Shown here: one piece after another, positions 1-39,287 of the stretch
Layout: each line of letters begins with the position of its first letter
Position numbering within the stretch: position 1 is the first letter of the stretch
Notes under the pieces: generated by a model
The model's input: the letters and a program-made list of their open reading frames with translations, nothing else
Databases searched by the model: none
Told to the model about the DNA's origin: nothing
Made by a program: the position numbers and the translations under genes
Source of the DNA: Escherichia phage vB_EcoP_PAS61
Sequence record: OQ921333.1
Reading direction: 5' to 3' (one strand)
DNA length: 39,287 nucleotides

Positions 1-150
1 TTTCCGGTGACGGTATATAAAACGGTACGAGGAAAATTGAGTTTTTGAAAAATGTTATCACTCAATTGGTTATGGTGTCCGTAAATAATTGAGTGGGAAT
101 GATTAACAGCTAACTCATAGCAACTCATTCCTATTCAGATAGTAATTTAA

Positions 151-181
151 CCCTCTGTTTTTACAGGGGGTTTTTGTTTTT
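151..181 (+). terminator. Rho-independent terminator-like hairpin (CCCTCTG / CAGGGGG) followed by TTTTTGTTTTT; would end a + strand transcript entering from the left
   Basis: Stem-loop with U-run seen directly in sequence. Confidence 0.45.
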
Positions 182-237
182 ATGTATTCATTTCTATTCA
201 CTCTACACCATATTTTTCGGCGGTACAGGTGACGGTA

Positions 238-252
238 TTACCTTAAAGGTAT
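238..252. promoter_or_regulatory. TTACC-N5-GGTAT near-palindrome (14/15 match to the dispersed TTACC-N5-GGTAA motif) overlapping a TATACT -10-like hexamer upstream of int
   Basis: ttaccttaaaggtat at 238-252; tatact at 250-255. Confidence 0.35.
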
Positions 253-294
253 ACTCTCATACCGTCATGAAAATGGTTTCTATACGGGTGAATT

Positions 295-1551
295 GTGCTT
301 ACCGATACAAAATTAAAAAACCTCAAGCCGCAGGACAAACTGTACAAGGTCTCCGATCGTGACGGGCTGTATGTAGCTGTGCTTACGTCAGGAACGGTCT
401 CGTTTCGCTATGACTACCGTATCAACGGTCGCCGCGAAACACTGGTAATCGGGCAGTATGGGCGTGACGGTATCAGTCTGGCAGAAGCGCGAGAAGAACT
501 GATTGCTGCAAAGAAGCTGCTTAAAGCAGGCCAGTCGCCGGCTGCGGCTAAACGTGACGGTATCAAAAAGATTCGTGGTGCCGAGACGTTTGCGGTACAT
601 ACCGACAGTTATATGAAACACGTCATCCTGGCTGACAGTACCCGCGCAATGAAGCAGTCGGTGATCGACCGTGACATACTTCCGGTTCTTGGCAACAAAA
701 TGATGGCTGAAATTACCACATCGATGGTTCGTGATTTGTGTGACCGGATTGTCGAACGCGGTGGCCGTGCAACAGCAGTACAGGCCAGGGAGATCATCAG
801 CAGCGTATACCGTCACGCCAATGACCGTGGTCATGGTTTGTTTAATCCTGCGGCTGACATTAAACCTTCGTCTATCGCCATATTTAAACCACGAGAGCGA
901 ACACTGACACCAGAAGAAATTGGCCTGTTCTTCCGCACGCTGGATGCCATTGGTGCTATGGGCACTATGAAAATGGCTTTAAAGCTGGTGCTTATCACTA
1001 TGGTTCGTAAAGGCGAATTCACTAATGCAACGTGGGACGAAATAGATTTTAAAAAATGGACATGGACAATTCCTTCAGACCGCATGAAGGGAAGCCGGGC
1101 GCACGTTATTTACCTGCCTAAACAGGCACAGGATATATTGGTTGGGTTGCAGATGTGCGCTGGTGGAAGTGAATATCTGGTTCCTGGTCGTTACAATTTC
1201 CGGAAGCCATTATCTAATGCCGCGCTGAACTCTCTGATCGACAGAACGGTGAAAATAATAAATGAAGATGGTGAGCATATTCAGGACTTCACCGTACACG
1301 ATATGCGCCGTACAGCAAGTACGTTGTTGCATGAGGCTGGTTATCCTTCAGACTGGATTGAAAAGGCTCTGGCACATGAGCAGAAAGGTGTGCGCGCCGT
1401 ATATAACAAAGCGGAATACGCCAGACAGCGCGCCTACATGTTGCAGCAGTGGGCCGATATGATTGATTCCTGGATTAACGGGGAGCATACGGATCTGATT
1501 CCGTTCTCCCCGTCGAAGTTTGAGAGGTGGATGGAAGACAGTAATAAATAA
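295..1551 (+). CDS. int: Tyrosine site-specific integrase (P4-like family), GTG start
   Basis: 418 aa ORF; N-terminal LTDTKLKNLKP...YKVSDRDGLYV motif typical of P4-type integrases; C-terminal HDMRRTASTLL...Y catalytic region; located at the prophage end. Confidence 0.9.
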   Translation: MLTDTKLKNLKPQDKLYKVSDRDGLYVAVLTSGTVSFRYDYRINGRRETLVIGQYGRDGISLAEAREELIAAKKLLKAGQSPAAAKRDGIKKIRGAETFAVHTDSYMKHVILADSTRAMKQSVIDRDILPVLGNKMMAEITTSMVRDLCDRIVERGGRATAVQAREIISSVYRHANDRGHGLFNPAADIKPSSIAIFKPRERTLTPEEIGLFFRTLDAIGAMGTMKMALKLVLITMVRKGEFTNATWDEIDFKKWTWTIPSDRMKGSRAHVIYLPKQAQDILVGLQMCAGGSEYLVPGRYNFRKPLSNAALNSLIDRTVKIINEDGEHIQDFTVHDMRRTASTLLHEAGYPSDWIEKALAHEQKGVRAVYNKAEYARQRAYMLQQWADMIDSWINGEHTDLIPFSPSKFERWMEDSNK

Positions 1552-1553
1552 TT

Positions 1554-2213
1554 CTATCCTTCCTGGACTTTGGTAAGCGTCAGATTTCCGCAGAACACTG
1601 CGCCGGTGTCGATGTACATCTGGTTTGCATACACCAGTGGGTGATGTGCTGGCGTATGACCGAAGATGAACAAATCGGCACCGGTTATCTCCGAGACAAT
1701 ACCGTCCTGCGCGTCGCTAACCCGCTCACGATTCCATATCACCATTTCTTCTGGTACTGGCTTATCGAATGCGTATTCGTTGTGCGGGTAGTCTGCGTGA
1801 CAGATGACGACCTTCTTATTGCCGGTAACCAGTTCGATAATCATCGGGAGGTTGGTAATCTTTGGCAGAAGGTATTTGAGTTGCACATCCTGCTCAGAAT
1901 CAAGTTGGTGCCACCATCCACCGCCGTTTGACATCCAATGTCCGAAACTTCCGCCGTTGACCAGTGCATCCAGCATCATCTGCTCATGGTTGCCACGAAC
2001 AGCTCGGAACCACGGCATAGTAATCAAATCCAGGCATTCGACGTTTTCAGCGCCGCGGTCAACAAGGTCACCAACGGAAATAAGTAAATCGCGCGCCGGG
2101 TCGAATGAAACTTTGTCGAGTTCGTTCATCAGCAGCGTGTAGCACCCATGCAGATCGCCGACGACGAAGATATTGCACCAGTCAGCGCCATTGATGCGTT
2201 GATATAGGTTCAT
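1554..2213 (-). CDS. Serine/threonine protein phosphatase (calcineurin-like metallophosphoesterase, lambda PPase-like)
   Basis: GDLHGC, GDLVDRG and GNHE metallophosphatase motifs; start chosen at internal ATG 2213 whose codon overlaps the upstream gene stop (ATGA), GGGAG RBS. Confidence 0.8.
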
Positions 2214-2860
2214 GCTGCACGCTCCCGCCCCTGGTTGTCTATTGGTGACACCGGAGCATTGCTGAATGCATTTGTTAATCCGCCAATATCCAACGCGTAT
2301 CCAGGGTGTAGTTGCACTGCCGGGTCTTCGCACTGATTACCCCAAACATCGAAGCCATGAGACGTCTGGCGGGCGAACAGTTCAATGCGAGAAACATCGC
2401 CTAACAATTGCACAAGTTTTTCACGAACGACATCTGGTTTTCTTGAATGCTCAAGCCGCGGTGCGGTAAATGACTGAACGATCCATGCATTAATGCGTGG
2501 AGGTAGTTTTCCCTTTACTGCAAACAGGCAATCTTCACTATTGGCGCGAGTCATGTGTCCCATACCCATAACCAGTTTATCTGGTTGTCGACTACCACAT
2601 TTTATCCACGTGAAGCCCTTCATGGTCATCAGACGGAATCCCCAGGCTTCAACAACTTTTAGCGCTTCGAGTGGTTGTGTTGGCACCCACCACATGGCCA
2701 ACAGACAGTTTTCATCGGCCAAATCCCACACAGGAAGGCGGCAGATGTCCATCACACTCATAACCGGATATTTAAAACTGGCACCGCGATTACCATCTGC
2801 GGCTTTGTCCCGGTATACCCAGGGTGGATCTGCATAGATTAGTGTGTATTTCTTAGTCAT
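2210..2860 (-). CDS. MT-A70 family N6-adenine DNA methyltransferase
   Basis: 216 aa; DPPW motif (IYADPPWVY) characteristic of MT-A70/Dam-like N6-adenine methyltransferases. Confidence 0.8.
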
Positions 2861-3152
2861 AAACCACCCCGCAACATCCTATACCGCTATAGTCTCCACG
2901 GCGAAGGCCGTTACCTTTTGTGATACATTGGTCCCTGCGAACCGCGATCCTTGCACGCTCAACATCACCAGAAGCAACATCCATACACTGAAGCCAAAGG
3001 TGAGCGGCAATGCGGAACTGCCCTTTTTTCTCTCTTTCAATCGCGCGTTTTTCGATCTCTATCGCCGCAGGAGTAACGGCGACAATCTTTGACGGACTGC
3101 GCATTGAAACCTTATTCATGTGATATTTTTCAAGTCGGCTTAACTTTCTCAC
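2853..3152 (-). CDS. Hypothetical protein (early-left operon)
   Basis: 99 aa ORF overlapping the methyltransferase start by 8 nt; GTG start with GAGG upstream; no recognisable motif. Confidence 0.4.
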   Translation of the reverse strand: MRKLSRLEKYHMNKVSMRSPSKIVAVTPAAIEIEKRAIEREKKGQFRIAAHLWLQCMDVASGDVERARIAVRRDQCITKGNGLRRGDYSGIGCCGVVYD

Positions 3153-3261
3153 TTAATCCAACCCTCTCTGAAAATTAATGCCAGCAGATAAAGCCATGCT
3201 GAAACAGAGGCCAGGAATAAGTACCATCCTGACCATTTGATCCAGTGCCTTAGCAGCGCAC

Positions 3262-3510
3262 TCATGCAGCGTTGCTCACGGGACGATATACACGTTGCTG
3301 AACAGGAGGTTTTTTACCCTGGAACTCTGCCGGGCTTGCTGCCTGACGTTCATCAAGCCAACGCTCAACTTCGTCACGGTTCCATGCGCAGCGTTTGTCA
3401 GTGATATACCAGCGTTTAGGAAATTCCCCTGCGCGCTCCATACGGTCGATAGTGCTCCATGACAGTGGCACCACCGCCAGGAGTTCCTTCTTACCTAATG
3501 CACCTTTCAT
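3262..3510 (-). CDS. AlpA-family HTH regulator / excisionase-like protein
   Basis: 82 aa; LSWSTIDRMERAGEFPKRWYITDKRCAWNRDEVERWL resembles AlpA/Xis-type winged HTH proteins. Confidence 0.65.
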   Translation of the reverse strand: MKGALGKKELLAVVPLSWSTIDRMERAGEFPKRWYITDKRCAWNRDEVERWLDERQAASPAEFQGKKPPVQQRVYRPVSNAA

Positions 3511-3559
3511 AAATACCTCTCTTGGTTGCAGTGCGGCGCGTGTGGCGCCGCGGTGGTGG

Positions 3560-4441
3560 TTACATAGATGTTTCGTTTAATTCTTCCCGACGAACGCTGT
3601 AAACGTCGGTGGCTTTTGCCAGTAGTTCGTCATCATCTGAAAGTTTTTGTGCAATGTATTTGTAAGCCTTATCCAGTTCGGAGACAGTGCTGTAATTCAT
3701 CGCTGCGCTGGTAAAGGCCATCAGCATTTCTTCTGGATCACGGCTATCCGCTTTACGCGTTTGCTCATCAGGCTTTTTCACTGGTTTAGCGTTGATCAGA
3801 CTGTTCATTCCCGCAGCAGTAGTTGTTTGCGGAGTAATGTCTCGTTCAACGCGCGGTGTCGTTTCCTGTAATTCGTCAGGGGTGTAAACACCGAGAAGTA
3901 CATCAGGAGCGTGCAGACGAGCCCATCGTTTCGTGCAAAGATAGGCAAGTTGCTGGCGCGGATCCTGTTCCCACAATGGAGAGTTACGCACTCCGGCTTG
4001 CGCCATACTGATGGTAAGCTCACGTGGTTCTGCTTCTCCTTTAAGAACTGCTGACACAGTTACCGTCAGATTCGGTGATTTATCTGTTTTGCCGTTAACA
4101 TTCGACCAGTCACCGCTCCAGCGATAATTCAGGCGTGTCGCTAGCAGGCTGGAAGAGGATACGACCGCGTTTACCAACTGTGCTTCGTAGCCTAACGTTC
4201 CGTTTACCACATGCGTTTTCTGCGCCACGGCGAAAGGGTTCATTCCCCACTGTGCCGCCTGCATGGTCACCGCCAGGCAATCGGCAGGTTTGCCTTCAAG
4301 ATGTTTCGGTACAGTCGCTTTGCTTTGTGACATCAACTCCGCGAAACGCACCAGTTGATTCATGCCCTCGGGGCTGAAGATTGCCGCAGCAGTGCCTACA
4401 GTTGCGCCTGGTTGTGATGTGATTGCGATATCATTGCTCAT
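3560..4441 (-). CDS. RecT/Red-beta family single-strand annealing protein
   Basis: 293 aa; segment VERDITPQ recalls the lambda Bet C-terminal region (from memory); paired with an upstream exonuclease via ATGA overlap. Confidence 0.55.
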   Translation of the reverse strand: MSNDIAITSQPGATVGTAAAIFSPEGMNQLVRFAELMSQSKATVPKHLEGKPADCLAVTMQAAQWGMNPFAVAQKTHVVNGTLGYEAQLVNAVVSSSSLLATRLNYRWSGDWSNVNGKTDKSPNLTVTVSAVLKGEAEPRELTISMAQAGVRNSPLWEQDPRQQLAYLCTKRWARLHAPDVLLGVYTPDELQETTPRVERDITPQTTTAAGMNSLINAKPVKKPDEQTRKADSRDPEEMLMAFTSAAMNYSTVSELDKAYKYIAQKLSDDDELLAKATDVYSVRREELNETSM

Positions 4442-5259
4442 ACGTACATATCCTGTTTACGTGCCCAGTCAGGGCGTTTAATAATTTCCACTCCGCCCCA
4501 TTCATCGTTGATGCGGCATTCGTGATAGGTATTCAGATCCCGGCGGAACAGAGCGTGCCCGGCATCGACATCCGGCGCATCCAGCTCGAACACGCGTACC
4601 GGATACCGACCACAATCAATGCTTTCGCTCACGGCAAGAAAGAAAAAACCATGCGGCTGACCAGTAACCCTCATTGCGCCTTCGCGGTACATTGCGTCCT
4701 GCACGTGGTAGCGGAATTCCTCGATGTGGCGTGCAAAACGGTCCATATCTGCAACCTTTTTCACGTCGACGATCACGTTGTGCTCGTTCAGCCATTTGTC
4801 TGGACGAATTCGGCACAACTCACCCGTCTCTTCATCGTTCCAGTACATTGATGCTTCGCAGTAACCAGGTGCTTCCAACATCCAGCGCGCCGCCGGATGA
4901 GCCATTGCGCTATCACGCATCAGCTCCAGTTTTCGCCACTGCTCGACATCAAGTACCGTAATACCCATATCCGCCACATCACGAAGAAATGCTTCTTCGT
5001 GAGCTTTACCTTGTTTTGTCCGACGATCGAATTTCGGTGAAACGATGAAGCGTTTGTCGAATTCTCCAGGCTCCAGAAGCAGACAGTGCAATGCGGTTCC
5101 CATATCCAGTGCAGACTTTTTCTCTTCGTCTTCTGGTGCTGCCTGAACCCATTTAAGAAGCGCCGGATTCTTGGCAACCATGTCCAGTTGCGACTTACTC
5201 ACGCCGTCACCGGCGTGGTAGTCTTCGTTGCTGATGTCGAAATAAATTCCCGGCTTCAT
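4438..5259 (-). CDS. PD-(D/E)XK exonuclease (RecE/YqaJ-like recombination exonuclease)
   Basis: 273 aa; DISNEDYH N-terminus, GTALHCLLLE and VIVDVKKV (D-x-K) motifs typical of PD-(D/E)XK phage exonucleases. Confidence 0.7.
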   Translation of the reverse strand: MKPGIYFDISNEDYHAGDGVSKSQLDMVAKNPALLKWVQAAPEDEEKKSALDMGTALHCLLLEPGEFDKRFIVSPKFDRRTKQGKAHEEAFLRDVADMGITVLDVEQWRKLELMRDSAMAHPAARWMLEAPGYCEASMYWNDEETGELCRIRPDKWLNEHNVIVDVKKVADMDRFARHIEEFRYHVQDAMYREGAMRVTGQPHGFFFLAVSESIDCGRYPVRVFELDAPDVDAGHALFRRDLNTYHECRINDEWGGVEIIKRPDWARKQDMYV

Positions 5260-5555
5260 GCCGCGTCCCTCTGCCCATCAAGCTGATCCGCCAGATCCCA
5301 GCGGGCGATAATTGCCATTGCCTCTCGCCGGTAGGCATCCATTAGTTCTTCGAACTCAGGGCTGTCTTTAGCGGCCTCCAGTACTTCCTGGCGAACGCCT
5401 TTGCCTGTTACAACGTCGAAAGTTGAGGCCAGTTGATGAAGTCGGATGCTCTCAATCAGTTCAACTTGTCGGTCATATAGCTGTTCTGACAGACGGTAGT
5501 CCTTGTCGAATGCCAGCATGATTTTTTGAAGATTTTTCTGCTGATTAACGTTCAT
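5256..5555 (-). CDS. Hypothetical protein
   Basis: ORF in track; start moved to internal ATG (MNVNQQ) preceded by GGAGGG RBS. Confidence 0.5.
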   Translation of the reverse strand: MNVNQQKNLQKIMLAFDKDYRLSEQLYDRQVELIESIRLHQLASTFDVVTGKGVRQEVLEAAKDSPEFEELMDAYRREAMAIIARWDLADQLDGQRDAA

Positions 5556-5557
5556 TA

Positions 5558-5710
5558 TCAGCCCTCCCATATCTCGTTATCGTTGGCTACATCGCGAGCT
5601 TCTTTGCTGACGAAAGCCCACTTAATGCCTTCCTGTAAGGTGCGGAACTTCCAGCTCATGAATCCGCATGCAGTAACGCAGTACCAACCGTTGATGATTT
5701 TCCACTGCAT
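5558..5710 (-). CDS. Small hypothetical protein (50 aa, Trp/Cys-containing), first gene of the early-left operon
   Basis: Hand translation MQWKIINGWYCVTACGFMSWKFRTLQEGIKWAFVSKEARDVANDNEIWEG; GAGGT RBS 9 nt upstream; stop abuts next gene RBS; below ORF-track size cutoff. Confidence 0.35.
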   Translation of the reverse strand: MQWKIINGWYCVTACGFMSWKFRTLQEGIKWAFVSKEARDVANDNEIWEG

Positions 5711-5729
5711 AACTTGTTACCTCGGTCTG

Positions 5730-5806
5730 TTACCGTTGAGGTAATAATCATGCGTATATGGTTTGATGTCAATAGATATGAGTTAAAAAAATTACCCGTT
5801 AGGTAA
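5730..5806 (-). promoter_or_regulatory. Early-left promoter region (pL-like): minus-strand -35 TTGACA (5772-5767), -10 GATTAT (5749-5744), flanked by two TTACC-N5-GGTAA operator-like palindromes (5730-5744, 5792-5806)
   Basis: Hexamers and palindromes read directly; 17-nt spacer. Confidence 0.5.
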
Positions 5807-5812
5807 TCGAAT

Positions 5813-5841
5813 AGGCAATAAAAAAGCCGCCATAAGGCGGC
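5813..5841 (-). terminator. Rho-independent terminator downstream of the repressor gene (GCCGCC-ATAA-GGCGGC followed by U-run on minus strand)
   Basis: Perfect 6-bp GC stem with flanking A/T run. Confidence 0.55.
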
Positions 5842-5863
5842 TTACTTACTGAAAAATATGGTT

Positions 5864-6448
5864 TTATTGTTTGTTTTTTTCGTTCTGGTTGATGACAAAT
5901 TCAATGTAACTTTCGATCTTTGCTTTCTCGGTTTCGGGTAACAATGCGTAGCGCGAGCGATCATAGTTGATGGTCGCAGGGTCGTGCGGGTGAATCAGTA
6001 ATTCATAGCCGTGACGCCCGAATGCGGATGCAACATTCTCCAGGGTGGAAATGGAAACGCTGACCTCATTGTTTAACAGGCGGCTGATTGTCACCTGGGC
6101 TACGCCGGATGCGCGGTGAAGTTTTCCCTGTGTTGAAAGGTCGCGGCTTTCGCTCATCCAGCGTTCCAGGTTGTGAGCCGCCAGCTGGCCAATGTCGCTT
6201 GGGCCGACAGGCTGAAAACCTTCCTGAGAAAGCGAGCGATCGATATCAAGCCAGTTACGGGGTTTATTGGCGGCAGCTTCAATTTTTCGCGCAACCTGGT
6301 CGCCGATAACCTTCTTGCCAAGAGCCCAGCGGTTTACCAGATTTGCCTGAGTTCCAAGTTTTTCTGCCATCCGCGTCTGAACACCATTGAATTCACGGTC
6401 GATCAAGTCGTTGAGATTTTGCCTGCGGACGTCCTGGATACTTTTCAT
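5864..6448 (-). CDS. Putative prophage repressor (CI-like role) with two helix-turn-helix regions; no obvious LexA-like S24 peptidase domain
   Basis: 194 aa; HTH-like segments GVQTRMAEKLGTQANLVNRW and GKLHRASGVAQVTISRLLNNE; divergent from a Cro-like gene across an operator-rich intergenic region. Confidence 0.55.
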   Translation of the reverse strand: MKSIQDVRRQNLNDLIDREFNGVQTRMAEKLGTQANLVNRWALGKKVIGDQVARKIEAAANKPRNWLDIDRSLSQEGFQPVGPSDIGQLAAHNLERWMSESRDLSTQGKLHRASGVAQVTISRLLNNEVSVSISTLENVASAFGRHGYELLIHPHDPATINYDRSRYALLPETEKAKIESYIEFVINQNEKNKQ

Positions 6449-6503
6449 TTTCTGGAAAATCGCCTCATATATGAATCGGTAGATGATTCAATTTAAAGCA
6501 ATA

Positions 6504-6590
6504 TTACCCAACAGGTAAATGCACCCCATAGGTAACTATCCTTGATTTTTGTTACCTTATGGGTGAATATTTATTATCTGAAATAAATAT
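6504..6590. promoter_or_regulatory. Divergent immunity promoter/operator region (oR-like): TTACCCAACAGGTAA (6504-6518), inverted GGTAAC/GTTACC half-sites (6524-6566), TTGATT -35-like hexamer (6542-6547), AT-rich palindrome TATTTATT-N6-AATAAATA (6568-6589)
   Basis: Motifs read directly from sequence between the repressor (-) and Cro-like (+) genes. Confidence 0.5.
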
Positions 6591-6602
6591 CAGGCAATAG
6601 CT

Positions 6603-6833
6603 ATGAGCGATAACGGACATTTCGATTTCAAAAAGCACTGGCTTGCACTTACTCCGGATGAGCGTGAAGCCTTCGCACAGGAAGCCGGAACGACGAGTCA
6701 CTATATCCAGACTCACTTAACAGGTAAGCGCAAAATGCCAGGTAAAGTATTGATGAATGGGCTTTTTAAAGCCTGTAAATCAAGACAATGGTTGCGCTCA
6801 AAAGCAGAACTGGCATACTTCTTCTACTCATGA
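6603..6833 (+). CDS. Putative Cro-like early regulator (position-based call)
   Basis: 76 aa ORF transcribed divergently from the repressor immediately after the operator region; weak HTH-like segment. Confidence 0.4.
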   Translation: MSDNGHFDFKKHWLALTPDEREAFAQEAGTTSHYIQTHLTGKRKMPGKVLMNGLFKACKSRQWLRSKAELAYFFYS

Positions 6834-6983
6834 TATCCAGCCACAACCCTCTGTAGACCGCCATCCGGCGGTCTTTTCATATCTATTCGCACCTCAAAGG
6901 TAATAAAAAACCAAATCTGGTTGATCTTTTTTTTGTGTCAGCACAAAATAACCGTAATCCCAATACTAATAACAGGGCTTACC

Positions 6984-7184
6984 ATGGAAATCATTACACG
7001 TATTGATGCCGCAAAGCGCGGACTTAAACGCTACTACACCGGAAAACCATGTAAGCACGGACATGACAGTGAACGCTGGGTTTACAACGGACACTGTGTT
7101 GAGTGCACCATGGAATCAAACCGTCGCATCAGGGCAGAGATTAAGCAGATCATGATTAATTCCTCCCCACAACATTCAAGCTGA
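6984..7184 (+). CDS. Small zinc-ribbon protein (CxxH...CxxC), possible early regulator
   Basis: GKPCKHGH...NGHCVEC motif; start moved to MEIITRID ATG. Confidence 0.45.
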   Translation: MEIITRIDAAKRGLKRYYTGKPCKHGHDSERWVYNGHCVECTMESNRRIRAEIKQIMINSSPQHSS

Positions 7185-7199
7185 TAGCGGAGATTAATC

Positions 7200-8015
7200 A
7201 TGAGCAGACATGCAACAGATTGGGCCTGGGAGACAGATCCAGGTAGCTCGTCATTAAAGCTCATACTGCTCTCGATGGCTGACAGAGCCGATGAATATAA
7301 CCTCTGCTACCCCAGCATAGAACGCCTCGTTAAAGACACCTGCTTGAATAAAAAAACCGTACAGGCCGGGCTTATATCGCTCATGAAAATGGGGCTTATT
7401 TCAGATACCGGAGAGAGAAAGGGAGCGACGAAAAGAGTGCGGGTTTTCTCTCTTAATATAACCAAAAAAGGGAACATTAAAGGCAACCTAGATGGGTGTA
7501 ATGAACCCGAAAACGGTAATGTTCCCAAAAACGGGAATATACCCAAAAACGGGATGTTGAATGATCCCAAAAACGGGATGTTGAATGATCCCAAAAACGG
7601 GATCCAGAACCAGTCATATAACCAGTCATTTAACCAAGAGAGGGAGAGCAGGACAAAAACCGGGGATTCTGTGCCTCATGACCCCGGCGCAAACAACGCC
7701 GTGATGAATAACTTTGTTCCTCCTGGTGGGCCAGGGCAATTAGGCAAATTTGTCATGCATGAACAATGGCAGCCATCAGATGACTTTCTTCGGAAAAGCT
7801 CATTGCAGGGAATCTACCTGGACAGTCTGCCAACGGCACAGGAACTTGCAGAGTTCAGAATTTACTGGATGGCTGAGGGTAAGGCATACCATCAGGCACA
7901 GTGGGAGCAGAAGCTGGCAAGGCGGCTGCAGATTAGCAGACAGAAGCAATCAACATTACCTGATAACAACGTTCCGCACTGGAACAGCCCTGAAGCATGG
8001 GAGGATTTCTTGTGA
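7200..8015 (+). CDS. Replication initiator (lambda O-like role) with N-terminal HTH domain; contains origin iterons
   Basis: 271 aa; N-terminal HTH-like region; internal PKNG repeat encoded by DNA iterons; directly coupled to a lambda P-like gene. Confidence 0.65.
   Translation: MSRHATDWAWETDPGSSSLKLILLSMADRADEYNLCYPSIERLVKDTCLNKKTVQAGLISLMKMGLISDTGERKGATKRVRVFSLNITKKGNIKGNLDGCNEPENGNVPKNGNIPKNGMLNDPKNGMLNDPKNGIQNQSYNQSFNQERESRTKTGDSVPHDPGANNAVMNNFVPPGGPGQLGKFVMHEQWQPSDDFLRKSSLQGIYLDSLPTAQELAEFRIYWMAEGKAYHQAQWEQKLARRLQISRQKQSTLPDNNVPHWNSPEAWEDFL
7506..7602. repeat. Putative origin of replication: five iterons CCC(A/G)AAAACGG(G/T)A spaced 18-24 bp, including a perfect 24-bp tandem repeat (7551-7574 / 7575-7598)
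   Basis: Direct repeats at 7506, 7524, 7542, 7566, 7590 read from sequence; location inside the initiator gene as in lambda ori. Confidence 0.7.
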
Positions 8016-8797
8016 ACAACGTTTTTACCGCGATACAAAACCGTGACGGAGAAGCCCTTTCTCGCATGTCAGGTTATGAGCATCAGTACACCAACAATGA
8101 CAACGTGGTGAACATGTCAGCAGAGAGGCTTGTTGATGCCCTTTTCAAACAGCTGAAACAACTGTTTCCGGCGGCAGTGGTAACCAACCTGAAGACGCCA
8201 GAGCAGGAAGTTGCTGCAAAACAGCAGTGGATTGCTGCGTTTGCCGAAGGGGGGATCCGAACCCGTGAACAGGTTTCTGCTGGTATGCGCCACGCCCGCG
8301 CCAGTGAATCTCCGTTCTGGCCGTCGCCAGGGCAATTTATCAAGTGGTGTAAAGACAGCAAGATGGTTCTTGGCGTCACCATTGACGATGTGATGGCGGA
8401 GTTTCATCGGTACAGCAAGGAAAAAAGTTTATATCCTGGTGGTCCCGAAAGATTCCCGTGGCGGCATCCGGTTATGTACTGGGTCGTATGTGATACCCGC
8501 CGTGCAATGTATCAGCGCCAGCTTAGCGAGATTGAAGTTGAGAAACACGCGCGCAGGCTGCTCGATGATTGGGCGAAAAAGGTGGCTTCCGGACAGCAGA
8601 TACCCGATCCGGTGATCAGCATACAGGCAAAGCCAGAGCCCATGAGTACACCTCCGGACACAGGGAGAGACGTTTACCATCCACCAGGGCGAAGTTTCGG
8701 GTGCATGCCTAACGCCGCCACCCTTGGGGGAATAACACCGGCGCAGTGGCTGATGGAGGAATACAGGCGGGGAAAGGCGGCAGGATTTATCAAGTAA
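8012..8797 (+). CDS. Replication protein P-like (helicase loader)
   Basis: Similarity from memory to lambda P (FPA...Q.EV...QW..AF.E.GI.T.EQV.AGMR.AR....PF.PSPGQF..WC); GTG start overlapping upstream stop (GTGA) with GGAGG RBS. Confidence 0.75.
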   Translation: MNNVFTAIQNRDGEALSRMSGYEHQYTNNDNVVNMSAERLVDALFKQLKQLFPAAVVTNLKTPEQEVAAKQQWIAAFAEGGIRTREQVSAGMRHARASESPFWPSPGQFIKWCKDSKMVLGVTIDDVMAEFHRYSKEKSLYPGGPERFPWRHPVMYWVVCDTRRAMYQRQLSEIEVEKHARRLLDDWAKKVASGQQIPDPVISIQAKPEPMSTPPDTGRDVYHPPGRSFGCMPNAATLGGITPAQWLMEEYRRGKAAGFIK

Positions 8798-8834
8798 TAC
8801 CAGCGCGATAGCGCATTTTTTTACGCCTCAACAA

Positions 8835-8911
8835 TTACCTATAAGGTAACAAAATATTCTAAACTCTATTGATTTCGTGTCTTATGTGGTTTTTAATTAC
8901 CTTAGAGGTAA
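8835..8911 (+). promoter_or_regulatory. Promoter/operator region: TTACCTATAAGGTAA (8835-8849), -35 TTGATT (8869-8874), spacer containing TTATGTGGTT, -10 TTTAAT (8892-8897), TTACCTTAGAGGTAA (8897-8911) overlapping the RBS of the downstream gene
   Basis: Motifs read directly. Confidence 0.45.
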
Positions 8912-8914
8912 ATC

Positions 8915-9262
8915 ATGAGAAAACAGATACAGGCTCTTGGTCGACTCAAAACAGGCCAGATGAACAAAACAGAATCTGCGTATTGCCAGCACCTTGAGCA
9001 GCGTAAACGTGCAGGGGAAATCGCCTGGTATCGATTCGAGGGTATCAAGCTGCGGTTAGCTGACAACACGTTCTATACGCCCGATTTCGCTGTGATGCTC
9101 GCCACCGGAGAGATGGAACTGCACGAAGTGAAAGGGGGATTCTGGACCGACGACGCCAGGGTGAAAACCAAAGTAGCCGCAGATCAGTATCCGTTCCGAA
9201 TCATCGGGGTAACGGTTAAACCAAAGAAAGCAGGTGGCGGCTGGAACATCGAAGAGTTCTGA
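8915..9262 (+). CDS. DUF1064-like phage protein (possible nuclease/resolvase-like)
   Basis: 115 aa; YCQHLEQRKRAGEI..YRFEG..L....FYTPDF pattern recalled as DUF1064. Confidence 0.5.
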   Translation: MRKQIQALGRLKTGQMNKTESAYCQHLEQRKRAGEIAWYRFEGIKLRLADNTFYTPDFAVMLATGEMELHEVKGGFWTDDARVKTKVAADQYPFRIIGVTVKPKKAGGGWNIEEF

Positions 9263-9323
9263 ATCGACGATCTTTTTAGTTATCAATGTAATCAATAAGT
9301 TATGTGGATAAGCGAGGGTAAAG

Positions 9324-9971
9324 ATGGAAAGTAATATCAAAGGGTTAGTTGCCGCCGGGCATGAGATGGCTTCGGAACTGAAAGCAGAATGTGGTGCCGT
9401 TGATATGCGCAGTATGGCAAAGCTGATCAGCGATTTGGCAACGCAACTGGAAGTGCAACTGGTGCGTGCTAATGCGCTGGCCGAAGACCAGCAGAAAGCG
9501 ATTGAGTCAATTAAGCAGGCTGATTCAACTGTTAAGTTGGCGCACGAGAAGTTTTCGGCGCTTGCGGCGGAGAATGAACTGGCTCGTAAGGCAGTTAAGG
9601 CATTCTGCGATGTTGTTGGCGACAACACCGAGGTTATCGCTGAGGAGGTTGGGCGAGATGGCGTTCTGGTTATTTTGAAGGCCATGAAGGCAACAGGAAA
9701 TATGTCAGCCACCGACGCTTTCCTGGCTGAAATTCGTGCGGAAGCACGCAACGAGGGGATTAACTATACCGCCAGCCGTCTTGCTGCTGCGTTCAATCAC
9801 GGATTTATCAATAAGTCTTTGCGTGAAGTTTTCGACGTTACACGCATGATTTTGTCAGCGAAAGAAGAGTTGGCTAATGAAGCGCATCCGATTGATGGCC
9901 TGTCTGGTGAATATGCGGAGAAATCCCTTGAAGAATGGGCGGAACAGATTCGCAAAGGAGGCAGCCAGTGA
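9324..9971 (+). CDS. Hypothetical protein
   Basis: 215 aa ORF, Ala/Glu-rich, no recognised motif. Confidence 0.5.
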   Translation: MESNIKGLVAAGHEMASELKAECGAVDMRSMAKLISDLATQLEVQLVRANALAEDQQKAIESIKQADSTVKLAHEKFSALAAENELARKAVKAFCDVVGDNTEVIAEEVGRDGVLVILKAMKATGNMSATDAFLAEIRAEARNEGINYTASRLAAAFNHGFINKSLREVFDVTRMILSAKEELANEAHPIDGLSGEYAEKSLEEWAEQIRKGGSQ

Positions 9972-10564
9972 GCAAGATTGACTATCAGGCACTGCGTGAG
10001 ATAGCAAAACAGGCAACACAAAGCGAATGGGTCGCATTTATTTCGCCGGGTACTGGTACGTATGCGGTGCATACGCCCGGTGATAAACGATGTGAAGACG
10101 TTATCAAATGGACCGGCTTTGATGGACAGAAAAATGCAGAGAACAACGCTCGTTATATCGCAGCTTTCAACCCTGAAGTAGTGCAGGCGCTGCTGGATGA
10201 ACGGGAATCCCAAAACAAGCGTATTGCAGAACTGGAGAAAAGCGAAGAGCAACTCATTAACGAGCGTGACCATGCTGAGTCTGCTTTAGATGATATGTAC
10301 TTTGCAGCAACCGGTAACAGGCCGGAGTGGAGCAACTGGTTCGGCTTTTCAGATGCTGTCGATGCCGTGGTTGACAGAATTGCTGATTTAGAAGCTAAAC
10401 AGCCATCGCCAGTAGTACCGGAAGGACTGGTTAAAGCAGTGCGCTTCTATGAACAGGTTAAGCGTGAAAATCCGCCAGTCGAAACCGGAGCATGGAAAGA
10501 CGCTGTTGACTGGGTGCTCAAAGAGGCTTGCCAGGTTGTAAACACTGGCATCAAAGGAGAGTGA
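9968..10564 (+). CDS. Ead/Ea22-like phage protein
   Basis: GTG start overlapping upstream stop after GGAGG; coiled-coil central region; family call from memory. Confidence 0.5.
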   Translation: MSKIDYQALREIAKQATQSEWVAFISPGTGTYAVHTPGDKRCEDVIKWTGFDGQKNAENNARYIAAFNPEVVQALLDERESQNKRIAELEKSEEQLINERDHAESALDDMYFAATGNRPEWSNWFGFSDAVDAVVDRIADLEAKQPSPVVPEGLVKAVRFYEQVKRENPPVETGAWKDAVDWVLKEACQVVNTGIKGE

Positions 10565-10565
10565 G

Positions 10566-10757
10566 ATGAACGGACAAATATCAATTGTTCGACCGGGAGC
10601 ATGTGACGATCGCGAGATACGCATGATTATTCGTCTGGCGAGGGGGAAAACAATAACTGCTCTCATTACTCCAGAAAATCTCGCATTAGCATTAACAGGA
10701 AAGTCAGACCTGCCAGTAGAGCTAAAACTGCGAAATGTTGAGATTAAGGTGAAATAG
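10566..10757 (+). CDS. Small hypothetical protein
   Basis: 63 aa ORF tightly packed between neighbours. Confidence 0.45.
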   Translation: MNGQISIVRPGACDDREIRMIIRLARGKTITALITPENLALALTGKSDLPVELKLRNVEIKVK

Positions 10758-10758
10758 C

Positions 10759-11457
10759 ATGAATTCTATTACCAAAGAACGTATCGAATTATTCATTAAA
10801 AATCCGCTTGAAAACGGGCTTACCCGTGGCGAACAAATGGAACTGGCACGAATTGCACTGGCATCACTGGCAGCAGTATCGGATGAACGAGCAGCCTATG
10901 AATTATTTATGGAGAAGCGTTTCGGGGAATCTGTAGATCGCCGCAGGGCGAAAAATGGTGATAGAGAATACATGGCATGGGATATGGCGCTTGGCTGGAT
11001 TATCTGGTGTCACCGCGCCGCCATGCTTCAGGGAGGCCAACCTGTAAACCAAACTTACAACTTGCCAGAATTAATCGAAGGCATGGAAGTTTCCATTGAT
11101 GTAAGCACTTGTGATGCTGATTTAGGTAATCGCTATTTCGGCACCGTCACCGAGGCGTTAGAACTTGATACTGCCAAGAATGGTTACATCCTCCTGGTTC
11201 AGGACGCAGAGCCAAACTTCGATGTAAATGGCAACTCTCCGGTAACTCCGGATAGTTGGATAAGCTGTAGTGAGCGAATGCCAGGCGATGGTCAGCACGT
11301 AATTATTTTATGTGATGGCACATTCGTTCTTTATGCGCAATATCGAGATGGAGAGTTTTTCGATATTGTCCGCAATGGTGATGAATTTTTCGAAACACAG
11401 AGTCGCAATGTAACCGACTGGATGCCGCTGCCAGAACCGCCGCAGGAGATGAAGTAA
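10759..11457 (+). CDS. DUF551 domain protein
   Basis: C-terminal WISCSERMP...DWMPLPEPP pattern typical of DUF551 phage proteins. Confidence 0.55.
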   Translation: MNSITKERIELFIKNPLENGLTRGEQMELARIALASLAAVSDERAAYELFMEKRFGESVDRRRAKNGDREYMAWDMALGWIIWCHRAAMLQGGQPVNQTYNLPELIEGMEVSIDVSTCDADLGNRYFGTVTEALELDTAKNGYILLVQDAEPNFDVNGNSPVTPDSWISCSERMPGDGQHVIILCDGTFVLYAQYRDGEFFDIVRNGDEFFETQSRNVTDWMPLPEPPQEMK

Positions 11458-11741
11458 TGGACTCCTTCGCGAAATATACGATTATTGACTGGATAGCATT
11501 CCTTCAGGTTTTGCTCATCTGGTTTTATATGGCTTACAGGAGTGGACAGTGGATTGTCGATGTAGCCTGTAGCAAGGGATGGCGTTGGTGGAACCGAAAG
11601 AATAAAAAAGCACTGGCATTGGATTCGTTTTACGAAGCATTCAATCTTAACAGCCTTCAGCCTGGTTCTGTCGTTGTAGTCACCACTCAAAGCGGCATGA
11701 CGATACAAATTCACAAGCCAAAGGAGGAAGGTCGTGGCTAA
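11457..11741 (+). CDS. Hypothetical protein with N-terminal hydrophobic segment
   Basis: 94 aa ORF; ATGA-type overlap with upstream gene. Confidence 0.45.
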   Translation: MDSFAKYTIIDWIAFLQVLLIWFYMAYRSGQWIVDVACSKGWRWWNRKNKKALALDSFYEAFNLNSLQPGSVVVVTTQSGMTIQIHKPKEEGRG

Positions 11742-12015
11742 CCTGCAACTTGCCGTCAAAGGTGAATACTTCGATGCCATGATTCGTGGAGAGAAAACGG
11801 AAGAGTATCGCTTGTGTAATGACTACTGGAATAAGCGAATTATGTTCCGCGAGTATGGCCGCCTGATTATCACAAAGGGATATCCGAAGCGCGACGATTC
11901 CAGCCGCAGAATTGATGTTCCGTATGAAGGGTATGAAATCAAGACAATCACACATCCGCACTTCGGCGATAAACCGGTAAAGGTGTACGCGATAAAGGTG
12001 AATATTGATGGCTAA
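11734..12015 (+). CDS. Small hypothetical protein (possibly ASCH-like)
   Basis: GTG start after AGGAGG RBS; weak family resemblance only. Confidence 0.4.
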   Translation: MANLQLAVKGEYFDAMIRGEKTEEYRLCNDYWNKRIMFREYGRLIITKGYPKRDDSSRRIDVPYEGYEIKTITHPHFGDKPVKVYAIKVNIDG

Positions 12016-12346
12016 ATCAGCAGCAGAGCGCAAAGCCGCTCAGAGAGCCAGACAAGCTGCATCTGGTGTGCGTAAGCTGGAAATTGTGCTTGATGCTCAG
12101 GAAATTGAAATGCTGGAGCGTAACTGTGCCACGCGTCGCCCCGGGCGTGCGCCTTACGAATTTGGTGAGTATATAGCGTTACTGATCCGCCAGGATGATG
12201 CACGCGTGCGCGGGCGTATAAAATCGATCAGCAGAAAATGTTGCGGTAAGTGCGGCGAGAGAGTTCCAGTTAATTCATGCCCGTGTAATGGTGACTCGCA
12301 ATGCTGGGTGACTAAAGGCTGGCATGAAACGAAATTAATAGTGTGA
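12008..12346 (+). CDS. Cys-rich zinc-finger protein immediately upstream of the late operon; candidate late-gene regulator/antiterminator (Q-like role)
   Basis: 112 aa; CCGKCGERVPVNSCPCNGDSQC cluster; stop codon overlaps the GTGACATGTCAC palindrome; followed by an intrinsic terminator and then the terminase genes. Confidence 0.45.
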   Translation: MAKSAAERKAAQRARQAASGVRKLEIVLDAQEIEMLERNCATRRPGRAPYEFGEYIALLIRQDDARVRGRIKSISRKCCGKCGERVPVNSCPCNGDSQCWVTKGWHETKLIV

Positions 12347-12395
12347 CATGTCACGAGTAGATTATGCATGATGAATTTGATGGGTTTTGAATACT

Positions 12396-12421
12396 GCCGC
12401 CAACTATGGCGGCTTTATTTT
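12396..12421 (+). terminator. Rho-independent terminator (GCCGCC-AACTAT-GGCGGC + TTTATTTT) between early-right and late genes (tR'-like position)
   Basis: Perfect 6-bp GC stem plus U-run. Confidence 0.6.
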
Positions 12422-12464
12422 GCATGGTACTATTACCACAACGGTAACTATTACCACGGTGGTT

Positions 12465-13061
12465 ATGATGCCTGCTGAACCTAAAACCTATAAACGCAAA
12501 TCAACGCAATTTAAGCCACTAACAGCAATGCAGGAGGCTTATTGCCAGTCATACATCAAAACGCCTGAAAACCAGACTCAGGCAGCGATTAACGCAGGGT
12601 TCTCCCCAAATACAGCGGCAGTTAAAGCCAGTGTCATGATGCGCGATGAACGCATTCAAAAACGGATTGCCGAGTTGATGGAGGAGCGCAACAAACGAAT
12701 GCGCGTCAGTGCTGATTACGTTCTCATGCGCCTGGTGGAGATCGACCAGATGGACGTGATCGACATCCTCAACGACGATGGGAGCCTTAAACCAATCCGT
12801 GAGTGGCCGAAAATCTGGCGCACTACGCTTAGTGGCTTTGATCTGTCATCGACCATCATGAACATGAACGAGGATTCGATAGAGACAATCCTCAAAAAAA
12901 TTAAATGGCCTGACAAGGTGAAGAACCTTGAGCTGATTGGTAAGCATGTTGATGTCAACGCGTTCAAAGAACGTCTGGATGTTAATGTGAATGTGACAAT
13001 TGCTGATCGCATAGCAGCAGCCAGGAAGCGACTCAAAGAACGTCAGGATGGTAATCAGTGA
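12465..13061 (+). CDS. Terminase small subunit
   Basis: Position immediately upstream of and translationally coupled to terminase large subunit; basic N-terminal region; start moved to ATG after the terminator. Confidence 0.65.
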   Translation: MMPAEPKTYKRKSTQFKPLTAMQEAYCQSYIKTPENQTQAAINAGFSPNTAAVKASVMMRDERIQKRIAELMEERNKRMRVSADYVLMRLVEIDQMDVIDILNDDGSLKPIREWPKIWRTTLSGFDLSSTIMNMNEDSIETILKKIKWPDKVKNLELIGKHVDVNAFKERLDVNVNVTIADRIAAARKRLKERQDGNQ

Positions 13062-14533
13062 CAGATACAGCGTTATCTCCTGAAGAGCAGTTGATCGAGG
13101 ATATTGCAGGGTTCACTCACGATCCGCTTGGCTATGCCCTCTATGCGTTCCCGTGGGGGGAAGAGGGGACTGAACTGGCACATGCTACCGGCCCACGTCA
13201 GTGGCAGGCTGATGCGTTCCGAGAGATACGTGATCACCTGCAGAATCCAGAGACGCGCTATCAGCCGCTTATGCTGGCACGCGCTTCTGGTCACGGTATT
13301 GGTAAATCCGCATTCATCTCAATGCTGATCAACTGGGGCATGTCCACTTGCGAGGATTGTAAGGTCGTGGTGACCGCCAACACCGACAACCAGCTACGAA
13401 CGAAGACCTGGCCGGAAATTATCAAGTGGTCGAACCTTGCTATCACGAAAGACTGGTTTACCTGTACCGCTACCGCGATGTACAGCAATGATCCTGGGCA
13501 CGACAAGCGGTGGCGAGCTGACGCAATCCCCTGGTCTGAGCACAACACTGAGGCATTCGCCGGACTACACAACGAGCGCAAACGCATCATCGTGGTATTC
13601 GATGAAGCGTCGAACATTGCGGATCTGGTGTGGGAAGTTGCTGAGGGGGCGCTAACGGACGAAGACACTGAGATTATCTGGGTGGCGTTCGGAAACCCTA
13701 CACGTAACACCGGGCGTTTCCGCGAATGTTTCCGCAAATATAAACACCGCTGGAAAACTGCGCAGATTGACAGCCGGACGGTGGAAGGCACTAACAAACA
13801 GCAGTTGCAGAAATGGGTTGATGACTACGGGGAAGACAGCGACTTCGTTAAAATCCGTGTGCGCGGCATATTCCCTGATGCATCTGAATTGCAGTTTATC
13901 CCTACCGGTCTTACTGATGAGGCAATGAAACGGGTGGTAACCGCTGCGCAGGTTGCACATGCTCCGGTGATAATCGGCGTTGACCCGGCATACTCAGGCG
14001 TTGATGACGCGGTGATATACCTGCGGCAGGGGCTGCACAGTAAGGTGCTATGGACTGGTAACAAGACCACCGACGATCTGATTATGGCGAAGCGTATCGC
14101 TGACTTTGAAGACCAGTATCAGGCTGACGCGGTGTTCATCGACTTCGGTTACGGAACCGGTTTGAAGTCAATCGGTGATGGCTGGGGACGTACATGGCAA
14201 CTTGTTCCGTTCGGCGGTGCGTCCACTGACCCGCAGATGCTTAACAAGCGTGGGGAGATGTTCAACTCATGTAAGACATGGCTGAGGCTGGGCGGCATGC
14301 TGGATGACCAGGAAACTGCAGACGACCTGTCAGCGGCAGAGTACAAAGTTCGTGTGGACGGTAAAATCGTTATCGAACCGAAGGAAGATATCAAGGAGCG
14401 GCTTGGGCGTTCGCCGGGTAAAGGCGATGCGCTACTGCTGACGTTTGCTTTCCCTGTGTCGAAGCGTCTGCGAATTCCTGGGCAGCAGAACCAGCAAGGC
14501 AAGGCCATCACAGATTATGACCCGTATGCTTAA
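13058..14533 (+). CDS. Terminase large subunit
   Basis: 491 aa; Walker A-like ARASGHGIGKS; GTG start overlapping terS stop. Confidence 0.9.
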   Translation: MTDTALSPEEQLIEDIAGFTHDPLGYALYAFPWGEEGTELAHATGPRQWQADAFREIRDHLQNPETRYQPLMLARASGHGIGKSAFISMLINWGMSTCEDCKVVVTANTDNQLRTKTWPEIIKWSNLAITKDWFTCTATAMYSNDPGHDKRWRADAIPWSEHNTEAFAGLHNERKRIIVVFDEASNIADLVWEVAEGALTDEDTEIIWVAFGNPTRNTGRFRECFRKYKHRWKTAQIDSRTVEGTNKQQLQKWVDDYGEDSDFVKIRVRGIFPDASELQFIPTGLTDEAMKRVVTAAQVAHAPVIIGVDPAYSGVDDAVIYLRQGLHSKVLWTGNKTTDDLIMAKRIADFEDQYQADAVFIDFGYGTGLKSIGDGWGRTWQLVPFGGASTDPQMLNKRGEMFNSCKTWLRLGGMLDDQETADDLSAAEYKVRVDGKIVIEPKEDIKERLGRSPGKGDALLLTFAFPVSKRLRIPGQQNQQGKAITDYDPYA

Positions 14534-14584
14534 TCCGCTGGTGGGGATAATGTCGTTGATATCCTCTGATGAGGATAAAACAAA

Positions 14585-14610
14585 GCCAGCTCATCGGCTG
14601 GCTGTTTGTG
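14585..14610. terminator. Bidirectional terminator-like hairpin (GCCAGC-TCATCG-GCTGGC) with U-rich flanks, between terminase large subunit and the antisense moron
   Basis: Stem-loop read directly; adjacent to GTGACATGTCAC palindrome at 14608-14619. Confidence 0.45.
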
Positions 14611-14623
14611 ACATGTCACGGTG

Positions 14624-15046
14624 TTAGAAGGTTATTTTATCGAATGCGGCGTTGATTGCCTTGGCGTCCTGCTCAGCACCAACCACATCAAGTAAAGATC
14701 TTTTACTAAGCACTTCAGCCAGGCATTGTAACTTCATGTTGTATAAGTTTTCGCGCATGTAATCATCATCACTTTTTTCTTTGGCGTATACAGCGCGAGA
14801 AATATCAAACACATTGCCTTTTTCCATTTCAGTTTTCTGCGCTGAAATCCAGTCATGGCAAGTAACTCCTATTCCATGGTCATCGCTAAGCGTTAACCCG
14901 GCAAGTCGCTCACCTGGAATTGCTTCATAAAGCATTTCATTTCCTGCAAAAACACCATAAAAAATTGAGTCATCACCCTGAACAATGCGTACATATTTGC
15001 ACGGCCATTCATTTAGATATTTAGCTAGCATGTCGGCTGTTTTCAT
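14624..15046 (-). CDS. Moron gene of unknown function (antisense to the late operon)
   Basis: 140 aa ORF with balanced composition on the opposite strand between terminase and portal, downstream of a tRNA and an intrinsic terminator. Confidence 0.55.
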   Translation of the reverse strand: MKTADMLAKYLNEWPCKYVRIVQGDDSIFYGVFAGNEMLYEAIPGERLAGLTLSDDHGIGVTCHDWISAQKTEMEKGNVFDISRAVYAKEKSDDDYMRENLYNMKLQCLAEVLSKRSLLDVVGAEQDAKAINAAFDKITF

Positions 15047-15056
15047 GATCTCACTT

Positions 15057-15081
15057 TAAAAAAATGCCCGGCGAACCGGGC
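15057..15081 (-). terminator. Rho-independent terminator (GCCCGG-CGAA-CCGGGC followed by U7 on the minus strand) downstream of the tRNA
   Basis: Perfect stem with 7-nt U-run on minus strand. Confidence 0.55.
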
Positions 15082-15211
15082 TGTACTGGTTTACAGCATG
15101 AAGTCATCGCAATGGCGTCCTGCTGTAAAAAGGGCGGTGATAGTTCTTCAAGGGAAACCATCACCGCCAAGCCCCTGGAACTTCTGGCATCACGGTCCTT
15201 AGGCGTGATTC

Positions 15212-15288
15212 TGGCGTGGCATGCAGGATTCGAACCTGCGACCAACCGCTTAGAAGGCGGTTGCTCTGTCCGACTGAGCTAATGCCAC
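15212..15288 (-). tRNA. tRNA-Arg (anticodon UCU), phage-encoded
   Basis: Hand-folded cloverleaf: acceptor GTGGCAT/ATGCCAC, D-stem GCTC/GAGC, anticodon stem ACCGC/GCGGT with loop CTTCTAA, T-arm GCAGG-TTCGAAT-CCTGC, discriminator G and encoded CCA. Confidence 0.85.
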
Positions 15289-15610
15289 AACGCTGAGAGC
15301 ACTTAGCCTGTTAAGGCGCCACACTTTGTCGCGGCTCCATAAATGCTCTCATCGTTGTACCCTCGTCTCTTCCGAGGCGTCACACCGAATCGCCGGGATG
15401 GTGAATCCCCGTGCGCGGAATAAAACCGCTCGACTTGCACATTCCGGCTACCTGGTTCGTTTGCCCGAGCAAGGGAGGGTGCCCCTTAAACGTATCCAGA
15501 CCGCTATCGGCGCATGTGCCATACGCCGTACTGCTCAAAATAAAAGCTCACTCCACCTGTTTAATTTAACGACAAGCCAGTCAGGTTAGTAACCAGAATG
15601 AGCTCTTTAG

Positions 15611-15677
15611 TTACCTGAAAGGTAATAATTCACGCGTTAAATGTCAACCTTCTACGATAAATAAATCATATGTGGTT
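15611..15677. promoter_or_regulatory. Regulatory region upstream of the portal module: TTACCTGAAAGGTAA (15611-15625), TTGACA on minus strand (15647-15642), CATATGTGGTT (15667-15677)
   Basis: Motifs read directly. Confidence 0.4.
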
Positions 15678-15715
15678 AAATTGGTAATAATTTAATTGCG
15701 TACGGAGTCATTGAT

Positions 15716-15922
15716 ATGTGCATGGGTAGCTCACCATCAGTGCCTGCAACACCAGAAGTTCAGGCAGCACCACAGGAGCAGGATGCCGCCGTTGTTGATG
15801 CCCGCGACGAAGAAACACGTCGCCGTCGCGCTGCTGCTGGTCGTAGTTCTACGCTGCTTACCGGTTCTCAGGGCGACACATCAACCGCTAATACCAGCGG
15901 TAAAACGCTGCTTGGTCAGTAA
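15716..15922 (+). CDS. Small Ala/Gly/Thr-rich hypothetical protein upstream of portal
   Basis: 68 aa; RBS context GGAGTCATTGAtATG nearly identical to that of the portal gene. Confidence 0.45.
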   Translation: MCMGSSPSVPATPEVQAAPQEQDAAVVDARDEETRRRRAAAGRSSTLLTGSQGDTSTANTSGKTLLGQ

Positions 15923-15936
15923 CCGGAGTCATTGAA

Positions 15937-18144
15937 ATGGCGGAAACAACTAAAGAGCGATTGAACAAACAGTTCGCACAACTTGAAAGCGAGCGTCAGT
16001 CGTTCGAGCCGCACTGGCGCGAGTTGAGTGATTACATCAACCCGCGTGGTTCCCGCTTTCTGACTTCTGAGGTCAACCGTAACGATCGACGCAATACACG
16101 CATTATTGATTCGACCGGGACTATGGCGGCGCGCACTCTCGCCAGCGGCATGATGTCAGGCATCACAAGCCCTGCGCGTCCGTGGTTTCGCCTGGCTACG
16201 CCAGATCCTGAAATGATGGATTATGGTCCTGTTAAGTTGTGGCTCGAGGCGGTGCAGAACCGCATGAACGATATGTTCAATAAGTCGAATCTCTACCAGT
16301 CTCTTCCGCAGTTATACGGAAGCCTCGGCACATACAGCACTGGTGCAATGGCGGTGCTGGAGGATGACGAGGACATCATTCGCACAATGCCATTCCCGAT
16401 AGGCAGTTACTACCTGGCTAACTCACCTCGTGGCAGTGTGGACACCTGTTTTCGCAAGTTCTCTATGACTGTTCGTCAGCTTGTTCAGGAGTTCGGGCTA
16501 AATAACGTCAGCGAATCCGTAAAAAGCATGTGGGAAAGCGGCACCTACGAGAAGTGGATTGACGTGATGCATTCGGTTTACCCGAACATTGACCGCGATA
16601 CATTGAAGCTGGATAGCAAGAACAAGCCATTCAAATCGGTTTATTACGAGGTTGGTGGCGATAACGACAAGTTGTTGCGTGAGTCCGGATTCACAAGCCC
16701 TGCGCGTCCGTGGTTTCGCCTGGCTACGCCAGATCCTGAAATGATGGATTATGGTCCTGTTAAGTTGTGGCTCGAGGCGGTGCAGAACCGCATGAACGAT
16801 ATGTTCAATAAGTCGAATCTCTACCAGTCTCTTCCGCAGTTATACGGAAGCCTCGGCACATACAGCACTGGTGCAATGGCGGTGCTGGAGGATGACGAGG
16901 ACATCATTCGCACAATGCCATTCCCGATAGGCAGTTACTACCTGGCTAACTCACCTCGTGGCAGTGTGGACACCTGTTTTCGCAAGTTCTCTATGACTGT
17001 TCGTCAGCTTGTTCAGGAGTTCGGGCTAAATAACGTCAGCGAATCCGTAAAAAGCATGTGGGAAAGCGGCACCTACGAGAAGTGGATTGACGTGATGCAT
17101 TCGGTTTACCCGAACATTGACCGCGATACATTGAAGCTGGATAGCAAGAACAAGCCATTCAAATCGGTTTATTACGAGGTTGGTGGCGATAACGACAAGT
17201 TGTTGCGTGAGTCCGGATTTGATGAGTTTCCAATTATGGCTCCGCGCTGGGAAGTTAATGGCGAAGATGTTTATGGATCATCATGCCCGGGTATGCTGGC
17301 GCTTGGACCTGTTAAGGCATTGCAGCTTCTCCAGAAGCGCAAGTCGCAGTTGATTGATAAAGCCACCAATCCGCCGATGGTTGCTCCGACTTCCCTCAAG
17401 AATCAGCGCGCCTCCCTTCTTCCTGGCGACATCACGTATATCGATCAGATTACTGGTCAGGATGGTTTCAGGCCTGCTTATCTGGTTAACCCCAGTACAG
17501 CAGATCTGGTAGCAGACATTCAGGACACTCGTCAAATCATTAACAGCGCCTACTTTGTCGATCTGTTCATGATGTTGCAGAACATCAATACCCGCTCGAT
17601 GCCTGTTGAAGCGGTGATCGAAATGAAAGAAGAAAAACTTCTGATGTTGGGGCCGGTTCTGGAGCGTCTGAACGACGAATGTCTTAACCCTCTCATTGAC
17701 CGCGCTTTCTCGATGATGGTGCGTAAAAACATGCTGCCGCCACCGCCTGACGCGATGGAAGGTATGCCCCTGAAGGTCGAATACATTTCCGTCATGGCTC
17801 AGGCGCAGAAGTCTATCGGCCTGTCCAGTCTGGCGTCCACGGTTAACTTCATTGGTCAACTTGCGCAAGCGAAACCAGAAGCTCTCGACAAACTCAACGT
17901 TGATCAGGCGATCGATGCATTCGCTGATATGTCCGGAGTGTCTCCAACCGTCATTGTTCCGCAGGAACAGGTTGAGCAGGCTCGCCAGCAACGGGCACAG
18001 CAACAACAGCAGCAACAAATGATGGCGATGGGGATGGCGGCGGCACAGGGTGCCAAGACGCTAAGCGAAGCTAAAACTTCGGATCCGAGTGTTTTGTCAG
18101 CTATGGCGAATGCAGTTAGTGGTCAGGGTGGGCAATCACAATGA
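15937..18144 (+). CDS. Portal (head-to-tail connector) protein, T7 gp8-like, carrying an internal in-frame 176-codon tandem duplication
   Basis: 735 aa; Gln-rich C-terminus recalls T7 gp8; position after terminase; internal duplicated segment TSPARPWF...LLRESGF. Confidence 0.8.
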   Translation: MAETTKERLNKQFAQLESERQSFEPHWRELSDYINPRGSRFLTSEVNRNDRRNTRIIDSTGTMAARTLASGMMSGITSPARPWFRLATPDPEMMDYGPVKLWLEAVQNRMNDMFNKSNLYQSLPQLYGSLGTYSTGAMAVLEDDEDIIRTMPFPIGSYYLANSPRGSVDTCFRKFSMTVRQLVQEFGLNNVSESVKSMWESGTYEKWIDVMHSVYPNIDRDTLKLDSKNKPFKSVYYEVGGDNDKLLRESGFTSPARPWFRLATPDPEMMDYGPVKLWLEAVQNRMNDMFNKSNLYQSLPQLYGSLGTYSTGAMAVLEDDEDIIRTMPFPIGSYYLANSPRGSVDTCFRKFSMTVRQLVQEFGLNNVSESVKSMWESGTYEKWIDVMHSVYPNIDRDTLKLDSKNKPFKSVYYEVGGDNDKLLRESGFDEFPIMAPRWEVNGEDVYGSSCPGMLALGPVKALQLLQKRKSQLIDKATNPPMVAPTSLKNQRASLLPGDITYIDQITGQDGFRPAYLVNPSTADLVADIQDTRQIINSAYFVDLFMMLQNINTRSMPVEAVIEMKEEKLLMLGPVLERLNDECLNPLIDRAFSMMVRKNMLPPPPDAMEGMPLKVEYISVMAQAQKSIGLSSLASTVNFIGQLAQAKPEALDKLNVDQAIDAFADMSGVSPTVIVPQEQVEQARQQRAQQQQQQQMMAMGMAAAQGAKTLSEAKTSDPSVLSAMANAVSGQGGQSQ
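16163..17218 (+). repeat. Perfect tandem direct duplication, 2 x 528 bp (16163-16690 and 16691-17218), inside the portal gene
   Basis: Nucleotide-level identity read across both copies; the ORF-track translation repeats the same 176 aa. Confidence 0.9.
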
Positions 18145-18437
18145 CAGATTACGAAGACGATCAACTGAAAGAAGAAAACGCCCGTAAGCAACGTGACATG
18201 GCACAGCGTGAAATTGATGACATTCGCTTTGTCATGAGCAGTGAACAGGGGCGTCGCGTTGTCTGGTCGGTGCTGGAGAAAGGCCGTGTGTTTTCCGCTA
18301 TCTCACCGATGGACGCTATGGCAATGGCATTTAATGAGGGGCAACGCAATCTGGCGCTGGAACTGTTTCAGCGCGTTATGGCGCATTGCCCTGAACAGTA
18401 TTTGAAGATGGCCAAAGAGGCCAGTGAACAGGAGTGA
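18141..18437 (+). CDS. Hypothetical protein (between portal and scaffold)
   Basis: 98 aa ORF; ATGA overlap with portal stop. Confidence 0.5.
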   Translation: MTDYEDDQLKEENARKQRDMAQREIDDIRFVMSSEQGRRVVWSVLEKGRVFSAISPMDAMAMAFNEGQRNLALELFQRVMAHCPEQYLKMAKEASEQE

Positions 18438-18439
18438 TC

Positions 18440-19135
18440 ATGAATTTATTTGAGCGTTTGCTGTATAGCCGTCTTTGCAATGAGCAACCAGTCGATGGTG
18501 GAGCAGCTCCGGCTGCGTCAGAACCGTCAGCGCCTGCAGGTGATAACCCTGCTCCAGTTGGTGATCCATCACAACAGGAAGGTGATAAGCGACAACCTGT
18601 TGCTGATGGCGATAAACCTGCTGATGACAAAAAGCCTGAAAACGATAAGCAGGATGAAAAAAAGGACGGCGATAAACCAGAGGGTGCGCCTGAGAAGTAC
18701 GAGTTTCAGGCTGCCGAAGGCGTAGAGCTGGATACAGAAGCGTTGAAGGAATTCGAGCCGGTGGCGCGAGAACTTAACCTGACCAACGAGCAAGCGCAAA
18801 AGCTGGTTGATGCTTATCCGAAGATTCTGGCAGGTGTTCAGCAGCGCCAGGCAGAAGCCTGGCAGAAAACAACCGAGCAGTGGGCTGCGGATGTAAAAGC
18901 TGACAAAGAAATCGGTGGCGACAAGTTGATTTCTAACCTTAGCGCCGCACAGCGTGCGCTTGACCAGTTCGGGACACCTGAACTCAAAGAATATCTGAAC
19001 ACCACCGGGCTGGGTAATCACCCTGATCTGGTCAAAACGTTCGTGAAAATCGGAAAGGCGATGTCTGAAGATGGCATGGTCACCGGTGGTAATGAAGGCC
19101 AGCGTAGTGCGGCCGAAGTGCTCTATGGCAAATAA
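18440..19135 (+). CDS. Scaffolding protein (putative)
   Basis: Acidic low-complexity N-terminal half (D/E/K/P-rich), position immediately upstream of major capsid gene. Confidence 0.6.
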   Translation: MNLFERLLYSRLCNEQPVDGGAAPAASEPSAPAGDNPAPVGDPSQQEGDKRQPVADGDKPADDKKPENDKQDEKKDGDKPEGAPEKYEFQAAEGVELDTEALKEFEPVARELNLTNEQAQKLVDAYPKILAGVQQRQAEAWQKTTEQWAADVKADKEIGGDKLISNLSAAQRALDQFGTPELKEYLNTTGLGNHPDLVKTFVKIGKAMSEDGMVTGGNEGQRSAAEVLYGK

Positions 19136-19143
19136 GAGAGGAA

Positions 19144-20136
19144 ATGACAATGTCTGTTAAAGGCTTAACTGCGCTAACGCTGGCTGACTGGGGTAAGCGC
19201 GTCGATCCAAACGGGAAAGTCGATAAGATTATCGAGCTTCTCGGTCAAACTAACCCGATCCTTCAGGATATGCCTTTTGTCGAAGGGAACCTTCCTACCG
19301 GACACCGAACCACCATTCGTTCTGGTTTACCTTCAGCTACCTGGCGTTTGCTGAACTATGGCGTACAGCCAAGCAAATCAACCACAGTGCAGGTAACCGA
19401 TTCCGTGGGCATGCTGGAAACCTATGCTGAAGTCGATAAGTCACTGGCTGATCTGAACGGCAATACCGCCGAATTCCGCCTGTCTGAAGACCGCGCATTT
19501 ATTGAAGCGATGAATCAGCAGATGGCGCAGACGCTGTTTTATGGTGATTCCAGCGTTAACCCTCAGCAGTTTATGGGACTGTCCTCCCGCTATTCCAGCC
19601 TGTCTGCGGGTAATGCTCAGAACATCATTGATGCTGGTGGCACGGGTACAGATAACACCTCAATCTGGTTAGTGGTGTGGGGCGAAAACACCGTGCATGG
19701 CATCTTCCCGAAAGGGCAGAAGGCTGGCATCCAGATGGAAGATAAAGGCCAGGTGACACTGGAAGATGCTAATGGCGGCAAGTACGAAGGCTATCGCACC
19801 CATTACAAATGGGACAACGGACTTGCTCTGCGTGACTGGCGTTATGTTGTTCGCATTGCAAATATCGATGTCAGCAATCTTTCAGAACCTTCCTCTGCCG
19901 CAAATATTGCGAAGTTGATGGTTAAAGCACTACATCGCATTCCAAACCGTGGCATGGGCCGCCCGGTGTTCTACATGAACCGCACTGTAGGCCAGGCTCT
20001 TGATCTGCAGTCTCTGGAGAAAACATCTCTGGCTATCAGCGTAAAAGAGACTGAAGGCGAGTGGTGGACTTCATTCCGTGGTGTACCAATCCGTGAAACT
20101 GATGCGCTTCTGGAAACAGAAGCCCGCGTGGTGTAA
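19144..20136 (+). CDS. Major capsid protein
   Basis: 330 aa; position after scaffold; strong RBS; followed by stem-loop. Confidence 0.8.
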   Translation: MTMSVKGLTALTLADWGKRVDPNGKVDKIIELLGQTNPILQDMPFVEGNLPTGHRTTIRSGLPSATWRLLNYGVQPSKSTTVQVTDSVGMLETYAEVDKSLADLNGNTAEFRLSEDRAFIEAMNQQMAQTLFYGDSSVNPQQFMGLSSRYSSLSAGNAQNIIDAGGTGTDNTSIWLVVWGENTVHGIFPKGQKAGIQMEDKGQVTLEDANGGKYEGYRTHYKWDNGLALRDWRYVVRIANIDVSNLSEPSSAANIAKLMVKALHRIPNRGMGRPVFYMNRTVGQALDLQSLEKTSLAISVKETEGEWWTSFRGVPIRETDALLETEARVV

Positions 20137-20187
20137 CGCCTGTTATTAACCTGTGGGTCGTAACAGACCCACTAATGGAGAAAGAAG

Positions 20188-20625
20188 ATGATCACCGACA
20201 AACTGTTGATGTTCTCCGAAGCTCAGGCGGTTACGAATACCGCGGCTTCTACTGACGTAATCGATCTCGGTCCAATTGACGGAAAACGTCGTGATATCGG
20301 CGTGGGTTACCCGCTTGAGTTTTGGGCGCTGGTTAACACAGCCGCCGCGGCAAGCGGTGATGCAACTGTAAACATCCAGTTGCAGACGAGTGAGAATAAC
20401 AGCTCATGGACCACTATTTATGATAGTGGCGCACTGGCAAAGACCGCCCTGACAGCAGGTAAACGAGTTGTTTCTGCAAAGGTGCCTGCCGGTGTTCAGC
20501 GATATCTGCGTGTTAACTACTCCGTCGCAACTGGCCCACTAACGGCTGGCGAATTCACTGCGGGTATCAGTCTTGATGTTGATGCCAATACGCCGTATCC
20601 GATCCGCTCAAAAGTAACTGGTTAA
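20188..20625 (+). CDS. Hypothetical virion protein (possible capsid decoration/staple protein by position)
   Basis: 145 aa ORF directly downstream of the capsid gene. Confidence 0.45.
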   Translation: MITDKLLMFSEAQAVTNTAASTDVIDLGPIDGKRRDIGVGYPLEFWALVNTAAAASGDATVNIQLQTSENNSSWTTIYDSGALAKTALTAGKRVVSAKVPAGVQRYLRVNYSVATGPLTAGEFTAGISLDVDANTPYPIRSKVTG

Positions 20626-20635
20626 GGTGATATCG

Positions 20636-20971
20636 ATGTCAGGTGAGAAACCAAGATACCGCGTTCTGCGCCTCTCTCATATCCATAACACGCTGTGGCC
20701 GGAGGGGGCAGAAATCGAATACGAAGGTGAGCCTGGTAGCGCACTGGAACCTGTTAACGATGCGGCCAGACAGGCAAAAGCAAAAGTTGCAGGAAAGGTG
20801 TCAATGGCAGCAACCAGCACCAAAATCATCAACGATGTGTCAGATGATGGTGAACTGGATAAGCTCCGTGAAGAGTACGAATTGCTCTTTAACGAGAAGC
20901 CACACCATAACGCCAAAGCCGAAACGCTCCGCGAGAAGATCGCAGATAAGCGTAAAGAACTGGGCGTGTAA
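20636..20971 (+). CDS. Hypothetical protein
   Basis: ORF with ATG 8 nt after AAGG; followed by intrinsic terminator. Confidence 0.5.
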   Translation: MSGEKPRYRVLRLSHIHNTLWPEGAEIEYEGEPGSALEPVNDAARQAKAKVAGKVSMAATSTKIINDVSDDGELDKLREEYELLFNEKPHHNAKAETLREKIADKRKELGV

Positions 20972-20988
20972 GCCTCGCGGATCAGACA

Positions 20989-21010
20989 AGGGGCTTCGGC
21001 CCCTTTATTG
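20989..21010 (+). terminator. Rho-independent terminator inside the late region (GGGGC-TTCG-GCCCC + TTTATTG)
   Basis: Perfect GC stem with UUCG tetraloop and U-run. Confidence 0.6.
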
Positions 21011-21021
21011 CAGGAGTGTAT

Positions 21022-21345
21022 ATGGAACTCGTAAACCTCAAAACCGGCACTGACAGCTACCAGGATGAGAGCGGAGAAACCAGAACTCGCGATGAATACC
21101 CGTGGGGGCTGTGCATCACTCTTAATAACGACACATTGAATAAGCTGAAGGCGCAACCTCAGGGCGTCGGAACAGAAGTGATGATAACTGCAAAGGCTGT
21201 TATTCGAGGCCTGTCTGCCAGAGAAACTGACGATGGTGTTAATCGCAGCGCCGATCTGCAGATCACTGATATGGCGATCGCTCCTGTTTCCGGGGATGTA
21301 GAAAAATCAGCGGCTGAAACTCTGTACGGCAATGGGGGGGAGTAA
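21022..21345 (+). CDS. Hypothetical structural protein
   Basis: ORF with AGGAG RBS directly after terminator. Confidence 0.5.
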   Translation: MELVNLKTGTDSYQDESGETRTRDEYPWGLCITLNNDTLNKLKAQPQGVGTEVMITAKAVIRGLSARETDDGVNRSADLQITDMAIAPVSGDVEKSAAETLYGNGGE

Positions 21346-21950
21346 TGGCCTCTGTAGTAGAGATCTGTAATCGTGCGCTGTCCAATATTGGCAACAGCCG
21401 CAGCATTAACAGCCTGACGGAAGCCAGCAAGGAAGCGGGGGAATGTTCGCTGCACTTTGAGGCCTGCCGTGATGCTGTGCTTTCTGATTTTGACTGGAAC
21501 TTTGCTACCAAACGCGTGGCGCTTGCAGATACGAGCAATCCACCGCCTGACTGGGAATATGCGTACCAATACCCGTCAGATTGTCTGCGCATTACTGAAA
21601 TTATGCTTCCTGGTGTACGCAATCCAACAGCAGCAATGCGCGTCCAGTACGAAGTGGGTGCAGACACAAACGGAACAGGAAAGTTGATCTACACAGACCA
21701 GCCGCAGGCATGGCTCAAGTATGTCTCTCGCGTTTCAGATGTAAACATGTTTGATGCCATTTTTATGGAGGCGCTGGCCTGGCGTCTTGCGGCAGCCATT
21801 AACATGGCGCTGACTGGGAATGCAGACCTCGGTACGTTTGCCCTCAATATGTACAATCGCGTGATTCTTAGTGCTGGCTCGCATAGCCAGAATGAATCAC
21901 AGGAACCTCAGCCGCCGGTTGATGAGTTTACCATTGCGAGGTTGTCCTGA
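21345..21950 (+). CDS. Tail tubular protein A-like (T7 gp11-like adaptor)
   Basis: 201 aa; size, position and N-terminal character resemble T7 gp11 (from memory); TAATG overlap. Confidence 0.5.
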   Translation: MASVVEICNRALSNIGNSRSINSLTEASKEAGECSLHFEACRDAVLSDFDWNFATKRVALADTSNPPPDWEYAYQYPSDCLRITEIMLPGVRNPTAAMRVQYEVGADTNGTGKLIYTDQPQAWLKYVSRVSDVNMFDAIFMEALAWRLAAAINMALTGNADLGTFALNMYNRVILSAGSHSQNESQEPQPPVDEFTIARLS

Positions 21951-24421
21951 TGGCTATCAGTTGGATCCAGCCCAGCTTTGCTGGTGGTGAGATTGGACCG
22001 TCGTTGTACGGACGTATCGACATGGCGAAGTACCAGGTGGCATTGCGCAAGTGCGATAACTTTATCGTGCGGCAGTATGGCGGCGTTGAGAATCGACCTG
22101 GTACGCGTTTTGTCGGTGCCGCCAAATACCCAAATCGGAAATGCCGCCTGATCCCGTTCCAGTTCTCGACGGTTCAGACCTATGCTCTGGAGTTCGGACA
22201 CCAGTACATGCGCGTTATCAAAGATGGTGCGTTGGTGCTGAACAGCAGCAATGTTATTTATGAAATTGCCACGCCATATACTGAAGCCGATCTGTTCCGA
22301 ATTAAATTTACGCAAAGCGCCGACGTGCTTACGCTGGTTCACCCGGCATACCCGCCGAAAGAGTTGCGCCGCTATGCGCATGACAACTGGCAACTGGTTG
22401 ATGTGGTAACGAAGAACGGGCCATTTGAAGATATCAATATTGACGAGTCAGTGACGGTTTATGCCAGCGCCAGCACCGGGACAATTACGTTAACGGCAAG
22501 CGCCTCTATTTTTGGCGCGGAGCAGGTAGGCAAATTGTTCTATCTGGAACAGCCTGCAGTGGATTCTGTGCCGGTATGGGAAACCAGTAAGAGTACGTCG
22601 ATTGGCGATATTCGCCGTGCAGACAGTAACTACTATCGCGCCGTTACAGCAGGAAAAACAGGCACTTTGCGCCCTTCGCATACAGAAGGCACATCATGGG
22701 ATGGCTGGGGGGGCTCCGGTGATGATGATACTGGCATTGAGTGGGAGTATCTGCACAGTGGTTTTGGCATTGCCCGTATAACTGCTGTAAATGGCACTAC
22801 TGCAACTGCTGAGGTGATTTCCTATATCCCTTCGCAGGTCGTTGGCGAGGATAATGCCAGCTATAAATGGGCTAAATATGCCTGGAACAGTGTTAATGGT
22901 TATCCTGGCACTGTTGTTTATTATCAACAGCGTCTTTACTTCGCCGCATCGACTGCGTTCCCTCAGACTATCTGGGCCAGCCGTACTGGGGATTATAAGG
23001 ATTTTGGCAAAAGCAATCCTACGCAGGATGACGACAGAATTATCTACACCTATGCCGGGCGTCAGGTTAATGAGATCCGTCACCTGATTGATGTTGGTTC
23101 GCTGGTGGCACTGACTTCCGGAGGTGAGTACGTCATCACCGGCGACCAGAACAAAGTGTTAACCCCATCATCATTTGCATTCAGCTCTCAGGGATCAAAT
23201 GGCTCGAGCAATGTCCCACCAATTGCCGTGGCGAATATTGCTCTGTTCGTCCAGGAGAAAGGCAGTGTTGTCCGTGATCTGGCCTACTCATTCGATGTTG
23301 ACGGCTATCAGGGGAACGACCTGACCATCCTTGCCAATCATCTTTTTCAGAAGCACAGCATTGTTGACTGGTGCTTCTCTATTGTCCCTTACTCCAGCGC
23401 CTTCTGCATTCGTGATGACGGTAAATTACTGGTGATGACCTATTTGCGTGATCAGCAGGTTTTTGCATGGGCACCACAATCCAGTACCGGAAAATATGAA
23501 AGCACATGCAGTATCAGCGAAAAAAATGAAGATGCGGTGTATTTCGTCGTTAACCGAACCGTTAACGGGCAAACAGTGAGATACATCGAGCGACTGTCCA
23601 GCCGTTTATTTACCAGCGATGAAGATGCTTTCTTTGTTGATTCTGGCCTTAGCTATGATGGAAGAAATACGTCTGACAGAACGATGACCATCACTGGTGG
23701 TTCTGGCGAATGGGATTACCGCGCGGAATATACAATCAGTATTTCTGGTGGTGCGTACTTCACCAGTAGTGATGTCGGTGCGCAACTACAGTTCCCTTAT
23801 ATCGGAACTGATCCTGGTACTGGCGATGAAGTGTCAAAAGAATTACGTTGCGACATTATTTCTATAACCAGCAACACCGCTGTAGTGGTTCGTGCTAACA
23901 GGAACGTCCCGCCATCCCTCAGGAATGTGGCCACCACGAACTGGCAGATGGCGCGCCGGACATTTGGAGGCCTGTCTCATCTTGAAGGCCAGACCGTAAA
24001 CATTCTCTCTGATGCGAACGTGGAACCACAGAAAGTGGTTTCCGGAGGTGCCGTCACGCTGGAATCACCGGGGGCTGTTGTGCACATCGGCCTGCCAATA
24101 ACTGCTGAATTCGAAACACTGGATATCAACATTAACGGACAGGAAACGCTGCTGGACAAAAAACAGGTGATCCCGTCCGTTACTCTGGTTGTGAATGCCA
24201 GTCGCGGCATCTGGGCGACTACGCCCGGCGGTAAATGGTACGAATATCCACAGCGTGAATTCGAGTTCTACGATGATCCTGTTGATGACGCTACCGGAAA
24301 AGTAGAAGTGAAACTGGACAGTAACTGGGGCAAAAACGGACGTGTAAGAATCCGTCAGCTTGACCCGTTGCCGCTGTCTGTTCTTGCCGTTATTCCTCGC
24401 CTTACTGTTGGGGGGGTCTGA
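21950..24421 (+). CDS. Tail tubular protein B-like (T7 gp12-like nozzle)
   Basis: 823 aa; size and gene order after gp11-like protein. Confidence 0.55.
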   Translation: MAISWIQPSFAGGEIGPSLYGRIDMAKYQVALRKCDNFIVRQYGGVENRPGTRFVGAAKYPNRKCRLIPFQFSTVQTYALEFGHQYMRVIKDGALVLNSSNVIYEIATPYTEADLFRIKFTQSADVLTLVHPAYPPKELRRYAHDNWQLVDVVTKNGPFEDINIDESVTVYASASTGTITLTASASIFGAEQVGKLFYLEQPAVDSVPVWETSKSTSIGDIRRADSNYYRAVTAGKTGTLRPSHTEGTSWDGWGGSGDDDTGIEWEYLHSGFGIARITAVNGTTATAEVISYIPSQVVGEDNASYKWAKYAWNSVNGYPGTVVYYQQRLYFAASTAFPQTIWASRTGDYKDFGKSNPTQDDDRIIYTYAGRQVNEIRHLIDVGSLVALTSGGEYVITGDQNKVLTPSSFAFSSQGSNGSSNVPPIAVANIALFVQEKGSVVRDLAYSFDVDGYQGNDLTILANHLFQKHSIVDWCFSIVPYSSAFCIRDDGKLLVMTYLRDQQVFAWAPQSSTGKYESTCSISEKNEDAVYFVVNRTVNGQTVRYIERLSSRLFTSDEDAFFVDSGLSYDGRNTSDRTMTITGGSGEWDYRAEYTISISGGAYFTSSDVGAQLQFPYIGTDPGTGDEVSKELRCDIISITSNTAVVVRANRNVPPSLRNVATTNWQMARRTFGGLSHLEGQTVNILSDANVEPQKVVSGGAVTLESPGAVVHIGLPITAEFETLDININGQETLLDKKQVIPSVTLVVNASRGIWATTPGGKWYEYPQREFEFYDDPVDDATGKVEVKLDSNWGKNGRVRIRQLDPLPLSVLAVIPRLTVGGV

Positions 24422-24885
24422 TGATCGATGTTCGAATTATTCCCGCTACCGAAGAGCATCTTCAGATGATTTTGCCGGATGTTCGTCAGGCTGATATTGA
24501 CGAACTGTATGCGGTATCGCTGATGACTACCGAAGATGCGCTGCGTGTTGGTCTGCGCACTGCGACTATGGCCTGGTCAGGGTTCGCGAACGGAGAACTG
24601 GTAACCATGTTTGGTGTATCTCCGGCGTCAATGATCGGTGGCAATGGTACACCCTGGCTGGTCGGAACCAGCCGTATTGAAAAATATCAGAAGACATTTC
24701 TTCGCCACTGCCGCCCTGTATTGCAGCAGATGCTGGCAGTTTATCCGCGCCTGGAAAACTACGTCGACGAGCGAAACCATGTTGCCAAAGCATGGCTGCA
24801 CTGGCTTGGATTCAGGCTTGAAGAAGCCGCGCCTTATGGTGCTCTTGGTCTTAATTTCCACAGATTTCACATGGAGAGAAAATAA
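24421..24885 (+). CDS. Internal virion protein (small)
   Basis: 154 aa; position between tail tube and large internal proteins; ATGA overlap. Confidence 0.45.
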   Translation: MIDVRIIPATEEHLQMILPDVRQADIDELYAVSLMTTEDALRVGLRTATMAWSGFANGELVTMFGVSPASMIGGNGTPWLVGTSRIEKYQKTFLRHCRPVLQQMLAVYPRLENYVDERNHVAKAWLHWLGFRLEEAAPYGALGLNFHRFHMERK

Positions 24886-25430
24886 TGTGCGATCCGGTTA
24901 TTGCTGGTGGCGCAATGCTCGCCATGAGTGGCATTCAGGCATACACCCAGTACCAACAGGGAAAGTATGCCTCGAAGGTTGCAGAAGCGAACGCAGATAT
25001 AGCCACTGCTCAGGCAAATGATGCAATAAACAGAGGTAACGCTGAAGCTGAGCAACGGCGCAGAGAGACCCGACAGCGGCTTGGTACACAGGCGGCGACA
25101 ATGGGGGCGACCGGCGCTGATTTATCTACCGGTAACGCGCTGGATATATTTGGCGACACTGCCCAGTTTGGCGCTCTTGATTCGCTAACGACGGTGAATA
25201 ACGCGCAACGCGAGGCTTACGGTTATCAGGTTCAGGCTGCCAACTATAAAGCAGAAGCCAGTTCAGCCCGTAAACAGGGGAATGTGGGAGCAGCAACAAC
25301 ATTGCTCACTGCGCCTCTGAAGGCATACGGTGCGTACCAGATGTTTGGTGGGACGTGGAGTCCGTTTACTCAAAGCACTCCTGCGCCAATCGGGGCAGCA
25401 GCAGGAACCAGATTACCCGGAGGATTATAA
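24885..25430 (+). CDS. Internal virion protein (Ala/Gly/Gln-rich)
   Basis: 181 aa; translationally coupled both sides. Confidence 0.45.
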
Positions 25431-28237
25431 TGCCAGTCGTACCAACAGTATCCGGACGTCAGGTTGAGAGCCGTGGAGTTCAGTCAGCAGGCTTGCAGAC
25501 GTTTTCTCAGCCAGGTATTGGTGATGCTTTTGTTCGGGCAGGGGCAGAGGCTATTGATGTTTTTGGTCAGGCAAAACAGCGTGCCAATATCGCTCTGGCT
25601 CAGGAGGCATCTCTTAACCTCAGTCAGATAAGCAGCGATCTGCTGAATAACCCTGAAACAGGTTTGCTTAACCTGAAAGGGAAAAATGCTATTGGAAAAG
25701 GTCAGGAGTATACGCAGCAGTTTGATGCTCAGGTCGAACAACTGGCTATGTCGCTGCCGGATGAACAGGCTCGTAATGCTTTCATGCAGCAGGCGCAGCA
25801 GCAGCGCATTCAGTTCACTACGCAGGCCGGGCGGCACGAGATAGGGCAAATCAATGCCTACGAAGAAGGACAGTTTCAGGCGACGCTGCTGAACAATGGT
25901 AAAAATGCCGCAGCATTGTATGGCGACAACGCCGCATACGTATTGGCTAATAAGCAAACTTTCCAGCAAATTGAGGATTACGGCATTGCACATGGCTGGA
26001 GCGACGAGCAAATCCAGGCCAAGAAAATCGAGTTTAAAGAGAAGGTTGCTGATGCTGCATTGTCCCAGTGGTCGGCAAACAATGCGATCTCATTTATCCA
26101 AAGTAATGGCGAGTTAAGCGATACTGCTGCTGGATCAAAGCGGGCTATTGTTAATCCTTATGGCGGAGAGCCAAAGTCCACAAAGGGAATGGTTGTTCAA
26201 GGAAATATTAATCTCTTCAACCGCCCATCTGTCAAAAATGAAGATGGGACTATCAGTACCGTTCGAACAATTTCTATAGGCACAGAAGCTGGAGAAGTTC
26301 TCATTCCCACCGTCAGTGATGATGGAAAATTGCTTTCCGATGACGAAGCTATTGCTCTGTATGAAAAAACTGGAAAACACCTTGGAATATTCGATAACCC
26401 TGAGAATGCGACCGCCTATGCTGAGAAACTTCACGAACAGCAGGATCAGTATTACGTAAAAGGTGGTGCTCGCGGTATCCGTAATAACAACCCTGGAAAT
26501 CTCGAATACAGCAAAACTAATCCGTGGGTAGGCCAGACCGGTGATGATGGTCGATTTGCTAAATTCGAAACACCTGAGCACGGGATTCGTGCATTAGGGC
26601 GTAACCTGATGTCGTATCAGCGGCAGGGTATCGATACCGTCAGCGAGATAATTAATCGCTGGGCACCGCCTACTGATAAAAATGACACTATGTCGTATAT
26701 CAAAGCAGTGTGCGAACAACTTGGCGTTTCTGCTGATGAGCCTCTCGATGCATCAAATCCTGATACCCTGAAGGCGCTTTGTGCAGCCATTATCCATCAT
26801 GAGAACGGTAGTCAGCCATACAGTGATCAGCAGTTAACTGCTGGTGTCAGTGCAGCACTTGGTTTATCAACAATTCCAACCAACACCAAACGCTATACCG
26901 GTAATGCAGCATTCGATGCGGCATCTCCTGAGGCTCAGGCAAGTTTTATGCGACAGGCGGATCAACTGCGTCGGCAGCAGCAGGCTGAATATAAAACGAT
27001 AATTGACAGCAAGGTTCGCGATGCGACGGCTGCGTATATGCGTGGCGTTGAATTTCCTAACCCACCTGGTGAGGCTGATTTTATTGCAGCTTATGGTGTC
27101 AGAGAAGGAAACCTGCGATATACCGAGTTTAAGAATACGCAGATCGCCGGACAGTATATAGGCTCTTTCCGCAACATGCCGACAAGCAGCATTACAGCAT
27201 ATGTTGAGCAATTACGCCCGGATACTGGTGAGACAGGGGAGGGTTATGCGGCACGAGCCGCTCTTTATGACAACGTTGTGTCGGCTGCAAGTCAGGTGAT
27301 AAAGCAGCGACAGGCTGATCCTGTACAGTTCTCTCTTGCCGCCGGACAGGCAAAGCCTATCGACATGAGCAATAAGGATAACTTTGGACAGAGCGTTGCC
27401 TTGCGTGCTGCTCAGGTCAGTGACCTTGCTAAGTCATATGGCACTCCACTGACGTTCTTTTCCAAAGACGAGGCCAATCAGATCGGTGTTTTCTTTCGTG
27501 ATGCGCCCGTTTCCCAACAGGCAGCATATCTCGATACCATCAGGCAGAGCACTGGTGGTGGGCAGGTGTATATGTCAGCACTACAGCAGATCAGTGCCAA
27601 CGCTCCATCTGCTGCCGTTGCCGGGATACTGATGGATAAGCCAGGTGGTATTTTGGCAGAAAAAAACTGGTTTAATCCGGATGTTTCCGTGTCTCCAGAA
27701 ACCGCTGCGCAGACAATTCTTGCTGGCGCGGCGGCTCGTAAAGGTACTGATGACGCGAAAGGTATTCCGATGCCTAAAGATGCTGATCTTCGCCTTGAGT
27801 TTTCTGACATGGTGAAGGATGCATTTGCTGGTGATGCTCAGGGGGCATCAATGGCATACGAGATCGCAAAGGACTATTACGCTGGTGTGATGGCGAAAAA
27901 AGGCGTGGTATCAGGCGAAATTGACAATGATATCTGGAAACAGGCTGTTAACGTAGCTACAGGTGGCGTGCATGACTATAACGGAATGGGGAATGTTCTT
28001 TTGCCGTGGGGAATGTCTGCAGAGCAATTCGATAAGCAGGTTAATCAGGCTTGGAATGAACAAGTTGTTGGCACAGGGATAAAAACACCGCCTGGTCAGT
28101 ATGGTTTGCAAAGTTACGGCGATAGTCAGTACCTGGTGAAACTTGGTACTGGTTATCTGCTAAAAGATGATGGTTCTCCCGTTGTTCTTGATCTGACACA
28201 GAAGCGTCAGAGATTCTCCGGAGATATTCCGCAATGA
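25430..28237 (+). CDS. Large internal virion/ejection protein, possibly with a cell-wall-degrading domain
   Basis: 935 aa; central conserved-looking block [15 protein letters not shown]...[14 protein letters not shown]; start set at ATG overlapping upstream stop with GGAGGA RBS. Confidence 0.6.
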
Positions 28238-30036
28238 GTTACTTTGGCCTTAATCCAGTAAACCAGAATCAGCAGCTTGACGAAGCAGCATCAAATCCAG
28301 TTGGCTTTAACAGCGATGTTGGTTTTTTCGACAATGCTGTAGGAGCGGCATTGTCTGGTTTGTACTCCGGGCTGGTGGCAAAGCCAGATCAGTTTCTATG
28401 GGCAGGGATGGATAAAATCGTATCCCCGATTGCTCAGCTTGTTAACGAAAACACCTCGCTCAATGACACTTCAGTTTCATACATTGCTGAGCAGAGAAAA
28501 CTAGCAGAGCAGCAGGTTAAGCGGCTGACGCCTGATGCCGCGACAACCGGAACCGCCGGGCAGGTCCTTTATGGGTTGTTCGATATGGGCGGGCAGGCTG
28601 TTGTCGGTACAACGCTCGGTGGTCCTGTCGGAGGTGCTGCGGCGGTAACTTCTCTACAGGGTTTTTCTGAGTTTGAACGGTTGACAGCACAGGGTGTTGA
28701 TTTCAGGACGGCGCAGGAAGCGGGATTAGTGCAGGGTATTACTGCTGGTGCCGGAACACTGATCCCTATGAGCCTCGGGTTACGTGCTGGTGGTGCGCTG
28801 GCGGAAGGTGTGGCGGCTCAGCTTGCGCGGACGGGTGAAAGTTCAGTGCGACGCGCCGCAGCAACAGCAGTACGTGCAACGCCAGATATTGCCTATGCCG
28901 CAGGTACAAATATTGCGTTCGGTATGGCACAGCGTGGGCTTACTGCAAAAACGCTTCGTGATGGTGGCTATAGCGAAATGGCTAACCAGTATGATGTGTT
29001 GGATCGACAGGCAATTGCTATTGATGCTGTTCTTGGGGTGGCGTTTGGTGGTGTCGGCAGATTTATTAACTCTCGCGGCGAGTCTACAAGCGCACCAAAT
29101 TTTTCACCAGTTGATATTGATGCTGCACTGGCGGCGAATGCCGCTCATCATGCTGAAATTGATATTGCTCCCGGCGTTCCGATCAACGTGCTTTCGCGTA
29201 ATTCGCACATTCAGGCTCTGCGAAAAGCCATGTCTGATGTTAGCCAGGGGAGACCTGTAGACGTTGCCAGCATTGTTGAGTCTGCATCTTTCAGTGAAAT
29301 TCCTGGGCGCAAGAGTCTGCTGTCTCAGGCAGTTAATGAGGCTCTGTCATCTGTAGATGATGGAGTAACGGCGCGCGCTATAGAAAATCGGTTGCTTGAA
29401 GAACAGGCCGCGCAGCTTTTGTCGCGTGGCGATAGACAGGTTTACCAGTCTGAAATCGCTAATAGCCAACGAATTATTGAAAATCTCACTGAACAGCGCG
29501 CACAAATTCTTGCAGAAGAGCCAACCGGTAGCGGTAAGGCTTTATCTCGTGCTCGATCAGATAAACAGGCCAGACTTCGCGATATTGACCAACGAATCCG
29601 GCAGGCACAAGAACGCCTGGAATTTTCTCGTAACGCGTTGGCGCCGCACGAGCCTGGAGGTCAGTTTTTTGAAGCTCGAGCAGAACTGGCACGACGACAG
29701 CAGGCAGAAAGTGAACTTAATGCTCAGGCTGTTTCATTCTATAAAACAGCAGAGGTCAGGACGCCAGACGAAGTAGCTCCTTTTGAGCCCGGTAAGATAT
29801 TGCAACAGACAGAACAAAAAATGATGGCAGATCCGGCAGGAGATATTGATCTGCGTATAGCTGAAGACTCGCTGCTTGAATCTCCGGACATGATAATCAC
29901 CGTGCTGGATGATGATGGTAATCCACAATCGCGCAGTGCGCGTGAAGTACTGGATGAAGCGAACAGGGAAAGTGAGCAGGCAATACAGGATTCCAGCCTG
30001 TTTGATGTCGCTGTGGCGTGTTTCTTGAGAGGTTAA
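28234..30036 (+). CDS. Internal virion/ejection protein
   Basis: 600 aa; Ala/Gly-rich with predicted hydrophobic stretches; gene order. Confidence 0.55.
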
Positions 30037-30041
30037 ATTAA

Positions 30042-32516
30042 ATGAGACAGGAATGTATACAAGCGGTCCAGCAGGCGGCGCAGCGCACGTTAACGGCGCG
30101 AGAAATACAGAACATTGAAGACCGCATTTATCGAAATATGCGCTCCATTGCTCGTGATGACCCGATGTCGTGGAGACAACTTTCCGAATCAGAGCGGCTA
30201 TATCGTGCAGCACAATTGGCATCTGAAGAATTACAGCGAGAAGCGGCATTAAAGAAACGTCGTGTGGCCCTCACTATAGCCGCACGTCAGAGATTGGATA
30301 AATTTATCAATAGCTATCAAGGGGCTGATGGGAAACTTGGCGCTCTTAACCGTACTATTGCTTTTAATGCAGACGGTAAATCGAATTTCCTCTCTGTTGA
30401 GTCCAGAACAAAAGCCACTCGTGATTATGCATTGAGTCAATTGCAGGAGGCATTCGAAGCAGTTGATCCTCGCTTTTTTGTTCTGTTTGAAGATGAAGCG
30501 GGCGTACGTGACCTGGTATATGAAATGCGAGGGCAAAATACTGGCAATGCTAAAGCAAGAAAAGGTGCTAAGGCGTGGAGAGAAGTGACAGATCTACTGC
30601 GCCGCCGGTTTAATGATGCTGGTGGGGACATTGGCTATCTCGAAAACTGGGGGATCCCTCAACATCATTCTATGGAAAAGGTTGGGGCGGTATCAAAGGA
30701 TAAGTGGGTTAGCGATGTTATAGGTAAGCTGGATCGCAAATATTATATCCGAGCCGATGGACAACTGATGAACGATGCCGAGTTGTCTGCATTTCTTGGA
30801 GAGGCTTATAACACGATCGCTACTGGTGGGCTGAATAAGCTTACTGATACCGGAATGCGAATTTCCGGCGCACGTGCTAACCGTGGTAATGCATCACGAC
30901 AGATACATTTCAAAGATGCAGATTCCTATCTGCAATATCAGCAACTTTATGGCGATCGCTCTCTATGGGAAATCATAGTCGGTCACCTGGAAGGTATCAG
31001 TAAAGATATTGCACTGGTGGAAACATATGGCCCAAACCCCGATCATGTTTTCCGCTCTCTTCTTGATCAGGTTAAGGCAGAAACGGCAACTGCTAACCAG
31101 AGTAAAACCGGTAAAGTCGAGCGGCTGGCGAACAACACAGAGAATCTGTACAACTTTATTTCCGGAAAGACACAGCCTGTAGCGAATCCGCACATCGCGC
31201 GATGGTCTGACAATATCCGCAACTGGCTGGTTGCCAGCAGACTCGGATCCGCGTTGCTGTCATCGTTCTCTGATCTTGGAACCATGTATCTGTCTGCGAA
31301 GGTTACCAACCTTCCAATGAACCAGTTATTCCGCAACCAGCTTGAAGCTATGGACCCAACGAACCGTACAGAACTTGCGCGGGCGCGCCGCGCTGGTCTG
31401 GCGATGGAATCTCTACTTGGCAGCGTTAACCGCTGGGCGATGGATAATATGGGGCCGTCAGTGTCTCGTTGGGCGGCAACGGCGGTAATGCGTGCCAGTG
31501 GGCTTACAGCATGGTCAGATGCGCACAAGCGCGCCTATGGCGTAACCATGATGGGAAGCCTGGGAGAAGTAGTGTCACGGACACCAGACCTTCGTAGCCT
31601 CGATGACTCTGATTTTCGTATCCTGAAAAGCAAAGGGATTACTGACACAGACTGGAGCGTATGGAAGTTGGCGCAACAGGAGGACTGGGGGAACGGTAAT
31701 AATACGATGCTGACACCGGAAAGCATTATGCGTATCCCTGATTCAGCAGTTAAACATCTTGGTGAGCCTGAACGCGTGAAATTTGAGGCAATGCGTAAAC
31801 TGCTCGGTGCCGTAACTGAAGAAGTTGATATGGCTGTTATTACACCGGGAGCACGTGAGCAACTGATAACCGGTTCTGGTATTCAGCGTGGAACATGGAA
31901 AGGTGAATTAACGAGAAGTGTTTTCCTGTTTAAATCGTTCCCTATCTCGGTTGTTATGCGTCACTGGTCACGCGCTATGGGTATGCCGTCTGCTGGTGGG
32001 CGTGCGGCATATATTGCGACGTTTATTGCCAGTACGACCATTCTTGGCGCTTTGTCGCAGCAACTTAACGACCTTGCGTCTGGTCGTAATCCTCGAGAGA
32101 TGACAGGAGAAGATGCCGCAAAATTCTGGCTTGGTGCTCTACTGAAAGGTGGTGGTCTTGGCCTTTACGGTGACTTTTTATTGTCAGATCACACTAGGTA
32201 CGGAAGCGGCGCGCTGGCATCGATGCTTGGCCCGGTAGCTGGTCTGGTTGATGACGTAGTGAAGATTGCTCAGGGCATACCGTTAAATGCTGTGGAAGGG
32301 AAGAATGAGCAGACTGGTGGTGATCTGGTTAAGCTGGGGAAAGGTCTGATGCCAGGTGCGAATCTCTGGTACTTAAAGGCGGCTCTCGATCACATGATCT
32401 TTAACCAGATGCAGGAGTATTTTTCACCAGGTTATTTGCGTAAAATGGAGCAACGTTCGAAGAAAGAGTTTAACCAGACATACTGGTGGCGACCACAGGA
32501 TGTCACTCCGCAATAA
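30042..32516 (+). CDS. Internal virion/DNA-ejection protein
   Basis: 824 aa; last gene of the injection block, followed by terminator. Confidence 0.55.
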   Translation: MRQECIQAVQQAAQRTLTAREIQNIEDRIYRNMRSIARDDPMSWRQLSESERLYRAAQLASEELQREAALKKRRVALTIAARQRLDKFINSYQGADGKLGALNRTIAFNADGKSNFLSVESRTKATRDYALSQLQEAFEAVDPRFFVLFEDEAGVRDLVYEMRGQNTGNAKARKGAKAWREVTDLLRRRFNDAGGDIGYLENWGIPQHHSMEKVGAVSKDKWVSDVIGKLDRKYYIRADGQLMNDAELSAFLGEAYNTIATGGLNKLTDTGMRISGARANRGNASRQIHFKDADSYLQYQQLYGDRSLWEIIVGHLEGISKDIALVETYGPNPDHVFRSLLDQVKAETATANQSKTGKVERLANNTENLYNFISGKTQPVANPHIARWSDNIRNWLVASRLGSALLSSFSDLGTMYLSAKVTNLPMNQLFRNQLEAMDPTNRTELARARRAGLAMESLLGSVNRWAMDNMGPSVSRWAATAVMRASGLTAWSDAHKRAYGVTMMGSLGEVVSRTPDLRSLDDSDFRILKSKGITDTDWSVWKLAQQEDWGNGNNTMLTPESIMRIPDSAVKHLGEPERVKFEAMRKLLGAVTEEVDMAVITPGAREQLITGSGIQRGTWKGELTRSVFLFKSFPISVVMRHWSRAMGMPSAGGRAAYIATFIASTTILGALSQQLNDLASGRNPREMTGEDAAKFWLGALLKGGGLGLYGDFLLSDHTRYGSGALASMLGPVAGLVDDVVKIAQGIPLNAVEGKNEQTGGDLVKLGKGLMPGANLWYLKAALDHMIFNQMQEYFSPGYLRKMEQRSKKEFNQTYWWRPQDVTPQ

Positions 32517-32525
32517 GGATGAGAA

Positions 32526-32666
32526 ATGATTGCTTTTATTCTTGTTGTGTTTGCGCTTGTTGCACTTGGCGTTATGAACCGTAAATGTATCATTGACGAT
32601 GGCGAATTTGCTGTTGCAGTTATTTTGATATTATCTGGTGTAGCAGGGTACATAGGCTTGTCATAA
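32526..32666 (+). CDS. Small hydrophobic membrane peptide (46 aa)
   Basis: Hand translation MIAFILVVFALVALGVMNRKCIIDDGEFAVAVILILSGVAGYIGLS; AAGGA RBS 6 nt upstream; below ORF-track cutoff. Confidence 0.4.
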   Translation: MIAFILVVFALVALGVMNRKCIIDDGEFAVAVILILSGVAGYIGLS

Positions 32667-32686
32667 CGTGAGCGTGACATGTCACA

Positions 32687-32712
32687 GGCCGCTTTCGCGG
32701 CCTTTAAATTTA
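32687..32712 (+). terminator. Rho-independent terminator (GGCCGC-TTTC-GCGGCC + U-rich tail) ending the injection operon
   Basis: Perfect 6-bp GC stem plus U-run; GTGACATGTCAC palindrome directly upstream. Confidence 0.6.
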
Positions 32713-32967
32713 CCGGGTTTGTTTTCGTAATTGTTCGGCACAATAGTCGAGATGTGTTTGCAGATCCTGCATAGACATCTGTGAGCTGGTGACGTAGTTA
32801 ATCAGTGCAGTCAGTTCGGCAAGTGGGCCATCGACATTAAATCCATCCTTATCGAGATCCCGGAGTAATTTCATCAAGTGCGATCCATCCACCAGTGACC
32901 TGACGCCTCCCGGCGTGTGAATCCTTTCGGTAAATCCGTCTTCCAGTGGATAGTGATACTGCTGCAT
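32710..32967 (-). CDS. Moron gene of unknown function (85 aa) with its own promoter/operator
   Basis: Start moved to internal ATG (MQQYHYPLEDG) with GGAG RBS; upstream 41 codons of the track ORF run through AT-rich regulatory sequence. Confidence 0.5.
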   Translation of the reverse strand: MQQYHYPLEDGFTERIHTPGGVRSLVDGSHLMKLLRDLDKDGFNVDGPLAELTALINYVTSSQMSMQDLQTHLDYCAEQLRKQTR

Positions 32968-33004
32968 CTTATCTTCTCCATGCAATAACTGTATATTTAT
33001 ACAG

Positions 33005-33098
33005 TAGCAAATAATTTGTTTGCTATCCAGCACGTTTTGCAAATTACCAGAAAGGTAATATCTATTCTTATTCACAGTCTTTCTATCCATATGTGGTT
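33005..33098. promoter_or_regulatory. Regulatory region between moron and tailspike: perfect palindrome TAGCAAA-N7-TTTGCTA (33005-33025), TTACCAGAAAGGTAA (33044-33058), CATATGTGGTT (33088-33098)
   Basis: Motifs read directly. Confidence 0.45.
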
Positions 33099-33162
33099 TT
33101 TCAGGTAATAGAATAACTAGATATGCGGCGCAACGGGTGCTGCGACTATCTGGAGATTTAAC

Positions 33163-35400
33163 ATGACGGTCTCAACCGAAGTTGACCACAACGAATACAC
33201 AGGTAACGGCGTTACAACATCATTTCCGTATACCTTTAGGGTTTTCAAGGAATCTGATCTGGTAGTACAGGTGGTTGACTTGAACGAGAATATCACTGTG
33301 CTGGTTCTTGATACTGATTACACAGTTACAGGGGCTGGAGGATATAACGGCGGCAATGTAATTCTGTCGAAGGCGTTGGCTAACGGTTATCAGATTTCTA
33401 TATCACGAGAGCTGCCGGTTACGCAGGAAACAGATCTACGCAATCAAGGCAAGTTCTTTGCAGAGGTGCATGAGGATGCGTTTGATAAGCTAACGATGTT
33501 GATCCAGCAGGTTAGAAGTTGGTTTAGCTTGGCGCTTCGCAAGCCGTCATTCGTGGCAAACTATTATGATGCGCTTAACAATTACATCAGAAATTTGCGT
33601 GACCCGTTACTTCCGCAGGATGCTGCAACAAAGAATTATGCTGATGAGCTTAGCGCAAATAACACGTCACACACTGATTTTCTCTTTAGCAGAACGCTGA
33701 GAACTGCGGAAGAAATACCACAACTACCTTCCATTGAGTTCAGAAGAAACAAAATCATCGGGATGGATAACGATGGCAATCCGATAATGCTTGTTCCTGA
33801 GTCAGGATCAGCTTCTGATGTTTTAATTGAGTTGGCAAAACCAACTGGTGCTTCATACATAGGGATCCCTAAAGGAGGGTTTCTATCAGACGTTTTATAC
33901 TATTCCACCCCTAAAGAATTCGGTGGGGTTGGCGATGGTATTACTGATGATACGGCAGCGATTGTTGCAGCAGTAAATACCGGATTGCCATTGGTCTTAT
34001 GTGGTGGTAAATGGCGGATAACATCCACTATAGAGCTTCCTGATTGTTATGCAGTGGACGCAAGATGTTCTCACATTATAGCTGATACCGGTTTTCAGCC
34101 TGTTTTTTTATTTAAGGGAAAAAACTATGGGCTTCATTATGCTGGTGGTCTTGTAACAGGAACCGCCAGTTCATTCATGTATATTGAAGGTGAGACTGAC
34201 GTTCCTACGACCAGTAACCAATATGCAAAATTGGTTGAGTTGTATGGTGTGAATATTTCTTCAAAAACCATTATAACCTCACTGATAATGAAAAAAGCAG
34301 TTCGGCAGATATTTATTGATTCATGTTTTTTCTACTCTAAAAATGGCATTGAAGCAGAGGGAAAAACAGTTGAGATTACAATTGACAAATCAATAATATA
34401 CGGTTCAACAGCAGACACTGACAGTTTTGGCATCAAGCTTTCTAGCACAGGTGGAACCAGGTTTTACAACGAAGGATGGCATATTTCAGATTCTACTATT
34501 GATAACTTTGCTAACACGCTTGATTTGGCTGATATATTTGTATTTACAGTTAGTAAAGGTTATGTTGCATGCAATGCGACAACGGCATATGCTGTTACTA
34601 TCAGACCACCAACCACAACAACGCATACTCGAGAAATTCAATTTGATGGTGTTCTTGGCGGAAAAATTAGATTTCTTGATACAGTTTCTGGTCAGACAAT
34701 ATTTCACACAAAAATTTCTGGTGAGATTACAAACTGCAAACAGGGAACTTGTCTTTCCATAGGAGCAAATGCCGCAGGAATTGATATTAGAAGCCTGAGA
34801 GTTACTTCCTCACCTGGATGTACATTATCATCAGTAGCAAATGGATCAGCAAACATTAATTATTCTGATATTTCTACTGATTCATCTTTGGCTGCAGGTA
34901 TTATCTTCAATGGTGAAGCAGGTGGTAATTGCTCAATATCAGACTACCTGTACTCAGGGACTGGAGAGGCGTTATCACTTGCTAGGCCGGTTAAGCTTTC
35001 CAATGTTCCTACAGTTGGTAGCGAAACTTTGAATTGGTCTATAAAGTACGATTATGTATCTGCATCAAAAGATGTCGCAGTTGGAGCATACATAAACCAA
35101 CTTCAAATGACTATTGCAAGATATAGTAAGATAGAGATCAATATAAATCTTTCATATTCTGGGGGCGCAGAGAGCAATGCCCAGGCAATTGGAATAACAG
35201 CTCCTACTGGAGTGGTTCTGCCAAATGGTACAAACTCGATGCTGTTCACATTACCAGCAACGGCGGGATCATTGACTATGAGCATTGTTGCTACAACAAC
35301 GCTAGACTTCAAGAACCTGTCATTCAGCATCGATAACAGAGCTGGTAACCAACTGCGGATTTTGGCCGGTTCCCACTTGTCTGTATCGCTGGCTAACTGA
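33163..35400 (+). CDS. Tailspike protein: T7 gp17-like N-terminal adaptor domain plus beta-helix (pectate-lyase-like) receptor-binding/depolymerase body
   Basis: 745 aa; N-terminus TGNGVTTSFPYTFRVF...DTDYTV; GGVGDGITDDTAAI motif typical of right-handed beta-helix tailspikes; AT-rich. Confidence 0.75.
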   Translation: MTVSTEVDHNEYTGNGVTTSFPYTFRVFKESDLVVQVVDLNENITVLVLDTDYTVTGAGGYNGGNVILSKALANGYQISISRELPVTQETDLRNQGKFFAEVHEDAFDKLTMLIQQVRSWFSLALRKPSFVANYYDALNNYIRNLRDPLLPQDAATKNYADELSANNTSHTDFLFSRTLRTAEEIPQLPSIEFRRNKIIGMDNDGNPIMLVPESGSASDVLIELAKPTGASYIGIPKGGFLSDVLYYSTPKEFGGVGDGITDDTAAIVAAVNTGLPLVLCGGKWRITSTIELPDCYAVDARCSHIIADTGFQPVFLFKGKNYGLHYAGGLVTGTASSFMYIEGETDVPTTSNQYAKLVELYGVNISSKTIITSLIMKKAVRQIFIDSCFFYSKNGIEAEGKTVEITIDKSIIYGSTADTDSFGIKLSSTGGTRFYNEGWHISDSTIDNFANTLDLADIFVFTVSKGYVACNATTAYAVTIRPPTTTTHTREIQFDGVLGGKIRFLDTVSGQTIFHTKISGEITNCKQGTCLSIGANAAGIDIRSLRVTSSPGCTLSSVANGSANINYSDISTDSSLAAGIIFNGEAGGNCSISDYLYSGTGEALSLARPVKLSNVPTVGSETLNWSIKYDYVSASKDVAVGAYINQLQMTIARYSKIEININLSYSGGAESNAQAIGITAPTGVVLPNGTNSMLFTLPATAGSLTMSIVATTTLDFKNLSFSIDNRAGNQLRILAGSHLSVSLAN

Positions 35401-35507
35401 TGATGTTATGACATGGATGTCAAATGATTCAGCGTATGAAATGGAATGGTAGTCGCTTTCGTGCTATAACCTGCTGATTCGTTTACTGAGCAGACTTGAA
35501 CATTGTA

Positions 35508-37364
35508 ATGAAAGTTAATAACTTCAGATATGACATTAACGGATTAAGGGCATTAGCAGTTATCTCTGTTGTTGCTTATCATTTTTCTGCAGACTTCCTT
35601 CCTGGTGGATTTGTCGGTGTTGATGTATTTTTTGTCATATCCGGGTTTTTGATGACCTCAATTATTTTTAGAGGAATTAGCAATAATAACTTTTCTGTCT
35701 TTAATTTCCTGAAAGCCAGAGCGAAAAGGATAGTCCCTGCGCTAACATTTGTTGTTGGTTTGGTGCTGATCGGCGGATATCTTTGTTTTGATGCTATGTC
35801 ATATAAAATAGCTGGAGACCATGCGCTTTCAAGCCTGCTATTCTACTCTAATTATTTTTACGAGGCTGAAGCTGGGTACTTTGATGCTGAATCAAAAGCA
35901 AAGGTTCTTCTTCATACCTGGTCACTATCTGTTGAGTGGCAGTTTTATATAATATATCCGATTGTCTTGTTTTTCCTGAGCAAGGTAATTTCATTAAAGC
36001 AGTTAAAGATATTTATACTGGTGCTTGCCATAGCATCTTTTTCTTATTGCGTGTATGTGACAAAAGTAAACCCCATATCGTCTTACTTCATGATATATAG
36101 TAGGGCTTGGGAAATGATGCTCGGTGGCATCGCTTTTCTATACCCATTAAATGTTAATGAAAATAAGCGAAGATACATTGAATTCATTGGGCTGGCACTC
36201 ATAGTTGTTTCAATGATGGCAATTGATGATAAAACACCGTGGCCTGGAAAGATGGCGCTAATACCTGTCCTTGGTGCCTATCTTGTCATTCTTGCAAAAA
36301 GCAATAACACAATCCTGTCTGGAGAATTAATAAATAGACTAGGGCTGTGGTCTTATTCAATATATCTTATTCATTGGCCTGTGCTTGTTTTTTCACATAA
36401 AATGAACGTGGATTTACCATTTATATGGTATTTTTCATTTGTATTGATATTCTCATTTATAACATATGAGATAATTGAAAAAAGAAGAAGTTACGGAAGG
36501 GGTGCTGTTTTTGTTTTCATCATGGCTGTAGCAGCGTCGTGGTACGTTGGAATAGATGGTGTTGCTGACAGGATTAATAATCAGGAATACAAAATATCAA
36601 AACCGCAATTCAGGGCAAAATACGAAGGTCACCTTGGCATTCATTCAACAGAGGAAGTTAAGTATTTCAACAGTAATGAAAATAACTTTGAATACATCCT
36701 TATTGGTGATAGCCATGCCAGACACTACTATGCCTACATTCAGGATTCAGGTGCTAAGGTTGCATCGTTCGCAGTTGATGGGTGTGAGGTAACAAAGCAC
36801 TTTATGAGTCCCATTGGATGGTCAGAGAAGACAAGAGCTATGTGTGCCAGCAGGTATAAAAAAGCCGTTGACTTCATTAACTCACATCCAGGAAAGCCGG
36901 TTATATGGTCCATGCTATGGAGGGGTGGCGTGATCGGTGAGCCAATAAACGATGGTGAAACAAATCCAAACGACATTATCAGTGAGATGGCATTCTTCCT
37001 GGAAGACATCAAATCCTCTGGTTCTTCGCTATTTATTATTGGAGACACTCAGGGCAGTGACAGAATTATGTTCGAGTGTCTTGCAGGGCAAGATCTGCCA
37101 ATCAATAAGATACTTAATCGCTGTGAAACGACTCAGAAGGAAAAGAAATTCCCTATAAGTGAACGGTTTAAAGAATTTGCATCGAAGCACAGCAATGTTC
37201 ATTTTATCGATCCTACGCCAGCGTTATGCCGCGATGGTGAGTGCGTGATTGTTTATGATGGTATGCCTGTATATACCGATAACGATCACTTTACTAAACA
37301 ATGGTCTATTAATGTCGGTTCATTCATTTTCAATAAAATCAGAGAAACTCAACATACTGATTAA
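35508..37364 (+). CDS. Acyltransferase-3 family membrane O-acetyltransferase with C-terminal SGNH domain (OafA/Oac-like; likely O-antigen acetylation)
   Basis: RYDINGLRALAV..VV.YHF N-terminus typical of acyltransferase 3; multiple TM segments; C-terminal GDSHA SGNH motif; alternative TTG start at 35496. Confidence 0.85.
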   Translation: MKVNNFRYDINGLRALAVISVVAYHFSADFLPGGFVGVDVFFVISGFLMTSIIFRGISNNNFSVFNFLKARAKRIVPALTFVVGLVLIGGYLCFDAMSYKIAGDHALSSLLFYSNYFYEAEAGYFDAESKAKVLLHTWSLSVEWQFYIIYPIVLFFLSKVISLKQLKIFILVLAIASFSYCVYVTKVNPISSYFMIYSRAWEMMLGGIAFLYPLNVNENKRRYIEFIGLALIVVSMMAIDDKTPWPGKMALIPVLGAYLVILAKSNNTILSGELINRLGLWSYSIYLIHWPVLVFSHKMNVDLPFIWYFSFVLIFSFITYEIIEKRRSYGRGAVFVFIMAVAASWYVGIDGVADRINNQEYKISKPQFRAKYEGHLGIHSTEEVKYFNSNENNFEYILIGDSHARHYYAYIQDSGAKVASFAVDGCEVTKHFMSPIGWSEKTRAMCASRYKKAVDFINSHPGKPVIWSMLWRGGVIGEPINDGETNPNDIISEMAFFLEDIKSSGSSLFIIGDTQGSDRIMFECLAGQDLPINKILNRCETTQKEKKFPISERFKEFASKHSNVHFIDPTPALCRDGECVIVYDGMPVYTDNDHFTKQWSINVGSFIFNKIRETQHTD

Positions 37365-37465
37365 GATCCCTCCGTTATTTGGTATCTAGGTAACATGTAA
37401 CCACATATGGTTTATAGTGTATGATGAACTCACCAACTAAGGGGGTTCTTCATGCACATTAAACG

Positions 37466-37879
37466 GTGGTCGTTATGTCAGCCGGGCTAACCAGTGAGTC
37501 TTTAAATCAGTGGCTTAGCATGGGTTCGCTTGCTGCGGTAATCGCAGGAGTTCCGCCAGAGGTGGCGCTCGGCGCTCTGGCGGGTGCGGTAATTTTTGTT
37601 ACCTCGGCAGTCGAATACCCGATCCGCCGCCGGGTTCTCCTGTCGGTGCTCAGCTTCTTCTGCGGCCTTCTCTTCTACAAACCCACAGCAACATTCCTCA
37701 TCGGATTAGCTTCCTCTTTCCCTGGCATCACCACAGATATGTTTGAGAAAGGGGTTGCGTACTCAGCCGGCGCTTTCGTGTCAGCAATCGTCGCAGTGCG
37801 CATTGGCATCTGGCTTTATCACCGTTCCGACAATCCACGCGAGTTAATCCCGGGGAGAAAAGACGATGGTAACGCATGA
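37466..37879 (+). CDS. Holin-like membrane protein
   Basis: 137 aa with several hydrophobic helices, first gene of lysis cassette; GTG start (alternative ATG at 37475). Confidence 0.55.
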   Translation: MVVMSAGLTSESLNQWLSMGSLAAVIAGVPPEVALGALAGAVIFVTSAVEYPIRRRVLLSVLSFFCGLLFYKPTATFLIGLASSFPGITTDMFEKGVAYSAGAFVSAIVAVRIGIWLYHRSDNPRELIPGRKDDGNA

Positions 37880-38174
37880 GTTTTTTTTGCTTATCACCAA
37901 TGCAGTTATTTGTACTGGCATAGCAATTCGTGTTGTCACATTCCGGCGTAACGGATCTCAACATCGAAGATGGGGGGGGTGGCTTGCTTATTTCCTGATT
38001 GTTGCTGCGGCCAGTATTCCGGTTCGTGTTGCCTATGCAATCTGGTTCCGCACGCCAATGGCTGTGGATTTATCTGAGGTCATTATCAACGCTGTCATGC
38101 TCGCTGCGGTTATTAAAACGCGCGGTAACGTCGTTCAAATTTTCAAAGTATCGAGGTCTAAACATGGAGATTAA
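37866..38174 (+). CDS. Second small membrane protein (holin/antiholin-like)
   Basis: 102 aa, about 3 hydrophobic segments, overlaps neighbours at both ends. Confidence 0.5.
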
Positions 38175-38793
38175 ACAATTCCAGCGAGCTGCTGGTATTA
38201 GCGAGGCGCTGGCCGCACGCTGGTTCTCGCATATAACTTCTGCGATGAAAGAGTTTGGTATCAGCAAACCAGAAGATCAGGCAATGTTTATTGCTCAGGT
38301 CGGGCATGAGTCTGGAGGCTTCACCCGGTTGCAGGAAAATTTCAACTACAGCGTCACCGGACTGGCTAACTTCGTTCGTGCCGGTCGTCTCACTCAGGGA
38401 CAAGCCAACGCACTGGGTCGCCGTGCTGGTGAACCACCATTGCCACTCGAGCGCCAGCGCGCGATCGCAAATCTGGTATACAGCAAACGCATGGGGAACA
38501 ATGCCCCCGGCGATGGCTGGAATTACCGAGGTCGCGGACTTATCCAGATTACCGGTTTGAATAACTATCGTGACTGCGGAAACGGCTTGAAAGTGGACTT
38601 GCTGGAGAATCCTGAACTGCTGGCGCAGGACGAATACGCGGCTCGTAGCGCGGCGTGGTTCTTTGCCAGCAAAGGATGCATGAAGTATACCGGTGATATT
38701 GCACGTGTAACTCTGATTATCAATGGTGGCCGGAACGGCATCGACGACCGGCGCGCGCGGTACGTCACTGCCAGTAAGGTGCTGGCTATATGA
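38164..38793 (+). CDS. Endolysin, glycoside hydrolase family 19 (chitinase-like lysozyme)
   Basis: [17 protein letters not shown]19 signature and [12 protein letters not shown] region; start moved to ATG after GAGG. Confidence 0.8.
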
Positions 38794-39287
38794 TCTGGGC
38801 ATTCGTAAAAGCATATTGGAAACAGCTGCTTATCGTGTTGATGCTTGCTGCTCTGTTCATCGTCGGAGTGGTTGCCTGGAATATACACGGCAGCCGCCAG
38901 TACGATGCCGGGTATGCGCGGGCACAGGAAGATCAGAAACAGGCTGATGATAAGGCCAGGTCACAACGTGATCAGGAGAAAACACAAATTGAACGTGAAG
39001 CACAATACCGTATCGATGTGGCGCGTGTTGATGCTGAGCATGCTAATGCCGCTGCTGACAGCCTGCGCGCCGAGCTTGACAAAACCAAGCGACTCGCCGA
39101 ACACTATACCGGATCTTTCCCCACTGGCACGCCAGCCAGCAAGGTCATCGGTGTGCTCGCCGACATGCTTGAAGAAAGCAATCGAGTTTACAACGCAACA
39201 GCAGCTGAGGCTGAAAAGTATCGGATTGCAGGAGAATCCTGCGAACAGCAATACGATTCACTGAAGAAGCAAAAATCGTGGCACTGA
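38790..39287 (+). CDS. Rz-like i-spanin
   Basis: N-terminal TM segment then charged coiled-coil region; ATGA overlap with endolysin stop; embedded Rz1-like ORF. Confidence 0.7.
39016..39264 (+). CDS. Rz1-like o-spanin lipoprotein embedded in +1 frame of Rz
   Basis: Signal/lipobox [17 protein letters not shown] followed by Pro-rich segment; start codon uncertain (39016 or 39031). Confidence 0.5.
   Translation: MWRVLMLSMLMPLLTACAPSLTKPSDSPNTIPDLSPLARQPARSSVCSPTCLKKAIEFTTQQQLRLKSIGLQENPANSNTIH

Follow-up and report, generated by a model that had tools for sequence, protein, structure and literature searches.

The genome of Escherichia phage vB_EcoP_PAS61 has the ancestral architecture of the phiV10/epsilon15 podoviruses

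The genome of Escherichia phage vB_EcoP_PAS61 (record OQ921333.1; the whole 39,287-nucleotide stretch analysed is called the window here) raises the question of whether two unrelated kinds of phage have been fused in it. The original prediction, made from the letters of the genome, described lambdoid early, immunity and replication genes joined to a T7-like virion module, and pointed to a resemblance to temperate podoviruses of the epsilon15/phiV10/SPN1S type. Every gene class that it listed is present, but both labels are loose, and the mosaic is the ancestral architecture of a whole genus rather than a new fusion. The window is the complete genome of a temperate, O-antigen-modifying E. coli podovirus of the phiV10/epsilon15 group, genus Uetakevirus; the full reading, in which a serotype-converting phage of this lineage is represented whole in its circular attP form, is given a probability of about 0.93.

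The proposed relationship is borne out by whole-genome comparison. In megablast, the Escherichia phages phiV10, phiv142-3, ZX5 and HEMP4 are 97-98% identical in DNA to the window over about 80% of its length, TL-2011b is likewise 97-98% identical, and Salmonella phages of the SPN1S/SPC32H type reach approximately 78-80%. A VIRIDIC-like calculation gives a similarity of about 78% to phiV10, with colinear gene order throughout, and an intergenomic similarity of about 37% to epsilon15. Since overall similarity to phiV10 and its E. coli relatives is about 74-78%, the window is a different species-level genome. Gene order, attP core and guaA site are nevertheless common to phiV10, phiv142-3, vB_EcoP_ZX5, HEMP4, TL-2011b and the window, and the immunity, replication, head, tail and lysis modules of phiV10 and its E. 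coli relatives are those of the window; epsilon15 and SPC32H/SPN1S have its architecture and virion protein families. The prediction named structural matches in siphovirus or myovirus families, or a lack of similarity to the named groups, as evidence against it; the solved proteins nearest to its capsid, portal and tail are instead all podoviral (BPP-1, epsilon15, Carin-1, LME-1).

The attachment site and integrase lie at the left end:

88..104, unstranded: attP core ATTGAGTGGGAATGATT, read from the sequence and identical to the 3' end of guaA
295..1551, plus strand: P4-type tyrosine integrase (Pfam Arm-DNA-bind_3, Phage_int_M, Phage_integrase), colinear with phiV10 p31

The three integrase domains agree with the P4-like int that had been proposed, and the same core ATTGAGTGGGAATGATT is the attP of phiV10, epsilon15 and ZX5 (PMC9782041). 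The phage, represented by the window in its attP form, has its integration site at the 3' end of guaA, where the integrase would insert it through the 17-bp core. Prophages in E. coli drafts are 99.99-100% identical to the window over the parts compared (14902-39287). In one draft contig (L002), window positions 27163-39287 are followed by 1-104 and then by host yfgI/yfgH/yfgG, so that the crossover in this yfgI/H/G-flanked prophage falls exactly at the attP core.

The genes behind the lambdoid label come next:

1554..2333, minus strand: NinI/PrpA-type Ser/Thr protein phosphatase (Pfam Metallophos; NCBIfam PRK11439, E 3.4e-79)
2210..3510, minus strand: MT-A70 adenine methyltransferase, PerC-like activator and AlpA-like excisionase/regulator (Pfam PF05063, PF06069, PF05930)
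3560..5259, minus strand: RecT annealing protein and PD-(D/E)XK (RecE-like) exonuclease (Pfam PF03837, PF12684)
5730..6566, unstranded: Rep repressor gene (5864-6448, minus strand) and flanking operators (TTACC-N5-GGTAA at 5730, 5792, 6504 and 6552)
6603..6833, plus strand: small ORF in the Cro position, divergent from rep, homologue of phiV10 p41
7200..8797, plus strand: replication module (Pfam PF13730, PF17948, PF06992)
7200-8015, plus strand: HTH_36 and DnaT-domain initiator, with iterons inside the gene as tandem repeats at 7498-7636
7997-8797, plus strand: lambda P homologue (PF06992, 1.5e-56)
8915..12346, plus strand: accessory ea/nin-like block with DUF1064, Ea22-like, DUF551/EaA, DUF4752, an ASCH homologue and an epsilon15 gp49-like regulator (Pfam)

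The AlpA-like Xis (3262-3510, PF05930), the recombination pair (RecT at 3560-4441, PD-(D/E)XK exonuclease at 4438-5259) and the O/P-like replication genes are present as the prediction proposed. The iteron CCCAAAAACGG occurs five times against 0.63 expected, and replication would proceed through the DnaT-domain initiator, with its internal iterons, and a lambda-P-type helicase loader. Lambdoid phages (lambda, phi80, P22, Stx) share with the window the order int, xis, recombination, repressor, cro position, O/P and accessory genes, as well as the lambda P homologue, initiator-internal iterons, a NinI-type phosphatase and the ea genes. The ea-type accessory genes bear the mark of recent exchange with lambdoid phages, since positions 9476-12008 have a DNA identity of 90-97% to Stx-converting phages, 933W, P22, ST104 and phage 21. 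The phosphatase gene, listed as a maximal ORF whose true start is probably internal, matches ppp/NinI of two lambdoid phages, phi80 and HK225, at 78.8% DNA identity and is absent from phiV10, ZX5, phiv142-3 and HEMP4; at 79% to phi80 it is a remoter tie to the lambdoid phages. The window proteins scanned include no detected homologue of N or Q, and the lysis cassette closes the late operon, whereas in lambdoid phages it lies between Q and the terminase genes.

The claimed CI/Cro-like pair stands as to layout, a divergent HTH repressor (5864-6448, minus strand) facing the rightward ORF 6603-6833, which has no Pfam match, but not as to mechanism. Rep matches SPC32H Rep (5D50_A, E 4e-42), and Pfam recognises a pair of HTH regions in it but not an S24 peptidase domain. 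Its partner lies far to the right:

32710..33058, minus strand: Ant antirepressor gene (32710-32967) with an SOS box and a Rep operator upstream

Ant matches the SPC32H antirepressor (5D50_E, Anti-repressor protein, E 1e-46), the SOS box CTGTATATTTATACAG at 32989-33004 is 22 nt upstream of ant, and a predicted Rep operator lies at 33044-33058. Across the window there are 11 occurrences of the operator motif, where 0.67 would be expected. By analogy with SPC32H, whose solved Rep/Ant switch is conserved here and whose mechanism has been described (PMC9638917), the immunity switch appears to be a Rep/Ant pair with an SOS box, 11 dispersed operators and no CI autocleavage. Rep would maintain lysogeny by binding TTACC-N5-GGTAA beside its own gene and ahead of several other operons; LexA control of ant is expected, so that DNA damage should lift LexA repression of the small Ant, which would then take Rep apart. 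Unlike the repressors of lambdoid phages, then, that of the window lacks the S24 autocleavage domain and would be inactivated by Ant, and its operators, again unlike theirs, are spread over at least six intergenic regions.

The T7-like label concerns the virion genes:

12387..14533, plus strand: small (Terminase_2) and large terminase subunits (Pfam PF03592; PHROG 2)
15937..18144, plus strand: portal gene, T7 gp8 family (PF12236, 825 bits), 735 codons owing to a duplication
18141..21345, plus strand: head module (Pfam PF25181, PF20911, PF21190, PF21628; PHROG 458)
20988..21011, plus strand: terminator-like GC hairpin with a UUCG loop, then UUUAUU (sequence and fold)
21345..21950, plus strand: tail adaptor, T7 gp11 (tubular protein A) fold (AF2 model, pLDDT 86.6)
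21950..24421, plus strand: tail nozzle, T7 gp12 (tubular protein B) counterpart (Carin-1 Tail Nozzle 8ck1_A, E 2e-216)
24421..32516, plus strand: five ejection/internal virion proteins (PHROGs 308, 418, 992, 1145, 684)

Part of this label stands. The portal is, as proposed, gp8-like with a Gln-rich C-terminus (21% Gln in the last 80 residues; the T7 gp8 tail is likewise Q/M/A-rich), and matches the Carin-1 portal 8ck0 at E 7e-224. The gp11/gp12-like tail tube genes are also recovered. In Foldseek the adaptor model matches the Carin-1 connector (2.6e-16) and T7 gp11 (7box_N, E 4e-6, TM 0.59, 13% identity); a nozzle profile of 33 sequences aligns with T7 gp12 in hhalign (probability 66%, E 5e-5, residues 321-439 against 350-466), a modest link that involves the same region as that of Hardies et al. 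(PMC4819975). The run of large internal core proteins comprises IVP-A (154 aa), IVP-B (181 aa), a 935-aa muralytic protein, a 600-aa protein and an 824-aa IVP-D candidate, assigned following PMC4819975, which also links epsilon15 tail and ejection proteins with those of T7 by HMM-HMM comparison. One stretch matches PF24072 T7_gp14 at 31.2 bits (cutoff 27), and IVP-A has a sub-threshold match to PF11090 (E 0.088). The order portal, scaffold-position gene, capsid, adaptor, nozzle, internal proteins, fibre, holin and Rz/Rz1 is that of the T7 virion, with portal and gp14 in common Pfam families.

The capsid, cement proteins and terminase, by contrast, belong to other families. The head module runs from a Bbp19-like protein through a protease/scaffold-like protein, the major capsid protein (19150-20136), a Bbp16 cement protein and a gp9-like protein to a gp10-like decoration protein. 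The capsid protein (PF20911, against PF21703 in T7) matches BPP-1 3J4U (1e-128) and epsilon15 3J40, and cement and decoration proteins accompany it. The terminase, unrelated to that of T7 and sited upstream, does not match PF22530, the terminase domain of T7, and the epsilon15 record carries HHpred matches of its terminase to Sf6-type terminases. A non-T7 terminase would package DNA into an epsilon15/BPP-1-type HK97-fold capsid reinforced by cement proteins. The intrinsic terminator predicted soon after the capsid gene stands with a shift: the 7-bp hairpin directly 3' of it (20153-20172) has no U tract, but the GC hairpin with UUUAUU lies two genes later, and the equivalent position in the epsilon15 record carries an annotated rho-independent terminator. 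The "T7-like" character is ancient homology limited to four proteins: the portal, the adaptor, the nozzle and an ejection protein like gp14 are deep homologues of T7 gp8, gp11, gp12 and gp14 (with gp13 and gp16 probably also represented).

Recent recombination between a lambdoid parent and a T7-like one (Autographiviridae) would explain why one arm has a lambda P homologue, a NinI-type phosphatase and ea genes while the other has a portal of the gp8 family and a protein of the gp14 family. Such a novel chimera is already contradicted, and very improbable: the arrangement is common end to end to phiV10, epsilon15 and SPN1S, no T7 protein gives significant pairwise similarity, capsid and terminase are in non-T7 families, and the window has no early ORF of RNA polymerase size. 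Unlike T7, the phage is temperate and lacks a phage RNA polymerase. Still less credible is a P22-like podovirus (Lederbergvirus), the other common temperate O-antigen-converting type in enterobacteria. EaA/Ead-type genes are 90-96% identical in DNA to P22 and ST104 and the acyltransferase is 31% identical to BTP1 GtrC, but the matches of the portal, of the capsid and of the adaptor, nozzle and ejection proteins are to epsilon15/BPP-1/Carin-1 families, and the structural half has DNA matches to Uetakevirus-type records only.

A further feature had been missed by the prediction:

15212..15288, minus strand: tRNA-Arg, anticodon UCU (ARAGORN; Rfam RF00005, 73 bits), annotated in phiv142-3 too

The right end carries the tailspike, conversion and lysis genes:

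33163..35400, plus strand: tailspike, with conserved N-terminal anchor (1-234) and predicted lineage-specific C-terminal receptor-binding domain (sequence comparison)
35508..37364, plus strand: predicted AT3 and SGNH O-antigen acyltransferase (Pfam PF01757, PF19040)
37475..39287, plus strand: lysis cassette of two holin-family proteins, endolysin, Rz and Rz1 (Pfam PF16931, PF05449, PF00182, PF10721)
38164-38793, plus strand: GH19 endolysin (Pfam)
38790-39287, plus strand: Rz, with embedded Rz1 at 39016-39264 in the +1 frame (lipobox LTAC)

The tailspike N-terminus is 80% identical to that of phiV10 and the remainder is unrelated; residues 1-129 match Carin-1 Dpo31 (E 3e-26), the match of the N-terminus to PF03906 is below threshold (E 0.017) with a poor structure model (pLDDT 55), and the DNA past 33647 has no match in phages or 5,426 complete E. 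coli genomes. The protein is a beta-helix tailspike, whereas T7 gp17 is a fibre. Six tailspikes would dock by the conserved anchor, the exchangeable C-terminal domain recognising O-antigen. The acyltransferase, which answers to the predicted O-antigen acetyltransferase, has a GC content of 39-41%, is 48% identical in amino acids to the Tyrion O-antigen acetylase (its nearest phage homologue) and 31% identical to SPC32H Oac, and no solved relative was found. SPC32H likewise has an AT3-SGNH O-antigen acetylase downstream of its tailspike, whereas phiV10 encodes a 338-aa Oac on the minus strand against 618 aa on the plus strand here, and epsilon15 converts serotype by an O-antigen polymerase and its inhibitors. 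The enzyme would modify the O-antigen of the lysogen and so block superinfection. The GH19 endolysin is as predicted; the Rz/Rz1 pair, also present, does not by itself mark a phage as lambdoid, since T7 likewise carries an embedded pair.

The cassettes that vary among the relatives are the int-adjacent phosphatase (replacing a DUF1382 gene), the ea genes, an insert of 330 bp within the gene for the 935-aa virion protein, the tailspike C-terminus with the acyltransferase, and the spanin 3' end. In each of them the window differs from phiV10 and its E. coli relatives, and a Bro-N protein is also missing from it. New with respect to catalogued phages are the tailspike receptor-binding domain and the AT3-SGNH cassette.

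One difference from the phiV10 relatives, not remarked on in the prediction, lies in the portal gene, whose phiV10 product has 559 aa:

16163..17218, plus strand: exact in-frame tandem duplication, 2 x 528 bp (copies 16163-16690 and 16691-17218; portal residues 76-251)

The copies are 100% identical, repeat 176 codons and meet at a junction with microhomology of only about 1 nt. This junction does not occur in phage records, the complete E. coli genomes among the matches listed, IMG/VR, JGI metagenomes or GTDB representatives, nor does the 735-aa product among 153 billion called genes. A single copy is found in 24/24 near-identical contigs and in all 23 IMG/VR relatives with a match over 400 nt; one genome (L006) that is otherwise 99.99% identical to the window also has a single copy. 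The duplication arose either in assembly, as an artefact, or by a mutation private to this genome. An untrimmed circular-assembly overlap, later rotated, would look exactly like it, and the uniform single copy and unrecorded junction and product weigh on the same side. That the window is a defective element, with a real, recent mutation private to one prophage copy and disrupting portal assembly, is a serious possibility to which we give slightly less than even odds: identical, in-frame copies, a junction as in illegitimate recombination, and a genome otherwise essentially identical to intact prophages are all consistent with it. If real, the duplication could make the phage defective.

The original prediction, that the window joins lambdoid early, immunity and replication genes to a T7-like virion module and resembles temperate podoviruses of the epsilon15/phiV10/SPN1S type, is confirmed as an observation and supported as an interpretation, with corrections to several of its components. 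The phage group named there was correct, since megablast, synteny and whole-genome similarity values all agree on it. When 50,697 phage records were searched by megablast, the Escherichia phages phiv142-3, vB_EcoP_ZX5, HEMP4, TL-2011b and phiV10 matched at 97-98% identity, with a coverage of 81-88% over the first 25 kb and 63-77% over the last 19 kb, and Salmonella phages of the SPN1S/SPC32H type and Enterobacter phage Tyrion matched at about 78-82%. Gene order in the phiV10 and epsilon15 records is colinear with the window. The whole-genome comparison that had been proposed as a check was run with a VIRIDIC-like measure, and gave similarities of 78.2% to phiV10, 78.1% to phiv142-3, 75.5% to ZX5, 73.9% to HEMP4 and 36.7% to epsilon15. 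Membership of a genus under the ICTV rule requires a nucleotide intergenomic similarity of at least 70% to a member. Taken together with the colinear gene order, the values for phiV10 and phiv142-3 make the window a phiV10-lineage member of the genus Uetakevirus, and since every value lies below the 95% species line when the whole collection is compared in this way, it represents a separate species-level genome that is new to the genus.

The sites and genes on which the remainder of the analysis depends are as follows.

Features of the window (positions in nucleotides; strand where one is recorded)
88-104: attP core ATTGAGTGGGAATGATT, 17 bp, about 190 bp upstream of int
1554-2333, minus strand: NinI/PrpA-type Ser/Thr phosphatase gene, adjoining int
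5864-6448, minus strand: rep, repressor gene
15212-15288, minus strand: tRNA-Arg gene, anticodon UCU, between the terminase and portal genes
32710-32967, minus strand: ant, antirepressor gene
238, 5730, 5792, 6504, 6552, 8835, 8897, 12433, 12451, 15611 and 33044: TTACC-N5-GGTAA palindromes

The same 17-bp attP core has been published for phiV10, epsilon15 and ZX5 (PMC9782041). The exact 745-aa tailspike of the window occurs in 601 blocks of an assembly collection, and one E. coli draft contig (L002) carries a prophage that is 100% identical to window 27163-39287 and continues directly into window 1-104, so that position 39287 is joined to position 1. Beyond position 104 this contig contains the host genes yfgI, yfgH and yfgG, 100% identical to E. 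coli, so that prophage and host meet exactly at position 104, next to yfgI. This arrangement shows that the window comprises the entire genome, in its attP (circular) form, and that the host is E. coli, with integration at the 3' end of guaA.

Seven segments have no megablast match in any of four E. coli relatives (1535-2206, 9975-10215, 10877-11229, 11283-11732, 26135-26465, 33647-37397 and 38933-39287), and these mark the cassette boundaries. The segment at 26135-26465 adds 330 bp to the gene of the 935-aa muralytic internal virion protein, an insert of about 104 residues at positions 243-346; near-identical E. coli prophages have it, and phiV10, ZX5, phiv142-3, HEMP4 and epsilon15 do not. 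The segment at 38933-39287, which comprises the 3' half of Rz and the embedded Rz1, is an allele unlike those of phiV10, ZX5, phiv142-3 and HEMP4, and is closest to the fragmentary Escherichia phage records Phi05_2388 B and Phi05_1999 B (94%), followed by Tyrion and Salmonella relatives (about 82%).

The relationship of the virion module to T7 is not visible at the level of pairwise comparison, in which 17 window virion proteins showed no significant similarity to 14 T7 proteins (from NC_001604) by BLASTP or phmmer, and it was therefore examined through profiles and folds. The portal shares family PF12236 with T7 gp8 (825 bits for the window protein and 379 bits for gp8), and a 181-aa protein shares PF24072 with gp14 (31.2 bits, cutoff 27). 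The gp13 family is matched below threshold (E 0.088), no window protein has an above-threshold Pfam match to the families of gp11 (PF17212), gp12 (PF25675), gp17, gp10 or gp19, and neither pairwise nor profile searches connected a window protein with gp15 or gp16 by sequence. The 201-aa adaptor, as modelled by AF2 (pLDDT 86.6), has the gp11 fold: in the fold search the model matches the connector of the podovirus Carin-1 (2.6e-16), and it aligns with T7 gp11 (7box_N) over its full length with an E-value of 4e-6, a TM-score of 0.59 and 13% identity.

The 823-aa nozzle matches the Carin-1 Tail Nozzle with an E-value of 2e-216, and its residues 321-439 align with T7 gp12 350-466 over 113 columns at an hhalign probability of 66% (E 5e-5). 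The profile used for this alignment was built from 33 diverse relatives out of a family of 18,312 clusters, the set of close homologues, all at least 82% identical, being unsuitable. An HMM-HMM comparison of the epsilon15-group and T7-group nozzles has been published with an E-value below 1e-10, the same region being significant (Hardies et al., PMC4819975). The nozzle family (21950-24421) is very large in public data, its clusters having been counted at 50% identity and E <= 0.001, and its profile matches the receptor-binding domain of a short-tailed cyanophage tailspike (7eea_A, E 7e-9) at residues 220-304 (window 22607-22861), which suggests that these residues form an inserted surface domain. 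In epsilon15, homologues of the internal virion proteins IVP-A, IVP-B and IVP-D have been assigned, with gp17 as IVP-D, and IVP-C could not be confirmed (PMC4819975). From homology to solved podovirus tails we infer that the virion would be short-tailed (podovirus).

The capsid and packaging genes belong to different families. The capsid protein belongs to the epsilon15 gp7/BPP-1 type (PF20911, with matches to 3J40 and 3J4U) and is accompanied by Bbp16-type cement and gp10-type decoration proteins (PF21628, PF21190); the large terminase has no sequence relative in the PDB. The capsid and terminase families of the window are PF20911 and PF03592, whereas those of T7 are PF21703 and PF22530, and the terminase and capsid of epsilon15 have been placed with siphovirus-type lineages (PMC4819975). 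The window also differs in lifestyle genes from the Autographiviridae, which are strictly lytic and carry a single-subunit RNA polymerase: its largest early ORF is a 418-aa integrase, and it has a repressor and an attP. The description of the morphogenesis block as T7-like therefore fits the portal-tail-ejection block, as deep homology and synteny; it holds for the gp8-family portal, the gp11 fold and the gp14 family, and fails for the capsid and terminase. The intrinsic terminator expected shortly after the capsid region was likewise recovered in part, as a terminator-like hairpin at 20988-21011, while immediately downstream of the capsid gene a simple scan detected no canonical terminator, and there is only a hairpin without a U tract.

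In the early region, Pfam identifies a P4-type integrase, an MT-A70 methylase, a PerC-like protein, an AlpA-type excisionase, RecT, a PD-(D/E)XK exonuclease, a two-HTH repressor, an initiator with HTH_36 and DnaT domains, and a lambda P homologue. The last of these is clear (PF06992, 1.5e-56), and five copies of the iteron CCCAAAAACGG lie inside the initiator gene, as iterons likewise lie within the lambda O gene, but the initiator itself is not of the lambda O type. Window 9476-12008, which contains Ea22-like, DUF551/EaA, DUF4752 and ASCH genes, has 90-97% DNA identity to Stx-converting phages, 933W, P22, ST104 and phage 21, and the phosphatase gene, which occupies the place of a DUF1382 gene in phiV10, has 79% DNA identity to NinI/ppp of phi80 and HK225. 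These matches show a recent exchange of DNA with lambdoid phages, which is real but local. No match to an N or Q antitermination family was found among the proteins scanned. The lysis cassette of lambdoid phages lies between Q and the head genes, whereas that of the window is at 37475-39287, after the tailspike. Rz and Rz1 are present as predicted, but since T7 too has an embedded Rz/Rz1 (NC_001604), the arrangement is not a lambdoid marker.

The tRNA-Arg gene reads the rare AGA codon, and the overlapping ORF at 15064-15282 is unlikely to be a gene. The 65 Synechococcus phage matches were rejected as spurious evidence of relationship, only this tRNA gene being aligned.

A further correction concerns the immunity switch, for which a CI/Cro-like pair had been proposed. 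An HTH repressor is indeed present, but it is a homologue of SPC32H Rep (chain A of the solved Rep/Ant structure, 5D50_A, E 4e-42) rather than a CI-type protein; in its 194 residues Pfam found two HTH domains only, and no S24 autocleavage domain. The Bro-N "anti-repressor" of the phiV10, ZX5 and phiv142-3 records is absent from the window, and the suspicion that the antirepressor had been lost is ruled out by the 85-aa ant gene, whose product is a close homologue of SPC32H Ant (5D50_E, E 1e-46). A perfect SOS box, CTGTATATTTATACAG (CTGT-N8-ACAG), lies at 32989-33004, 22-37 nt upstream of ant. Kim and Ryu reportedly placed ant of SPC32H under LexA control in 2013, and the SOS box and this parallel make LexA control a candidate mechanism that may operate here as well.

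The TTACC-N5-GGTAA palindrome occurs 11 times in the window against 0.67 copies expected by chance, mostly in intergenic positions ahead of operons. Copies lie on both sides of rep, in front of int, beyond the P gene, where terS begins, ahead of the operon that includes the portal gene, and between the ant and tailspike genes. At several equivalent places the epsilon15 record has annotated repressor sites. The palindromes probably serve as Rep operators scattered through the genome, unlike the OL/OR arrangement of lambda. A Rep tetramer binds DNA, and an Ant tetramer splits Rep into dimers (PMC9638917). On these homologies the immunity mechanism would not be lambda-like.

The tailspike consists of an N-terminal part of 234 residues that is conserved in the group and 80% identical to phiV10, and a C-terminal part of about 510 residues that is unrelated to phiV10. 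Carin-1 Dpo31 has an anchor domain that matches residues 1-129 (E 3e-26). The match of the N-terminus to PF03906 is sub-threshold (E 0.017; score 15.2 bits, cutoff 25.2; mainly at residues 134-163), and 14/30 members of its family match PF03906 at E <= 1. The AF2 model of residues 1-140, for which the aligned sequences were 80-94% identical, had a pLDDT of 55, too low for its fold matches to be relied on; the top ones are weak and are podophage fibre N-termini (E 0.03-0.5).

Window 33647-37397, which contains the tailspike C-terminal domain and an AT3-SGNH acyltransferase gene (35508-37364), is 39-41% GC and has no megablast match in 50,697 phage records or 5,426 complete E. coli genomes; nothing corresponding to the tailspike C-terminus was found among GTDB species representatives. 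The contigs read that carry the exact tailspike are E. coli draft assemblies with the acyltransferase next downstream; GCA_042935665.1 and GCA_019468585.1 are examples of E. coli assemblies with this prophage. Escherichia marmotae (82%) and Citrobacter amalonaticus (74%) have full-length relatives of the tailspike. The C-terminal domain also occurs on other N-termini, one of which is a genuine PF03906 T7-type anchor (P0123, E 5e-12), and in E. marmotae and Citrobacter it is joined to three different N-terminal anchors. The acyltransferase shares 48% identity with the Tyrion O-antigen acetylase and 31% with SPC32H Oac and BTP1 GtrC, and has no sequence relative in the PDB. The phiV10 gene at this position acetylates the O157 antigen and confers superinfection immunity, according to the record note, and by analogy the window gene would have the same two functions.

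One feature outside the original prediction lies in the portal gene, whose ORF has 735 codons, compared with 559 in phiV10, because window 16163-16690 is repeated exactly and in frame at 16691-17218 (528 bp, residues 76-251), with a junction between the copies that reads CCGGATT|CACAAGCC. The contiguous junction is not present in any of 14 matching phage records (14/14), in which a 200-bp query always aligns as two separate pieces, and the same holds for all 30 of the matches listed from the 523 complete E. coli records that matched; IMG/VR, JGI metagenome contigs and GTDB representatives lack the junction too. The normal boundary occurs in 25 IMG/VR contigs, with a single copy in 23/23 of those with a match longer than 400 nt, and no 735-aa portal product is on record among 153 billion called genes. 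Near-identical contigs were found through the neighbouring 935-aa protein; one E. coli draft contig (L006) has 2 mismatches to the window over about 23 kb and carries one copy and a 559-aa portal, as do the 23 similar places that were read. Since the junction is absent elsewhere and near-identical prophages have a single copy, the duplication is therefore private to the window sequence, and no related sequence checked in six public collections has it. As to its source, we lean slightly towards an assembly overlap that was left untrimmed and then moved inside the contig by rotation, while a very recent mutation could equally account for it. That the duplication is real and the phage viable, with a portal containing a duplicated 176-residue N-terminal segment, is very improbable; by comparison with T7 gp8 this segment would belong to the wing domain, and such a phage would be a natural case in which a dodecameric portal tolerates the duplication of a large domain. 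The duplication is a probable sequence-quality problem that should be flagged before protein families are built or structural work is undertaken.

The mosaic architecture has already been described for epsilon15 and phiV10, and the significance of finding it here is mostly one of bookkeeping. The annotation of the immunity system should read Rep/Ant/LexA, not CI/Cro, and the cassette formed by the tailspike and the acyltransferase probably signals a so far uncharacterised O-antigen specificity and serotype-conversion activity.

Follow-up and report, generated by a model that had tools for sequence, protein, structure and literature searches.

The sequence of Escherichia phage vB_EcoP_PAS61 (record OQ921333.1, 39,287 nucleotides, referred to here as the window) carries, beside its integrase gene, three overlapping minus-strand genes encoding a phosphatase, an MT-A70 methyltransferase and a 99 aa protein. 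An earlier note on this DNA had taken the tight coupling of the three as a sign that they function together, and the question raised by the locus is whether overlaps of this kind do denote a joint function. It is likely that the locus is the integrase-proximal end of an early-left (pL-like) operon of a phiV10/epsilon15-like phage, and that it holds three separate accessory genes. These would be co-transcribed and translated through their overlapping stop and start codons, as an ordinary form of gene packing for this genome. All three genes are ordinary and already known, as they belong to described families and carry the same names in RefSeq.

Gene order, junctions and genome context

The gene for the 99 aa protein, found to be of the PerC family (2853-3152, minus strand, GTG start), is followed by the methyltransferase gene (2210-2860, minus strand, 216 aa) and by the phosphatase gene (1554-2213, minus strand, 219 aa), the last gene of the proposed early-left operon. 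Reading of the sequence confirmed the coordinates and overlaps previously noted. The PerC-family gene stop and the methyltransferase start overlap by 8 nt (2853-2860; TTT-ATG-ACT-AAG over TAT-GAC-TAA), and the methyltransferase stop and the phosphatase start overlap by 4 nt in the ATGA at 2213-2210. Two nucleotides separate the phosphatase stop (1554-1556) from that of the convergent gene for a P4-type tyrosine integrase (295-1551, plus strand; Pfam Arm-DNA-bind_3, Phage_int_M and Phage_integrase matches), in agreement with the description of an operon next to the integrase.

The gene chain extends beyond the three genes originally described, as it also includes an unlisted 38 aa ORF (3149-3265, minus strand), predicted to encode a membrane protein with the sequence MSALLRHWIKWSGWYLFLASVSAWLYLLALIFREGWIK, and upstream of it the gene for an AlpA-family excisionase/regulator (3262-3510, minus strand; PF05930, 24.2 bits; PHROG 66, excisionase and transcriptional regulator). 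The 38 aa ORF links the AlpA-like gene to the PerC-family gene, with a 4 nt overlap at either end (ATGA with the AlpA-like gene stop and GTGA with the GTG start of the PerC-family gene). It was not called by PGAP; at the matching position in phiV10 it is annotated as p35, 'membrane protein'. Further upstream, past the end of a cI-like repressor gene (5864-6448) and its terminator (5824-5843), a consensus scan found a candidate pL-like early-left promoter (5744-5772, minus strand; TTGACA-17-GATTAT), which matches the consensus at 10 of 12 positions and may, judged by this match, drive early leftward transcription. No strong terminator-like site was found on the minus strand from 5744 to 1554, and no Rfam match to a structured RNA was obtained in 1-6500.

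The window belongs to a phiV10/epsilon15-like temperate podophage of the genus Uetakevirus. Positions 1-3600 are 98% identical to phiV10 outside one cassette (blastn), while 88-3600 are 99.7% identical to an E. coli prophage adjoining guaA, the site beside which phages of this type are integrated in E. coli lysogens. The order of the region, namely int, a small gene, the MT-A70 methyltransferase gene, a PerC-type activator gene, the 38 aa membrane protein gene, AlpA and RecT, is shared with phiV10 (NC_007804, p31-p36), epsilon15, SPN1S and Tyrion, all Uetakevirus. The phiV10 methyltransferase is 96% identical to that of the window and the 4 and 8 nt overlaps are the same; the PerC protein of phiV10 is identical over the annotated 88 aa, and 99% identical over all 99 codons (tblastn).

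A lambda NinI-type phosphatase on an exchangeable cassette

The phosphatase aligns with lambda PPase (PDB 1G5B; E 9e-100) at 66.8% identity, collinear and gap-free over 217 residues (1-217 against 1-217). It also matches the Pfam Metallophos family (PF00149; 58.7 bits against a cutoff of 21.5, residues 15-188) and PHROG 246, NinI-like (E 9e-108), so the lambda-PPase-like assignment made earlier was correct. The metal-binding and catalytic residues checked (D20, H22, D49, D52, R53, N75, H76, H139, R162 and H186), which we take to be, in the numbering of the 1G5B structure, those of the GDxHG, GDxVDRG and GNHE motifs and of the distal histidines, are identical in the two proteins (10 of 10). The enzyme is classified by its sequence as lambda NinI-type, and is predicted to have Mn-dependent protein phosphatase activity. 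It is a relative of E. coli PrpA and PrpB and an orthologue of neither, with scores below the NCBIfam equivalog cutoffs (266 against 326 bits for PRK11439, and 222 against 332 bits for PRK09968). The start was assigned to the ATG at 2213, where PGAP also places it, because a 259 aa ORF from the GTG at 2333 includes 40 additional residues that are absent from lambda PPase and overlaps the methyltransferase gene.

In lambda, ninI is an accessory, non-essential gene inside a chain of overlapping genes (PMC10695390), the nin region being a classical 'chain of interlinked genes' as cited in that article (reference 64 in PMC10695390). In the window, the phosphatase gene instead closes the leftward operon and abuts int; it is outside the nin region, which lies between the replication genes and Q, a position typical of the family and not defining for it.

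Comparison with phiV10 by blastn aligned 1-1534 and 2208-3600 at 98% identity, with an unrelated stretch between them. This cassette (1535-2207) is 673 bp long here and 203 bp long in phiV10, where it contains a DUF1382 gene. Its left breakpoint falls in the last codons of int, and its right breakpoint just past the second codon of the downstream gene (ATG AAC). The C-terminus of the integrase changes with the cassette, from ...FEKWMAGE in phiV10 to ...FERWMEDSNK in the window. The slot is occupied by a 64 aa DUF1382 gene in phiV10, a 59 aa gene in SPN1S, a 68 aa gene in Tyrion and the 219 aa phosphatase here; the phosphatase is absent from phiV10, epsilon15, SPN1S and Tyrion. In phiV10-like phages, the slot that separates int from the methyltransferase gene is a cargo site with breakpoints placed precisely at gene boundaries.

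The earlier suggestion that the phosphatase, the methyltransferase and the small protein form a single functional unit, for example an anti-restriction or host-reprogramming module, draws on the 4 and 8 nt overlaps within one transcription unit, and on conservation, the trio being kept at an identity of at least 98% among the E. coli matches listed and the cassette being present at an identity of at least 95% in 146 E. coli records. The adjacent integrase is covered in every one of the cassette matches listed. Overlap is, however, generic here: PGAP annotation of the 99.7% identical prophage shows 20 of 44 same-strand adjacent pairs (45%) overlapping, 10 of them by exactly 4 nt and 2 by 8 nt. 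Moreover, each of the closest 80 IMG/VR loci has a 4 nt overlap (ATGA) between the methyltransferase stop and the start that follows, although the gene in that place is one of three unrelated ones (a DUF1382 gene in 44 loci, the phosphatase gene in 30 and an 82 aa hypothetical gene in 6). Among loci from other species, the 4 nt overlap after the methyltransferase gene is found in 22 of 37, with many unrelated genes downstream. As overlaps are widespread in the genome and the ATGA is kept whichever gene follows, joint function is not demonstrated by the overlap.

The distribution of the genes likewise speaks against a unit of three. The methyltransferase-PerC pair is present in 514 E. coli complete genomes, approximately one tenth of those available, whereas the phosphatase occurs in about a quarter (~28%) of the prophages carrying the pair and is missing from ~72%. 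It is never directly downstream of the methyltransferase gene in the 37 loci from other species, and lies within 3 kb of it in only one, a nin-region context. NinI-type phosphatases are normally without MT-A70 neighbours: among 1455 phage records with a NinI-like gene, only that of BP9 reaches at least 80% identity, and among the matches listed BP9 is the only record in which the NinI-like gene abuts an MT-A70 gene, the remainder belonging to nin regions or to large lytic phages. A single functional unit of three genes is thus already largely refuted by distribution, and must be regarded as highly improbable. For the phosphatase, the argument from tight coupling fails, and the gene is swappable cassette cargo and not the partner of the methyltransferase; its product would be dispensable and would work independently of the methyltransferase, and the gene could be exchanged for small genes unrelated to it. 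ATGA-type overlaps are the default packing in such strings of phage accessory genes and are no evidence for joint function.

An orphan MT-A70 methyltransferase and its likely target

The methyltransferase matches the whole MT-A70 profile (PF05063; 80.4 bits against a cutoff of 23.9, profile positions 1-172 of 172) and PHROG 359, DNA methyltransferase (E 1e-118). The DPPW motif is at residues 11-14, within YADPPWVY (9-16), and in 36 homologues P12 and W14 are invariant, with D11 and P13 nearly so. In the AF2 model (pLDDT 73), residues 202-216 of the C-terminal tail are almost all below 50. A Foldseek search with this model retrieved METTL3 and Tetrahymena MTA1 (E about 1e-12, TM 0.65-0.70), which, together with the full-profile match, substantiates the MT-A70/DPPW assignment of the earlier note. 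PADLOC matched this gene alone, to generic models only (Type II MTase, E 1e-76), and nothing in the way of defence or anti-defence systems was found by it beyond generic Type II methyltransferase models. No restriction endonuclease gene was found beside the methyltransferase gene, the neighbours being those for the PerC-family protein, the phosphatase and the integrase. As these neighbouring genes are identified and none of them encodes a nuclease, the enzyme is an orphan, and by sequence it is classified as a beta-class MT-A70 N6-adenine methyltransferase and not as part of a Type II restriction-modification system. The putative anti-restriction, epigenetic and host-signalling roles proposed for genes of the locus are reasonable.

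The closest studied relatives are from Stx phages. Residues 1-187 are 82-83% identical (BLASTP) to M.EcoPA8orf6770P, the MT-A70/DPPW enzyme that occurs with PNB-2 in Stx2a phage PA8 (KP682374), and to the enzyme of the O104:H4 phage P13374, which is 99.5% identical to M.EcoPA8orf6770P and is presumably M.EcoGV. The alignment stops at residue 187, and the tail of the window's enzyme (188-216) is unrelated to those of PA8 and P13374, such that the last 20-30 residues differ altogether. Both in the Stx phages and in the window a small gene overlaps the methyltransferase start; it encodes PNB-2, a putative winged HTH protein, in the former and the unrelated PerC-family protein in the latter. A DUF1382 gene follows the methyltransferase gene in the Stx phages as it does in phiV10. 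More distant counterparts are the GATC-specific enzymes PhiBZS1_p32 and M.EfaBMDam of Tn1549, which match the window's enzyme in Pfam family and small single-domain size and, as here, are of a class encoded near the integrase in temperate phages as orphans without a nuclease (PMC7556043). The nearest sequence compared, the HK639 enzyme, is only ~45% identical to that of the window.

By analogy with homologues that have been tested experimentally, the methyltransferase is most likely Dam-like and would methylate phage and host DNA at GATC. In PMC6602927, M.EcoGV is entered as a Dam homologue specific for GATC; overproduced M.EcoGV has been reported to methylate this site in vivo, and the enzyme to resemble M.EcoPA8orf6770P closely (PMC10810198). 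An MT-A70 enzyme of a Serratia phage, 75% identical to the HK639 enzyme, methylated GATC in a dam- E. coli host in the absence of any partner (PMC7556043). The assignment is contested for the closest studied relative, because purified M.EcoPA8orf6770P had almost no activity on DNA and preferred 16S rRNA once it was combined with PNB-2 (PMC10810198).

The enzyme might then act chiefly on 16S rRNA as an m6A methyltransferase, adjusting translation and prophage induction. With 83% identity to M.EcoPA8orf6770P over residues 1-187 and a fold closest to that of the RNA enzyme METTL3, it resembles a protein which, with PNB-2, favoured 16S rRNA and 30S subunits and led to more spontaneous induction (PMC10810198). 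The model is, however, about equally close to the DNA 6mA enzyme MTA1. The phage also lacks a PNB-2 homologue (no BLASTP alignment; hhalign probability 0.1), and its enzyme has another sequence in place of the 27-residue C-terminal tail of the Stx type, which the authors of that study linked to PNB-2 binding; the same work did not establish which rRNA base is modified (PMC10810198). Since GATC in DNA is moreover the in vivo target of M.EcoGV and of two further MT-A70 enzymes from bacteria or phages (PMC6602927, PMC7556043), a principal role on rRNA appears rather unlikely, and a Dam-like activity on DNA is the preferred reading. GATC avoidance, considered as a clue to specificity, was uninformative, as the 153 sites in the window give an observed/expected ratio of 0.77, resembling that of other palindromes. 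The claims made for the closest studied relative, GATC methylation of DNA on one side and partner-dependent methylation of 16S rRNA altering Stx-phage induction on the other, are in conflict, and this phage, with another upstream protein and another C-terminal tail, offers a natural variant for weighing them.

The PerC-family protein and its pairing with the methyltransferase

The 99 aa protein, previously listed as unknown, belongs to a named family. It matches Pfam PerC (PF06069; 30.1 bits against a cutoff of 22.6, residues 35-80), as do 11 of 11 aligned relatives, and PHROG 868, 'transcriptional activator', end to end (1-99 of 99, E 6e-62), and its RefSeq/PGAP name is 'PerC family transcriptional regulator'. 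It resembles the ANR family, of which it is not a member by the NCBIfam ANR_neg_reg model (NF033650; 23.6 bits, below the cutoff of 32). Alternative starts at ATG 3119 and ATG 3104 would give proteins of 88 and 83 aa, respectively; the GTG at 3152 is supported because residues 1-11 are conserved with SPN1S and Tyrion and because this start takes part in the 4 nt GTGA overlap upstream. The AF2 model (pLDDT 75) is a three-helix bundle spanning residues 28-82, for which the nearest folds in Foldseek are MIT/TPR-like but non-significant (E 0.3 or worse). There was no HTH fold among the Foldseek matches of this model, and a PDB sequence search with the protein gave no matches.

By analogy with PerC/Pch and ANR proteins, this helical protein probably modulates transcription through protein contacts. 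It shares with PerC of EPEC, PchA-E of EHEC and ANR proteins (Aar) the Pfam PerC match, the small size and the helical character, and differs in its extra 30 N-terminal residues and in a conserved C-terminal Y-S/A-G-I motif. Like the PerC gene of the window, the pch genes are prophage-borne (PMC7369912). Many E. coli carrying a prophage of the window's type are commensal, avian or environmental isolates.

While the phosphatase is exchangeable cargo, the other two genes are perhaps not fully independent, because their order recurs across genomic contexts. The 8 nt overlap of the window is shared by 76 of the 80 closest loci; a PerC-like gene on the same strand is upstream of the methyltransferase gene in 13 of 37 loci from other species, and a same-strand MT-A70 gene is downstream in 25 of 42 loci retrieved with divergent PerC-like queries. 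Two neighbourhoods are involved, with the pair between AlpA and int here and between a replication protein gene and RusA elsewhere, and it is found also in a 60-kb Klebsiella phage. The two genes might accordingly be viewed as a two-gene module, in which the PerC protein is an accessory or specificity subunit of the enzyme or its dedicated regulator. The closest studied methyltransferase requires a partner encoded upstream (PMC10810198), and the predicted core of the PerC protein, an MIT/TPR-like three-helix bundle, would have a protein-binding shape rather than that of an HTH. The structural relatives solved so far (METTL3, MTA1) all serve as the catalytic subunit of a heteromer, which makes it insecure to hold that the methyltransferase acts alone. 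PNB-2 and the Stx-phage enzyme would be one parallel to such a module, and METTL14 or MTA9, each with its catalytic partner, another.

Several observations weigh against it. The pair is often split by DUF1317, DGQHR/ParB-like or wHTH genes; 24 of the 37 methyltransferase loci have no PerC gene within 3 kb, and 17 of the 42 PerC loci have no methyltransferase gene. The loci are phylogenetically non-independent, so that much of the association may be due to inherited synteny. MT-A70 homologues expressed alone methylate GATC (PMC7556043), and the roles documented for PerC/Pch involve no methyltransferase (PMC7369912). PNB-2 was considered as a hidden relative of PerC and rejected as unrelated, on the same lack of BLASTP alignment and hhalign probability of 0.1 given above. 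Co-variation of the methyltransferase tail with PerC was also discarded, as the type of tail is independent of PerC presence and short-tailed enzymes, too, have PerC upstream. A PerC profile search for fusions returned only proteins of at most 152 aa. The only PerC-methyltransferase fusions found (P0123 and P0121, 96% identical to the locus) look like frameshift variants and were treated as such or as assembly errors; one has a 1 nt deletion in the TTT run of the junction and the other an internal deletion. The literature yielded nothing specific on the methyltransferase of phiV10, nor on PerC in combination with such an enzyme.

On this balance a two-gene module is unlikely. The same low probability attaches to the broader proposal that PerC proteins are conserved companions, as accessory/targeting subunits or dedicated regulators, of Dam-like MT-A70 enzymes in temperate phages of Enterobacterales; separate accessory genes remain the preferred explanation. 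If the proposal were true, PerC/Pch would have a methylation-linked ancestral role, and the rule that MT-A70 enzymes need a partner would reach phages. As it stands the locus is of little consequence, and the recurrent PerC-to-MT-A70 gene order, a lead of some value, is the only one worth following. The same-strand order of PerC followed by methyltransferase is often accompanied by a ParB/DGQHR-like gene and a gene for a tiny membrane protein.

Gene layout and phage setting

The phosphatase (1554-2213), the MT-A70 methyltransferase (2210-2860) and the 99-aa PerC-family ORF (2853-3152, GTG start) overlap on the minus strand as claimed in the earlier note, the ORF list and the raw sequence being in agreement on overlaps of 4 and 8 nt. 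The shorter one is the ATGA at 2210-2213, joining the methyltransferase and the phosphatase, and the longer one, between the 99-aa ORF and the methyltransferase, consists of ATGACTAA over TATGACTAA at 2853-2860. The ATG at 2213 is the true start of the phosphatase; the GTG at 2333 chosen by the ORF lister was rejected, as it adds 40 residues that have no counterpart in the lambda phosphatase and that overlap the upstream gene. In favour of the GTG start of the 99-aa ORF, the amino acids at residues 1-11 are conserved in Salmonella phage SPN1S and in Enterobacter phage Tyrion. This start codon is overlapped by 4 nt (GTGA) by a 38-aa membrane ORF (3149-3265, minus strand), which also overlaps by 4 nt (ATGA) the AlpA-like gene (3262-3510) upstream in the same gene chain. 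The 38-aa ORF is hydrophobic (translation MSALLRHWIKWSGWYLFLASVSAWLYLLALIFREGWIK), is annotated as a membrane protein in Escherichia phage phiV10 and in SPN1S, and is missing from PGAP annotations of E. coli genomes. The distant loci L131, L146, L148 and L161 have a comparable membrane ORF of 40-44 aa after the PerC-like gene.

The integrase gene int (295-1551) is convergent with the phosphatase, and their stop codons are 2 nt apart. No terminator-like site was found between the two genes (1549-1556), so that early-left transcription would read antisense into int, which may be a regulatory feature.

Apart from one replaced segment, window 1-3600 shares 98% identity with phiV10 and its relatives; over 88-3600, identity to an E. 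coli prophage beside guaA reaches 99.7%. The phage belongs to the epsilon15/phiV10 temperate podophages, genus Uetakevirus, and the locus is a common, already annotated part of this well-known group; only two of its points merit experiment, namely the synteny of the PerC and MT-A70 genes and the question, disputed for this enzyme clade, of what the methyltransferase acts on. Bases 1-87 match the phage form, the sequence downstream of the lysis genes in phiV10, and also some prophages; they are unlike the guaA-side junction of most E. coli lysogens, for which the alignments do not extend to the left of base 88. The att crossover is accordingly placed close to position 88, and the window has the look of an excised or complete phage genome.

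RecT/Bet and exonuclease genes lie upstream of the three-gene set on the same strand. A candidate sigma-70 promoter (5772-5744, minus strand) has 10 of 12 consensus matches, and beyond it is a cI-like repressor gene (5864-6448) with its terminator at 5843-5824. From the candidate promoter to 1554, the minus strand showed no strong terminator-like site. By likeness to lambda pL, the three genes would form the distal end of an early-left operon.

Two adjacent copies of TGGGATCATTCAACATCCCGTTTTTGGG occur at 7550-7593 (minus strand) within a 271-aa ORF (7200-8015), and look like iterons of a replication origin inside a replication-protein gene, as in lambda O. Across the whole window CTAG is very scarce (11 observed, 31 expected); the observed/expected ratio is also low for GGCC (0.58) and AGCT (0.65), and mildly so for GATC (0.77).

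The phosphatase as a cargo gene

The phosphatase aligns without gaps to lambda protein phosphatase (PDB 1G5B; E 9e-100, 66.8% identity), and all ten metal-binding and catalytic positions checked are conserved, in the lambda residue numbering of the 1G5B structure paper; the lambda-PPase-like assignment is thereby borne out. Its PHROGs family is NinI-like, and it scores under the NCBIfam cutoffs for the chromosomal PrpA and PrpB equivalogs.

The earlier note had read the tight coupling as a sign of joint function. Overlaps are the background state of this genome: of the 44 pairs of same-strand neighbours that PGAP annotates in the near-identical prophage, 20 overlap, and in 10 of those the overlap is exactly 4 nt. 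The lambda nin region, the usual home of NinI, appears in the reference list of PMC10695390 as a textbook 'chain of interlinked genes'.

Alignment to phiV10 showed that 1-1534 and 2208-3600 match, while the 673 bp between them (1535-2207; counterpart at 3035-3237 of locus L001) replace a 203-bp stretch carrying a 64-aa DUF1382 gene. The breakpoints of this slot between the methyltransferase and int are gene-exact. The right one directly follows ATG AAC, the two opening codons that the alternative downstream genes share; on the left, the break lies within the last codons of int, and hence the integrase C-terminus varies with the cassette (...FERWMEDSNK or ...FEKWMAGE). Three alternative cargos were found. 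In the 80 closest IMG/VR loci (methyltransferase at least 96% identical), the methyltransferase is followed by DUF1382 in 44 cases, by the phosphatase in 30 and by an unrelated hypothetical gene of 82 aa in 6, and all 80 have the 4-nt overlap.

Among 5426 complete E. coli genomes, 514 carry the methyltransferase-PerC pair; the phosphatase cassette was found in 146 records (at least 95% identity) and adjoins the integrase in every row listed. In 37 loci from other species (methyltransferase 62-86% identical) the phosphatase is never the gene directly downstream of the methyltransferase, and the 4-nt overlap is retained in 22. The only other locus with MT-A70 and NinI-like genes close together, from Ewingella (L023, 2543-5145), has the NinI-like gene 850 nt downstream and NinB upstream, as fits ordinary nin-region synteny. 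Of 1455 phage records with a NinI-like gene, only BP9 has one that is at least 80% identical, and this gene abuts an MT-A70 gene, the sole such case among the records listed. In lambda, ninI is dispensable, plaques being formed without it (PMC10695390). The phosphatase is an interchangeable terminal cargo gene, and joint function does not follow from its overlap.

The methyltransferase and its substrate

The methyltransferase covers the whole Pfam MT-A70 profile with DPPW at residues 11-14, in support of the assignment made previously, and its AlphaFold model (pLDDT 73) superposes on METTL3 and on MTA1, a DNA 6mA enzyme of Tetrahymena, with TM 0.65-0.70. PADLOC gave generic Type II methyltransferase models only and no nuclease gene neighbours it, hence it is an orphan enzyme.

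Its core (1-187) shares 83% identity with M.EcoPA8orf6770P of the Stx2a phage PA8 and 82% with the corresponding enzyme from the O104:H4 phage P13374, these two being 99.5% identical to each other. PMC6602927 lists M.EcoGV, the Stx-phage enzyme of O104:H4, as a Dam homologue acting on GATC; PMC10810198, with reference to earlier work, reports its high similarity to M.EcoPA8orf6770P and, on overproduction, GATC methylation in vivo. We infer that the P13374 enzyme is M.EcoGV. In a dam- host, plasmid DNA became resistant to MboI and sensitive to DpnI through an MT-A70 enzyme from a Serratia phage, with no partner (PMC7556043); this enzyme shares 75% identity with that of phage HK639, which in turn shares 45% with the one studied here.

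Against this, purified M.EcoPA8orf6770P is almost without activity on DNA, and with PNB-2, a small protein encoded just upstream, it prefers 16S rRNA and increases spontaneous prophage induction (PMC10810198). That the present enzyme acts mainly on RNA is nevertheless unlikely, since PNB-2 is absent from vB_EcoP_PAS61, and the C-terminal tail, suspected by the authors of binding PNB-2 (PMC10810198), differs between the two enzymes. Together with the GATC methylation attributed to M.EcoGV and the Serratia enzyme, these differences favour a predicted Dam-like DNA enzyme.

The tail (residues 188-216, window 2210-2296) is modular across relatives, and occurs as a 29-aa phiV10 type, an unrelated Stx-phage type and short tails with an AA end. 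A tail-like peptide (NAPLAPTDNQG) is on a separate downstream ORF in Kluyvera locus L012 (3591-3755), and the database protein P0192, a mosaic, joins a divergent N-terminal half to a C-terminal half and tail of the phiV10 type.

The PerC-family protein and its association with MT-A70 genes

The 99-aa protein, held to be unknown in the earlier note, which was right on the other two families, belongs by its sequence matches to the PerC family: it matches Pfam PF06069 (30.1 bits, cutoff 22.6) and PHROG 868 'transcriptional activator' (over 1-99 of 99), and is named 'PerC family transcriptional regulator' in RefSeq. It scores under the NCBIfam ANR cutoff. The predicted model (pLDDT 75) has a three-helix bundle (28-82) and a disordered tail; the folds closest to it, of MIT/TPR-like type, fall short of significance, and none of its matches has a helix-turn-helix fold.

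PerC-like and MT-A70 genes co-travel more often than their neighbours. Of the 37 other-species methyltransferase loci, 13 have a same-strand PerC-like gene no more than 3 kb upstream. Divergent PerC-like queries retrieved 42 viral loci, and 25 of these, or about 9 of 16 distinct lineages by a rough grouping of near-identical loci, have a same-strand MT-A70 gene no more than 2.2 kb downstream. Surroundings differ, the order in distant loci being replication-initiator gene, winged-helix-PerC fusion protein, 40-aa membrane protein, ParB-like protein, methyltransferase and RusA. As all solved relatives of the methyltransferase are catalytic subunits of heteromers, this recurring order could mean that PerC-like proteins act with MT-A70 enzymes as partners or as regulators dedicated to them. 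Such a role is quite improbable, the case being weakened by the genes frequently lying in between (in SPN1S, a DGQHR gene, DndB/ParB-like), by the numerous loci with only one of the two genes, by the shared phylogenetic history of loci that are not independent, by MT-A70 homologues that act alone in vivo and by the known roles of PerC and Pch proteins without a methyltransferase (PMC7369912). Moreover, the sole in-frame PerC-methyltransferase fusions in databases, P0123 and P0121, with the junction at 2853-2860, resemble frameshift variants of the same locus: the first is accounted for if the TTT run just ahead of the methyltransferase start codon is one T short, the second by an internal deletion. 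They are probably frameshift variants or assembly errors, although they could be tolerated natural fusions.

Proteins of 136-170 aa with an N-terminal winged helix and a C-terminal PerC-like part are encoded upstream of divergent MT-A70 genes in Buttiauxella (L027, L031), Dryocola (L026) and the IMG/VR loci L131, L146, L148, L151, L159 and L161; the IMG/VR loci are replication/nin-type regions, often with a ParB-like (DGHHR) gene in between.

Follow-up and report, generated by a model that had tools for sequence, protein, structure and literature searches.

The immunity region of Escherichia phage vB_EcoP_PAS61 is very probably the lysis-lysogeny switch of an SPC32H-type Rep/Ant system, in which the repressor Rep is most likely inactivated by Ant, a small antirepressor under SOS control whose gene lies 26 kb from rep. 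The window, by which we mean the whole stretch of 39,287 nt analysed here (sequence record OQ921333.1), is 98.4% identical to phiV10 DNA over positions 5400-7200, and its source is a phiV10-like Uetakevirus, an epsilon15-like temperate podovirus. The Rep/Ant switch is an already characterised system, known from Salmonella phage SPC32H (as outlined in Kim and Ryu 2013, J Virol 87:11775, and Kim et al. 2016, PNAS 113:E2480; PDB 5D4Z, 5D50), and it raises no new biological question. The chief value of recognising it lies in annotation: the immunity region was found in 539 of 5426 complete E. coli genomes (~10%), rep is labelled just 'helix-turn-helix domain-containing protein' in E. coli genomes, and phage records (phiV10, ZX5) list the small ant as a 'hypothetical protein'. 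Furthermore, recognition of the Rep/Ant pair shows which gene's deletion would lock phages or reporter phages of the phiV10 type in lysogeny.

Rep, a homologue of the SPC32H repressor

The open reading frame rep (5864-6448, minus strand), which a preliminary description of this DNA had put forward as a repressor candidate, encodes a 194-aa prophage repressor that is homologous to SPC32H Rep over its full length. In phmmer searches, Rep residues 1-190 aligned to residues 2-197 of PDB 5D50_A 'Repressor' (E=4e-42) and its C-terminal residues 89-190 to 5D4Z_A (SPC32H Rep 92-198; E=4e-20). Rep also matched PHROG_8 'transcriptional regulator' (4.5e-27). It shares 42% identity with SPC32H Rep (43% in the C-terminal domain) and is 100% identical to phiV10 p40, ZX5 ORF21 and phiv142-3 Rep. 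Overexpression of the identical ZX5 Rep lowered endolysin and holin transcripts by 99.97-99.99% (PMC9782041). Among four Reps, both the putative recognition helix NLVNRW (Rep 36-41) and a C-terminal motif, I.YD...Y..LP..EK.KI...I.F...QN, are invariant.

Two HTH-like segments had been described in this protein, and both are present: Pfam places HTH_3 in two stretches, the best at residues 106-147 (E=1.2e-9), and there are sub-threshold N-terminal matches to HTH-type families (YdaS_toxin at residues 21-61, DUF739 and HigA-like). However, by homology with SPC32H Rep the second segment is predicted to dimerise rather than to bind DNA. The same homology suggests an N-terminal HTH DNA-binding domain (residues ~1-70) followed by a linker, an HTH_3-like middle dimerisation domain (residues ~92-150) and a C-terminal tetramerisation/Ant-binding domain (residues ~151-190), with the N-terminal HTH probably being the sole DNA-binding domain of Rep. 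The domain layout of SPC32H Rep, its binding of Ant and its tetramer-dependent DNA binding are given here as summarised in secondary papers. A single-sequence AF2 model of Rep was discarded (pLDDT 44.9).

Putative promoters and operators flanking rep

On its leftward side, rep is followed by an intrinsic terminator of its own (5814-5843, minus strand), previously placed at 5813-5841, in which a stem (5843-5824) is followed by UUUUUUAUU. It was recovered by both scan and fold (-21.1 kcal/mol; z=-5.05 vs shuffles) and is annotated as a terminator in phiV10. Beyond it, the PL-like promoter proposed earlier was found again at 5744-5772 on the minus strand (TTGACA 5772-5767, 17 nt, GATTAT 5749-5744; 10/12 matches), and its -35 and -10 hexamers are invariant in the alignment of relatives. 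The single promoter and single terminator calls are individually not above the scan's shuffle background, and we consider them credible because of their position and their conservation in relatives. PL would drive the leftward genes 5558-5710 and 5256-5570 as well as those for the exonuclease and RecT. As the preliminary description had it, the promoter is bracketed by two TTACC-N5-GGTAA sites, both perfect. The OL-distal operator (5792-5806; TTACCCGTTAGGTAA) lies 19 nt upstream of the PL -35, while the OL-proximal operator (5730-5744; TTACCGTTGAGGTAA) covers the expected PL start site, its first base being the last base of the PL -10. The two are 62 bp apart, centre to centre, and in four phages the OL half-sites are invariant and the N5 spacer is variable.

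On the rightward side, sequence comparison indicates that OR is tripartite, with its operators at conserved offsets, as in the three relatives SPC32H, Tyrion and BUCT711. OR1 (6504-6518), 56 nt from the rep ATG, is a perfect TTACC-N5-GGTAA and corresponds to the third perfect site noted earlier toward the Cro-like gene. It overlaps a weak PRM-like candidate (6491-6519, minus strand; TTTACC 6519-6514, 17 nt, TTAAAT 6496-6491), which was picked out by eye and falls below the promoter-scan threshold. OR2 (6521-6535; GCACCCCATAGGTAA) is degenerate, with two mismatches, and OR3 (6552-6566; TTACCTTATGGGTGA), which overlaps PR, has one. The inverted half-sites GGTAAC and GTTACC reported for this interval do exist as a pair, but they are better read as the good halves of these two degenerate full operators, GGTAAC being the right half of OR2 and GTTACC the left half of OR3. 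A repeat search returned OR2 and OR3 as an 18-nt inverted pair (arms 6519-6536 and 6551-6568) centred on the PR -35 region. The offset of OR2 is the same in four phages (+71 to +73); its deviation from the motif is also seen in Tyrion, and OR2 is perfect in SPC32H and BUCT711. The perfect OR operator, OR1, adjoins rep and not PR, a placement opposite to the affinity order of the OR sites in lambda.

The PR-like promoter region (6542-6577, plus strand) contains TTGTTA (6549-6554), a 17-nt spacer and TATTAT (6572-6577), with 9/12 matches; an alternative -35, TTGATT (6542-6547), is invariant in four phages. The AT-rich palindrome mentioned in the preliminary description is perfect (6567-6590; ATATTTATT-N6-AATAAATAT), its arms at 6567-6575 and 6582-6590 being 9/9 complementary in the repeat search, and it spans the PR -10 and start site. 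It is present in vB_EcoP_PAS61 and Tyrion and absent from SPC32H and BUCT711. The rightward operon begins with a Cro-like gene (6603-6833, plus strand; 76 aa) and the scan placed a terminator after it (6855-6874). The Cro-like protein matched PHROG_35 'transcriptional repressor' (8.7e-13); it had no Pfam or NCBIfam match and no PDB sequence match even at E<=10. Its AF2 model comprises five helices (pLDDT 82), for which the best Foldseek hits were the HTH domains of YdaS, 434 repressor and C-protein (TM ~0.6, all E>1). The PHROG_35 match and this weak fold resemblance are what suggest the label Cro-like.

The operator motif across the genome

Allowing at most one mismatch, TTACC-N5-GGTAA has 11 matches in the 39,287 nt against 0.67 expected, and none of 100 shuffles reached 11. 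An unbiased tally of every 5-mer hyphenated palindrome (spacers 0-12) likewise ranked it first, at 8 copies; in 30 shuffles, the commonest motif reached 2-4 copies. The sites are syntenic in SPC32H, Tyrion and BUCT711, with invariant half-sites and variable spacers. Moreover, the motif is not limited to the immunity region but also occurs at a third promoter-like cassette, at ant and at the starts of late blocks.

The third cassette (8835-8911, plus strand) repeats the layout and 62-bp spacing seen at PL: an operator (8835-8849) is followed after 19 nt by TTGATT (8869-8874), and after a further 17 nt by TTTAAT (8892-8897), which is fused to a second operator (8897-8911). The two hexamers were assigned by manual reading, and the sigma-70 promoter scan made no call for this cassette, for ant or for PRM. 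The right half of the second operator supplies the SD (GAGG) for an ATG at 8915, and the terminator upstream of the cassette is annotated in phiV10. Both in this cassette and at PL, the paired operators stand 62-63 bp apart, centre to centre, in each of the four phages compared. Further along, two tandem sites (12433-12465; perfect at 12433-12447, one mismatch at 12451-12465) lie downstream of a terminator and abut the start of the small-terminase gene, with syntenic counterparts in SPC32H and Tyrion. A lone operator (15611-15625) upstream of the portal-side late block is syntenic in all four phages, and another (33044-33058; TTACCAGAAAGGTAA), whose position is conserved in four phages, lies between the divergent ant and tailspike genes, 39 nt upstream of a predicted LexA box. 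An operator ahead of the lysis cassette, as in SPC32H and Tyrion, was rejected for vB_EcoP_PAS61, where the site has three mismatches.

Rep is proposed to bind these sites. It is unlikely that the motif serves mainly another regulator, Cro-like or devoted to late genes, with Rep recognising a different sequence. Sites that precede the terminase, portal-side and tailspike blocks could suit such a regulator; yet TTACC-N5-GGTAA is the sole strongly over-represented palindrome, it sits at PL, PR and the third cassette, where the repressor must act, and neither its half-site nor the putative recognition helix varies among Reps whose identity is 42-78%. Binding by Cro would also leave binding by Rep possible, as Cro and the repressor use the same operators in switches of the lambda type.

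With Rep as the protein that binds the motif, three further readings can be drawn from the arrangement of the sites. At the paired operators, one Rep tetramer may clamp both sites through its two cross-dimer DNA-binding pairs and trap the promoter in a micro-loop of ~60 bp. At the lone operators, Rep may directly control ant and the late-block starts. Finally, Uetakeviruses of Escherichia, Salmonella, Enterobacter and Klebsiella could cross-repress and cross-induce one another, because Ant (87%) and the half-site (identical) are kept across Reps that are just 42% identical. Taken jointly, these three readings are tentative and on balance somewhat doubtful.

Ant, the proposed route of induction and comparison with known switches

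The gene we call ant (32710-32967, minus strand) encodes an 85-aa SPC32H-type antirepressor. It matched PDB 5D50_E 'Anti-repressor protein' (E=1e-46), it is 87% identical to SPC32H Ant, and it has no Pfam or NCBIfam family match. Its neighbours, a small membrane-protein gene on one side and the tailspike gene on the other, are those of the annotated SPC32H ant. A longer reading frame (32710-33090) starts too far upstream and was rejected: both the family profile and the PDB homologue begin at its residue 42. The ant ATG is preceded at 21 nt by a predicted LexA (SOS) box (32989-33004; CTGTATATTTATACAG), and CTGTATATTTATACAG is the sole perfect CTGT-N8-ACAG with an all-A/T core in the genome. 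The position of the box is the same in SPC32H and Tyrion, as is the succession of operator, 39 nt, LexA box, ~21 nt and ATG; in BUCT711 the box has one mismatch. Two other perfect CTGT-N8-ACAG sequences, at 15081 and 20151, were taken as chance occurrences rather than as marks of a second LexA-regulated gene, because their cores are non-AT and neither is kept perfect in relatives.

The Ant homologue behind a perfect LexA box, together with the homology of Rep, supports at the sequence level the earlier suggestion that induction may depend on an antirepressor. In SPC32H, Ant is controlled by LexA according to a review citing Kim and Ryu (2013, J Virol 87:11775), and the same control is predicted for ant of vB_EcoP_PAS61. 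Prophages of the phiV10 species of Uetakevirus were induced 21- to 47-fold by a microcin that the authors of that study class as DNA-damaging, and recognition of Rep/Ant explains such a response to DNA damage despite a repressor without self-cleavage. SOS need not be the sole trigger, since ZX5 lysogens release phage spontaneously (1e7 PFU/ml; PMC9782041). The binding of Ant to the phage's own Rep is extrapolated from SPC32H, because this Rep is 42% identical to its SPC32H counterpart while Ant is 87% identical.

Induction through a large Bro-N-type antirepressor akin to ZX5 ORF4, instead of the small Ant, is very improbable. phiV10, ZX5 and Tyrion do carry a Bro-N gene beside the small ant, and overexpression of ZX5 ORF4 cut prophage titres from 1e9 to 1e6 (PMC9782041). 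However, the Bro-N gene is absent from the vB_EcoP_PAS61 stretch (tblastn with Tyrion gp20, best E=0.49), where the gap between the membrane-protein gene and ant is a mere 43 bp, and the small ant and its LexA box are present and intact. Tyrion gp20 shares 40% identity with Ant over its own C-terminal 78 residues (E=5e-20), and the effect of the ZX5 Bro-N protein can be explained because this related Tyrion protein has an Ant-like C-terminus; in vB_EcoP_PAS61 the Ant-like module is a free-standing 85-aa protein. Least probable of all, to the point of being negligible, is that Rep is a lambda CI or LexA-type repressor undergoing RecA-stimulated self-cleavage through a divergent or cryptic protease domain: a prophage repressor with a divergent rep/cro arrangement and multiple operators would suit it, as would the response to the microcin, but the Pfam search of Rep, in line with the preliminary description, gave HTH_3 and no Peptidase_S24 match even at E<=1, direct reading of its sequence found no Ala-Gly, no Cys-Gly and no cysteine, the ~45 residues after the second HTH-like domain are too few for an S24 fold, and Rep can be aligned in full to SPC32H Rep, in which the C-terminus forms the tetramerisation/Ant-binding domain.

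We therefore favour the small Ant as the inactivator of Rep and propose the following mechanism. The N-terminal helix-turn-helix of Rep would recognise the palindrome (A)TTACC-N5-GGTAA(T), its middle HTH_3-like domain would dimerise and its C-terminal domain would form tetramers. In the lysogen, Rep would occupy the two operators bracketing PL (5730, 5792), the three across the divergent PRM/PR (6504, 6521, 6552) and the two bracketing the third cassette (8835, 8897), thereby keeping the early operons off, and the rep terminator is proposed to stop rep transcription from entering PL, shielding it from read-through. Lacking an S24 domain, Rep would stay uncleaved during induction. Upon DNA damage, cleavage of host LexA would free the LexA box at 32989-33004 and allow Ant to be made; Ant would then bind the C-terminal domains of Rep and break up the DNA-binding tetramer, so that the operators are released.

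The switch resembles that of SPC32H, also of the genus Uetakevirus, in that rep diverges from a cro-like gene, ant lies on the opposite strand in the membrane-protein/tailspike interval with a LexA box equally far from it, the operator half-sites are identical, OR is tripartite, and operator pairs stand 62 bp apart at PL and the third cassette. It differs in that two of three OR sites are perfect in SPC32H whereas OR2 and OR3 are degenerate here, in that a third OL site of SPC32H (33528) is missing, and in the AT-rich palindrome over PR, which is confined to the phiV10/Tyrion branch. With phiV10 and vB_EcoP_ZX5 (PMC9782041) the phage shares an identical Rep and DNA that is 98% identical, but not their extra Bro-N 'antirepressor' gene. 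In the lambda CI/Cro switch, too, repressor and cro diverge, OR has three parts, PL carries operators and a terminator insulates the repressor gene; in contrast to lambda, Rep has no S24 autocleavage domain, the operators stand 62 bp apart on either side of the promoter instead of next to one another, and, by homology with SPC32H Rep as described in secondary accounts, Rep would be tetrameric, with DNA-binding pairs formed across dimers. Kim and Ryu reportedly found the podovirus Ant to be structurally distinct from the Tum, Gifsy and Fels antirepressors. In coliphage 186 (Tum) and in the Gifsy and Fels prophages (Lemire et al. 2011), as a review describes, the logic is the one proposed here, with a non-cleavable repressor and a LexA-repressed small inactivator. 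Rco of the Bacillus plasmid pLS20 (TetDloop; antirepressor Rap), as portrayed in a structure-based secondary paper, combines an N-terminal HTH with a C-terminal p53-like tetramerisation domain; like Rep, it is inactivated by a protein partner, and it forms DNA loops, but it lacks a middle dimerisation domain, comes from another type of element and loops over much larger distances.

Identity and spread of the immunity region

The immunity region of PAS61 is an SPC32H-type Rep/Ant (repressor/antirepressor) switch in its phiV10-branch version. Positions 5400-7200 of the window are 98.4% identical to Escherichia phage phiV10 (DQ126339), whose genus, Uetakevirus, consists of epsilon15-like temperate podoviruses, and 77.7% identical to Enterobacter phage Tyrion. 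The 194-aa repressor ORF, rep (5864-6448, minus), is present as in the preliminary description, which was correct in its finding and right in its interpretation. Its product, Rep, is 100% identical to the repressors of phiV10, phiv142-3, ZX5 and others, 78% identical to that of Tyrion, 45% to that of Klebsiella phage BUCT711 and 42% to those of epsilon15 and Salmonella phage SPC32H. The phiV10 record labels its homologue 'putative transcriptional repressor, two helix-turn-helix motifs' and annotates a terminator downstream; the repressor annotation dates from 2005-2009. At a threshold of at least 95% identity, the 921-bp immunity region (5700-6620) was detected in 539 of 5426 complete E. coli genomes, nearly always on the chromosome, with rep labelled only 'helix-turn-helix domain-containing protein'.

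The differences from the SPC32H switch are quantitative. Ant is 87% identical between the two phages whereas Rep, its presumed target, is only 42% identical (43% in the C-terminal domain); furthermore, unlike SPC32H, the window has degenerate OR2 and OR3 operators, no third OL site at the leftward promoter, and an extra AT-rich palindrome over the rightward promoter PR. The Rep/Ant switch is already a known system; what may still be new is the conserved 62-bp geometry with which operators bracket promoters, the wider operator set and possible Ant/operator cross-talk.

Operators inside and outside the immunity region

The operator motif TTACC-N5-GGTAA occurs 11 times in the window with at most one mismatch, against 0.67 expected, and an unbiased count ranked it as the commonest hyphenated palindrome (8 copies; maximum of 2-4 in shuffles). 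As previously described, perfect sites at 5730 and 5792 surround the leftward PL-like promoter (5744-5772, minus; TTGACA/17/GATTAT, match score 10/12), a third lies at 6504, and rep is followed by a terminator (stem 5843-5824, then a U-run; fold -21.1 kcal/mol, z=-5.05). SPC32H, Tyrion and BUCT711 were scanned for the same motif and site positions were mapped relative to rep. In all four phages the PL pair is spaced 62-63 bp centre to centre, and OR, toward the Cro-like gene, is tripartite, with sites at +54-56, +71-73 and +101-104 from the rep ATG. The window's versions are OR1 (6504-6518, perfect), OR2 (6521-6535; GCACC...GGTAA, two mismatches) and OR3 (6552-6566; ...GGTGA, one mismatch), and the OR2 and OR3 deviations are also found in Tyrion. 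A repeat search recovered the inverted half-sites GGTAAC and GTTACC, which prove to be the well-matched halves of OR2 and OR3, and the AT-rich palindrome with 9-nt arms, all noted earlier. The PR-like promoter (6542-6577, plus) overlaps with OR3, and a weak PRM-like candidate promoter for rep, read by eye where the promoter scan makes no call, overlaps OR1. A lone TTACC at 5717-5721 (in 5717-5723) is the complement of the Shine-Dalgarno sequence (GAGGTAA) of the first PL gene.

Two more perfect operators, at 8835 and 8897, form another pair that follows a conserved terminator and precedes the gene at 8915. This third cassette (8835-8911, plus) has the same layout as PL: operator, 19 nt, -35-like TTGATT, 17 nt and -10-like TTTAAT, which shares its last base with the start of the second operator; the cassette's 62-bp operator spacing is kept in 4/4 phages. 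The promoter scan makes no call on these hexamers, and from its layout the cassette probably contains a promoter. The ATG at 8915 takes its Shine-Dalgarno sequence from the right half of the 8897-8911 operator (AGAGGTAA). Further conserved operators precede the small-terminase gene (12433 and 12451) and the portal-side block (15611), and one lies between ant and the tailspike gene (33044). A near-operator, GGTATTACCTTAAAGGTATAC (234-254), precedes the integrase gene. SPC32H and Tyrion keep the site and share its single deviation (GGTAT), and BUCT711 has a similar one at the corresponding place; the site may serve integrase or excisionase, or be bound weakly by Rep.

Across alignments of OR, OL and the third cassette, half-sites are invariant while N5 spacers and flanks vary, a pattern that would be expected of protein-binding sites. 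That the motif mainly serves a regulator other than Rep is unlikely given its rank among the window's palindromes and the presumed recognition helix of Rep, NLVNRW (residues 36-41), which is invariant across the four Reps.

Antirepressor, repressor and induction

In a PHROG scan, the C-terminus of an anti-repressor family matched an ORF at 32710-33090 (minus). The ant gene (32710-32967, minus) starts with an ATG at 32967, preceded by GGAG, with the LexA box CTGTATAAATATACAG immediately upstream on the coding strand. The 85-aa protein it encodes has a match in PDB 5D50 chain E, 'Anti-repressor protein' (E=1e-46), which supports the antirepressor-dependent induction suggested earlier. Flanked by a small membrane-protein gene and the tailspike gene, ant is carried on the opposite strand, an arrangement identical to that of the annotated SPC32H ant. 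The order Rep-type operator, 39 nt, LexA box, about 21 nt, ATG is shared by the window, SPC32H and Tyrion; the BUCT711 box has one mismatch. Kim and Ryu reportedly found in 2013 that SPC32H Rep escapes cleavage during SOS induction and is instead inactivated by Ant, whose expression is under LexA repression. A review gives the same account. In a 2026 preprint, a microcin classed as DNA-damaging by its authors induces phiV10-species prophages 21- to 47-fold. Because Ant is conserved and the operator half-site is identical across the genus, phages from different hosts may be able to cross-induce one another and to confer cross-immunity.

A Bro-N-type antirepressor, the type examined in the ZX5 paper, where the repressor was tested by overexpression, is very unlikely to be the inducer here: no such gene was found in the window. 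Bro-N 'antirepressors' are carried by phiV10, ZX5, phiv142-3 and Tyrion (20417-21121), and the C-terminal 78 residues of the Tyrion protein are homologous to Ant (40% identity, E=5e-20). If ZX5 ORF4 is built likewise, an Ant-like C-terminus would explain its reported effect. The small ant is only a 'hypothetical protein' in the phiV10, ZX5 and phiv142-3 records, and Tyrion gp21 is annotated as 54 aa while the ORF behind the LexA box (21439-21699) has 86 aa.

So far as the sequence allows a judgement, autocleavage of Rep is excluded, since Pfam gave no Peptidase_S24 match even at E<=1, in line with the S24 absence noted earlier, and residues 1-190 align to the full-length SPC32H repressor (PDB 5D50 chain A, E=4e-42). 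Ala-Gly and Cys-Gly dipeptides are absent from the Rep sequence. Residues 89-190 align with 5D4Z, the crystal construct Rep(92-198), and the C-terminal pattern I.YD...Y..LP..EK.KI...I.F...QN is invariant across the four Reps. The two HTH-like segments described previously correspond to Pfam HTH_3 in two stretches, the best at 106-147 (E=1.2e-9), with weak N-terminal HTH-type matches at 21-61. As summarized in secondary accounts, SPC32H Rep comprises an N-terminal DNA-binding part, a middle dimerisation part and a C-terminal domain responsible for tetramerisation as well as Ant binding, and it binds DNA as a tetramer with DNA-binding pairs assembled across dimers. Given this layout of the homologue, the 'second HTH' is most likely the dimerisation domain, and the ~45 residues that follow most likely form an Ant-binding/tetramerisation module rather than a protease.

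An SPC32H-type mechanism, with LexA-controlled Ant disassembling the Rep tetramer, is very probable overall. The sequence data show the homologies, the missing S24 domain and how the sites are enriched, placed and conserved; by homology, Rep of PAS61 would bind the operators, LexA would control ant and Ant would bind Rep. In the lysogen, Rep tetramers would keep PL, PR and the third cassette closed, and the terminator would block rep transcripts from running into PL. DNA damage would remove LexA from the ant promoter, and Ant would then bind the C-terminal domains of Rep, take the tetramer apart and free the operators.

Other elements in the window

Three copies of the perfect 12-bp palindrome GTGACATGTCAC are present (12343-12354, 14608-14619 and 32674-32685), with four matches at up to one mismatch against 0.17 expected. 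Every copy ends a rightward gene block, shortly before a terminator or leftward-transcribed insert; SPC32H and BUCT711 each have three copies and Tyrion two, at mostly corresponding positions. Two perfect copies of the element CATATGTGGTT-N5-GGTAATA, at 15667-15689 and 33088-33110, precede the rightward late blocks of the portal side and the tailspike, each with a lone Rep-type operator 44-56 bp to its left. The three relatives have the element at the same places, and a weaker third copy lies before the lysis genes (about 37403-37425); the element may act as a late promoter or activator site.

The leftward insert that follows the terminase genes carries a tRNA-Arg(tct) gene (15212-15288, minus), a feature shared with SPC32H. 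The leftward gene 14624-15046 has, 35 bp before its start, a CTGT-N8-ACAG box (15081-15096) with a non-AT core that was considered as a LexA site; given that core and the lack of a conserved perfect box in the relatives, it is probably a chance match. At 1554-2213 (minus), a calcineurin-like metallophosphatase gene adjoins the adenine methylase gene, and the metallophosphatase is absent from the phiV10 features listed for the corresponding region. RecT (3560-4441) and an exonuclease (4438-5259), both minus, are separate overlapping ORFs in the window, whereas phiV10 annotates a fused recET.

What the first reader, a model, noticed from the sequence alone, without database searches (positions are those of the whole stretch)
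7506..7602. Origin iterons embedded in the replication initiator gene
Five copies of CCC(A/G)AAAACGG(G/T)A at 18-24 bp spacing, including a perfect 24-bp tandem repeat, lie inside the O-like gene and encode its PKNG repeat, as lambda ori lies inside gene O. A repeat-driven spurious ORF appears on the opposite strand (7307-7594).
Basis: partly seen in the sequence, partly recalled or inferred. Interest (0 to 1): 0.45.

Follow-up and report, generated by a model that had tools for sequence, protein, structure and literature searches.

The report
Phage origin iterons inside initiator gene
The five repeats are almost certainly the binding sites of this phiV10-like phage's own replication initiator, lying inside the initiator gene as in phage lambda: a well-supported but ordinary arrangement, here in an initiator family whose origin has not been annotated.

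Summary
Five exact CCCRAAAACGGKA copies lie at 7506-7602, spaced 18, 18, 24 and 24 nt. A degenerate sixth lies at 7461. All sit inside gene 7200-8015.

The window is a phiV10-like E. coli podophage (Uetakevirus). The gene encodes an HTH_36 winged-helix N-domain, a repeat-encoded linker and a DnaT-type C-domain. A lambda-P-like helicase loader follows.

The origin-iteron reading rests on comparison, not experiment:
- In 85 diverse homologues of the N-domain, the same dyad-symmetric motif (consensus AGTCCCAAAAACGGGAC) is packed just after the N-domain coding part.
- Density there is 10.6 per kb, against 0.13 per kb in the flanks.
- The motif occurs in all three reading frames, often at 17-, 25- or 26-nt spacing, and sometimes inverted. 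It is therefore conserved as DNA, not as peptide.
- The N-domain and motif travel together, while the C-domain (at least 16 types) and the downstream partner (P-like, DnaB-like, DnaC-like, Toprim) are swapped.

It is a candidate unwinding site.

The protein does not pass the Pfam threshold for lambda O; any homology is remote. No strongly AT-rich tract is present. This is a new member of a known kind, of moderate interest.

The parts
7200..8015 (+). Replication initiator gene (271 aa): N-terminal winged helix, iteron-encoded linker, DnaT-type C-domain
   Evidence: ORF. Pfam HTH_36 at aa 18-67 (E 1.8e-10) and DnaT at aa 184-252 (E 1.1e-15). phrog_1032 'replication initiation protein', E 4e-108. 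Annotated 'replication initiation protein' in phiV10.
7251..7400 (+). Coding part of the HTH_36 winged-helix motif, the presumed iteron-recognition domain (whole N-domain about 7200-7460)
   Evidence: The N-domain is 41-53% identical in Edwardsiella, Vibrio, Acinetobacter and E. coli phage homologues.
7461..7473 (+). Degenerate upstream iteron (ACCAAAAAAGGGA, 2 mismatches)
   Evidence: It reads ACCAAAAACGGGA in phiV10 and BP9.
7506..7518 (+). Iteron 1 (CCCGAAAACGGTA)
7524..7536 (+). Iteron 2 (CCCAAAAACGGGA)
7542..7554 (+). Iteron 3 (CCCAAAAACGGGA)
7566..7578 (+). Iteron 4 (ATCCC-AAAAAC-GGGAT, 5-nt inverted arms)
   Evidence: Invariant in 42 distinct colinear relatives.
7590..7602 (+). Iteron 5, the last one (ATCCC-AAAAAC-GGGAT)
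   Evidence: In the family, the last iteron is followed at a fixed distance by the 12/13-mers.
7607..7642 (+). Three tandem 12-mers (GAACCAGTCATA, TAACCAGTCATT, TAACCAAGAGAG); candidate DNA-unwinding or loading element
   Evidence: TRF. A triple GAAYC at 12/13-nt period occurs in 58 of 85 homologous loci, at 1.58 per kb against 0.02 per kb in the flanks. It follows an iteron-like CC...GG site directly in 56 of those 58 loci. phiV10 has an extra unit.
7636..7659 (+). Purine- and A-rich tract (AAGAGAGGGAGAGCAGGACAAAAA), in the position of the A-rich run of relatives
   Evidence: Purine fraction 0.65 and T 0.13 over 7603-7665. Relatives have AAAAATAAAAA here.
7749..7955 (+). Coding part of the DnaT-type C-terminal domain
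   Evidence: Pfam. PDB DnaT chains 9zbt_D, 6aep_A and 4ou6_A match at E 6.5e-21 to 4e-20 over aa 180-265.
7997..8797 (+). Lambda-P-like helicase loader gene (start ATG 7997 or GTG 8012, overlapping the initiator stop codon)
   Evidence: Pfam Phage_lambda_P, E 1.5e-56. 31% identity to lambda P, E 1e-35. phrog_109 'P-like helicase loader'.
7307..7594 (-). Opposite-strand ORF (95 aa, TTG start), judged spurious
   Evidence: Listed. It lies wholly inside the conserved initiator gene, and its repetitive product mirrors the iterons. Not searched against protein databases.
6549..6577 (+). Promoter-like site (pR-like) from which the replication genes would be transcribed through the array
   Evidence: Consensus match only, 9 of 12. 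The count of such sites in the region is not above shuffles.

Best explanation
The array 7461-7602 is the initiator-binding (iteron) part of this phage's replication origin. It lies in the segment of the initiator gene that encodes the flexible linker between two domains.

Proposed mechanism:
1. The early rightward transcript yields the initiator and the P-like loader (inferred from gene order).
2. Dimers of the N-terminal winged-helix domain bind each dyad-symmetric site, (A)TCCC-AAAAAC-GGGA(T). They would contact the C/G tracts at both ends, with the central A-tract bent, building a wrapped complex like the lambda O-some (inferred by analogy).
3. The adjoining three 12-mers (7607-7642) and the A/purine-rich tract open (inferred).
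4. The DnaT-type C-domain holds single-stranded DNA and/or recruits the P-like loader carrying host DnaB (inferred from homology).

Shown here: the repeats, their dyad symmetry and their position; their DNA-level conservation across distant relatives regardless of reading frame; their exclusive linkage to the N-domain; and the swapping of C-domains and partner genes.

The PKNG peptide repeat is a by-product. In this clade the units are 18 and 24 nt, so the repeat also shows up in the protein, and copy number changes by whole units.
For: 1. Position and anatomy. The five exact copies plus one degenerate copy lie between HTH_36 (aa 18-67) and the DnaT domain (aa 184-252). Lambda's four annotated iterons start at O codon 117, just after its winged helix, and have the related form ATCCCTC-AAAAC-GAGGGA.

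2. DNA-level conservation.
- In 85 diverse N-domain homologues, a trained weight matrix gives consensus AGTCCCAAAAACGGGAC, with palindromic arms. The loci come from gamma-, beta- and alpha-proteobacteria and Desulfovibrio relatives.
- It finds 372 sites in the linkers (10.6 per kb) against 29 in 231 kb of flanks (0.13 per kb).
- 78 of 85 loci have at least 3 copies.
- The core falls in frames 0, 1 and 2 in 231, 55 and 72 copies.
- 83 of 219 neighbour spacings are not multiples of 3; 17 nt occurs 56 times.
- 14 copies are inverted.
- A matrix built from the window's five copies alone still gives 9.1 against 1.4 per kb in the other 84 loci.
- Examples: the motif is read as TQKRD in GF-2 and PPompW, as DPKTE in Vibrio phage Her, and as PKNG here.

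3. Linkage. The DNA pattern CCCAAAAACGGNNNNCAGAAYC was searched blind in IMG/VR. In 79 of the 80 matches examined the N-domain is encoded just upstream on the same strand. The last match lies at a locus edge.

4. Modularity, as in lambdoid initiators.
- The same N-domain plus iterons is fused to at least 16 unrelated C-termini.
- These include DnaT type, Phg_2220_C and lambda-O type. The lambda-O type is seen in GF-2 through phrog_277 and phrog_2357.
- The downstream partner is P-like, DnaB-like, DnaC/IstB-like or Toprim.

5. The second element, a triple GAAYC 12/13-mer, follows the last iteron at a fixed distance in 56 of 58 loci that have it. Periods are mostly 12+13 nt, so it is also not peptide-driven.

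6. Copy number varies from 4 to 9 among 79 near-identical relatives, always by whole 18- or 24-nt units. Functional lambdoid origins likewise carry 4 or 6 iterons (PMC7466680).

7. Iterons 3-5 and the 12-mers are nearly invariant in 42 distinct colinear relatives. Three of 46 third-codon positions vary there, against 40 of 226 in the rest of the gene. This is suggestive only; no test was run.
Against: - There is no experiment: binding and origin firing are inferred.
- The window has no strongly AT-rich tract beside the array. The 12-mers are about 61% A+T, against 74% for lambda's tract. The least stable nearby 40-mers rank only at the 97th percentile (7450-7490) and the 92nd (7600-7640) of the window.
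- GC skew does not single out the site.
- The weight matrix behind the 10.6 per kb figure was trained on the same linkers. The untrained control gives a smaller contrast, about 6.6-fold.
- Many of the 85 loci are related Acinetobacter prophages, so the counts are not independent events.
- Direct sequence similarity of the N-domain to lambda O is not significant.
Confidence: 0.8

Rival explanations
1. The repeats are only a slippage-prone, low-complexity coding linker (N/G/P/K-rich peptide repeats) with no function as DNA.
For: - In the window every spacing is a multiple of 3 and the repeats give a clean peptide repeat.
- Copy number varies by whole units among close relatives, as expected for replication slippage.
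- Lengths of E. coli prophage homologues differ by 6 or 8 aa steps.
Against: - In distant relatives the same DNA motif is read in all three frames, at 17-, 25- and 26-nt spacing, and sometimes on the other strand. It then gives unrelated peptides.
- The motif keeps dyad symmetry, which a peptide repeat has no reason to do.
- A linker under peptide selection alone would not keep CCCAAAAACGG between Escherichia, Vibrio, Acinetobacter and Desulfovibrio-type hosts.
Confidence: 0.04
2. The sites do bind the initiator, but mainly for control rather than as the place where replication starts. Possible roles are autoregulation, a roadblock to transcription of the C-terminal part and of P, or titration and handcuffing of the initiator.
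For: - Iterons of plasmids serve both initiation and copy control (reviewed in PMC4980987, listed).
- Neighbouring iteron arms plus the A-tract form terminator-like hairpins on the minus strand.
- No strong AT-rich tract is present.
Against: - The conserved fixed-distance 12/13-mer triple and the A-rich run directly after the last iteron look like an opening site, not an operator.
- The arrangement matches oriλ, annotated in the lambda record and studied experimentally (PMC7466680), and the P22 origin, annotated by similarity to lambda.
- The hairpin count is not above shuffles.
Confidence: 0.08
3. The true origin lies elsewhere in the genome, for instance in an AT-rich intergenic region such as 6540-6600, 8834 or 9270-9310 (the last carries a perfect DnaA box). 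The array would then be auxiliary or vestigial.
For: - The least stable 40-mers of the window are intergenic (15657, 35118, 36422, 8834, 6551, 9270) and not at the array.
- A perfect TTATCCACA lies at 9303-9311.
Against: - DnaA-box-like matches in the window are fewer than in shuffles: 52 against 77 +/- 9.
- None of these regions has repeats linked to the initiator.
- AT-rich intergenic DNA is ordinary promoter and terminator sequence.
- The iteron array is the only feature that co-varies with the initiator across the family.
Confidence: 0.06

Closest known systems
oriλ inside gene O of phage lambda (and the 6-iteron origins of Stx phages 933W and P27)
   Same: - Several direct repeats of dyad-symmetric sites lie in the linker-coding middle of the initiator gene, directly after its winged-helix domain.
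- The sites share the general form TCCC..AAAAC..GGGA and irregular spacing: 20, 24 and 23 nt in lambda, 18, 18, 24 and 24 nt here.
- The top strand is A-rich.
- A P-type helicase-loader gene follows, 31% identical to lambda P.
- Iteron number varies between relatives.

   Different: - The initiator is HTH_36 + DnaT_C, not Phage_rep_O. BLAST finds nothing, and the Pfam O model is not matched by the window protein.
- The iteron arms are shorter (4-5 nt against 6-7 nt).
- A triple 12-mer plus a purine-rich tract (about 61% A+T) stands in place of lambda's 74% A+T tract.
- The C-domain is DnaT-like rather than the lambda O C-domain.
Phage P22 origin inside gene 18 (annotated rep_origin in NC_002371)
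   Same: - The origin sits in the middle of the initiator gene, after an O-type winged helix.
- The initiator C-domain is matched to a different partner (a DnaB-like helicase, gene 12), showing the same modular logic.
- The last iteron is followed by GAATCAGTCA, as in the 12-mers here.

   Different: - The iteron sequence is different (TTTACCnnATCGGTAAA).
- The family weight matrix finds no site in the P22 origin.
- The N-domain belongs to the lambda O type.
Edwardsiella phage GF-2 'DNA replication protein O' (and Vibrio H20-like and Acinetobacter AP22-like initiators)
   Same: They share the N-domain (41-53% identity), the iteron core (CCCAAAATTGGGA, CCCGAAAACGGTA), 24-nt units and the GAAYC 12/13-mers.
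   Different: - The C-domain differs: lambda-O type in GF-2, unknown types in Her and AP22.
- The partner gene differs: P-like in GF-2, DnaB-like in AP22.
- Some copies are read in other frames.
Iteron origins of theta plasmids (RK2 TrfA, F RepE, pPS10 RepA)
   Same: A winged-helix initiator binds an array of direct repeats next to short 13-mer-type repeats of an unwinding element. Rep proteins are reported to bind one strand of that element sequence-specifically (PMC4081077, abstract seen).
   Different: - Plasmid iterons lie outside the rep gene and are accompanied by DnaA boxes. No DnaA box lies near the array here.
- No similarity to Rep WH1/WH2 families was detected.
E. coli DnaT (primosomal protein I), C-terminal domain
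   Same: Residues 180-265 align to DnaT 85-170 at E 6.5e-21, roughly half of the residues identical.
   Different: - DnaT has no origin-binding winged helix and acts in PriA-dependent restart, not at an origin.
- The annotation 'primosomal protein I' carried by many relatives describes only this domain.

Membership tests
Lambda-type phage origin embedded in the initiator gene | Four or more direct repeats of an about 18-nt site with internal dyad symmetry, inside the initiator gene | tested here: met
   Five exact copies plus one degenerate copy; arms ATCCC/GGGAT around AAAAAC. The family consensus is palindromic.
Lambda-type phage origin embedded in the initiator gene | The array lies between the N-terminal DNA-binding domain and the C-terminal partner-binding domain | tested here: met
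   HTH_36 covers aa 18-67, the iterons aa 88-135, and DnaT aa 184-252.
Lambda-type phage origin embedded in the initiator gene | A markedly AT-rich tract (about 40 nt, about 75% A+T) directly beside the last iteron | tested here: not met
   Region 7607-7642 is about 61% A+T, and 7603-7665 has GC 0.48. Duplex stability reaches only the 92nd percentile of instability, while lambda's tract has GC 0.26. Many relatives do have an A-rich run there.
Lambda-type phage origin embedded in the initiator gene | A helicase-loader or helicase gene immediately downstream, matched to the initiator C-domain | tested here: met
   The P-like gene 7997-8797. Partner and C-domain co-vary across the family.
Lambda-type phage origin embedded in the initiator gene | The initiator binds the repeats, and the fragment supports replication in trans | not testable with these tools
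   Needs gel-shift or footprinting assays and an ori-plasmid assay.
Pfam Phage_rep_O (PF04492), the lambda O N-domain family | A match to the family model at its gathering score | tested here: not met
   The window N-domain gets no hit even at E <= 10. A relative (PPompW) scores E 0.26 and 12.3 bits against a cut-off of 28.7.
Pfam Phage_rep_O (PF04492), the lambda O N-domain family | Remote homology of the winged helix | tested here: inconclusive
   Lambda O and the window N-domain hit phrog_678 and phrog_345 over overlapping profile positions. The family profile aligns residues 41-86 to lambda O 73-118 and to P22 gp18 68-115, but weakly: hhalign E 0.011 at probability 3.9%, hmmsearch 5-7 bits.
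HTH_36 + DnaT_C phage initiators (phrog_1032, annotated 'primosomal protein I' or 'replication initiation protein') | Both domains present in this order and a full-length match to the family profile | tested here: met
   Pfam. phrog_1032 matches at E 4e-108 over residues 1-269. PDB DnaT chains match. Identity to phiV10 gp43 is 95%.
Plasmid iteron origins (Rep WH1-WH2 type) | DnaA boxes beside the iterons and an initiator of the Rep_3/RepE/TrfA families | tested here: not met
   The nearest DnaA-box-like site, with one mismatch, is at 8011, and counts are below shuffles. No Rep family hit was found.

The most novel reading that the evidence does not exclude
The HTH_36-type N-domain, its palindromic GTCCC-AAAAAC-GGGAC iterons and a fixed-distance triple of GAAYC 12/13-mers may form one portable origin cassette. 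It would be shared by temperate phages and prophages of at least four proteobacterial classes. The 12/13-mers would be a sequence-specific opening or single-strand-binding site rather than a merely AT-rich tract, recognised by the initiator or the loading machinery. This cassette and its unwinding element do not appear to have been described or annotated: no rep_origin is annotated in the phiV10, GF-2, Her, AP22 or PPompW stretches fetched, and the literature searches found nothing.
Probability: 0.35. Interest if true: 0.55.

Novelty: new member of a known kind. Interest (0 to 1): 0.35.

Why it matters
- It gives phiV10-like phages (used for E. coli O157 typing and detection, and common as E. 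coli prophages) and a large set of related prophages a concrete, testable origin of replication. Database records currently show only a 'primosomal protein'.
- It shows that the peptide repeat in these proteins is a shadow of DNA sites. This matters for annotation: spurious antisense ORFs, misleading 'DnaT' names, and length variants.
- The broad comparison suggests a simple rule for finding origins in this initiator family. It also points to a conserved 12/13-mer element that could show how lambda-type initiators open DNA.
- It does not change the established picture of lambdoid replication.

Tried and rejected
- AlphaFold2 on the single sequence gave mean pLDDT 35.8 and is unusable, so no fold search was run.
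- I looked for lambda O relatives to build a profile, but IMG/VR returned only copies 100% identical over the query. The profile-profile test against O could therefore only be profile-versus-sequence, and it stayed weak.
- The first per-site diversity analysis was invalid, because one 816-nt gene was not colinear. Redone on 42 colinear sequences, it shows lower third-position variation in the array and 12-mers, but the numbers are small.
- GC skew: the cumulative minimum at 6-7 kb coincides with the switch from leftward to rightward genes and says nothing about replication.
- DnaA boxes: there are none at the array, and the window-wide count is below chance.
- Rfam found only one tRNA in the window and nothing at the array.
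- Literature: full-text searches for the repeat sequences, for phiV10/epsilon15 replication, and for iterons in prophage initiators found no description of this iteron family. The candidate papers on pIGRK and Pf-5 were irrelevant. The vB_EcoP_ZX5 paper says nothing on the origin. The epsilon15 genome paper is not held. Absence from this library does not prove the family is undescribed.
- The big-database protein search returned only near-identical E. coli prophage proteins among the 120 listed. It was useful only for length variants.
Full report
**What the window is.** The initiator gene (7200-8015) is 95-98% identical in DNA to Escherichia phages EC.W1-9, phiv142-3 and phiV10, of genus Uetakevirus, with genomes of about 39 kb. 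The region around the finding has the layout of a lambdoid early-right operon:
- a repressor-like gene on the minus strand (5864-6448, two HTH_3 motifs);
- small rightward ORFs;
- the 271-aa gene 7200-8015;
- a gene whose product matches Pfam Phage_lambda_P (E 1.5e-56) and is 31% identical to lambda P.

**The observation.** It is confirmed.
- CCCRAAAACGGKA occurs exactly five times in the window, at 7506, 7524, 7542, 7566 and 7590, spaced 18, 18, 24 and 24 nt.
- With up to two mismatches there are nine matches, against 2.0 +/- 1.5 in shuffles, and none of 100 shuffles reaches nine.
- A degenerate sixth copy lies at 7461. It is closer to the motif (one mismatch instead of two) in phiV10 and BP9.
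- The copies have dyad symmetry: ATCCC-AAAAAC-GGGAT in copies 4 and 5.
- They are read as (E/V/I/D)P(E/K)NG. The opposite-strand ORF 7307-7594 exists and mirrors the repeats.

**The protein.**
- Pfam finds HTH_36 at residues 18-67 and the DnaT DNA-binding domain at residues 184-252.
- The C-domain aligns to solved E. coli DnaT chains (9zbt_D, 6aep_A, 4ou6_A) at E about 1e-20.
- PHROGs places the whole protein in phrog_1032, 'replication initiation protein', at E 4e-108.
- The iterons therefore encode the stretch between a winged-helix domain and a C-terminal domain.
- This matches lambda, whose annotated iterons begin at O codon 117, directly after its winged helix. Lambda's iterons have the related form ATCCCTC-AAAAC-GAGGGA.

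**Is the repeat conserved as DNA or as peptide?** This is the key question, and relatives answer it. A translated search of phage genomes showed that residues 1-140 recur at 45-52% identity in Edwardsiella, Vibrio and Acinetobacter phages. That stretch covers the N-domain plus the repeat region. The C-terminal half does not recur with it. Reading those loci gave the following.
- Edwardsiella phage GF-2 has three 24-nt units, ATGATCCCAAAATTGGGATTTTGA. Upstream lies a copy, CACCCAAAAACGGGATGA, in a different reading frame, read as TQKRD.
- Vibrio phage Her has five CCCGAAAACGGTAC units plus a copy read as DPKTE.
- The PPompW prophage has copies in two frames.

I then collected 80 near-identical relatives from IMG/VR and 80 diverse homologues of the N-domain from bacterial genomes. 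The diverse set spans Vibrio, Pseudoalteromonas, Marinomonas, Acinetobacter, Providencia, Yersinia, Burkholderiaceae, Sulfuricella, Sphingomonadales, Erythrobacter, Halodesulfovibrio and others. De novo repeat finding showed a repeated CC..AAAA..GG-type word starting 230-345 nt into the gene in most loci. A weight matrix iterated on the linkers converged on AGTCCCAAAAACGGGAC, with inverted arms GTCCC/GGGAC. Its results:

| Measure | Result |
|---|---|
| Sites in 35 kb of linker | 372 (10.6 per kb) |
| Sites in 231 kb of flanks | 29 (0.13 per kb) |
| Loci with at least three copies | 78 of 85 |
| Core in frames 0 / 1 / 2 | 231 / 55 / 72 copies |
| Neighbour spacings not a multiple of three | 83 of 219 (17 nt occurs 56 times) |
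| Inverted copies | 14 |

That matrix was trained on the linkers, so I repeated the scan with a matrix built from the window's five copies only. The other 84 loci still show 9.1 against 1.4 sites per kb. A peptide repeat cannot explain a motif that keeps its nucleotide sequence and dyad symmetry while being read in three frames and on both strands.

**Reverse test.** I searched IMG/VR blind for the DNA pattern CCCAAAAACGGNNNNCAGAAYC, which is the last iteron plus the start of the 12-mers. In 79 of the 80 matches examined, the N-domain is encoded within the 700 nt upstream on the same strand (profile E < 1e-5). The remaining match lies 45 nt from a locus edge. The motif is thus tied to this DNA-binding domain.

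**Modularity.**
- The C-terminal parts attached to the N-domain and iterons fall into at least 16 BLAST-unrelated clusters.
- Representatives include the DnaT type (as here), Phg_2220_C and several with no Pfam match. A lambda-O type occurs in GF-2, shown by phrog_277 and phrog_2357 hits and an ending in LTNTDWIYGVQL.
- The next gene is lambda-P-like, DnaB-like (AP22), DnaC/IstB-like (Vibrio salinus prophage) or Toprim-containing.
- This is the classical division of labour of lambdoid initiators: N-terminal origin specificity and C-terminal recruitment of the helicase system. That division is established knowledge about lambda O, and the P22 record annotation illustrates it.

**A second conserved element.**
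- Directly after the last, usually most palindromic, iteron, 58 of 85 loci carry three GAAYC words at 11-13-nt period. Density is 1.58 per kb against 0.02 per kb in the flanks.
- In 56 of those 58 loci an iteron-like CC...GG site lies immediately upstream, typically as ...GGGAC-AC(A/G)-GAAYC.
- The periods are mostly 12+13 or 13+12 nt, so the three units are read in different frames. This is again conservation of DNA.
- In many relatives an A-rich run (AAAAATAAAAA) follows.
- In the window the element is 7607-7642 (GAACCAGTCATA, TAACCAGTCATT, TAACCAAGAGAG), followed by a purine-rich tract. phiV10 has one more unit.
- By position and form I take it to be the unwinding or loading part of the origin. 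It would be comparable to the 13-mers of plasmid and chromosomal unwinding elements, which Rep proteins can bind sequence-specifically as single strands (PMC4081077, abstract). This is inference.
- Two loose echoes in classical origins are worth noting. P22's last iteron is followed by GAATCAGTCA. Lambda's last iteron reads GGGGGAC-ACA-AAAGAC.

**Variation among close relatives.**
- Counting the upstream copy, the window has six iterons. Among 79 near-identical relatives the number ranges from four to nine, always by whole 18- or 24-nt units. E. coli prophage proteins differ in length accordingly, at 279, 285, 287, 291 and 311 aa.
- Functional lambdoid origins also differ in iteron number, four in lambda and six in Stx phages (PMC7466680).
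- In 42 distinct colinear relatives, iterons 3-5 and the 12-mers are almost invariant. Three of 46 third-codon positions vary there, against 40 of 226 elsewhere in the gene. This is suggestive only.

**Relation to lambda O.**
- BLAST finds nothing.
- Pfam Phage_rep_O is not matched by the window protein. It only grazes a relative, at E 0.26.
- Both N-domains hit phrog_678 and phrog_345 over overlapping profile positions.
- The family profile aligns its recognition helix and wing (residues 41-86) to lambda O 73-118 and to P22 gp18 68-115, but weakly.
- Together with the similar iteron form, this makes remote common ancestry of the whole N-domain-plus-origin cassette plausible but unproven.
- I therefore describe the gene as working like O, not as a member of the O family.

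**Weak points.**
- Nothing here shows binding or initiation.
- The window lacks a lambda-grade AT-rich tract. The 12-mer region is about 61% A+T, and its 40-mers reach only the 92nd percentile of instability. The region just upstream of the array (7450-7490) reaches the 97th percentile. The least stable DNA of the window is intergenic.
- GC skew is dominated by transcription direction.
- There is no DnaA box at the array, as in lambda.
- The comparative counts include many related Acinetobacter prophages and are not independent.
- The single-sequence structure model failed.

**Most likely mechanism.**
1. Transcription from a pR-like promoter (consensus match at 6549-6577) produces the initiator and the P-like loader. 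[inferred]
2. Winged-helix dimers occupy the dyad-symmetric iterons and bend the A-tracts into an O-some-like complex. [quoted passage not shown] [inferred by analogy]
3. The adjoining 12-mers and purine-rich tract open. [inferred]
4. The DnaT-type C-domain engages single-stranded DNA and/or the P-like protein carrying host DnaB. [inferred from homology]
5. The origin sits in linker-coding DNA, so the encoded PKNG repeat is a tolerated by-product. [supported by the frame and copy-number data]

**Verdict.** The thing belongs to a known kind, a lambda-type origin embedded in its initiator gene. It occurs here in an initiator family (HTH_36 + DnaT_C and its mosaic relatives) for which none of the genome-record stretches fetched annotates an origin. 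The library searches found no description of it. Interest is moderate. The added value is the family-wide, frame-independent conservation and the newly noticed 12/13-mer element.

Noticed in passing
window 7607-7642: A triple 12-mer (GAACCAGTCATA, TAACCAGTCATT, TAACCAAGAGAG) follows the last iteron directly. It is conserved as GAAYC 12/13-mers at a fixed distance from the last iteron in 56 of the 58 homologous loci that carry it, with non-triplet periods.
   Followed up: yes
window 15212-15288 (-): A tRNA-Arg gene (anticodon TCT), the only Rfam or ARAGORN hit in the window.
   Followed up: partly
window 33001-37000: A low-GC block (0.39-0.41, against 0.487 for the window) suggests foreign, recently acquired DNA. 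Tandem repeats also lie at 36418-36461.
   Followed up: no
L004 1501-2001 (Vibrio phage P2): The initiator gene is cut off directly after the fourth 24-nt iteron and continues into unrelated sequence. The genome is 46 kb, against 53 kb for its relatives, so the iteron array may be a deletion or recombination junction.
   Followed up: no
L008 (Escherichia phage BP9, record positions 133437-137225): A 138-kb record labelled Vequintavirus carries a phiV10-like immunity and replication module near its end. The 115-kb record 'phage PH444' also holds the gene. Both are probably chimeric assemblies.
   Followed up: no
window 7550-7569 and 7574-7593 (-): Terminator-like hairpins on the minus strand are formed by the facing arms of neighbouring iterons plus the A-tract. 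The count of such sites in the region is not above shuffles.
   Followed up: no
window 9303-9311 (-): A perfect DnaA box, TTATCCACA, lies beside one of the least stable 40-mers of the window (9270) in an intergenic region. Box-like matches overall are fewer than in shuffles.
   Followed up: partly
L369 1414-1423 (P22) and L001 1112-1135 (lambda): The DNA right after the last iteron of the P22 and lambda origins (GAATCAGTCA; GGGGGAC-ACA-AAAGAC) resembles the junction GGGAC-ACA-GAAYC(AGTCA) of the family studied here. This hints at a shared origin core across initiator families.
   Followed up: partly
window 7997-8015: The P-like gene can start at ATG 7997, a 19-nt overlap with the initiator gene. 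It can also start at GTG 8012, a GTGA overlap that suggests translational coupling. The phiV10 record uses the position equivalent to 8012.
   Followed up: no
L107 1730-2030 (MAG, Pseudomonadota) and L034: These are extreme arrays: 12 iteron-like copies at spacings of 17-25 nt in a metagenome-assembled genome, and nine copies in one phiV10-like contig.
   Followed up: no

Follow-up and report, generated by a model that had tools for sequence, protein, structure and literature searches.

A 14-bp dyad-symmetric element in the Rep-controlled promoter regions of ε15/phiV10-type phages as a candidate second operator class

Why should one short sequence recur in the intergenic regions of a temperate podophage, and what kind of protein, if any, might read it? 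The window analyzed here (the whole stretch of 39,287 nucleotides of sequence record OQ921333.1, from Escherichia phage vB_EcoP_PAS61) represents a temperate E. coli podophage of the ε15/phiV10-like group (Uetakevirus). Its relatives ε15, phiV10, SPN1S and SPC32H serve as models of serotype conversion by podophages, and phages of this kind are often found as prophages in E. coli, Salmonella, Klebsiella and Enterobacter; the lysogeny switch of ε15-type phages (Rep, Ant, LexA) has been structurally studied. A first-pass annotation had noted three copies of the 11-mer CATATGTGGTT, considered their recurrence non-random, and proposed a conserved promoter spacer or activator element of middle/late transcription. 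We recovered all three matches, at 15667-15677 and 33088-33098 on the plus strand and at 37399-37409 on the minus strand (the last had been given an end at 37410), and every site noted was indeed intergenic. Three copies compare with 0.03 expected, and none of 100 shuffles reached three or more.

Our analysis showed that the 11-mer is not the unit of recurrence; it is the better-conserved portion of a 14-bp dyad with the consensus A[A/T]CCA-TAT[A/G]-TGGTT, that is, AACC-N6-GGTT with an AT-rich centre. Using a PWM trained solely on seven other genomes, a scan of the window ranked five intergenic sites highest (16.6-22.6), with a maximum of 14.5 in coding DNA. The window carries six copies of the dyad, at PL, 3' of cro, and 5' of the DUF1064 gene, gp3/portal, the tailspike gene and the lysis cassette, all in Rep-controlled intergenic regions. 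Two of them (6909-6922, AACCAAATCTGGTT; 5750-5763, ATGCGTATATGGTT) were absent from the earlier annotation and, lying just 3' of cro and in the early-left promoter PL, they do not fit the proposed restriction to middle/late promoters. The copies and their neighbouring elements are as follows, with the strand given where one was assigned:

5750-5763: PL dyad, PWM 18.8, in the spacer of the minus-strand PL promoter (TTGACA 5772-5767, 17 bp, GATTAT 5749-5744).
6909-6922: post-cro dyad, 3' of the cro terminator, with an operator-like site (6889-6903) on its 5' side and the invariant GATCTTTTTT on its 3' side; found in 8/8 genomes and 10/10 prophage loci.
8878-8891, plus strand: dyad position of the DUF1064 promoter, right half only (TGTCTTATGTGGTT), in the 17-bp spacer between TTGATT (8869-8874) and TTTAAT (8892-8897).
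15664-15677, plus strand: gp3/portal dyad AATCATATGTGGTT, PWM 19.5, which includes the 11-mer at 15667-15677.
15683-15688, plus strand: GGTAAT, the right half-site of a Rep operator, 5 nt 3' of the gp3 dyad.
32967: start of ant.
32989-33004: LexA box, distinct from the dyad of the tailspike region.
33085-33098, plus strand: tailspike dyad ATCCATATGTGGTT, in the divergent ant-tsp intergenic region, PWM 22.6.
33104-33114, plus strand: GGTAAT half-operator and -10-like TAGAAT (33109-33114), 5' of the tailspike gene.
37390-37418, plus strand: candidate lysis promoter GTAACA-17-TATAGT, with the dyad at spacer positions 4-17.
37399-37412: lysis-cassette dyad AACCACATATGGTT, with both half-sites perfect and a conservation boundary at dyad position 1.

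The symmetry of the element explains why the 11-mer at 37399 appeared on the minus strand: the plus strand reads AACCACATATGGTT, and the orthologues have the element on the plus strand. At the DUF1064 promoter, TTATGTGGTT (8882-8891) lies within the promoter spacer, as had been reported; full dyads occupy this position in Tyrion, BUCT711, L017, L019 and L020. Among 21 non-redundant sites, A1 is present in 19, C4 in 20 and A5 in 17, mirrored by T14, G11 and T10, and the perfect palindrome AACCATATATGGTT is found in phiV10 and Tyrion. GGTT stands in 21/21 of these sites; the aligned lysis variants have it too (51/51), and GGTA occurs in none of the ~70 distinct copies. The AT-rich centres vary (ATATAT, ATAAAT, ATATGT, ACATAT, AAATCT), and at several sites the left half-site is far weaker than the right one.

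The regions that carry the dyad also carry Rep operators, which in ε15/SPC32H-type phages have the form ATTACC-N5-GGTAAT and are annotated as 'protein_bind: repressor' in the ε15 record AY150271.2. The operators relevant here, none with an assigned strand, are:

5730-5744: TTACCGTTGAGGTAA, a PL-proximal operator of the N5 class, 62 bp from its partner (5792-5806).
6552-6566: TTACCTTATGGGTGA, at the PR (cro-side) promoter.
8835-8849: paired with 8897-8911, 62 bp away; the pair flanks the DUF1064 promoter.
8897-8911: immediately 3' of the -10 of the DUF1064 promoter, 19.5 bp centre-to-centre from the dyad.
15611-15625: in the tRNA-gp3 divergent region; its ε15 orthologue is annotated 'repressor'.
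33044-33058: in the ant-tsp divergent region.

The spacing within operator pairs is almost always 62 bp. The dyad resembles these operators in its intergenic locations, in the common ACC/GGT half-site core, in its symmetry, and in a fixed register, the centre of the dyad and that of the proximal operator being 19.5 bp apart at PL, post-cro and DUF1064. It differs from them in its half-sites, A[A/T]CC/GGTT rather than TTACC/GGTAA, in having six rather than five bases between CC and GG, and in its conserved AT-rich centre. The two forms do not intergrade: in 399 kb we counted 147 occurrences of TACC-N5-GGTA and 19 of AACC-N6-GGTT, with the mixed forms TACC-N6-GGTA (n=2) and AACC-N5-GGTT (n=5) at about chance level. 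Spacing and flanks are therefore coupled, and the dyad is a class separate from the Rep operator. By the same distinction CTTATGGGTG, which had been listed as a relative of the motif on the Cro side, is present there (at 6556-6565 rather than 6557-6566) as part of the canonical N5 operator TTACCTTATGGGTGA, and so belongs to the other class.

The position of the dyad in promoters was analyzed by consensus scans and conservation, with predicted transcription starts. At the PL, DUF1064 and lysis promoters the dyad fills the predicted -26 to -13 interval directly 5' of the -10 hexamer, and for these three promoters the earlier description of a conserved promoter-spacer element is borne out. The predicted -35 region lies under the dyad at the gp3/head and tailspike promoters, and the post-cro copy adjoins a -35-like TTGATC. 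Three copies directly adjoin the -10-like hexamer (0 nt), two lie 10 nt from it, and one is upstream of the -35. Promoter scans found no canonical sigma-70 promoter at the gp3 or tailspike sites. For the tailspike gene, T(T/C)CATA-17-TAGAAT is a candidate promoter whose -35 would lie within the dyad; this geometry is inferred, and the window copy scores 8/12, below the threshold of the promoter scan. Directly 3' of the lysis dyad stands a -10-like hexamer (TATTGT, TATCAT, TATAGT or TATTAT) in 46 of 52 variants, and TGTTGT in five more.

Loss of the motif in related phages had been named as one observation that would count against it, and our comparative analysis revealed the reverse. Copies at orthologous positions occur in ε15, phiV10, Tyrion, SPC32H, PAT1, BUCT554 and BUCT711. 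Orthologous copies are conserved across eight genomes with identity down to ~70%, and the wider sample of ten prophage loci and more than 50 viral contigs agrees, including prophages of Citrobacter, Erwinia, Kluyvera, Buttiauxella, Pseudocitrobacter, Scandinavium and Klebsiella. The part GGTTAAATTGGTAATAATTTAA of the gp3 dyad is invariant in eight aligned genomes and occurs in nearly all of 54 upstream variants, and the tailspike orthologues read ATTCATATAAGGTT or ATTCATATATGGTT. The lysis promoter provides the sharpest boundary: 52 distinct upstream regions have unrelated sequences 5' of the dyad (at most 0.9 bit, mostly below 0.7), and conservation jumps to mostly 1.3-2.0 bit precisely at dyad position 1. 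Apart from common operators and -35 hexamers, the flanks of the six window sites have chance-level similarity. The comparisons demonstrate a non-random, symmetric element, conserved genus-wide and fixed in position relative to promoter-like hexamers and operators. No record examined carries an annotation of the dyad, and a search of the searchable full-text literature with the sequences returned chance primer matches only.

What might the dyad be for? It has two of the properties by which Cro/CI-type operators are recognized, namely dyad symmetry within 14-18 bp with conserved outer half-sites, and overlap with the core promoter (-35 to +1) as predicted from the scans and conservation described above. 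The best explanation, which we advance tentatively from these sequence features, is that phages of the ε15/phiV10 type may have the dyad as a further class of operator, to which a dimeric HTH regulator would bind; the best candidate would be the Cro-like protein. A protein bound at the dyad would contact or exclude RNA polymerase, and one factor on the dyads would act jointly on the early-left, delayed-early, head, tailspike and lysis transcription units. Protein binding, the identity of the binder and the sign of its effect (repression, activation or both) are points that we infer. The candidate gene is:

6603-6833, plus strand: Cro-like gene, 76 aa, PHROG 35 transcriptional repressor, candidate dyad binder.

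The Cro-like protein is 59-86% identical across the whole group, its predicted helix 3 is almost invariant, and its structural model is a five-helix HTH domain of the 434/lambda type (pLDDT 87). Helix 3 is unlike that of the N-terminal domain of Rep, and the differing helices fit two proteins that read two site classes. Variation within the Cro family, which is narrow (all members at least 64% identical, with no distant homologues among them), says little on the pairing of protein and site: in the variants P0034 and P0008, whose predicted recognition helix is altered (…TTSNYIKSHLIG…, …TSSKYNQTHL…), the prophage dyads are unchanged, so that no covariation links Cro to the dyad within this family. 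A scan of the genome collection with the Cro alignment, whose patterns required GTTSHYIQ, found nine close loci only. Rep and Cro are both restricted to the same phage group, so phyletic distribution does not separate them as binders. The rep-cro intergenic region, where action of a classical Cro would be expected, holds no strong dyad, only half matches such as CTCATATATGAAT, and it would be unusual for a Cro-type protein to work at promoters of head, tailspike and lysis genes. Also counting against the second-operator reading are the weak left half-sites, with just the right half at the DUF1064 promoter of the window, and the lack of a PL dyad in the ε15 subgroup.

In a second reading, somewhat unlikely in our estimate, the dyad is an auxiliary, non-canonical site of Rep itself, which is encoded at 5864-6448. 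One pair of N-terminal domains of a Rep tetramer would hold an N5 operator, while the second pair formed a clamp on the core of the promoter, either by way of the dyad or, at gp3 and the tailspike gene, by way of a hybrid TGGTT-N5-GGTAA, giving tighter prophage repression where a promoter has only one full operator nearby. The exclusive occurrence of dyads in operator-bearing regions, the shared half-site core and the 19.5-bp register all speak for it, as does the 62-bp pairing of operators: at gp3, TGGTT and GGTAAT together form a pseudo-operator (TGGTTAAATTGGTAA, 15673-15687) exactly 62 bp from the operator at 15611. The dyad is missing at terS, at PR and at PL of the ε15 subgroup, whose cores contain two or three canonical operators each, and in the prophage L018 the N5 operator variant TTACCAAAATGGTTA stands in the PL spacer where the dyad is expected, a hint that Rep might do the same job in that prophage. 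True operators tolerate GGTTA (12451-12465), and the N-terminal recognition helix of Rep (NLVNRW) is invariant across the group, like the dyad. The discussion in PMC9638917 describes Rep on DNA as a tetramer whose domain pairs come from different dimers, in agreement with such a clamp. Against this reading stands the sharp separation of the two classes, with N6 and N5 coupled to their flanks and mixed forms at chance; moreover, weak Rep sites should drift toward the operator consensus, yet the ~70 distinct dyads hold no GGTA. As a general rule, a 1-bp change in half-site spacing abolishes the binding of an HTH dimer. The C-terminal HTH_3 domain of Rep was considered separately and is an unlikely binder, given that its helix 3 differs between the two immunity subgroups (AQV, SQN, GPA) and the dyad is constant.

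We consider it quite unlikely that the dyad is instead an activator site, at which a phage or host protein recruits RNA polymerase to the promoters of gp3/head, tailspike and lysis genes, which have no usable -35. The gp3 and tailspike sites, with no canonical sigma-70 promoter, would suit such a role, as would the lysis promoter, which has no conserved -35 and where conservation starts at the dyad. The predicted dyad centres, at about -19.5, -29.5 and -40.5, are also about one helical turn apart and thus on the same face of the helix. However, PL and the DUF1064 promoter have the dyad despite good -35/-10 hexamers, and the -10 assignments at gp3 and the tailspike gene are weak. Positions within the spacer are those of repressors except for MerR-type proteins, and these spacers measure 17 bp, not 19-20. 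The one candidate activator examined, the PHROG-536 regulator (RHH-like, Cys-rich, ε15 gp49-like; 12005-12346, just 5' of terS), has a 67%-identical homologue in the myophage ZF40, which has no dyad; the best PWM score in ZF40 (12.2) is below the null mean (13.9), and we rejected this protein as the binder. A different palindrome, TGTGACATGTCACA, does accompany the PHROG-536 gene.

Host and other known sites were compared by eye through their consensuses, and none of IHF (WATCAANNNNTTR), DnaA (TTATCCACA), LexA (CTGT-N8-ACAG), CRP-like, NrdR-like or GntR-type TGGT-N-ACCA sites fits all copies. By inspection, no IHF pattern (WATCAA…TTR) is in register with the dyad, and IHF sites predicted in ε15 do not overlap it. 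The gp3 site alone contains an 8/9 DnaA box, TGTGGTTAA, which is lost in CATATATGG variants.

Very doubtful, in our view, is an intrinsic promoter or DNA-structural element with no dedicated protein, in which a flexible alternating TA tract between GG and CC helps the polymerase, or a 62-bp Rep-bridged complex, to bend or untwist the spacer. The location of the dyad in the spacer right 5' of the -10 at three promoters and its AT-rich, variable centre would agree with this, and the 62-bp operator spacing may imply sharply deformed DNA between operators. On the other hand, the outer GGTT in essentially every copy and the mirrored A1/C4/A5 are base-specific and dyad-symmetric, which is the signature of a dimeric protein and not of asymmetric sigma-70 contacts. 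For the same reason, and given its variable position relative to the -10 and its lack of the TG at -15/-14 that marks an extended -10, we rejected the dyad as a sigma-70 element. Chance, a duplicated promoter module or an RNA hairpin are highly improbable and are refuted by the conservation across relatives: the shuffles argue against the first and the chance-level flanks against the second, and although RNA of the palindrome can pair into a 5-bp hairpin, folding is weak and not consistent between sites (four of six z-scores from -0.75 to +0.89 and one of -1.49, with only the gp3 fold reaching -2.5 through a different AT-rich repeat) and the element lies upstream of the predicted start at the PL, DUF1064 and lysis promoters.

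Returning to the dyad as a second operator, proteins bound at spacer positions -26 to -13 usually repress. A fuller and, as a whole, unlikely version of the Cro-like reading would be a two-operator code, in which each lytic unit carries paired Rep operators (62 bp) together with AACC-N6-GGTT. The Cro-like protein, or another conserved factor, would read the latter from one face of the helix, fixed with respect to the -10, repressing from the spacer at PL, DUF1064 and lysis, and assisting polymerase in place of a -35 at head, tailspike and post-cro. If this were true, one 76-aa protein would time the early-to-late programme with no antiterminator, late sigma factor or dedicated activator. Cis-elements of this type are familiar and the phage group is a known one, and in that sense the dyad is useful rather than surprising; as a genus-wide 14-bp element in six lytic promoter cores, it offers a concrete, mutable handle on late-gene timing, for which no Q-like or Ogr-like system is known to have been assigned in these phages, and defines a testable regulon. 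The conserved 62-bp pairing, in turn, constrains models of how tetrameric Rep grips promoters.

Among known systems, the operators of phage 434 are 14 bp long (ACAA-N6-TTGT), and lambdoid OR/OL are bound by both CI and Cro. The window phage resembles them in a 14-bp dyad with 4-bp outer half-sites, a variable 6-bp AT-rich centre and core-promoter overlap, and in encoding, beside the immunity region, a small protein modelled as a five-helix HTH domain. In 434 and lambda, however, CI and Cro share one class of site clustered at OR/OL, whereas the window phage has two classes, the second spread over six units. The C1 operators of phage P1 are asymmetric 17-mers for a single repressor, dispersed over the genome; the likeness lies in one site type spread over many transcription units of a temperate phage, and the difference in the symmetric second site that, in the window phage, accompanies each Rep-controlled promoter. 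Late activator sites include TGT-N12-ACA of P2 Ogr/P4 Delta at about -55, those of Mu C, and class II CRP/FNR sites at -41.5. The window dyad shares with them a dyad-symmetric element that recurs at several late promoters with a poor -35, but those sites lie upstream, while the dyad is at -13 to -36 (spacer or -35) in five of six cases and occurs, too, at early promoters whose -35 is good.

The first-pass annotation had described an 11-mer, CATATGTGGTT, that recurs in intergenic regions, and our analysis confirmed and extended this observation. The 11-mer is exact at 15667-15677 (+), 33088-33098 (+), and 37399-37409 (−), which is beyond chance (expectation, 0.03; three copies were reached in none of 100 shuffles), and TTATGTGGTT occupies 8882-8891, in the 17 bp that separate TTGATT (8869-8874) from TTTAAT (8892-8897). 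These sites stood, with one-base slips in some coordinates; the fifth, Cro-side sequence (6556-6565) turned out to be the right half of a Rep operator, TTACCTTATGGGTGA (6552-6566). In all, the window has eleven such TTACC-N5-GGTAA palindromes versus 0.67 expected, and the curated ε15 record marks such palindromes as repressor-binding sites.

Sequence comparison assigns the window to the ε15/phiV10-like temperate podophages, genus Uetakevirus. Over nucleotides 14000-22000, identity is 97-98% with Escherichia phages HEMP4, ZX5, phiv142-3, and phiV10 and drops to 77-83% with Enterobacter phage Tyrion and with Salmonella and Klebsiella relatives. The gene order is that of ε15 and phiV10:

First: integrase, then the early-left operon (minus strand)
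5864-6448, minus strand: rep
6603-6833: cro-like gene, then replication genes, the DUF1064 gene, and accessory genes
12005-12346: PHROG-536 regulator gene, then terS and terL
Next: a minus-strand gene, then tRNA-Arg (15212-15288)
Then: gp3, portal, and virion genes
32710-32967, minus strand: ant
33163-35400: tailspike
35496-37364: O-antigen acyltransferase, then the lysis cassette

The portal ORF (15937-18144) carries an in-frame tandem duplication at 16155-17210 (spacing, 528 bp; copies of at least 300 nt with 99-100% identity), which brings it to 735 aa, versus 556-559 aa in ε15 and phiV10. Coverage of this region is full in HEMP4 and 94% in most relatives; the duplication may be genuine variation or may stem from assembly. 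The acyltransferase gene (Acyl_transf_3 and SGNH) is a + strand gene in the window, whereas Tyrion, SPC32H, and PAT1 have it on the minus strand; because of this difference in orientation, the window lacks the Rep operator TCACCTTATGGGTAAT that relatives carry 5' of the lysis promoter.

When seven related genomes were scanned, the 11-mer turned up, slightly altered, at matching intergenic positions; at the phiV10 and Tyrion lysis sites it becomes AACCATATATGGTT, a perfect palindrome. This makes the unit a 14-bp dyad, A[A/T]CCA-TAT[A/G]-TGGTT. Among 21 non-redundant sites from genomes other than the window, positions 11-14 (GGTT) are invariant, and A1 (19/21), C4 (20/21), and A5 (17/21) are the mirror images of T14, G11, and T10. 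This symmetry explains the minus-strand match at 37399: the + strand of the lysis dyad reads AACCACATATGGTT, and orthologues carry the element in + orientation. A scoring matrix built without the window placed 33085, 37399, 15664, 5750, and 6909 at the top of the window (scores, 16.6-22.6), with no score above 14.5 in its coding DNA and a mean best score of 13.7 in random sequence. This ranking and the first-pass sites together give six copies, four already noticed and two new (PL and post-cro). Those at gp3/portal (15664), tailspike (33085), and the lysis cassette (37399) are joined by:

5750-5763: PL dyad, in the early-left promoter (PL, minus strand)
6909-6922: post-cro dyad, 3' of the cro terminator
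8878-8891: half-kept dyad before the DUF1064 gene, right half only

Conservation in relatives held at orthologous intergenic positions in eight genomes, where alignment of each region reveals the dyad as a conserved block amid diverging DNA. The post-cro copy is present in 8/8 genomes and in all ten prophage loci compared (from Citrobacter, Erwinia, Kluyvera, Buttiauxella, Pseudocitrobacter, Scandinavium, Klebsiella, and E. coli). The strongest evidence for conservation comes from 52 distinct lysis upstream regions of viral contigs. Upstream cargo genes differ among these phages, so their sequences have no relation to one another 5' of the dyad (information ≤0.9 bit, mostly <0.7); with dyad position 1 as the exact onset, values rise to mostly 1.3-2.0 bit, and conservation extends into the leader. 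The centre varies (ATATAT, ATAAAT, ATATGT, ACATAT, AAATCT), with AACC and GGTT constant. Anchored flanks of the six window sites share about 10/35 identities, the chance value, operators and -35 hexamers excepted. A duplicated-module origin is ruled out, since only the dyad, the operators, and the -35 hexamers are common to the sites. RNA folding of the dyad regions gave no consistent structure.

Two neighboring blocks were also observed. Directly 3' of the post-cro dyad, GATCTTTTTT (6923-6934) is invariant in 8/8 aligned genomes and nearly so in the prophage loci; it includes a Dam site, GATC, which shares bases with the -35-like TTGATC, and among the phage's own genes is one for an MT-A70-type adenine methylase. 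The invariant block 3' of the gp3 dyad (15678-15697) contains an AT-rich inverted repeat, TTAAATT-GGTAAT-AATTTAA (RNA fold z-score, -2.5).

Promoter positions derive from consensus scans and conservation, not from mapped start sites. PL reads TTGACA (5772-5767)-17-GATTAT (5749-5744) on the minus strand, with the dyad at spacer positions 4-17 and a Rep operator beginning where the -10 ends; the DUF1064 promoter, TTGATT-17-TTTAAT, is laid out likewise, and the candidate lysis promoter is GTAACA-17-TATAGT. These layouts would place the dyad at -26 to -13 in all three. The first-pass interpretation was partly supported: the promoter-spacer reading holds at these three promoters, and the limit to middle/late transcription fails, as a copy also lies in the early-left promoter. 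Just 3' of the lysis dyad, the hexamer is TATTGT in 36 of the 52 variants, TATCAT in 8, TGTTGT in 5, and TATAGT and TATTAT in 1 each; the remaining TATGCA is an outlier whose sequence was mis-registered by the anchor. No -35 is conserved among the 52. The consensus scan detected no canonical promoter at gp3 or tailspike. The tailspike promoter is likely T(T/C)CATA-17-TAGAAT (9/12 in ε15), which would put its dyad at -36 to -23; the gp3 dyad has the same spacing to TAATTT, and the post-cro dyad adjoins TTGATC-16/17-CAAAAT. Under these assignments, the dyads would be centred at about -19.5, -29.5, and -40.5, in steps of roughly one helical turn, which is suggestive only.

Several further elements lie near these promoters. 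A minus-strand TTGACA (15642-15647) is a perfect -35, kept as (A/G)TTGAC in all relatives, with a -10-like TACCTT 17 bp downstream, inside the Rep operator 15611-15625. The pair probably forms a promoter under Rep control that serves tRNA-Arg(tct) (15212-15288) and the gene at 14624-15046, in which case the gp3 operator may mainly act at this divergent promoter. In the conserved lysis leader (37441-37490), AAGGGGG resembles a strong Shine-Dalgarno sequence. A 12-codon mini-ORF, ATGCACATTAAACGGTGG…, comes next and overlaps the point where the first holin-like gene begins (37475); the ε15 record annotates an RNase III site here, and the arrangement may reflect translational coupling or leader control of lysis. 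A canonical LexA box, CTGTATATTTATACAG (32989-33004), stands about 22 nt 5' of ant, which encodes the antirepressor, and is kept in 8/8 genomes, consistent with SOS control of Ant. In SPC32H, Ant is reportedly under such control.

Every dyad shares its region with Rep operators, in a regular geometry. At the PL and DUF1064 promoters, the flanking operators are 62 bp apart (61-63) in all genomes and loci examined:

5730/5792: Rep operator pair, 62 bp centre to centre
8835/8897: Rep operator pair, 62 bp centre to centre
Loci L012-L021: Rep operator pairs, 62 bp (61-63) centre to centre

This distance is about six helical turns and fits a single Rep tetramer that holds the promoter from both sides; a gp3 pseudo-operator (15673-15687) is likewise 62 bp from operator 15611. 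Dyad and promoter-proximal operator centres are 19.5 bp apart at PL, post-cro, and DUF1064, and at gp3 and tailspike a GGTAAT half-operator follows 5 nt 3' of the dyad. Despite this regularity, the two are discrete site classes. In 399 kb of related sequence, TACC-N5-GGTA occurs 147 times and AACC-N6-GGTT 19 times, with the mixed forms near chance (TACC-N6-GGTA, 2; AACC-N5-GGTT, 5); ACC-Nk-GGT is enriched at k=5 (182 vs 45 expected) and k=6 (91 vs 50 expected), and GGTA is in no dyad copy examined. The way spacing and flank go together favors two recognition modules over one that has stronger and weaker sites.

The mechanism can be narrowed to the dyad acting as a putative protein-binding site in the promoter core. 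Rep and the Cro-like protein are both found only in the ε15/phiV10-type group, and their recognition helices (Rep N-terminal, ANLVNRW; Cro predicted helix 3, TTSHYIQTHL, unlike that of Rep) are essentially invariant across both immunity subgroups, in keeping with two conserved targets. The modeled Cro-like protein is a five-helix domain (pLDDT 87) whose closest solved folds are the 434 repressor DNA-binding domain, the YdaS N-terminal domain, P22 c2, and restriction-modification controller proteins (TM 0.50-0.62; weak E-values). Counting against Cro, dyads are unaltered in the prophages of two natural variants with changed helix 3, and the rep-cro region has only dyad half matches; the Cro-like protein is therefore the best candidate binder, not a result. 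Rep is a candidate auxiliary binder: dyad-operator phasing is regular, the dyad is absent from promoters with several canonical operators (terS, the cro-side promoter PR, and ε15-subgroup PL), one prophage has an N5 operator variant where the dyad would be, and PMC9638917 reports tetrameric DNA binding by Rep. The PHROG-536 protein (ε15 gp49-like; gene just 5' of terS), which looks RHH-like at its N-terminus and Cys-rich at its C-terminus, is out as dyad binder, since the unrelated myophage ZF40 has a 67%-identical homologue with no dyads (best score 12.2 < null mean 13.9) and no Rep operators. A near-perfect palindrome, TGTGACATGTCAC(G/A) (12342-12355), overlaps the stop codon of the PHROG-536 gene, 5' of terS, and recurs in locus L010 (~14945-14960), PAT1, and BUCT554; it also lies 3' of the ZF40 homologue and so co-travels with the gene, making it a candidate binding site of this regulator.

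The dyad is unmarked in the annotated records of ε15, phiV10, Tyrion, SPC32H, PAT1, BUCT554, and BUCT711. A full-text literature search, beyond whose reach lay the primary ε15 and SPC32H papers, matched its sequence to unrelated primers only, and the paper on the close relative ZX5 merely predicts four promoters by web tool. By kind, the dyad is an operator-like element in phage promoters, closest in layout to the 14-bp operators of the 434 type. What is unusual is a second site class alongside the Rep operator, distributed across six transcription units, the head, tailspike, and lysis promoters included.

Follow-up and report, generated by a model that had tools for sequence, protein, structure and literature searches.

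Introduction

In the lambdoid phages (lambda, 82, 21 and P22, with its gp23), late expression depends on a Q-qut/pR'-tR' module: the last early-right gene is followed by the regulator's site, a short leader, a strong terminator and the packaging genes. The regulator carries a Cys cluster and acts at a single promoter-embedded binding element, and the placing of gene beside site is compatible with cis-preferential action. P2 Ogr, P4 Delta and 186 B are small Cys4 phage proteins that switch on late genes via short symmetric DNA sites; the Ogr/Delta motif is C-X2-C-X22-C-X4-C, and the Ogr site, TGT-N12-ACA, lies at about -55 of each late promoter. RfaH, a NusG paralogue, reads the asymmetric 12-nt DNA element ops on the non-template strand; the element is itself transcribed and precedes long operons or terminators. 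Mu Com is also a small Cys4 protein, with a zinc finger; it binds RNA and acts on translation. Its target, where its own coding region ends, immediately precedes the ribosome-binding site of the following gene, which Com switches on. Repressors with dispersed operators (SPC32H/epsilon15 Rep; compare the P1 C1 operators and the mycobacteriophage L5 stoperators) are lysogeny locks, unlike a late-activation device.

Among the papers searched, we found none on how phages of the epsilon15/phiV10 type turn on their late genes; the publications on vB_EcoP_ZX5 and on PY54/N15 hold nothing on gp49/gp46 or late control. The group includes serotype-converting Salmonella phages and E. coli O157 typing phages, and about 12% of complete E. 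coli genomes carry its prophages. Here we analyse a 39,287-nt stretch (the window; Escherichia phage vB_EcoP_PAS61, OQ921333.1), which by its sequence is a phiV10/epsilon15-like (Uetakevirus) temperate phage, and we separate its lysogeny lock, the Rep operators, from a second, uncharacterised putative regulator that has a precise candidate DNA site.

Results

The region near 12 kb is best explained as a conserved junction at which the early-right operon gives way to the packaging genes, with two separate layers of control (Table 1). The order at this junction (last early-right gene, palindrome, strong terminator, terS/terL) is kept in epsilon15, phiV10, TL-2011b, 66FD and about 500 E. coli prophages. 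An earlier, sequence-only reading had likened it to the lambdoid Q-pR'-tR'-late gene arrangement, listing a gene, a palindrome, a terminator, repeats and terminase genes; we found all of these at, or within 1-3 nt of, the positions where it had placed them, and the terminase genes, expected some 43 bp past the repeats and terminator, begin with the terS ATG 46 nt past the T1 tail. Its overall interpretation is partly supported: the order is real and conserved, but there is no single promoter-embedded qut, since the palindrome occurs three times per genome (twice without promoter-like context) and the TTACC sites belong to Rep. No other Q- or N-like gene was found among the early ORFs, and Rfam gave no match in the intergenic region, its sole match being a tRNA elsewhere.

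Table 1. Features of the window that bear on control of the early-right/packaging junction
Feature	Position	Strand	Remarks
Rep, SPC32H-type prophage repressor	5864..6448	-	PDB 5d50, E 4e-42, full length
gp49-family gene (epsilon15 gp49 / phiV10 p55 / N15 gp46; phrog_536)	12008..12346	+	112 aa
PAL1, GTGACATGTCAC	12343..12354	.	overlaps TGA stop of gp49 gene (12344-12346); probable gp49 cognate site
Weak promoter-like match GTGACA-18-CATGAT	12343..12372	+	-35 is left half of PAL1; doubtful
Mini-ORF MHDEFDGF*	12364..12390	+	ends 6 nt before T1 stem; phiV10-type spacer only
T1, strong intrinsic terminator	12396..12421	+	7-bp G+C-rich stem, ACTA loop, TTTATTTTG tail
Rep operator O1 (TTACC-ACAAC-GGTAA)	12433..12447	.	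matches annotated epsilon15 repressor site
Rep operator O2 (TTACC-ACGGT-GGTTA)	12451..12465	.	1 mismatch; overlaps terS ribosome-binding site
terS, small terminase subunit	12468..13061	+	Terminase_2 match, 1e-29
terL, large terminase subunit	13058..14533	+	
Hairpin and T-run	14584..14603	-	terminator for reverse moron; no U-tract on plus strand
PAL2, GTGACATGTCAC	14608..14619	.	terL / reverse-moron junction, 4 nt from hairpin
Rep operator upstream of portal/structural unit	15611..15625	.	then conserved CATATGTGGTT block (15667-15677)
PAL3, GTGACATGTCAC	32674..32685	.	overlaps TGA stop of gp18-like last gene of structural unit
T3, strong intrinsic terminator	32686..32712	+	immediately after PAL3
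Rep operator upstream of tailspike unit	33044..33058	.	then CATATGTGGTT block (33088-33098)

The last early-right gene encodes the small Cys-rich protein that had been noticed from the sequence, with CCGKCGERVPVNSCPCNGDSQC in its open reading frame. It matches the phrog_536 profile at full length (residues 1-111, E 1.7e-54) and has homologues in more than 700 clusters, every one of them named 'hypothetical'. A basic N-terminal helix and a predicted helical core are followed by a C-terminal four-Cys cluster (C79, C82, C91-C93, C99), for which the family spacing is C-X2-C-X8-10-C-X5-7-C. Searches of Pfam, NCBIfam and the PDB with gp49 returned no significant match, with no homology to Q or N and no solved relative; Pfam searches with nine diverse family members gave nothing, and neither did phmmer and profile searches of the PDB. 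These results agree with the earlier view that the protein is unrelated to Q, its PHROG family being phrog_536 and not that of Q. Of the two checks that had been proposed for this protein, the HMM search thus found a family but no Pfam domain, and structure prediction gave a poor fold: the AF2 model (37-sequence alignment) has a pLDDT of 61 and a pTM of 0.29, the Cys region is unmodelled, and the low-confidence monomer shows an extended segment (19-29) followed by helices 30-43 and 52-77. Foldseek comparison of this model with the PDB gave noise only (E > 1), and NCBIfam a sub-threshold match to YbfE (E 0.052; 14 bits versus a cut-off of 62). Because the AF2, Foldseek, PDB and Pfam searches were uninformative or empty, we regard a ribbon-helix-helix fold (RHH; CopG/Arc/MetJ), in which a beta-strand at the N-terminus and two helices make up an intertwined dimer, as a weak lead. 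The family identity of the protein is well supported by its sequence, and we predict that it binds DNA sequence-specifically.

The palindrome that had been seen just after this gene is indeed present as GTGACATGTCAC, in exactly three copies in the window versus about 0.04 expected. Related loci were gathered by a search led by N15 gp46. Among 74 distinct gp49 homologues, which belong to podovirus, siphovirus and myovirus lineages, 66 have a GTGAC-NN-GTCAC that begins 1 nt before the TGA stop, and this fusion to the stop codon recurs in at least six divergent clades. The last sense codon of the homologues always ends in G, though it can encode V, L, P, A, M or T; the eight non-coding bases of the palindrome are conserved, and from clade to clade what follows them, like the genes nearby, is unrelated. 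Genomes with the gp49 family hold three or four exact palindromes each (again, about 0.04 expected), and within a genome most copies share their central dinucleotide; a P2-like Yersinia phage has a single palindrome, at the stop codon. From these comparisons, the palindrome is very probably the family's own (cognate) DNA site, with the extended consensus Y-GTGAC-NN-GTCAC-R. It is genetically unusual for a site to be fused in this way to the stop codon of its own putative regulator, and to be so in phages that differ widely; the cassette of gene plus site is shared by podoviruses, siphoviruses and myoviruses from Enterobacterales and Vibrio. The strict two-fold symmetry, flanks included, favours recognition of duplex DNA by a dimer. 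We rejected an RNA hairpin or nut-like element as the principal reading: the arms are invariant without covariation, the symmetry reaches the flanks (Y...R), and the stem would have only 4 bp. Full-text literature searches with the palindrome sequences returned no phage paper.

We also observed that each palindrome lies just upstream, along transcription, of a strong intrinsic terminator: PAL1 precedes T1 by 41 nt, PAL3 precedes T3 by 1 nt, and PAL2 precedes the minus-strand terminator by 4 nt. Apart from T1 and T3, no strong plus-strand terminator was found between 9 kb and 35 kb. The strength claimed for T1 from the sequence is confirmed by the fold energy of its stem (12396-12413, GCCGCCA-ACTA-TGGCGGC; -14.5 kcal/mol, z = -3.6) and by features of Rho-independent termination, namely 7 bp with six G-C pairs and a U-tract tail, TTTATTTT, directly after; T1 is conserved and annotated in epsilon15 and phiV10. 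The palindrome-terminator geometry is kept in diverged relatives. The pairing is threefold in every epsilon15-like genome, and that of PAL2 is unchanged in epsilon15, BUCT554 and the loci L160, L146, L147 and L149. The distance from PAL1 to the terminator varies from 22 to 41 nt, or is several hundred nt where morons are inserted. Variants of the mini-ORF in this spacer show three synonymous and five non-synonymous changes and one frameshift, and the epsilon15-type spacer is 23 nt long without a mini-ORF; attenuation through a leader peptide was set aside in view of this absence and the frameshift.

The TTACC-N5-GGTAA site and the tandem CTATTACCAC repeat, which had been read as part of a qut-like element, are present; they are operators of the prophage repressor and are annotated as such in epsilon15, whose record marks the motif as a repressor protein_bind, including positions 12-27 before terS. 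The two CTATTACCAC copies (12430-12439 and 12448-12457) are no independent feature: each is the left half-site plus three flanking bases of one of two adjacent operators, 18 bp apart. The window has 11 matches to TTACC-N5-GGTAA (at most one mismatch) versus 0.67 +/- 0.77 in shuffles; the motif, (A)TTACC-N5-GGTAA(T), is multi-copy and lies on both sides of rep, as a Rep operator set does, with sites at 5730, 5792, 6504 and 6552 flanking the gene and others before the portal, tailspike and lysis units. The second, weaker operator before terS is conserved in epsilon15, 66FD and BUCT554; the motif is missing from N15-like and AH07-like phages that retain gene and palindrome. Among the loci compared there was no Uetakevirus with a different operator motif (a heteroimmune relative). 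That O1 and O2 are operators of the SPC32H-type Rep is well supported by these sequence data, and the sites at 12433 and 12451 take their place among the dispersed-operator systems; both they and the tandem repeat were therefore removed from the proposed qut. In a lysogen, Rep at O1/O2 would lock terS entry, as at the other units, and we consider this to be the first layer of control.

Neither promoter matching nor direct reading gave a credible sigma-70 promoter between T1 and terS. A weak conserved arrangement, TTGC(A/G)T-17-GGTAA(C/T), overlaps O1; its putative -10 (GGTAAC/GGTAAT) is without the critical A at position 2. The conserved motif block present at other units is missing at terS. 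Since the portal, tailspike and lysis units carry Rep-operator and motif blocks of their own, which appear to be Rep-controlled promoter blocks, at most the terminase unit clearly needs read-through. The promoter-like match at PAL1 scores 9/12, and such matches are rarer than in shuffles; its -10 is not conserved in the close variant NADC1036, and epsilon15-type phages have GTGACA-17-TAAATT there. PAL2 and PAL3 are without promoter-like sequence on either strand.

Other phages place the same gene and site in different surroundings. N15 has its own Q alongside gp46, and its three palindromes lie outside the late region, in the replication and antirepressor regions, one of them inside repA; near the antirepressor the order is palindrome, Pa promoter, terminator and ant operon, and the palindrome precedes the -35 of Pa by about 24 nt. 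K303 has the order palindrome, promoter-like site, strong terminator and holin; in the same phage a palindrome is 19 nt before the terS ATG, within the late operon, and two palindromes are 4-8 nt upstream of a Shine-Dalgarno sequence. Promoter-less genes stand directly behind a palindrome in N15 (gene 47), K303 (terS) and the inserts of L058 and Chlobot. The palindrome is upstream of xis/int in AH07-like phages and Chlobot, and a gp49 homologue ends the early operon of the P2-like Yersinia phage.

Discussion

The junction shares with the lambdoid module each step of its order, with the palindrome as the probable site, as well as the Cys cluster and the gene-beside-site layout. Differences are substantial: gp49 has no sequence similarity to Q and is about half its size, as had been remarked of a much smaller protein; its site is a perfect 12-14 bp palindrome over the stop codon, found three times per genome and twice without a promoter; no sigma-70 pause element is demonstrable at the gp49 locus; lysis genes are not downstream of the junction; and N15 has a genuine Q besides its member of the family. 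To Ogr, Delta and B there is a likeness in small size, four Cys and short symmetric sites, but no homology, the Cys spacing and the site itself differ, and gp49 sites are at unit 3' ends or between cistrons at no fixed promoter distance. The parallel with ops (element length, transcribed position and possible reuse within a genome) is functional speculation only, and gp49 has no NusG-like features. With Mu Com, gp49 shares a probable target at its own coding end, directly before the next ribosome-binding site in N15, Chlobot and K303; the symmetry of the gp49 palindrome suggests duplex DNA, unlike the RNA target of Com.

Bearing in mind that no convincing sigma-70 promoter was found between T1 and terS, our best guess, and a tentative one, is that gp49 controls terminator read-through into terS/terL. 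As the product of the last early-right gene, gp49 would build up during lytic growth and bind the palindromes; RNA polymerase arriving from upstream would then pass the adjacent terminators, and early-right transcription would thereby extend into terS/terL and, likewise, past the terminator after gp18 toward the tailspike. We thus infer antitermination, the job of lambda Q, by an unrelated protein at several intra-operon DNA sites versus one promoter-embedded site. Should gp49 govern read-through, it would solve lambda Q's problem in a new way and offer a compact, portable part (a protein and a 12-bp site) for transcription-unit control. A wider reading, possible but somewhat doubtful, is that the gp49/gp46 family is a class of antiterminator not described before, dependent on a DNA site and without relation to Q, N, RfaH or AlpA. 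Each gene would form a portable cassette with the loading site that its stop codon contains, and the protein would load again at several sites beside terminators, fusing units into one late transcript.

Several observations count against read-through. The site is perfectly palindromic, and its distance to the terminator at PAL1 is variable; no antiterminator shows detectable homology to gp49; N15, which keeps its sites outside the late region, encodes a Q of its own; the Yersinia phage has the stop-codon site alone; and the portal, tailspike and lysis units seem to own promoter blocks. PAL2 precedes a minus-strand terminator, and read-through there would therefore give antisense RNA over terL. 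Terminase is needed at low levels, for which T1 leak alone could suffice, and some palindromes are equally well suited to a role as roadblock or insulator.

It is indeed this last role that we weigh next, as an unlikely yet serious competitor: gp49 may be a boundary (insulator) protein or repressor that, at the palindromes, blocks RNA polymerase or aids its termination at unit ends. Where morons or ant adjoin other units, it would avert convergent and antisense read-through, and it would truncate transcription at its own 3' end (negative autoregulation and downstream shut-off), with terS/terL served by leak or a weak promoter. Perfect symmetry of the site fits such a protein, as does its position: all three palindromes are at unit 3' ends beside terminators, two of them at convergent late-gene/reverse-moron junctions, and in AH07-like phages and Chlobot the site precedes xis/int, which would sensibly be shut off late. 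A protein bound over the stop codon would presumably prevent completion of its own mRNA. RHH proteins are mostly repressors, and so the weak RHH hint, if right, points the same way. As an insulator, gp49 would reveal a way in which phages isolate the morons that have entered between their late operons. Yet T1 and T3 are already canonical strong terminators and therefore need no help, and a block at PAL1 leaves terS/terL without an evident source of transcription. The promoter-less genes directly behind palindromes suggest, from their sequence context, that there is no strong block, and one located 19 nt before terS within the K303 late operon would be lethal.

Read-through by gp49 must also be set against coincidence, which we judge improbable: terS/terL might be governed only by Rep at O1 and O2, with partial T1 read-through or a cryptic operator-overlapped promoter, while gp49 and its palindrome regulate something else (morons, excision genes, replication). 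Rep operators are exactly at the terS entry, as at other units, the arrangement overlapping O1 could be that promoter, and the module has unrelated downstream neighbours in other phages, with N15 sites in replication and antirepressor regions. However, the putative -10 is defective at position 2, we found no further candidate for late regulation of the terminase unit, and the threefold palindrome-terminator pairing in every epsilon15-like genome would go unexplained.

A classical activator (like Ogr/Delta or Mu C) acting from the palindrome on an adjacent promoter, such as the PAL1 match or N15 Pa (site centred near -65), is less probable again. The PAL1 match takes the left half of the palindrome as its -35 and has its GTGACA-17-TAAATT counterpart in epsilon15-type phages, the N15 site is suitably close to Pa, and gp49 is small and Cys-rich, as Ogr and Delta are; but PAL2 and PAL3 offer no promoter, the K303 sites before Shine-Dalgarno sequences leave no room for one, the PAL1 -10 is not conserved in NADC1036, gp49 has no Ogr_Delta homology, and transcripts from a PAL1 promoter would still meet T1.

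Finally, we give hardly any credence to a palindrome that is not bound by gp49 but by a host factor (the SlmA site, GTGAGTACTCAC, is one that we take to resemble it) or that is a recombination or module-boundary sequence where morons insert: morons are inserted beside all three copies and the hosts are all gamma-proteobacteria sharing many DNA-binding proteins, but the palindrome departs from the SlmA consensus in its central 4 bp, homologous exchange would need more than 12 bp, and the fusion to the stop codon of one gene family recurs in those divergent clades, where the last codon is under selection at its third base.

Elements ahead of the terminase genes

Judged from its sequence, the window is essentially the complete genome of a Uetakevirus-type (epsilon15-like) podovirus. 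The 1.1 kb around the locus shares 96-98% identity with E. coli O157 typing phages 9 and 10, phiV10, TL-2011b and relatives, and 637 of 5,426 complete E. coli genomes carry the module. The sequence-only reading had suggested a possible Q/qut/tR'-like late antitermination module here, and every element it listed was found: the gene for a small Cys-rich protein (gp49, named after its epsilon15 homologue), a palindrome (GTGACATGTCAC) sharing bases with that gene's TGA stop, a strong, canonical intrinsic terminator (T1; TTTATTTTG tail, -14.5 kcal/mol, z = -3.6), a TTACC-N5-GGTAA site with a one-mismatch copy, a tandem CTATTACCAC repeat, and the terminase genes close behind. The interpretation is partly supported. 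The layout is that of Q-qut-tR', but the arrangement is not a member of that class, having no homology to it, several sites, and two sites without a promoter. Nor is it a member of the Ogr/Delta class.

Positions of features in the window
Feature	Position	Strand	Remark
Rep operator	238		near integrase
Integrase	near 295-1551
Early operon, leftward			after integrase, before repressor gene
PerC-like regulator	2853-3149	-	PHROG
AlpA-like regulator	3262-3507	-	PHROG
Rep operators	5730, 5792		one side of repressor gene
Repressor gene (Rep)	5864-6448	-
Rep operators	6504, 6552		other side of repressor gene
Early operon, rightward	~6600 to 12346
Cro-like regulator	6603-6830		PHROG
Replication-initiator gene	7200-8015		iteron-like repeats at 7454-7606
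Rep operators	8835, 8897		before resolvase-like gene
(C/T)ATATGTGGTT	8881-8891, 15667-15677, 33088-33098
gp49 gene	12008-12346	+	112 aa
PAL1 (palindrome)	12343-12354		41 nt before T1; 22 nt in epsilon15-type phages
Mini-ORF	12364-12390		stops 6 nt short of T1 stem
T1 stem	12396-12413	+
CTATTACCAC repeat	12430, 12448
Rep operators	12433-12447, 12451-12465		before terS; second copy with one mismatch
terS (small terminase subunit)	12468-13061		ATG at 12468
terL (large terminase subunit)	13058-14533
Portal, head, tail, tailspike, lysis genes			downstream of terL
Terminator hairpin	14584-14603	-
PAL2 (palindrome)	14608		4 nt from hairpin
140-aa ORF	14624-15046	-
Terminators	15081-15066, 15168-15133	-
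tRNA-Arg	15212-15288	-	anticodon TCT
Rep operator	15611		before portal unit
Portal ORF	15937-18144		duplication at 16155-16982
PAL3 (palindrome)	32674		over stop of gp18-like gene; 1 nt before T3
T3 (terminator)	32686-32703	+
Reverse ORF	32710-33090	-	epsilon15 gp19 position
aCTGTatatttatACAGta	~32988-33006		LexA-box-like
Rep operator	33044		before tailspike

The gp49 family

The protein is epsilon15 gp49, phiV10 p55 and N15 gp46 (phrog_536, whose label "transcriptional regulator" comes from a profile only); the family's more than 700 clusters at 90% identity are all named "hypothetical". As had been proposed, it is unrelated to Q: a Pfam search of the family gave no domain and PDB searches by sequence and by profile gave no relative, the sole hint being a sub-threshold match (E 0.052) between residues 9-48 and the CopG-type "LexA-regulated protein" YbfE. 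Among members down to 32% identity, A6, R8 and R13 are invariant in a basic N-terminal helix, and a core (E32, L36, R43, R47, Y50, E54, LLI 58-60) is conserved ahead of a Cys cluster (C79, C82, C91-93, C99). The AF2 monomer is weak (pLDDT 61; helices 5-18, 30-43 and 52-77; Cys region unmodelled), and a fold search with it returned noise only. No Q-, N- or Ogr-like protein was detected by PHROG among the window's other early ORFs.

A palindrome fused to the stop codon

The 174 encoding loci in our homologue set represent 74 distinct protein variants. In 66 of these, GTGAC-NN-GTCAC begins exactly 1 base ahead of the TGA stop (G/TGA/C..GTCAC); in three it lies 9 nt past a TAA stop, two copies are frameshifted but keep the palindrome where it stood ancestrally, and one record ends at the stop codon. 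It is more distant in only two (Vibrio phage K303, +228; locus L146, +269). The set spans epsilon15/phiV10-like podoviruses, N15-like siphoviruses, a P2-like Yersinia myovirus, Pantoea AH07-like phages and several metagenomic groups, across which protein identity falls as low as 32-45% and the genes that follow bear no relation to one another (terS; N15 gene 47; xis/int; LexA-controlled morons). The third base of the last sense codon is always G, be the residue V, L, P, A, M or T, and the palindrome's eight non-coding bases are conserved whereas the sequence past them is not. The flanks are symmetric too (Y...R), which speaks for a duplex-DNA site bound by a symmetric dimer and against an RNA element. 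Exact copies number three in the window, epsilon15, N15 and K303, four in BUCT554 and one in the Yersinia phage, with ~0.04 expected per genome. Statistically, gene and palindrome are linked, and so are palindrome and terminator.

Gene and palindrome are nevertheless separable: in E. coli NADC1036 (L179, 641-842) an ORF of ~65 codons is inserted between them, leaving no palindrome at the gene stop while one remains with the downstream leader and terminator. An Aeromonas homologue, 32% identical, has a degenerate relic (ATGACATGGCAC) at its stop and nothing more. We found no paper citing the palindrome sequences in a phage context, and their position in the gp49 stop codon and pairing with terminators appear to be undescribed.

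Palindromes at the ends of transcription units

Each of the window's three palindromes stands at the 3' end of one of three rightward units, with a strong terminator hairpin close behind it as transcription runs, and this placement is syntenic in epsilon15, BUCT554 and relatives further removed. Between 9 kb and 35 kb, T1 and T3 were the sole strong terminators found on the plus strand; the hairpin at PAL2 terminates on the minus strand only, serving the reverse moron behind terL. All three copies have morons inserted alongside: a LexA-box umuD-like gene between PAL1 and terS in BUCT554 and ST512-KPC3phi13.3, varied reverse genes behind PAL2 (in the window also a tRNA-Arg), and a LexA-controlled ant-like gene behind PAL3.

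The inserts ahead of terS (L007 2790-3190 in BUCT554; L009 2790-3115 in ST512-KPC3phi13.3) carry a TTGACT promoter and a perfect LexA box, TACTGTTTAAATGTACAGTA. That of BUCT554, which has no terminator before terS, resembles UmuD or an S24 peptidase; that of ST512 is a different small ORF. The window's tRNA-Arg, between terL and the portal unit, adjoins the 140-aa reverse ORF and two minus-strand terminators. Between PAL1 and T1 lies a mini-ORF, MHDEFDGF*, whose end is so close to the T1 stem that a ribosome terminating there would sit over the 5' arm; its variants are synonymous and also non-synonymous, with one 1-nt deletion, and epsilon15-type phages, whose spacer measures 23 nt, lack it.

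Two other lineages share an arrangement in which a palindrome is followed by a promoter, a strong terminator and an operon. In N15, the Pa promoter (TTGACG-18-TAGAGT) and terminator 28435-28418 of the antirepressor operon come after the copy at 28550; in K303, the copy at 33227 is followed by a promoter-like site (33336-33364) and then, immediately ahead of the holin gene, by a strong terminator (33469-33495). The fit is poorer for other copies: one within N15 repA, one at the N15 gp46 stop with gene 47 immediately next, and two in K303, each 19 nt upstream of a start codon (one that of terS).

Exact GTGACTGGTCAC copies in N15 (L174) occupy 28550-28561, 33237-33248 and 39269-39280. One lies over the gp46 stop, one within repA at ~620 nt from the start of that gene, and one, the copy at 28550, ~24 nt ahead of the -35 of the antirepressor-operon promoter, behind which comes a terminator; from these positions, N15 gp46 may act on replication or anti-immunity control. 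A 9-mer, TTATACGCG, occurs in K303 (L176) at 21303-21311 and 35893-35901, 39 and 49 nt upstream of the two start-codon-proximal palindromes. AH07-like and related loci (L006, L140-L173) have a small hairpin 12-20 nt past the palindrome, before xis (CCNG-(A/T)TGC(A/G)G-CNGG or CCCG-TATGCGG-CGGG), with stem covariation, a conserved loop and no U-tract; RNA processing, pausing or protein binding are possible functions.

The TTACC repeat belongs to Rep

The TTACC site and CTATTACCAC repeat, read earlier as part of a qut-like region, are operators of Rep, the SPC32H-type prophage repressor. TTACC-N5-GGTAA occurs 11 times at no more than one mismatch (8 exact; 0.67 expected). We assign it to Rep and not to gp49 because copies flank rep; the repressor is a full-length homologue of SPC32H Rep (PDB 5d50, E 4e-42); the epsilon15 RefSeq record annotates equivalent ATTACC-N5-GGTAAT sites as "protein_bind: repressor", at positions 12-27 right before terS and before gp3/portal and the tail fibre gene; and N15-like and AH07-like phages that retain the gp49-type gene and palindrome lack the repeat. 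The CTATTACCAC repeat consists of the left half-sites, each with three flanking bases, of two operators 18 bp apart, of which the weaker second, over the terS ribosome-binding site, is kept in epsilon15, 66FD and BUCT554. This half of the region is already explained, by known, ordinary biology.

The motif (C/T)ATATGTGGTT lies 46-58 nt downstream of Rep operators, preceding the resolvase-like gene, the portal unit, the tailspike and, in epsilon15 (L012, ~24750), the lysis unit; it is kept in epsilon15 and BUCT554 though flanks diverge, and is missing before terS. Perhaps it forms part of Rep-controlled promoters, or else another activator, such as the PerC-like protein, acts on it. SPC32H-type phages have a LexA-controlled antirepressor, and aCTGTatatttatACAGta, upstream of the reverse ORF in the gp19 position with a Rep operator alongside, fits such an arrangement.

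How terS and terL may be transcribed

The 46 nt between T1 and the terS ATG are almost filled by two Rep operators, and the best promoter-like reading there, TTGCAT-17-GGTAAC (TTGCGT-17-GGTAAT in epsilon15), misses the critical A at -11. The conserved block CATATGTGGTT follows the Rep operators ahead of the portal, tailspike and resolvase-like units and, in epsilon15, ahead of the lysis unit, but is absent ahead of terS. The scan's sole nearby match, GTGACA-18-CATGAT (9/12), uses PAL1 as its -35, with GTGACA-17-TAAATT in epsilon15-type phages and AGCGAT as the NADC1036 -10 region; matches of this grade are no commoner than in shuffled sequence. With a promoter weak or absent and no CATATGTGGTT, the terminase unit seems to depend on transcription crossing T1; for the other late units, Rep-controlled starts of their own are probable.

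We infer that gp49 binds the palindrome, and tentatively favour a model in which binding would promote read-through of the adjoining terminators. As the last early-right gene, gp49 holds a timer position like that of Q; the terminators behind the sites are strong and terS has no visible promoter; and the sites lie within transcribed regions, like the loading sites of elongation factors. The centres of PAL2 and PAL3 are 31-37 nt away from the point where release is expected. Lambdoid phages have a similar spacing between the Q-binding element and the paused polymerase, so that a protein bound to the DNA could reach the RNA-exit side of polymerase paused at the U-tract. The main rival has the opposite sign: gp49 as an insulator or roadblock at unit ends accords with the symmetry of the site and with the convergent junctions, but would give terS no source of transcription, and promoter-less genes right behind the site in several phages speak against a strong block; we consider it rather unlikely. 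Less probable still is that gp49 is irrelevant to terS, and we doubt even more that it is a classical activator. That the palindrome belongs to a host factor or to recombination seems very improbable.

The closest functional analogies, and analogies only, are ops/RfaH for DNA loading sites inside operons and Mu Com for a Cys4 protein whose site of action is the end of its own gene. The stop-codon palindrome and its pairing with terminators offer a sharp, cheap experimental test.

Other features of the genome

The portal ORF contains a 528-bp tandem duplication (copies 16155-16454 and 16683-16982, 99% identical) and encodes 735 aa, compared with a gene of 1680 bp (559 aa) in TL-2011b and 1671 bp in epsilon15; this could be a genuine in-frame event or an assembly artefact. 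The replication-initiator gene contains five iteron-like 24-nt repeats (consensus GAATNNNCCCAAAAACGGGA), which are probably the replication origin.
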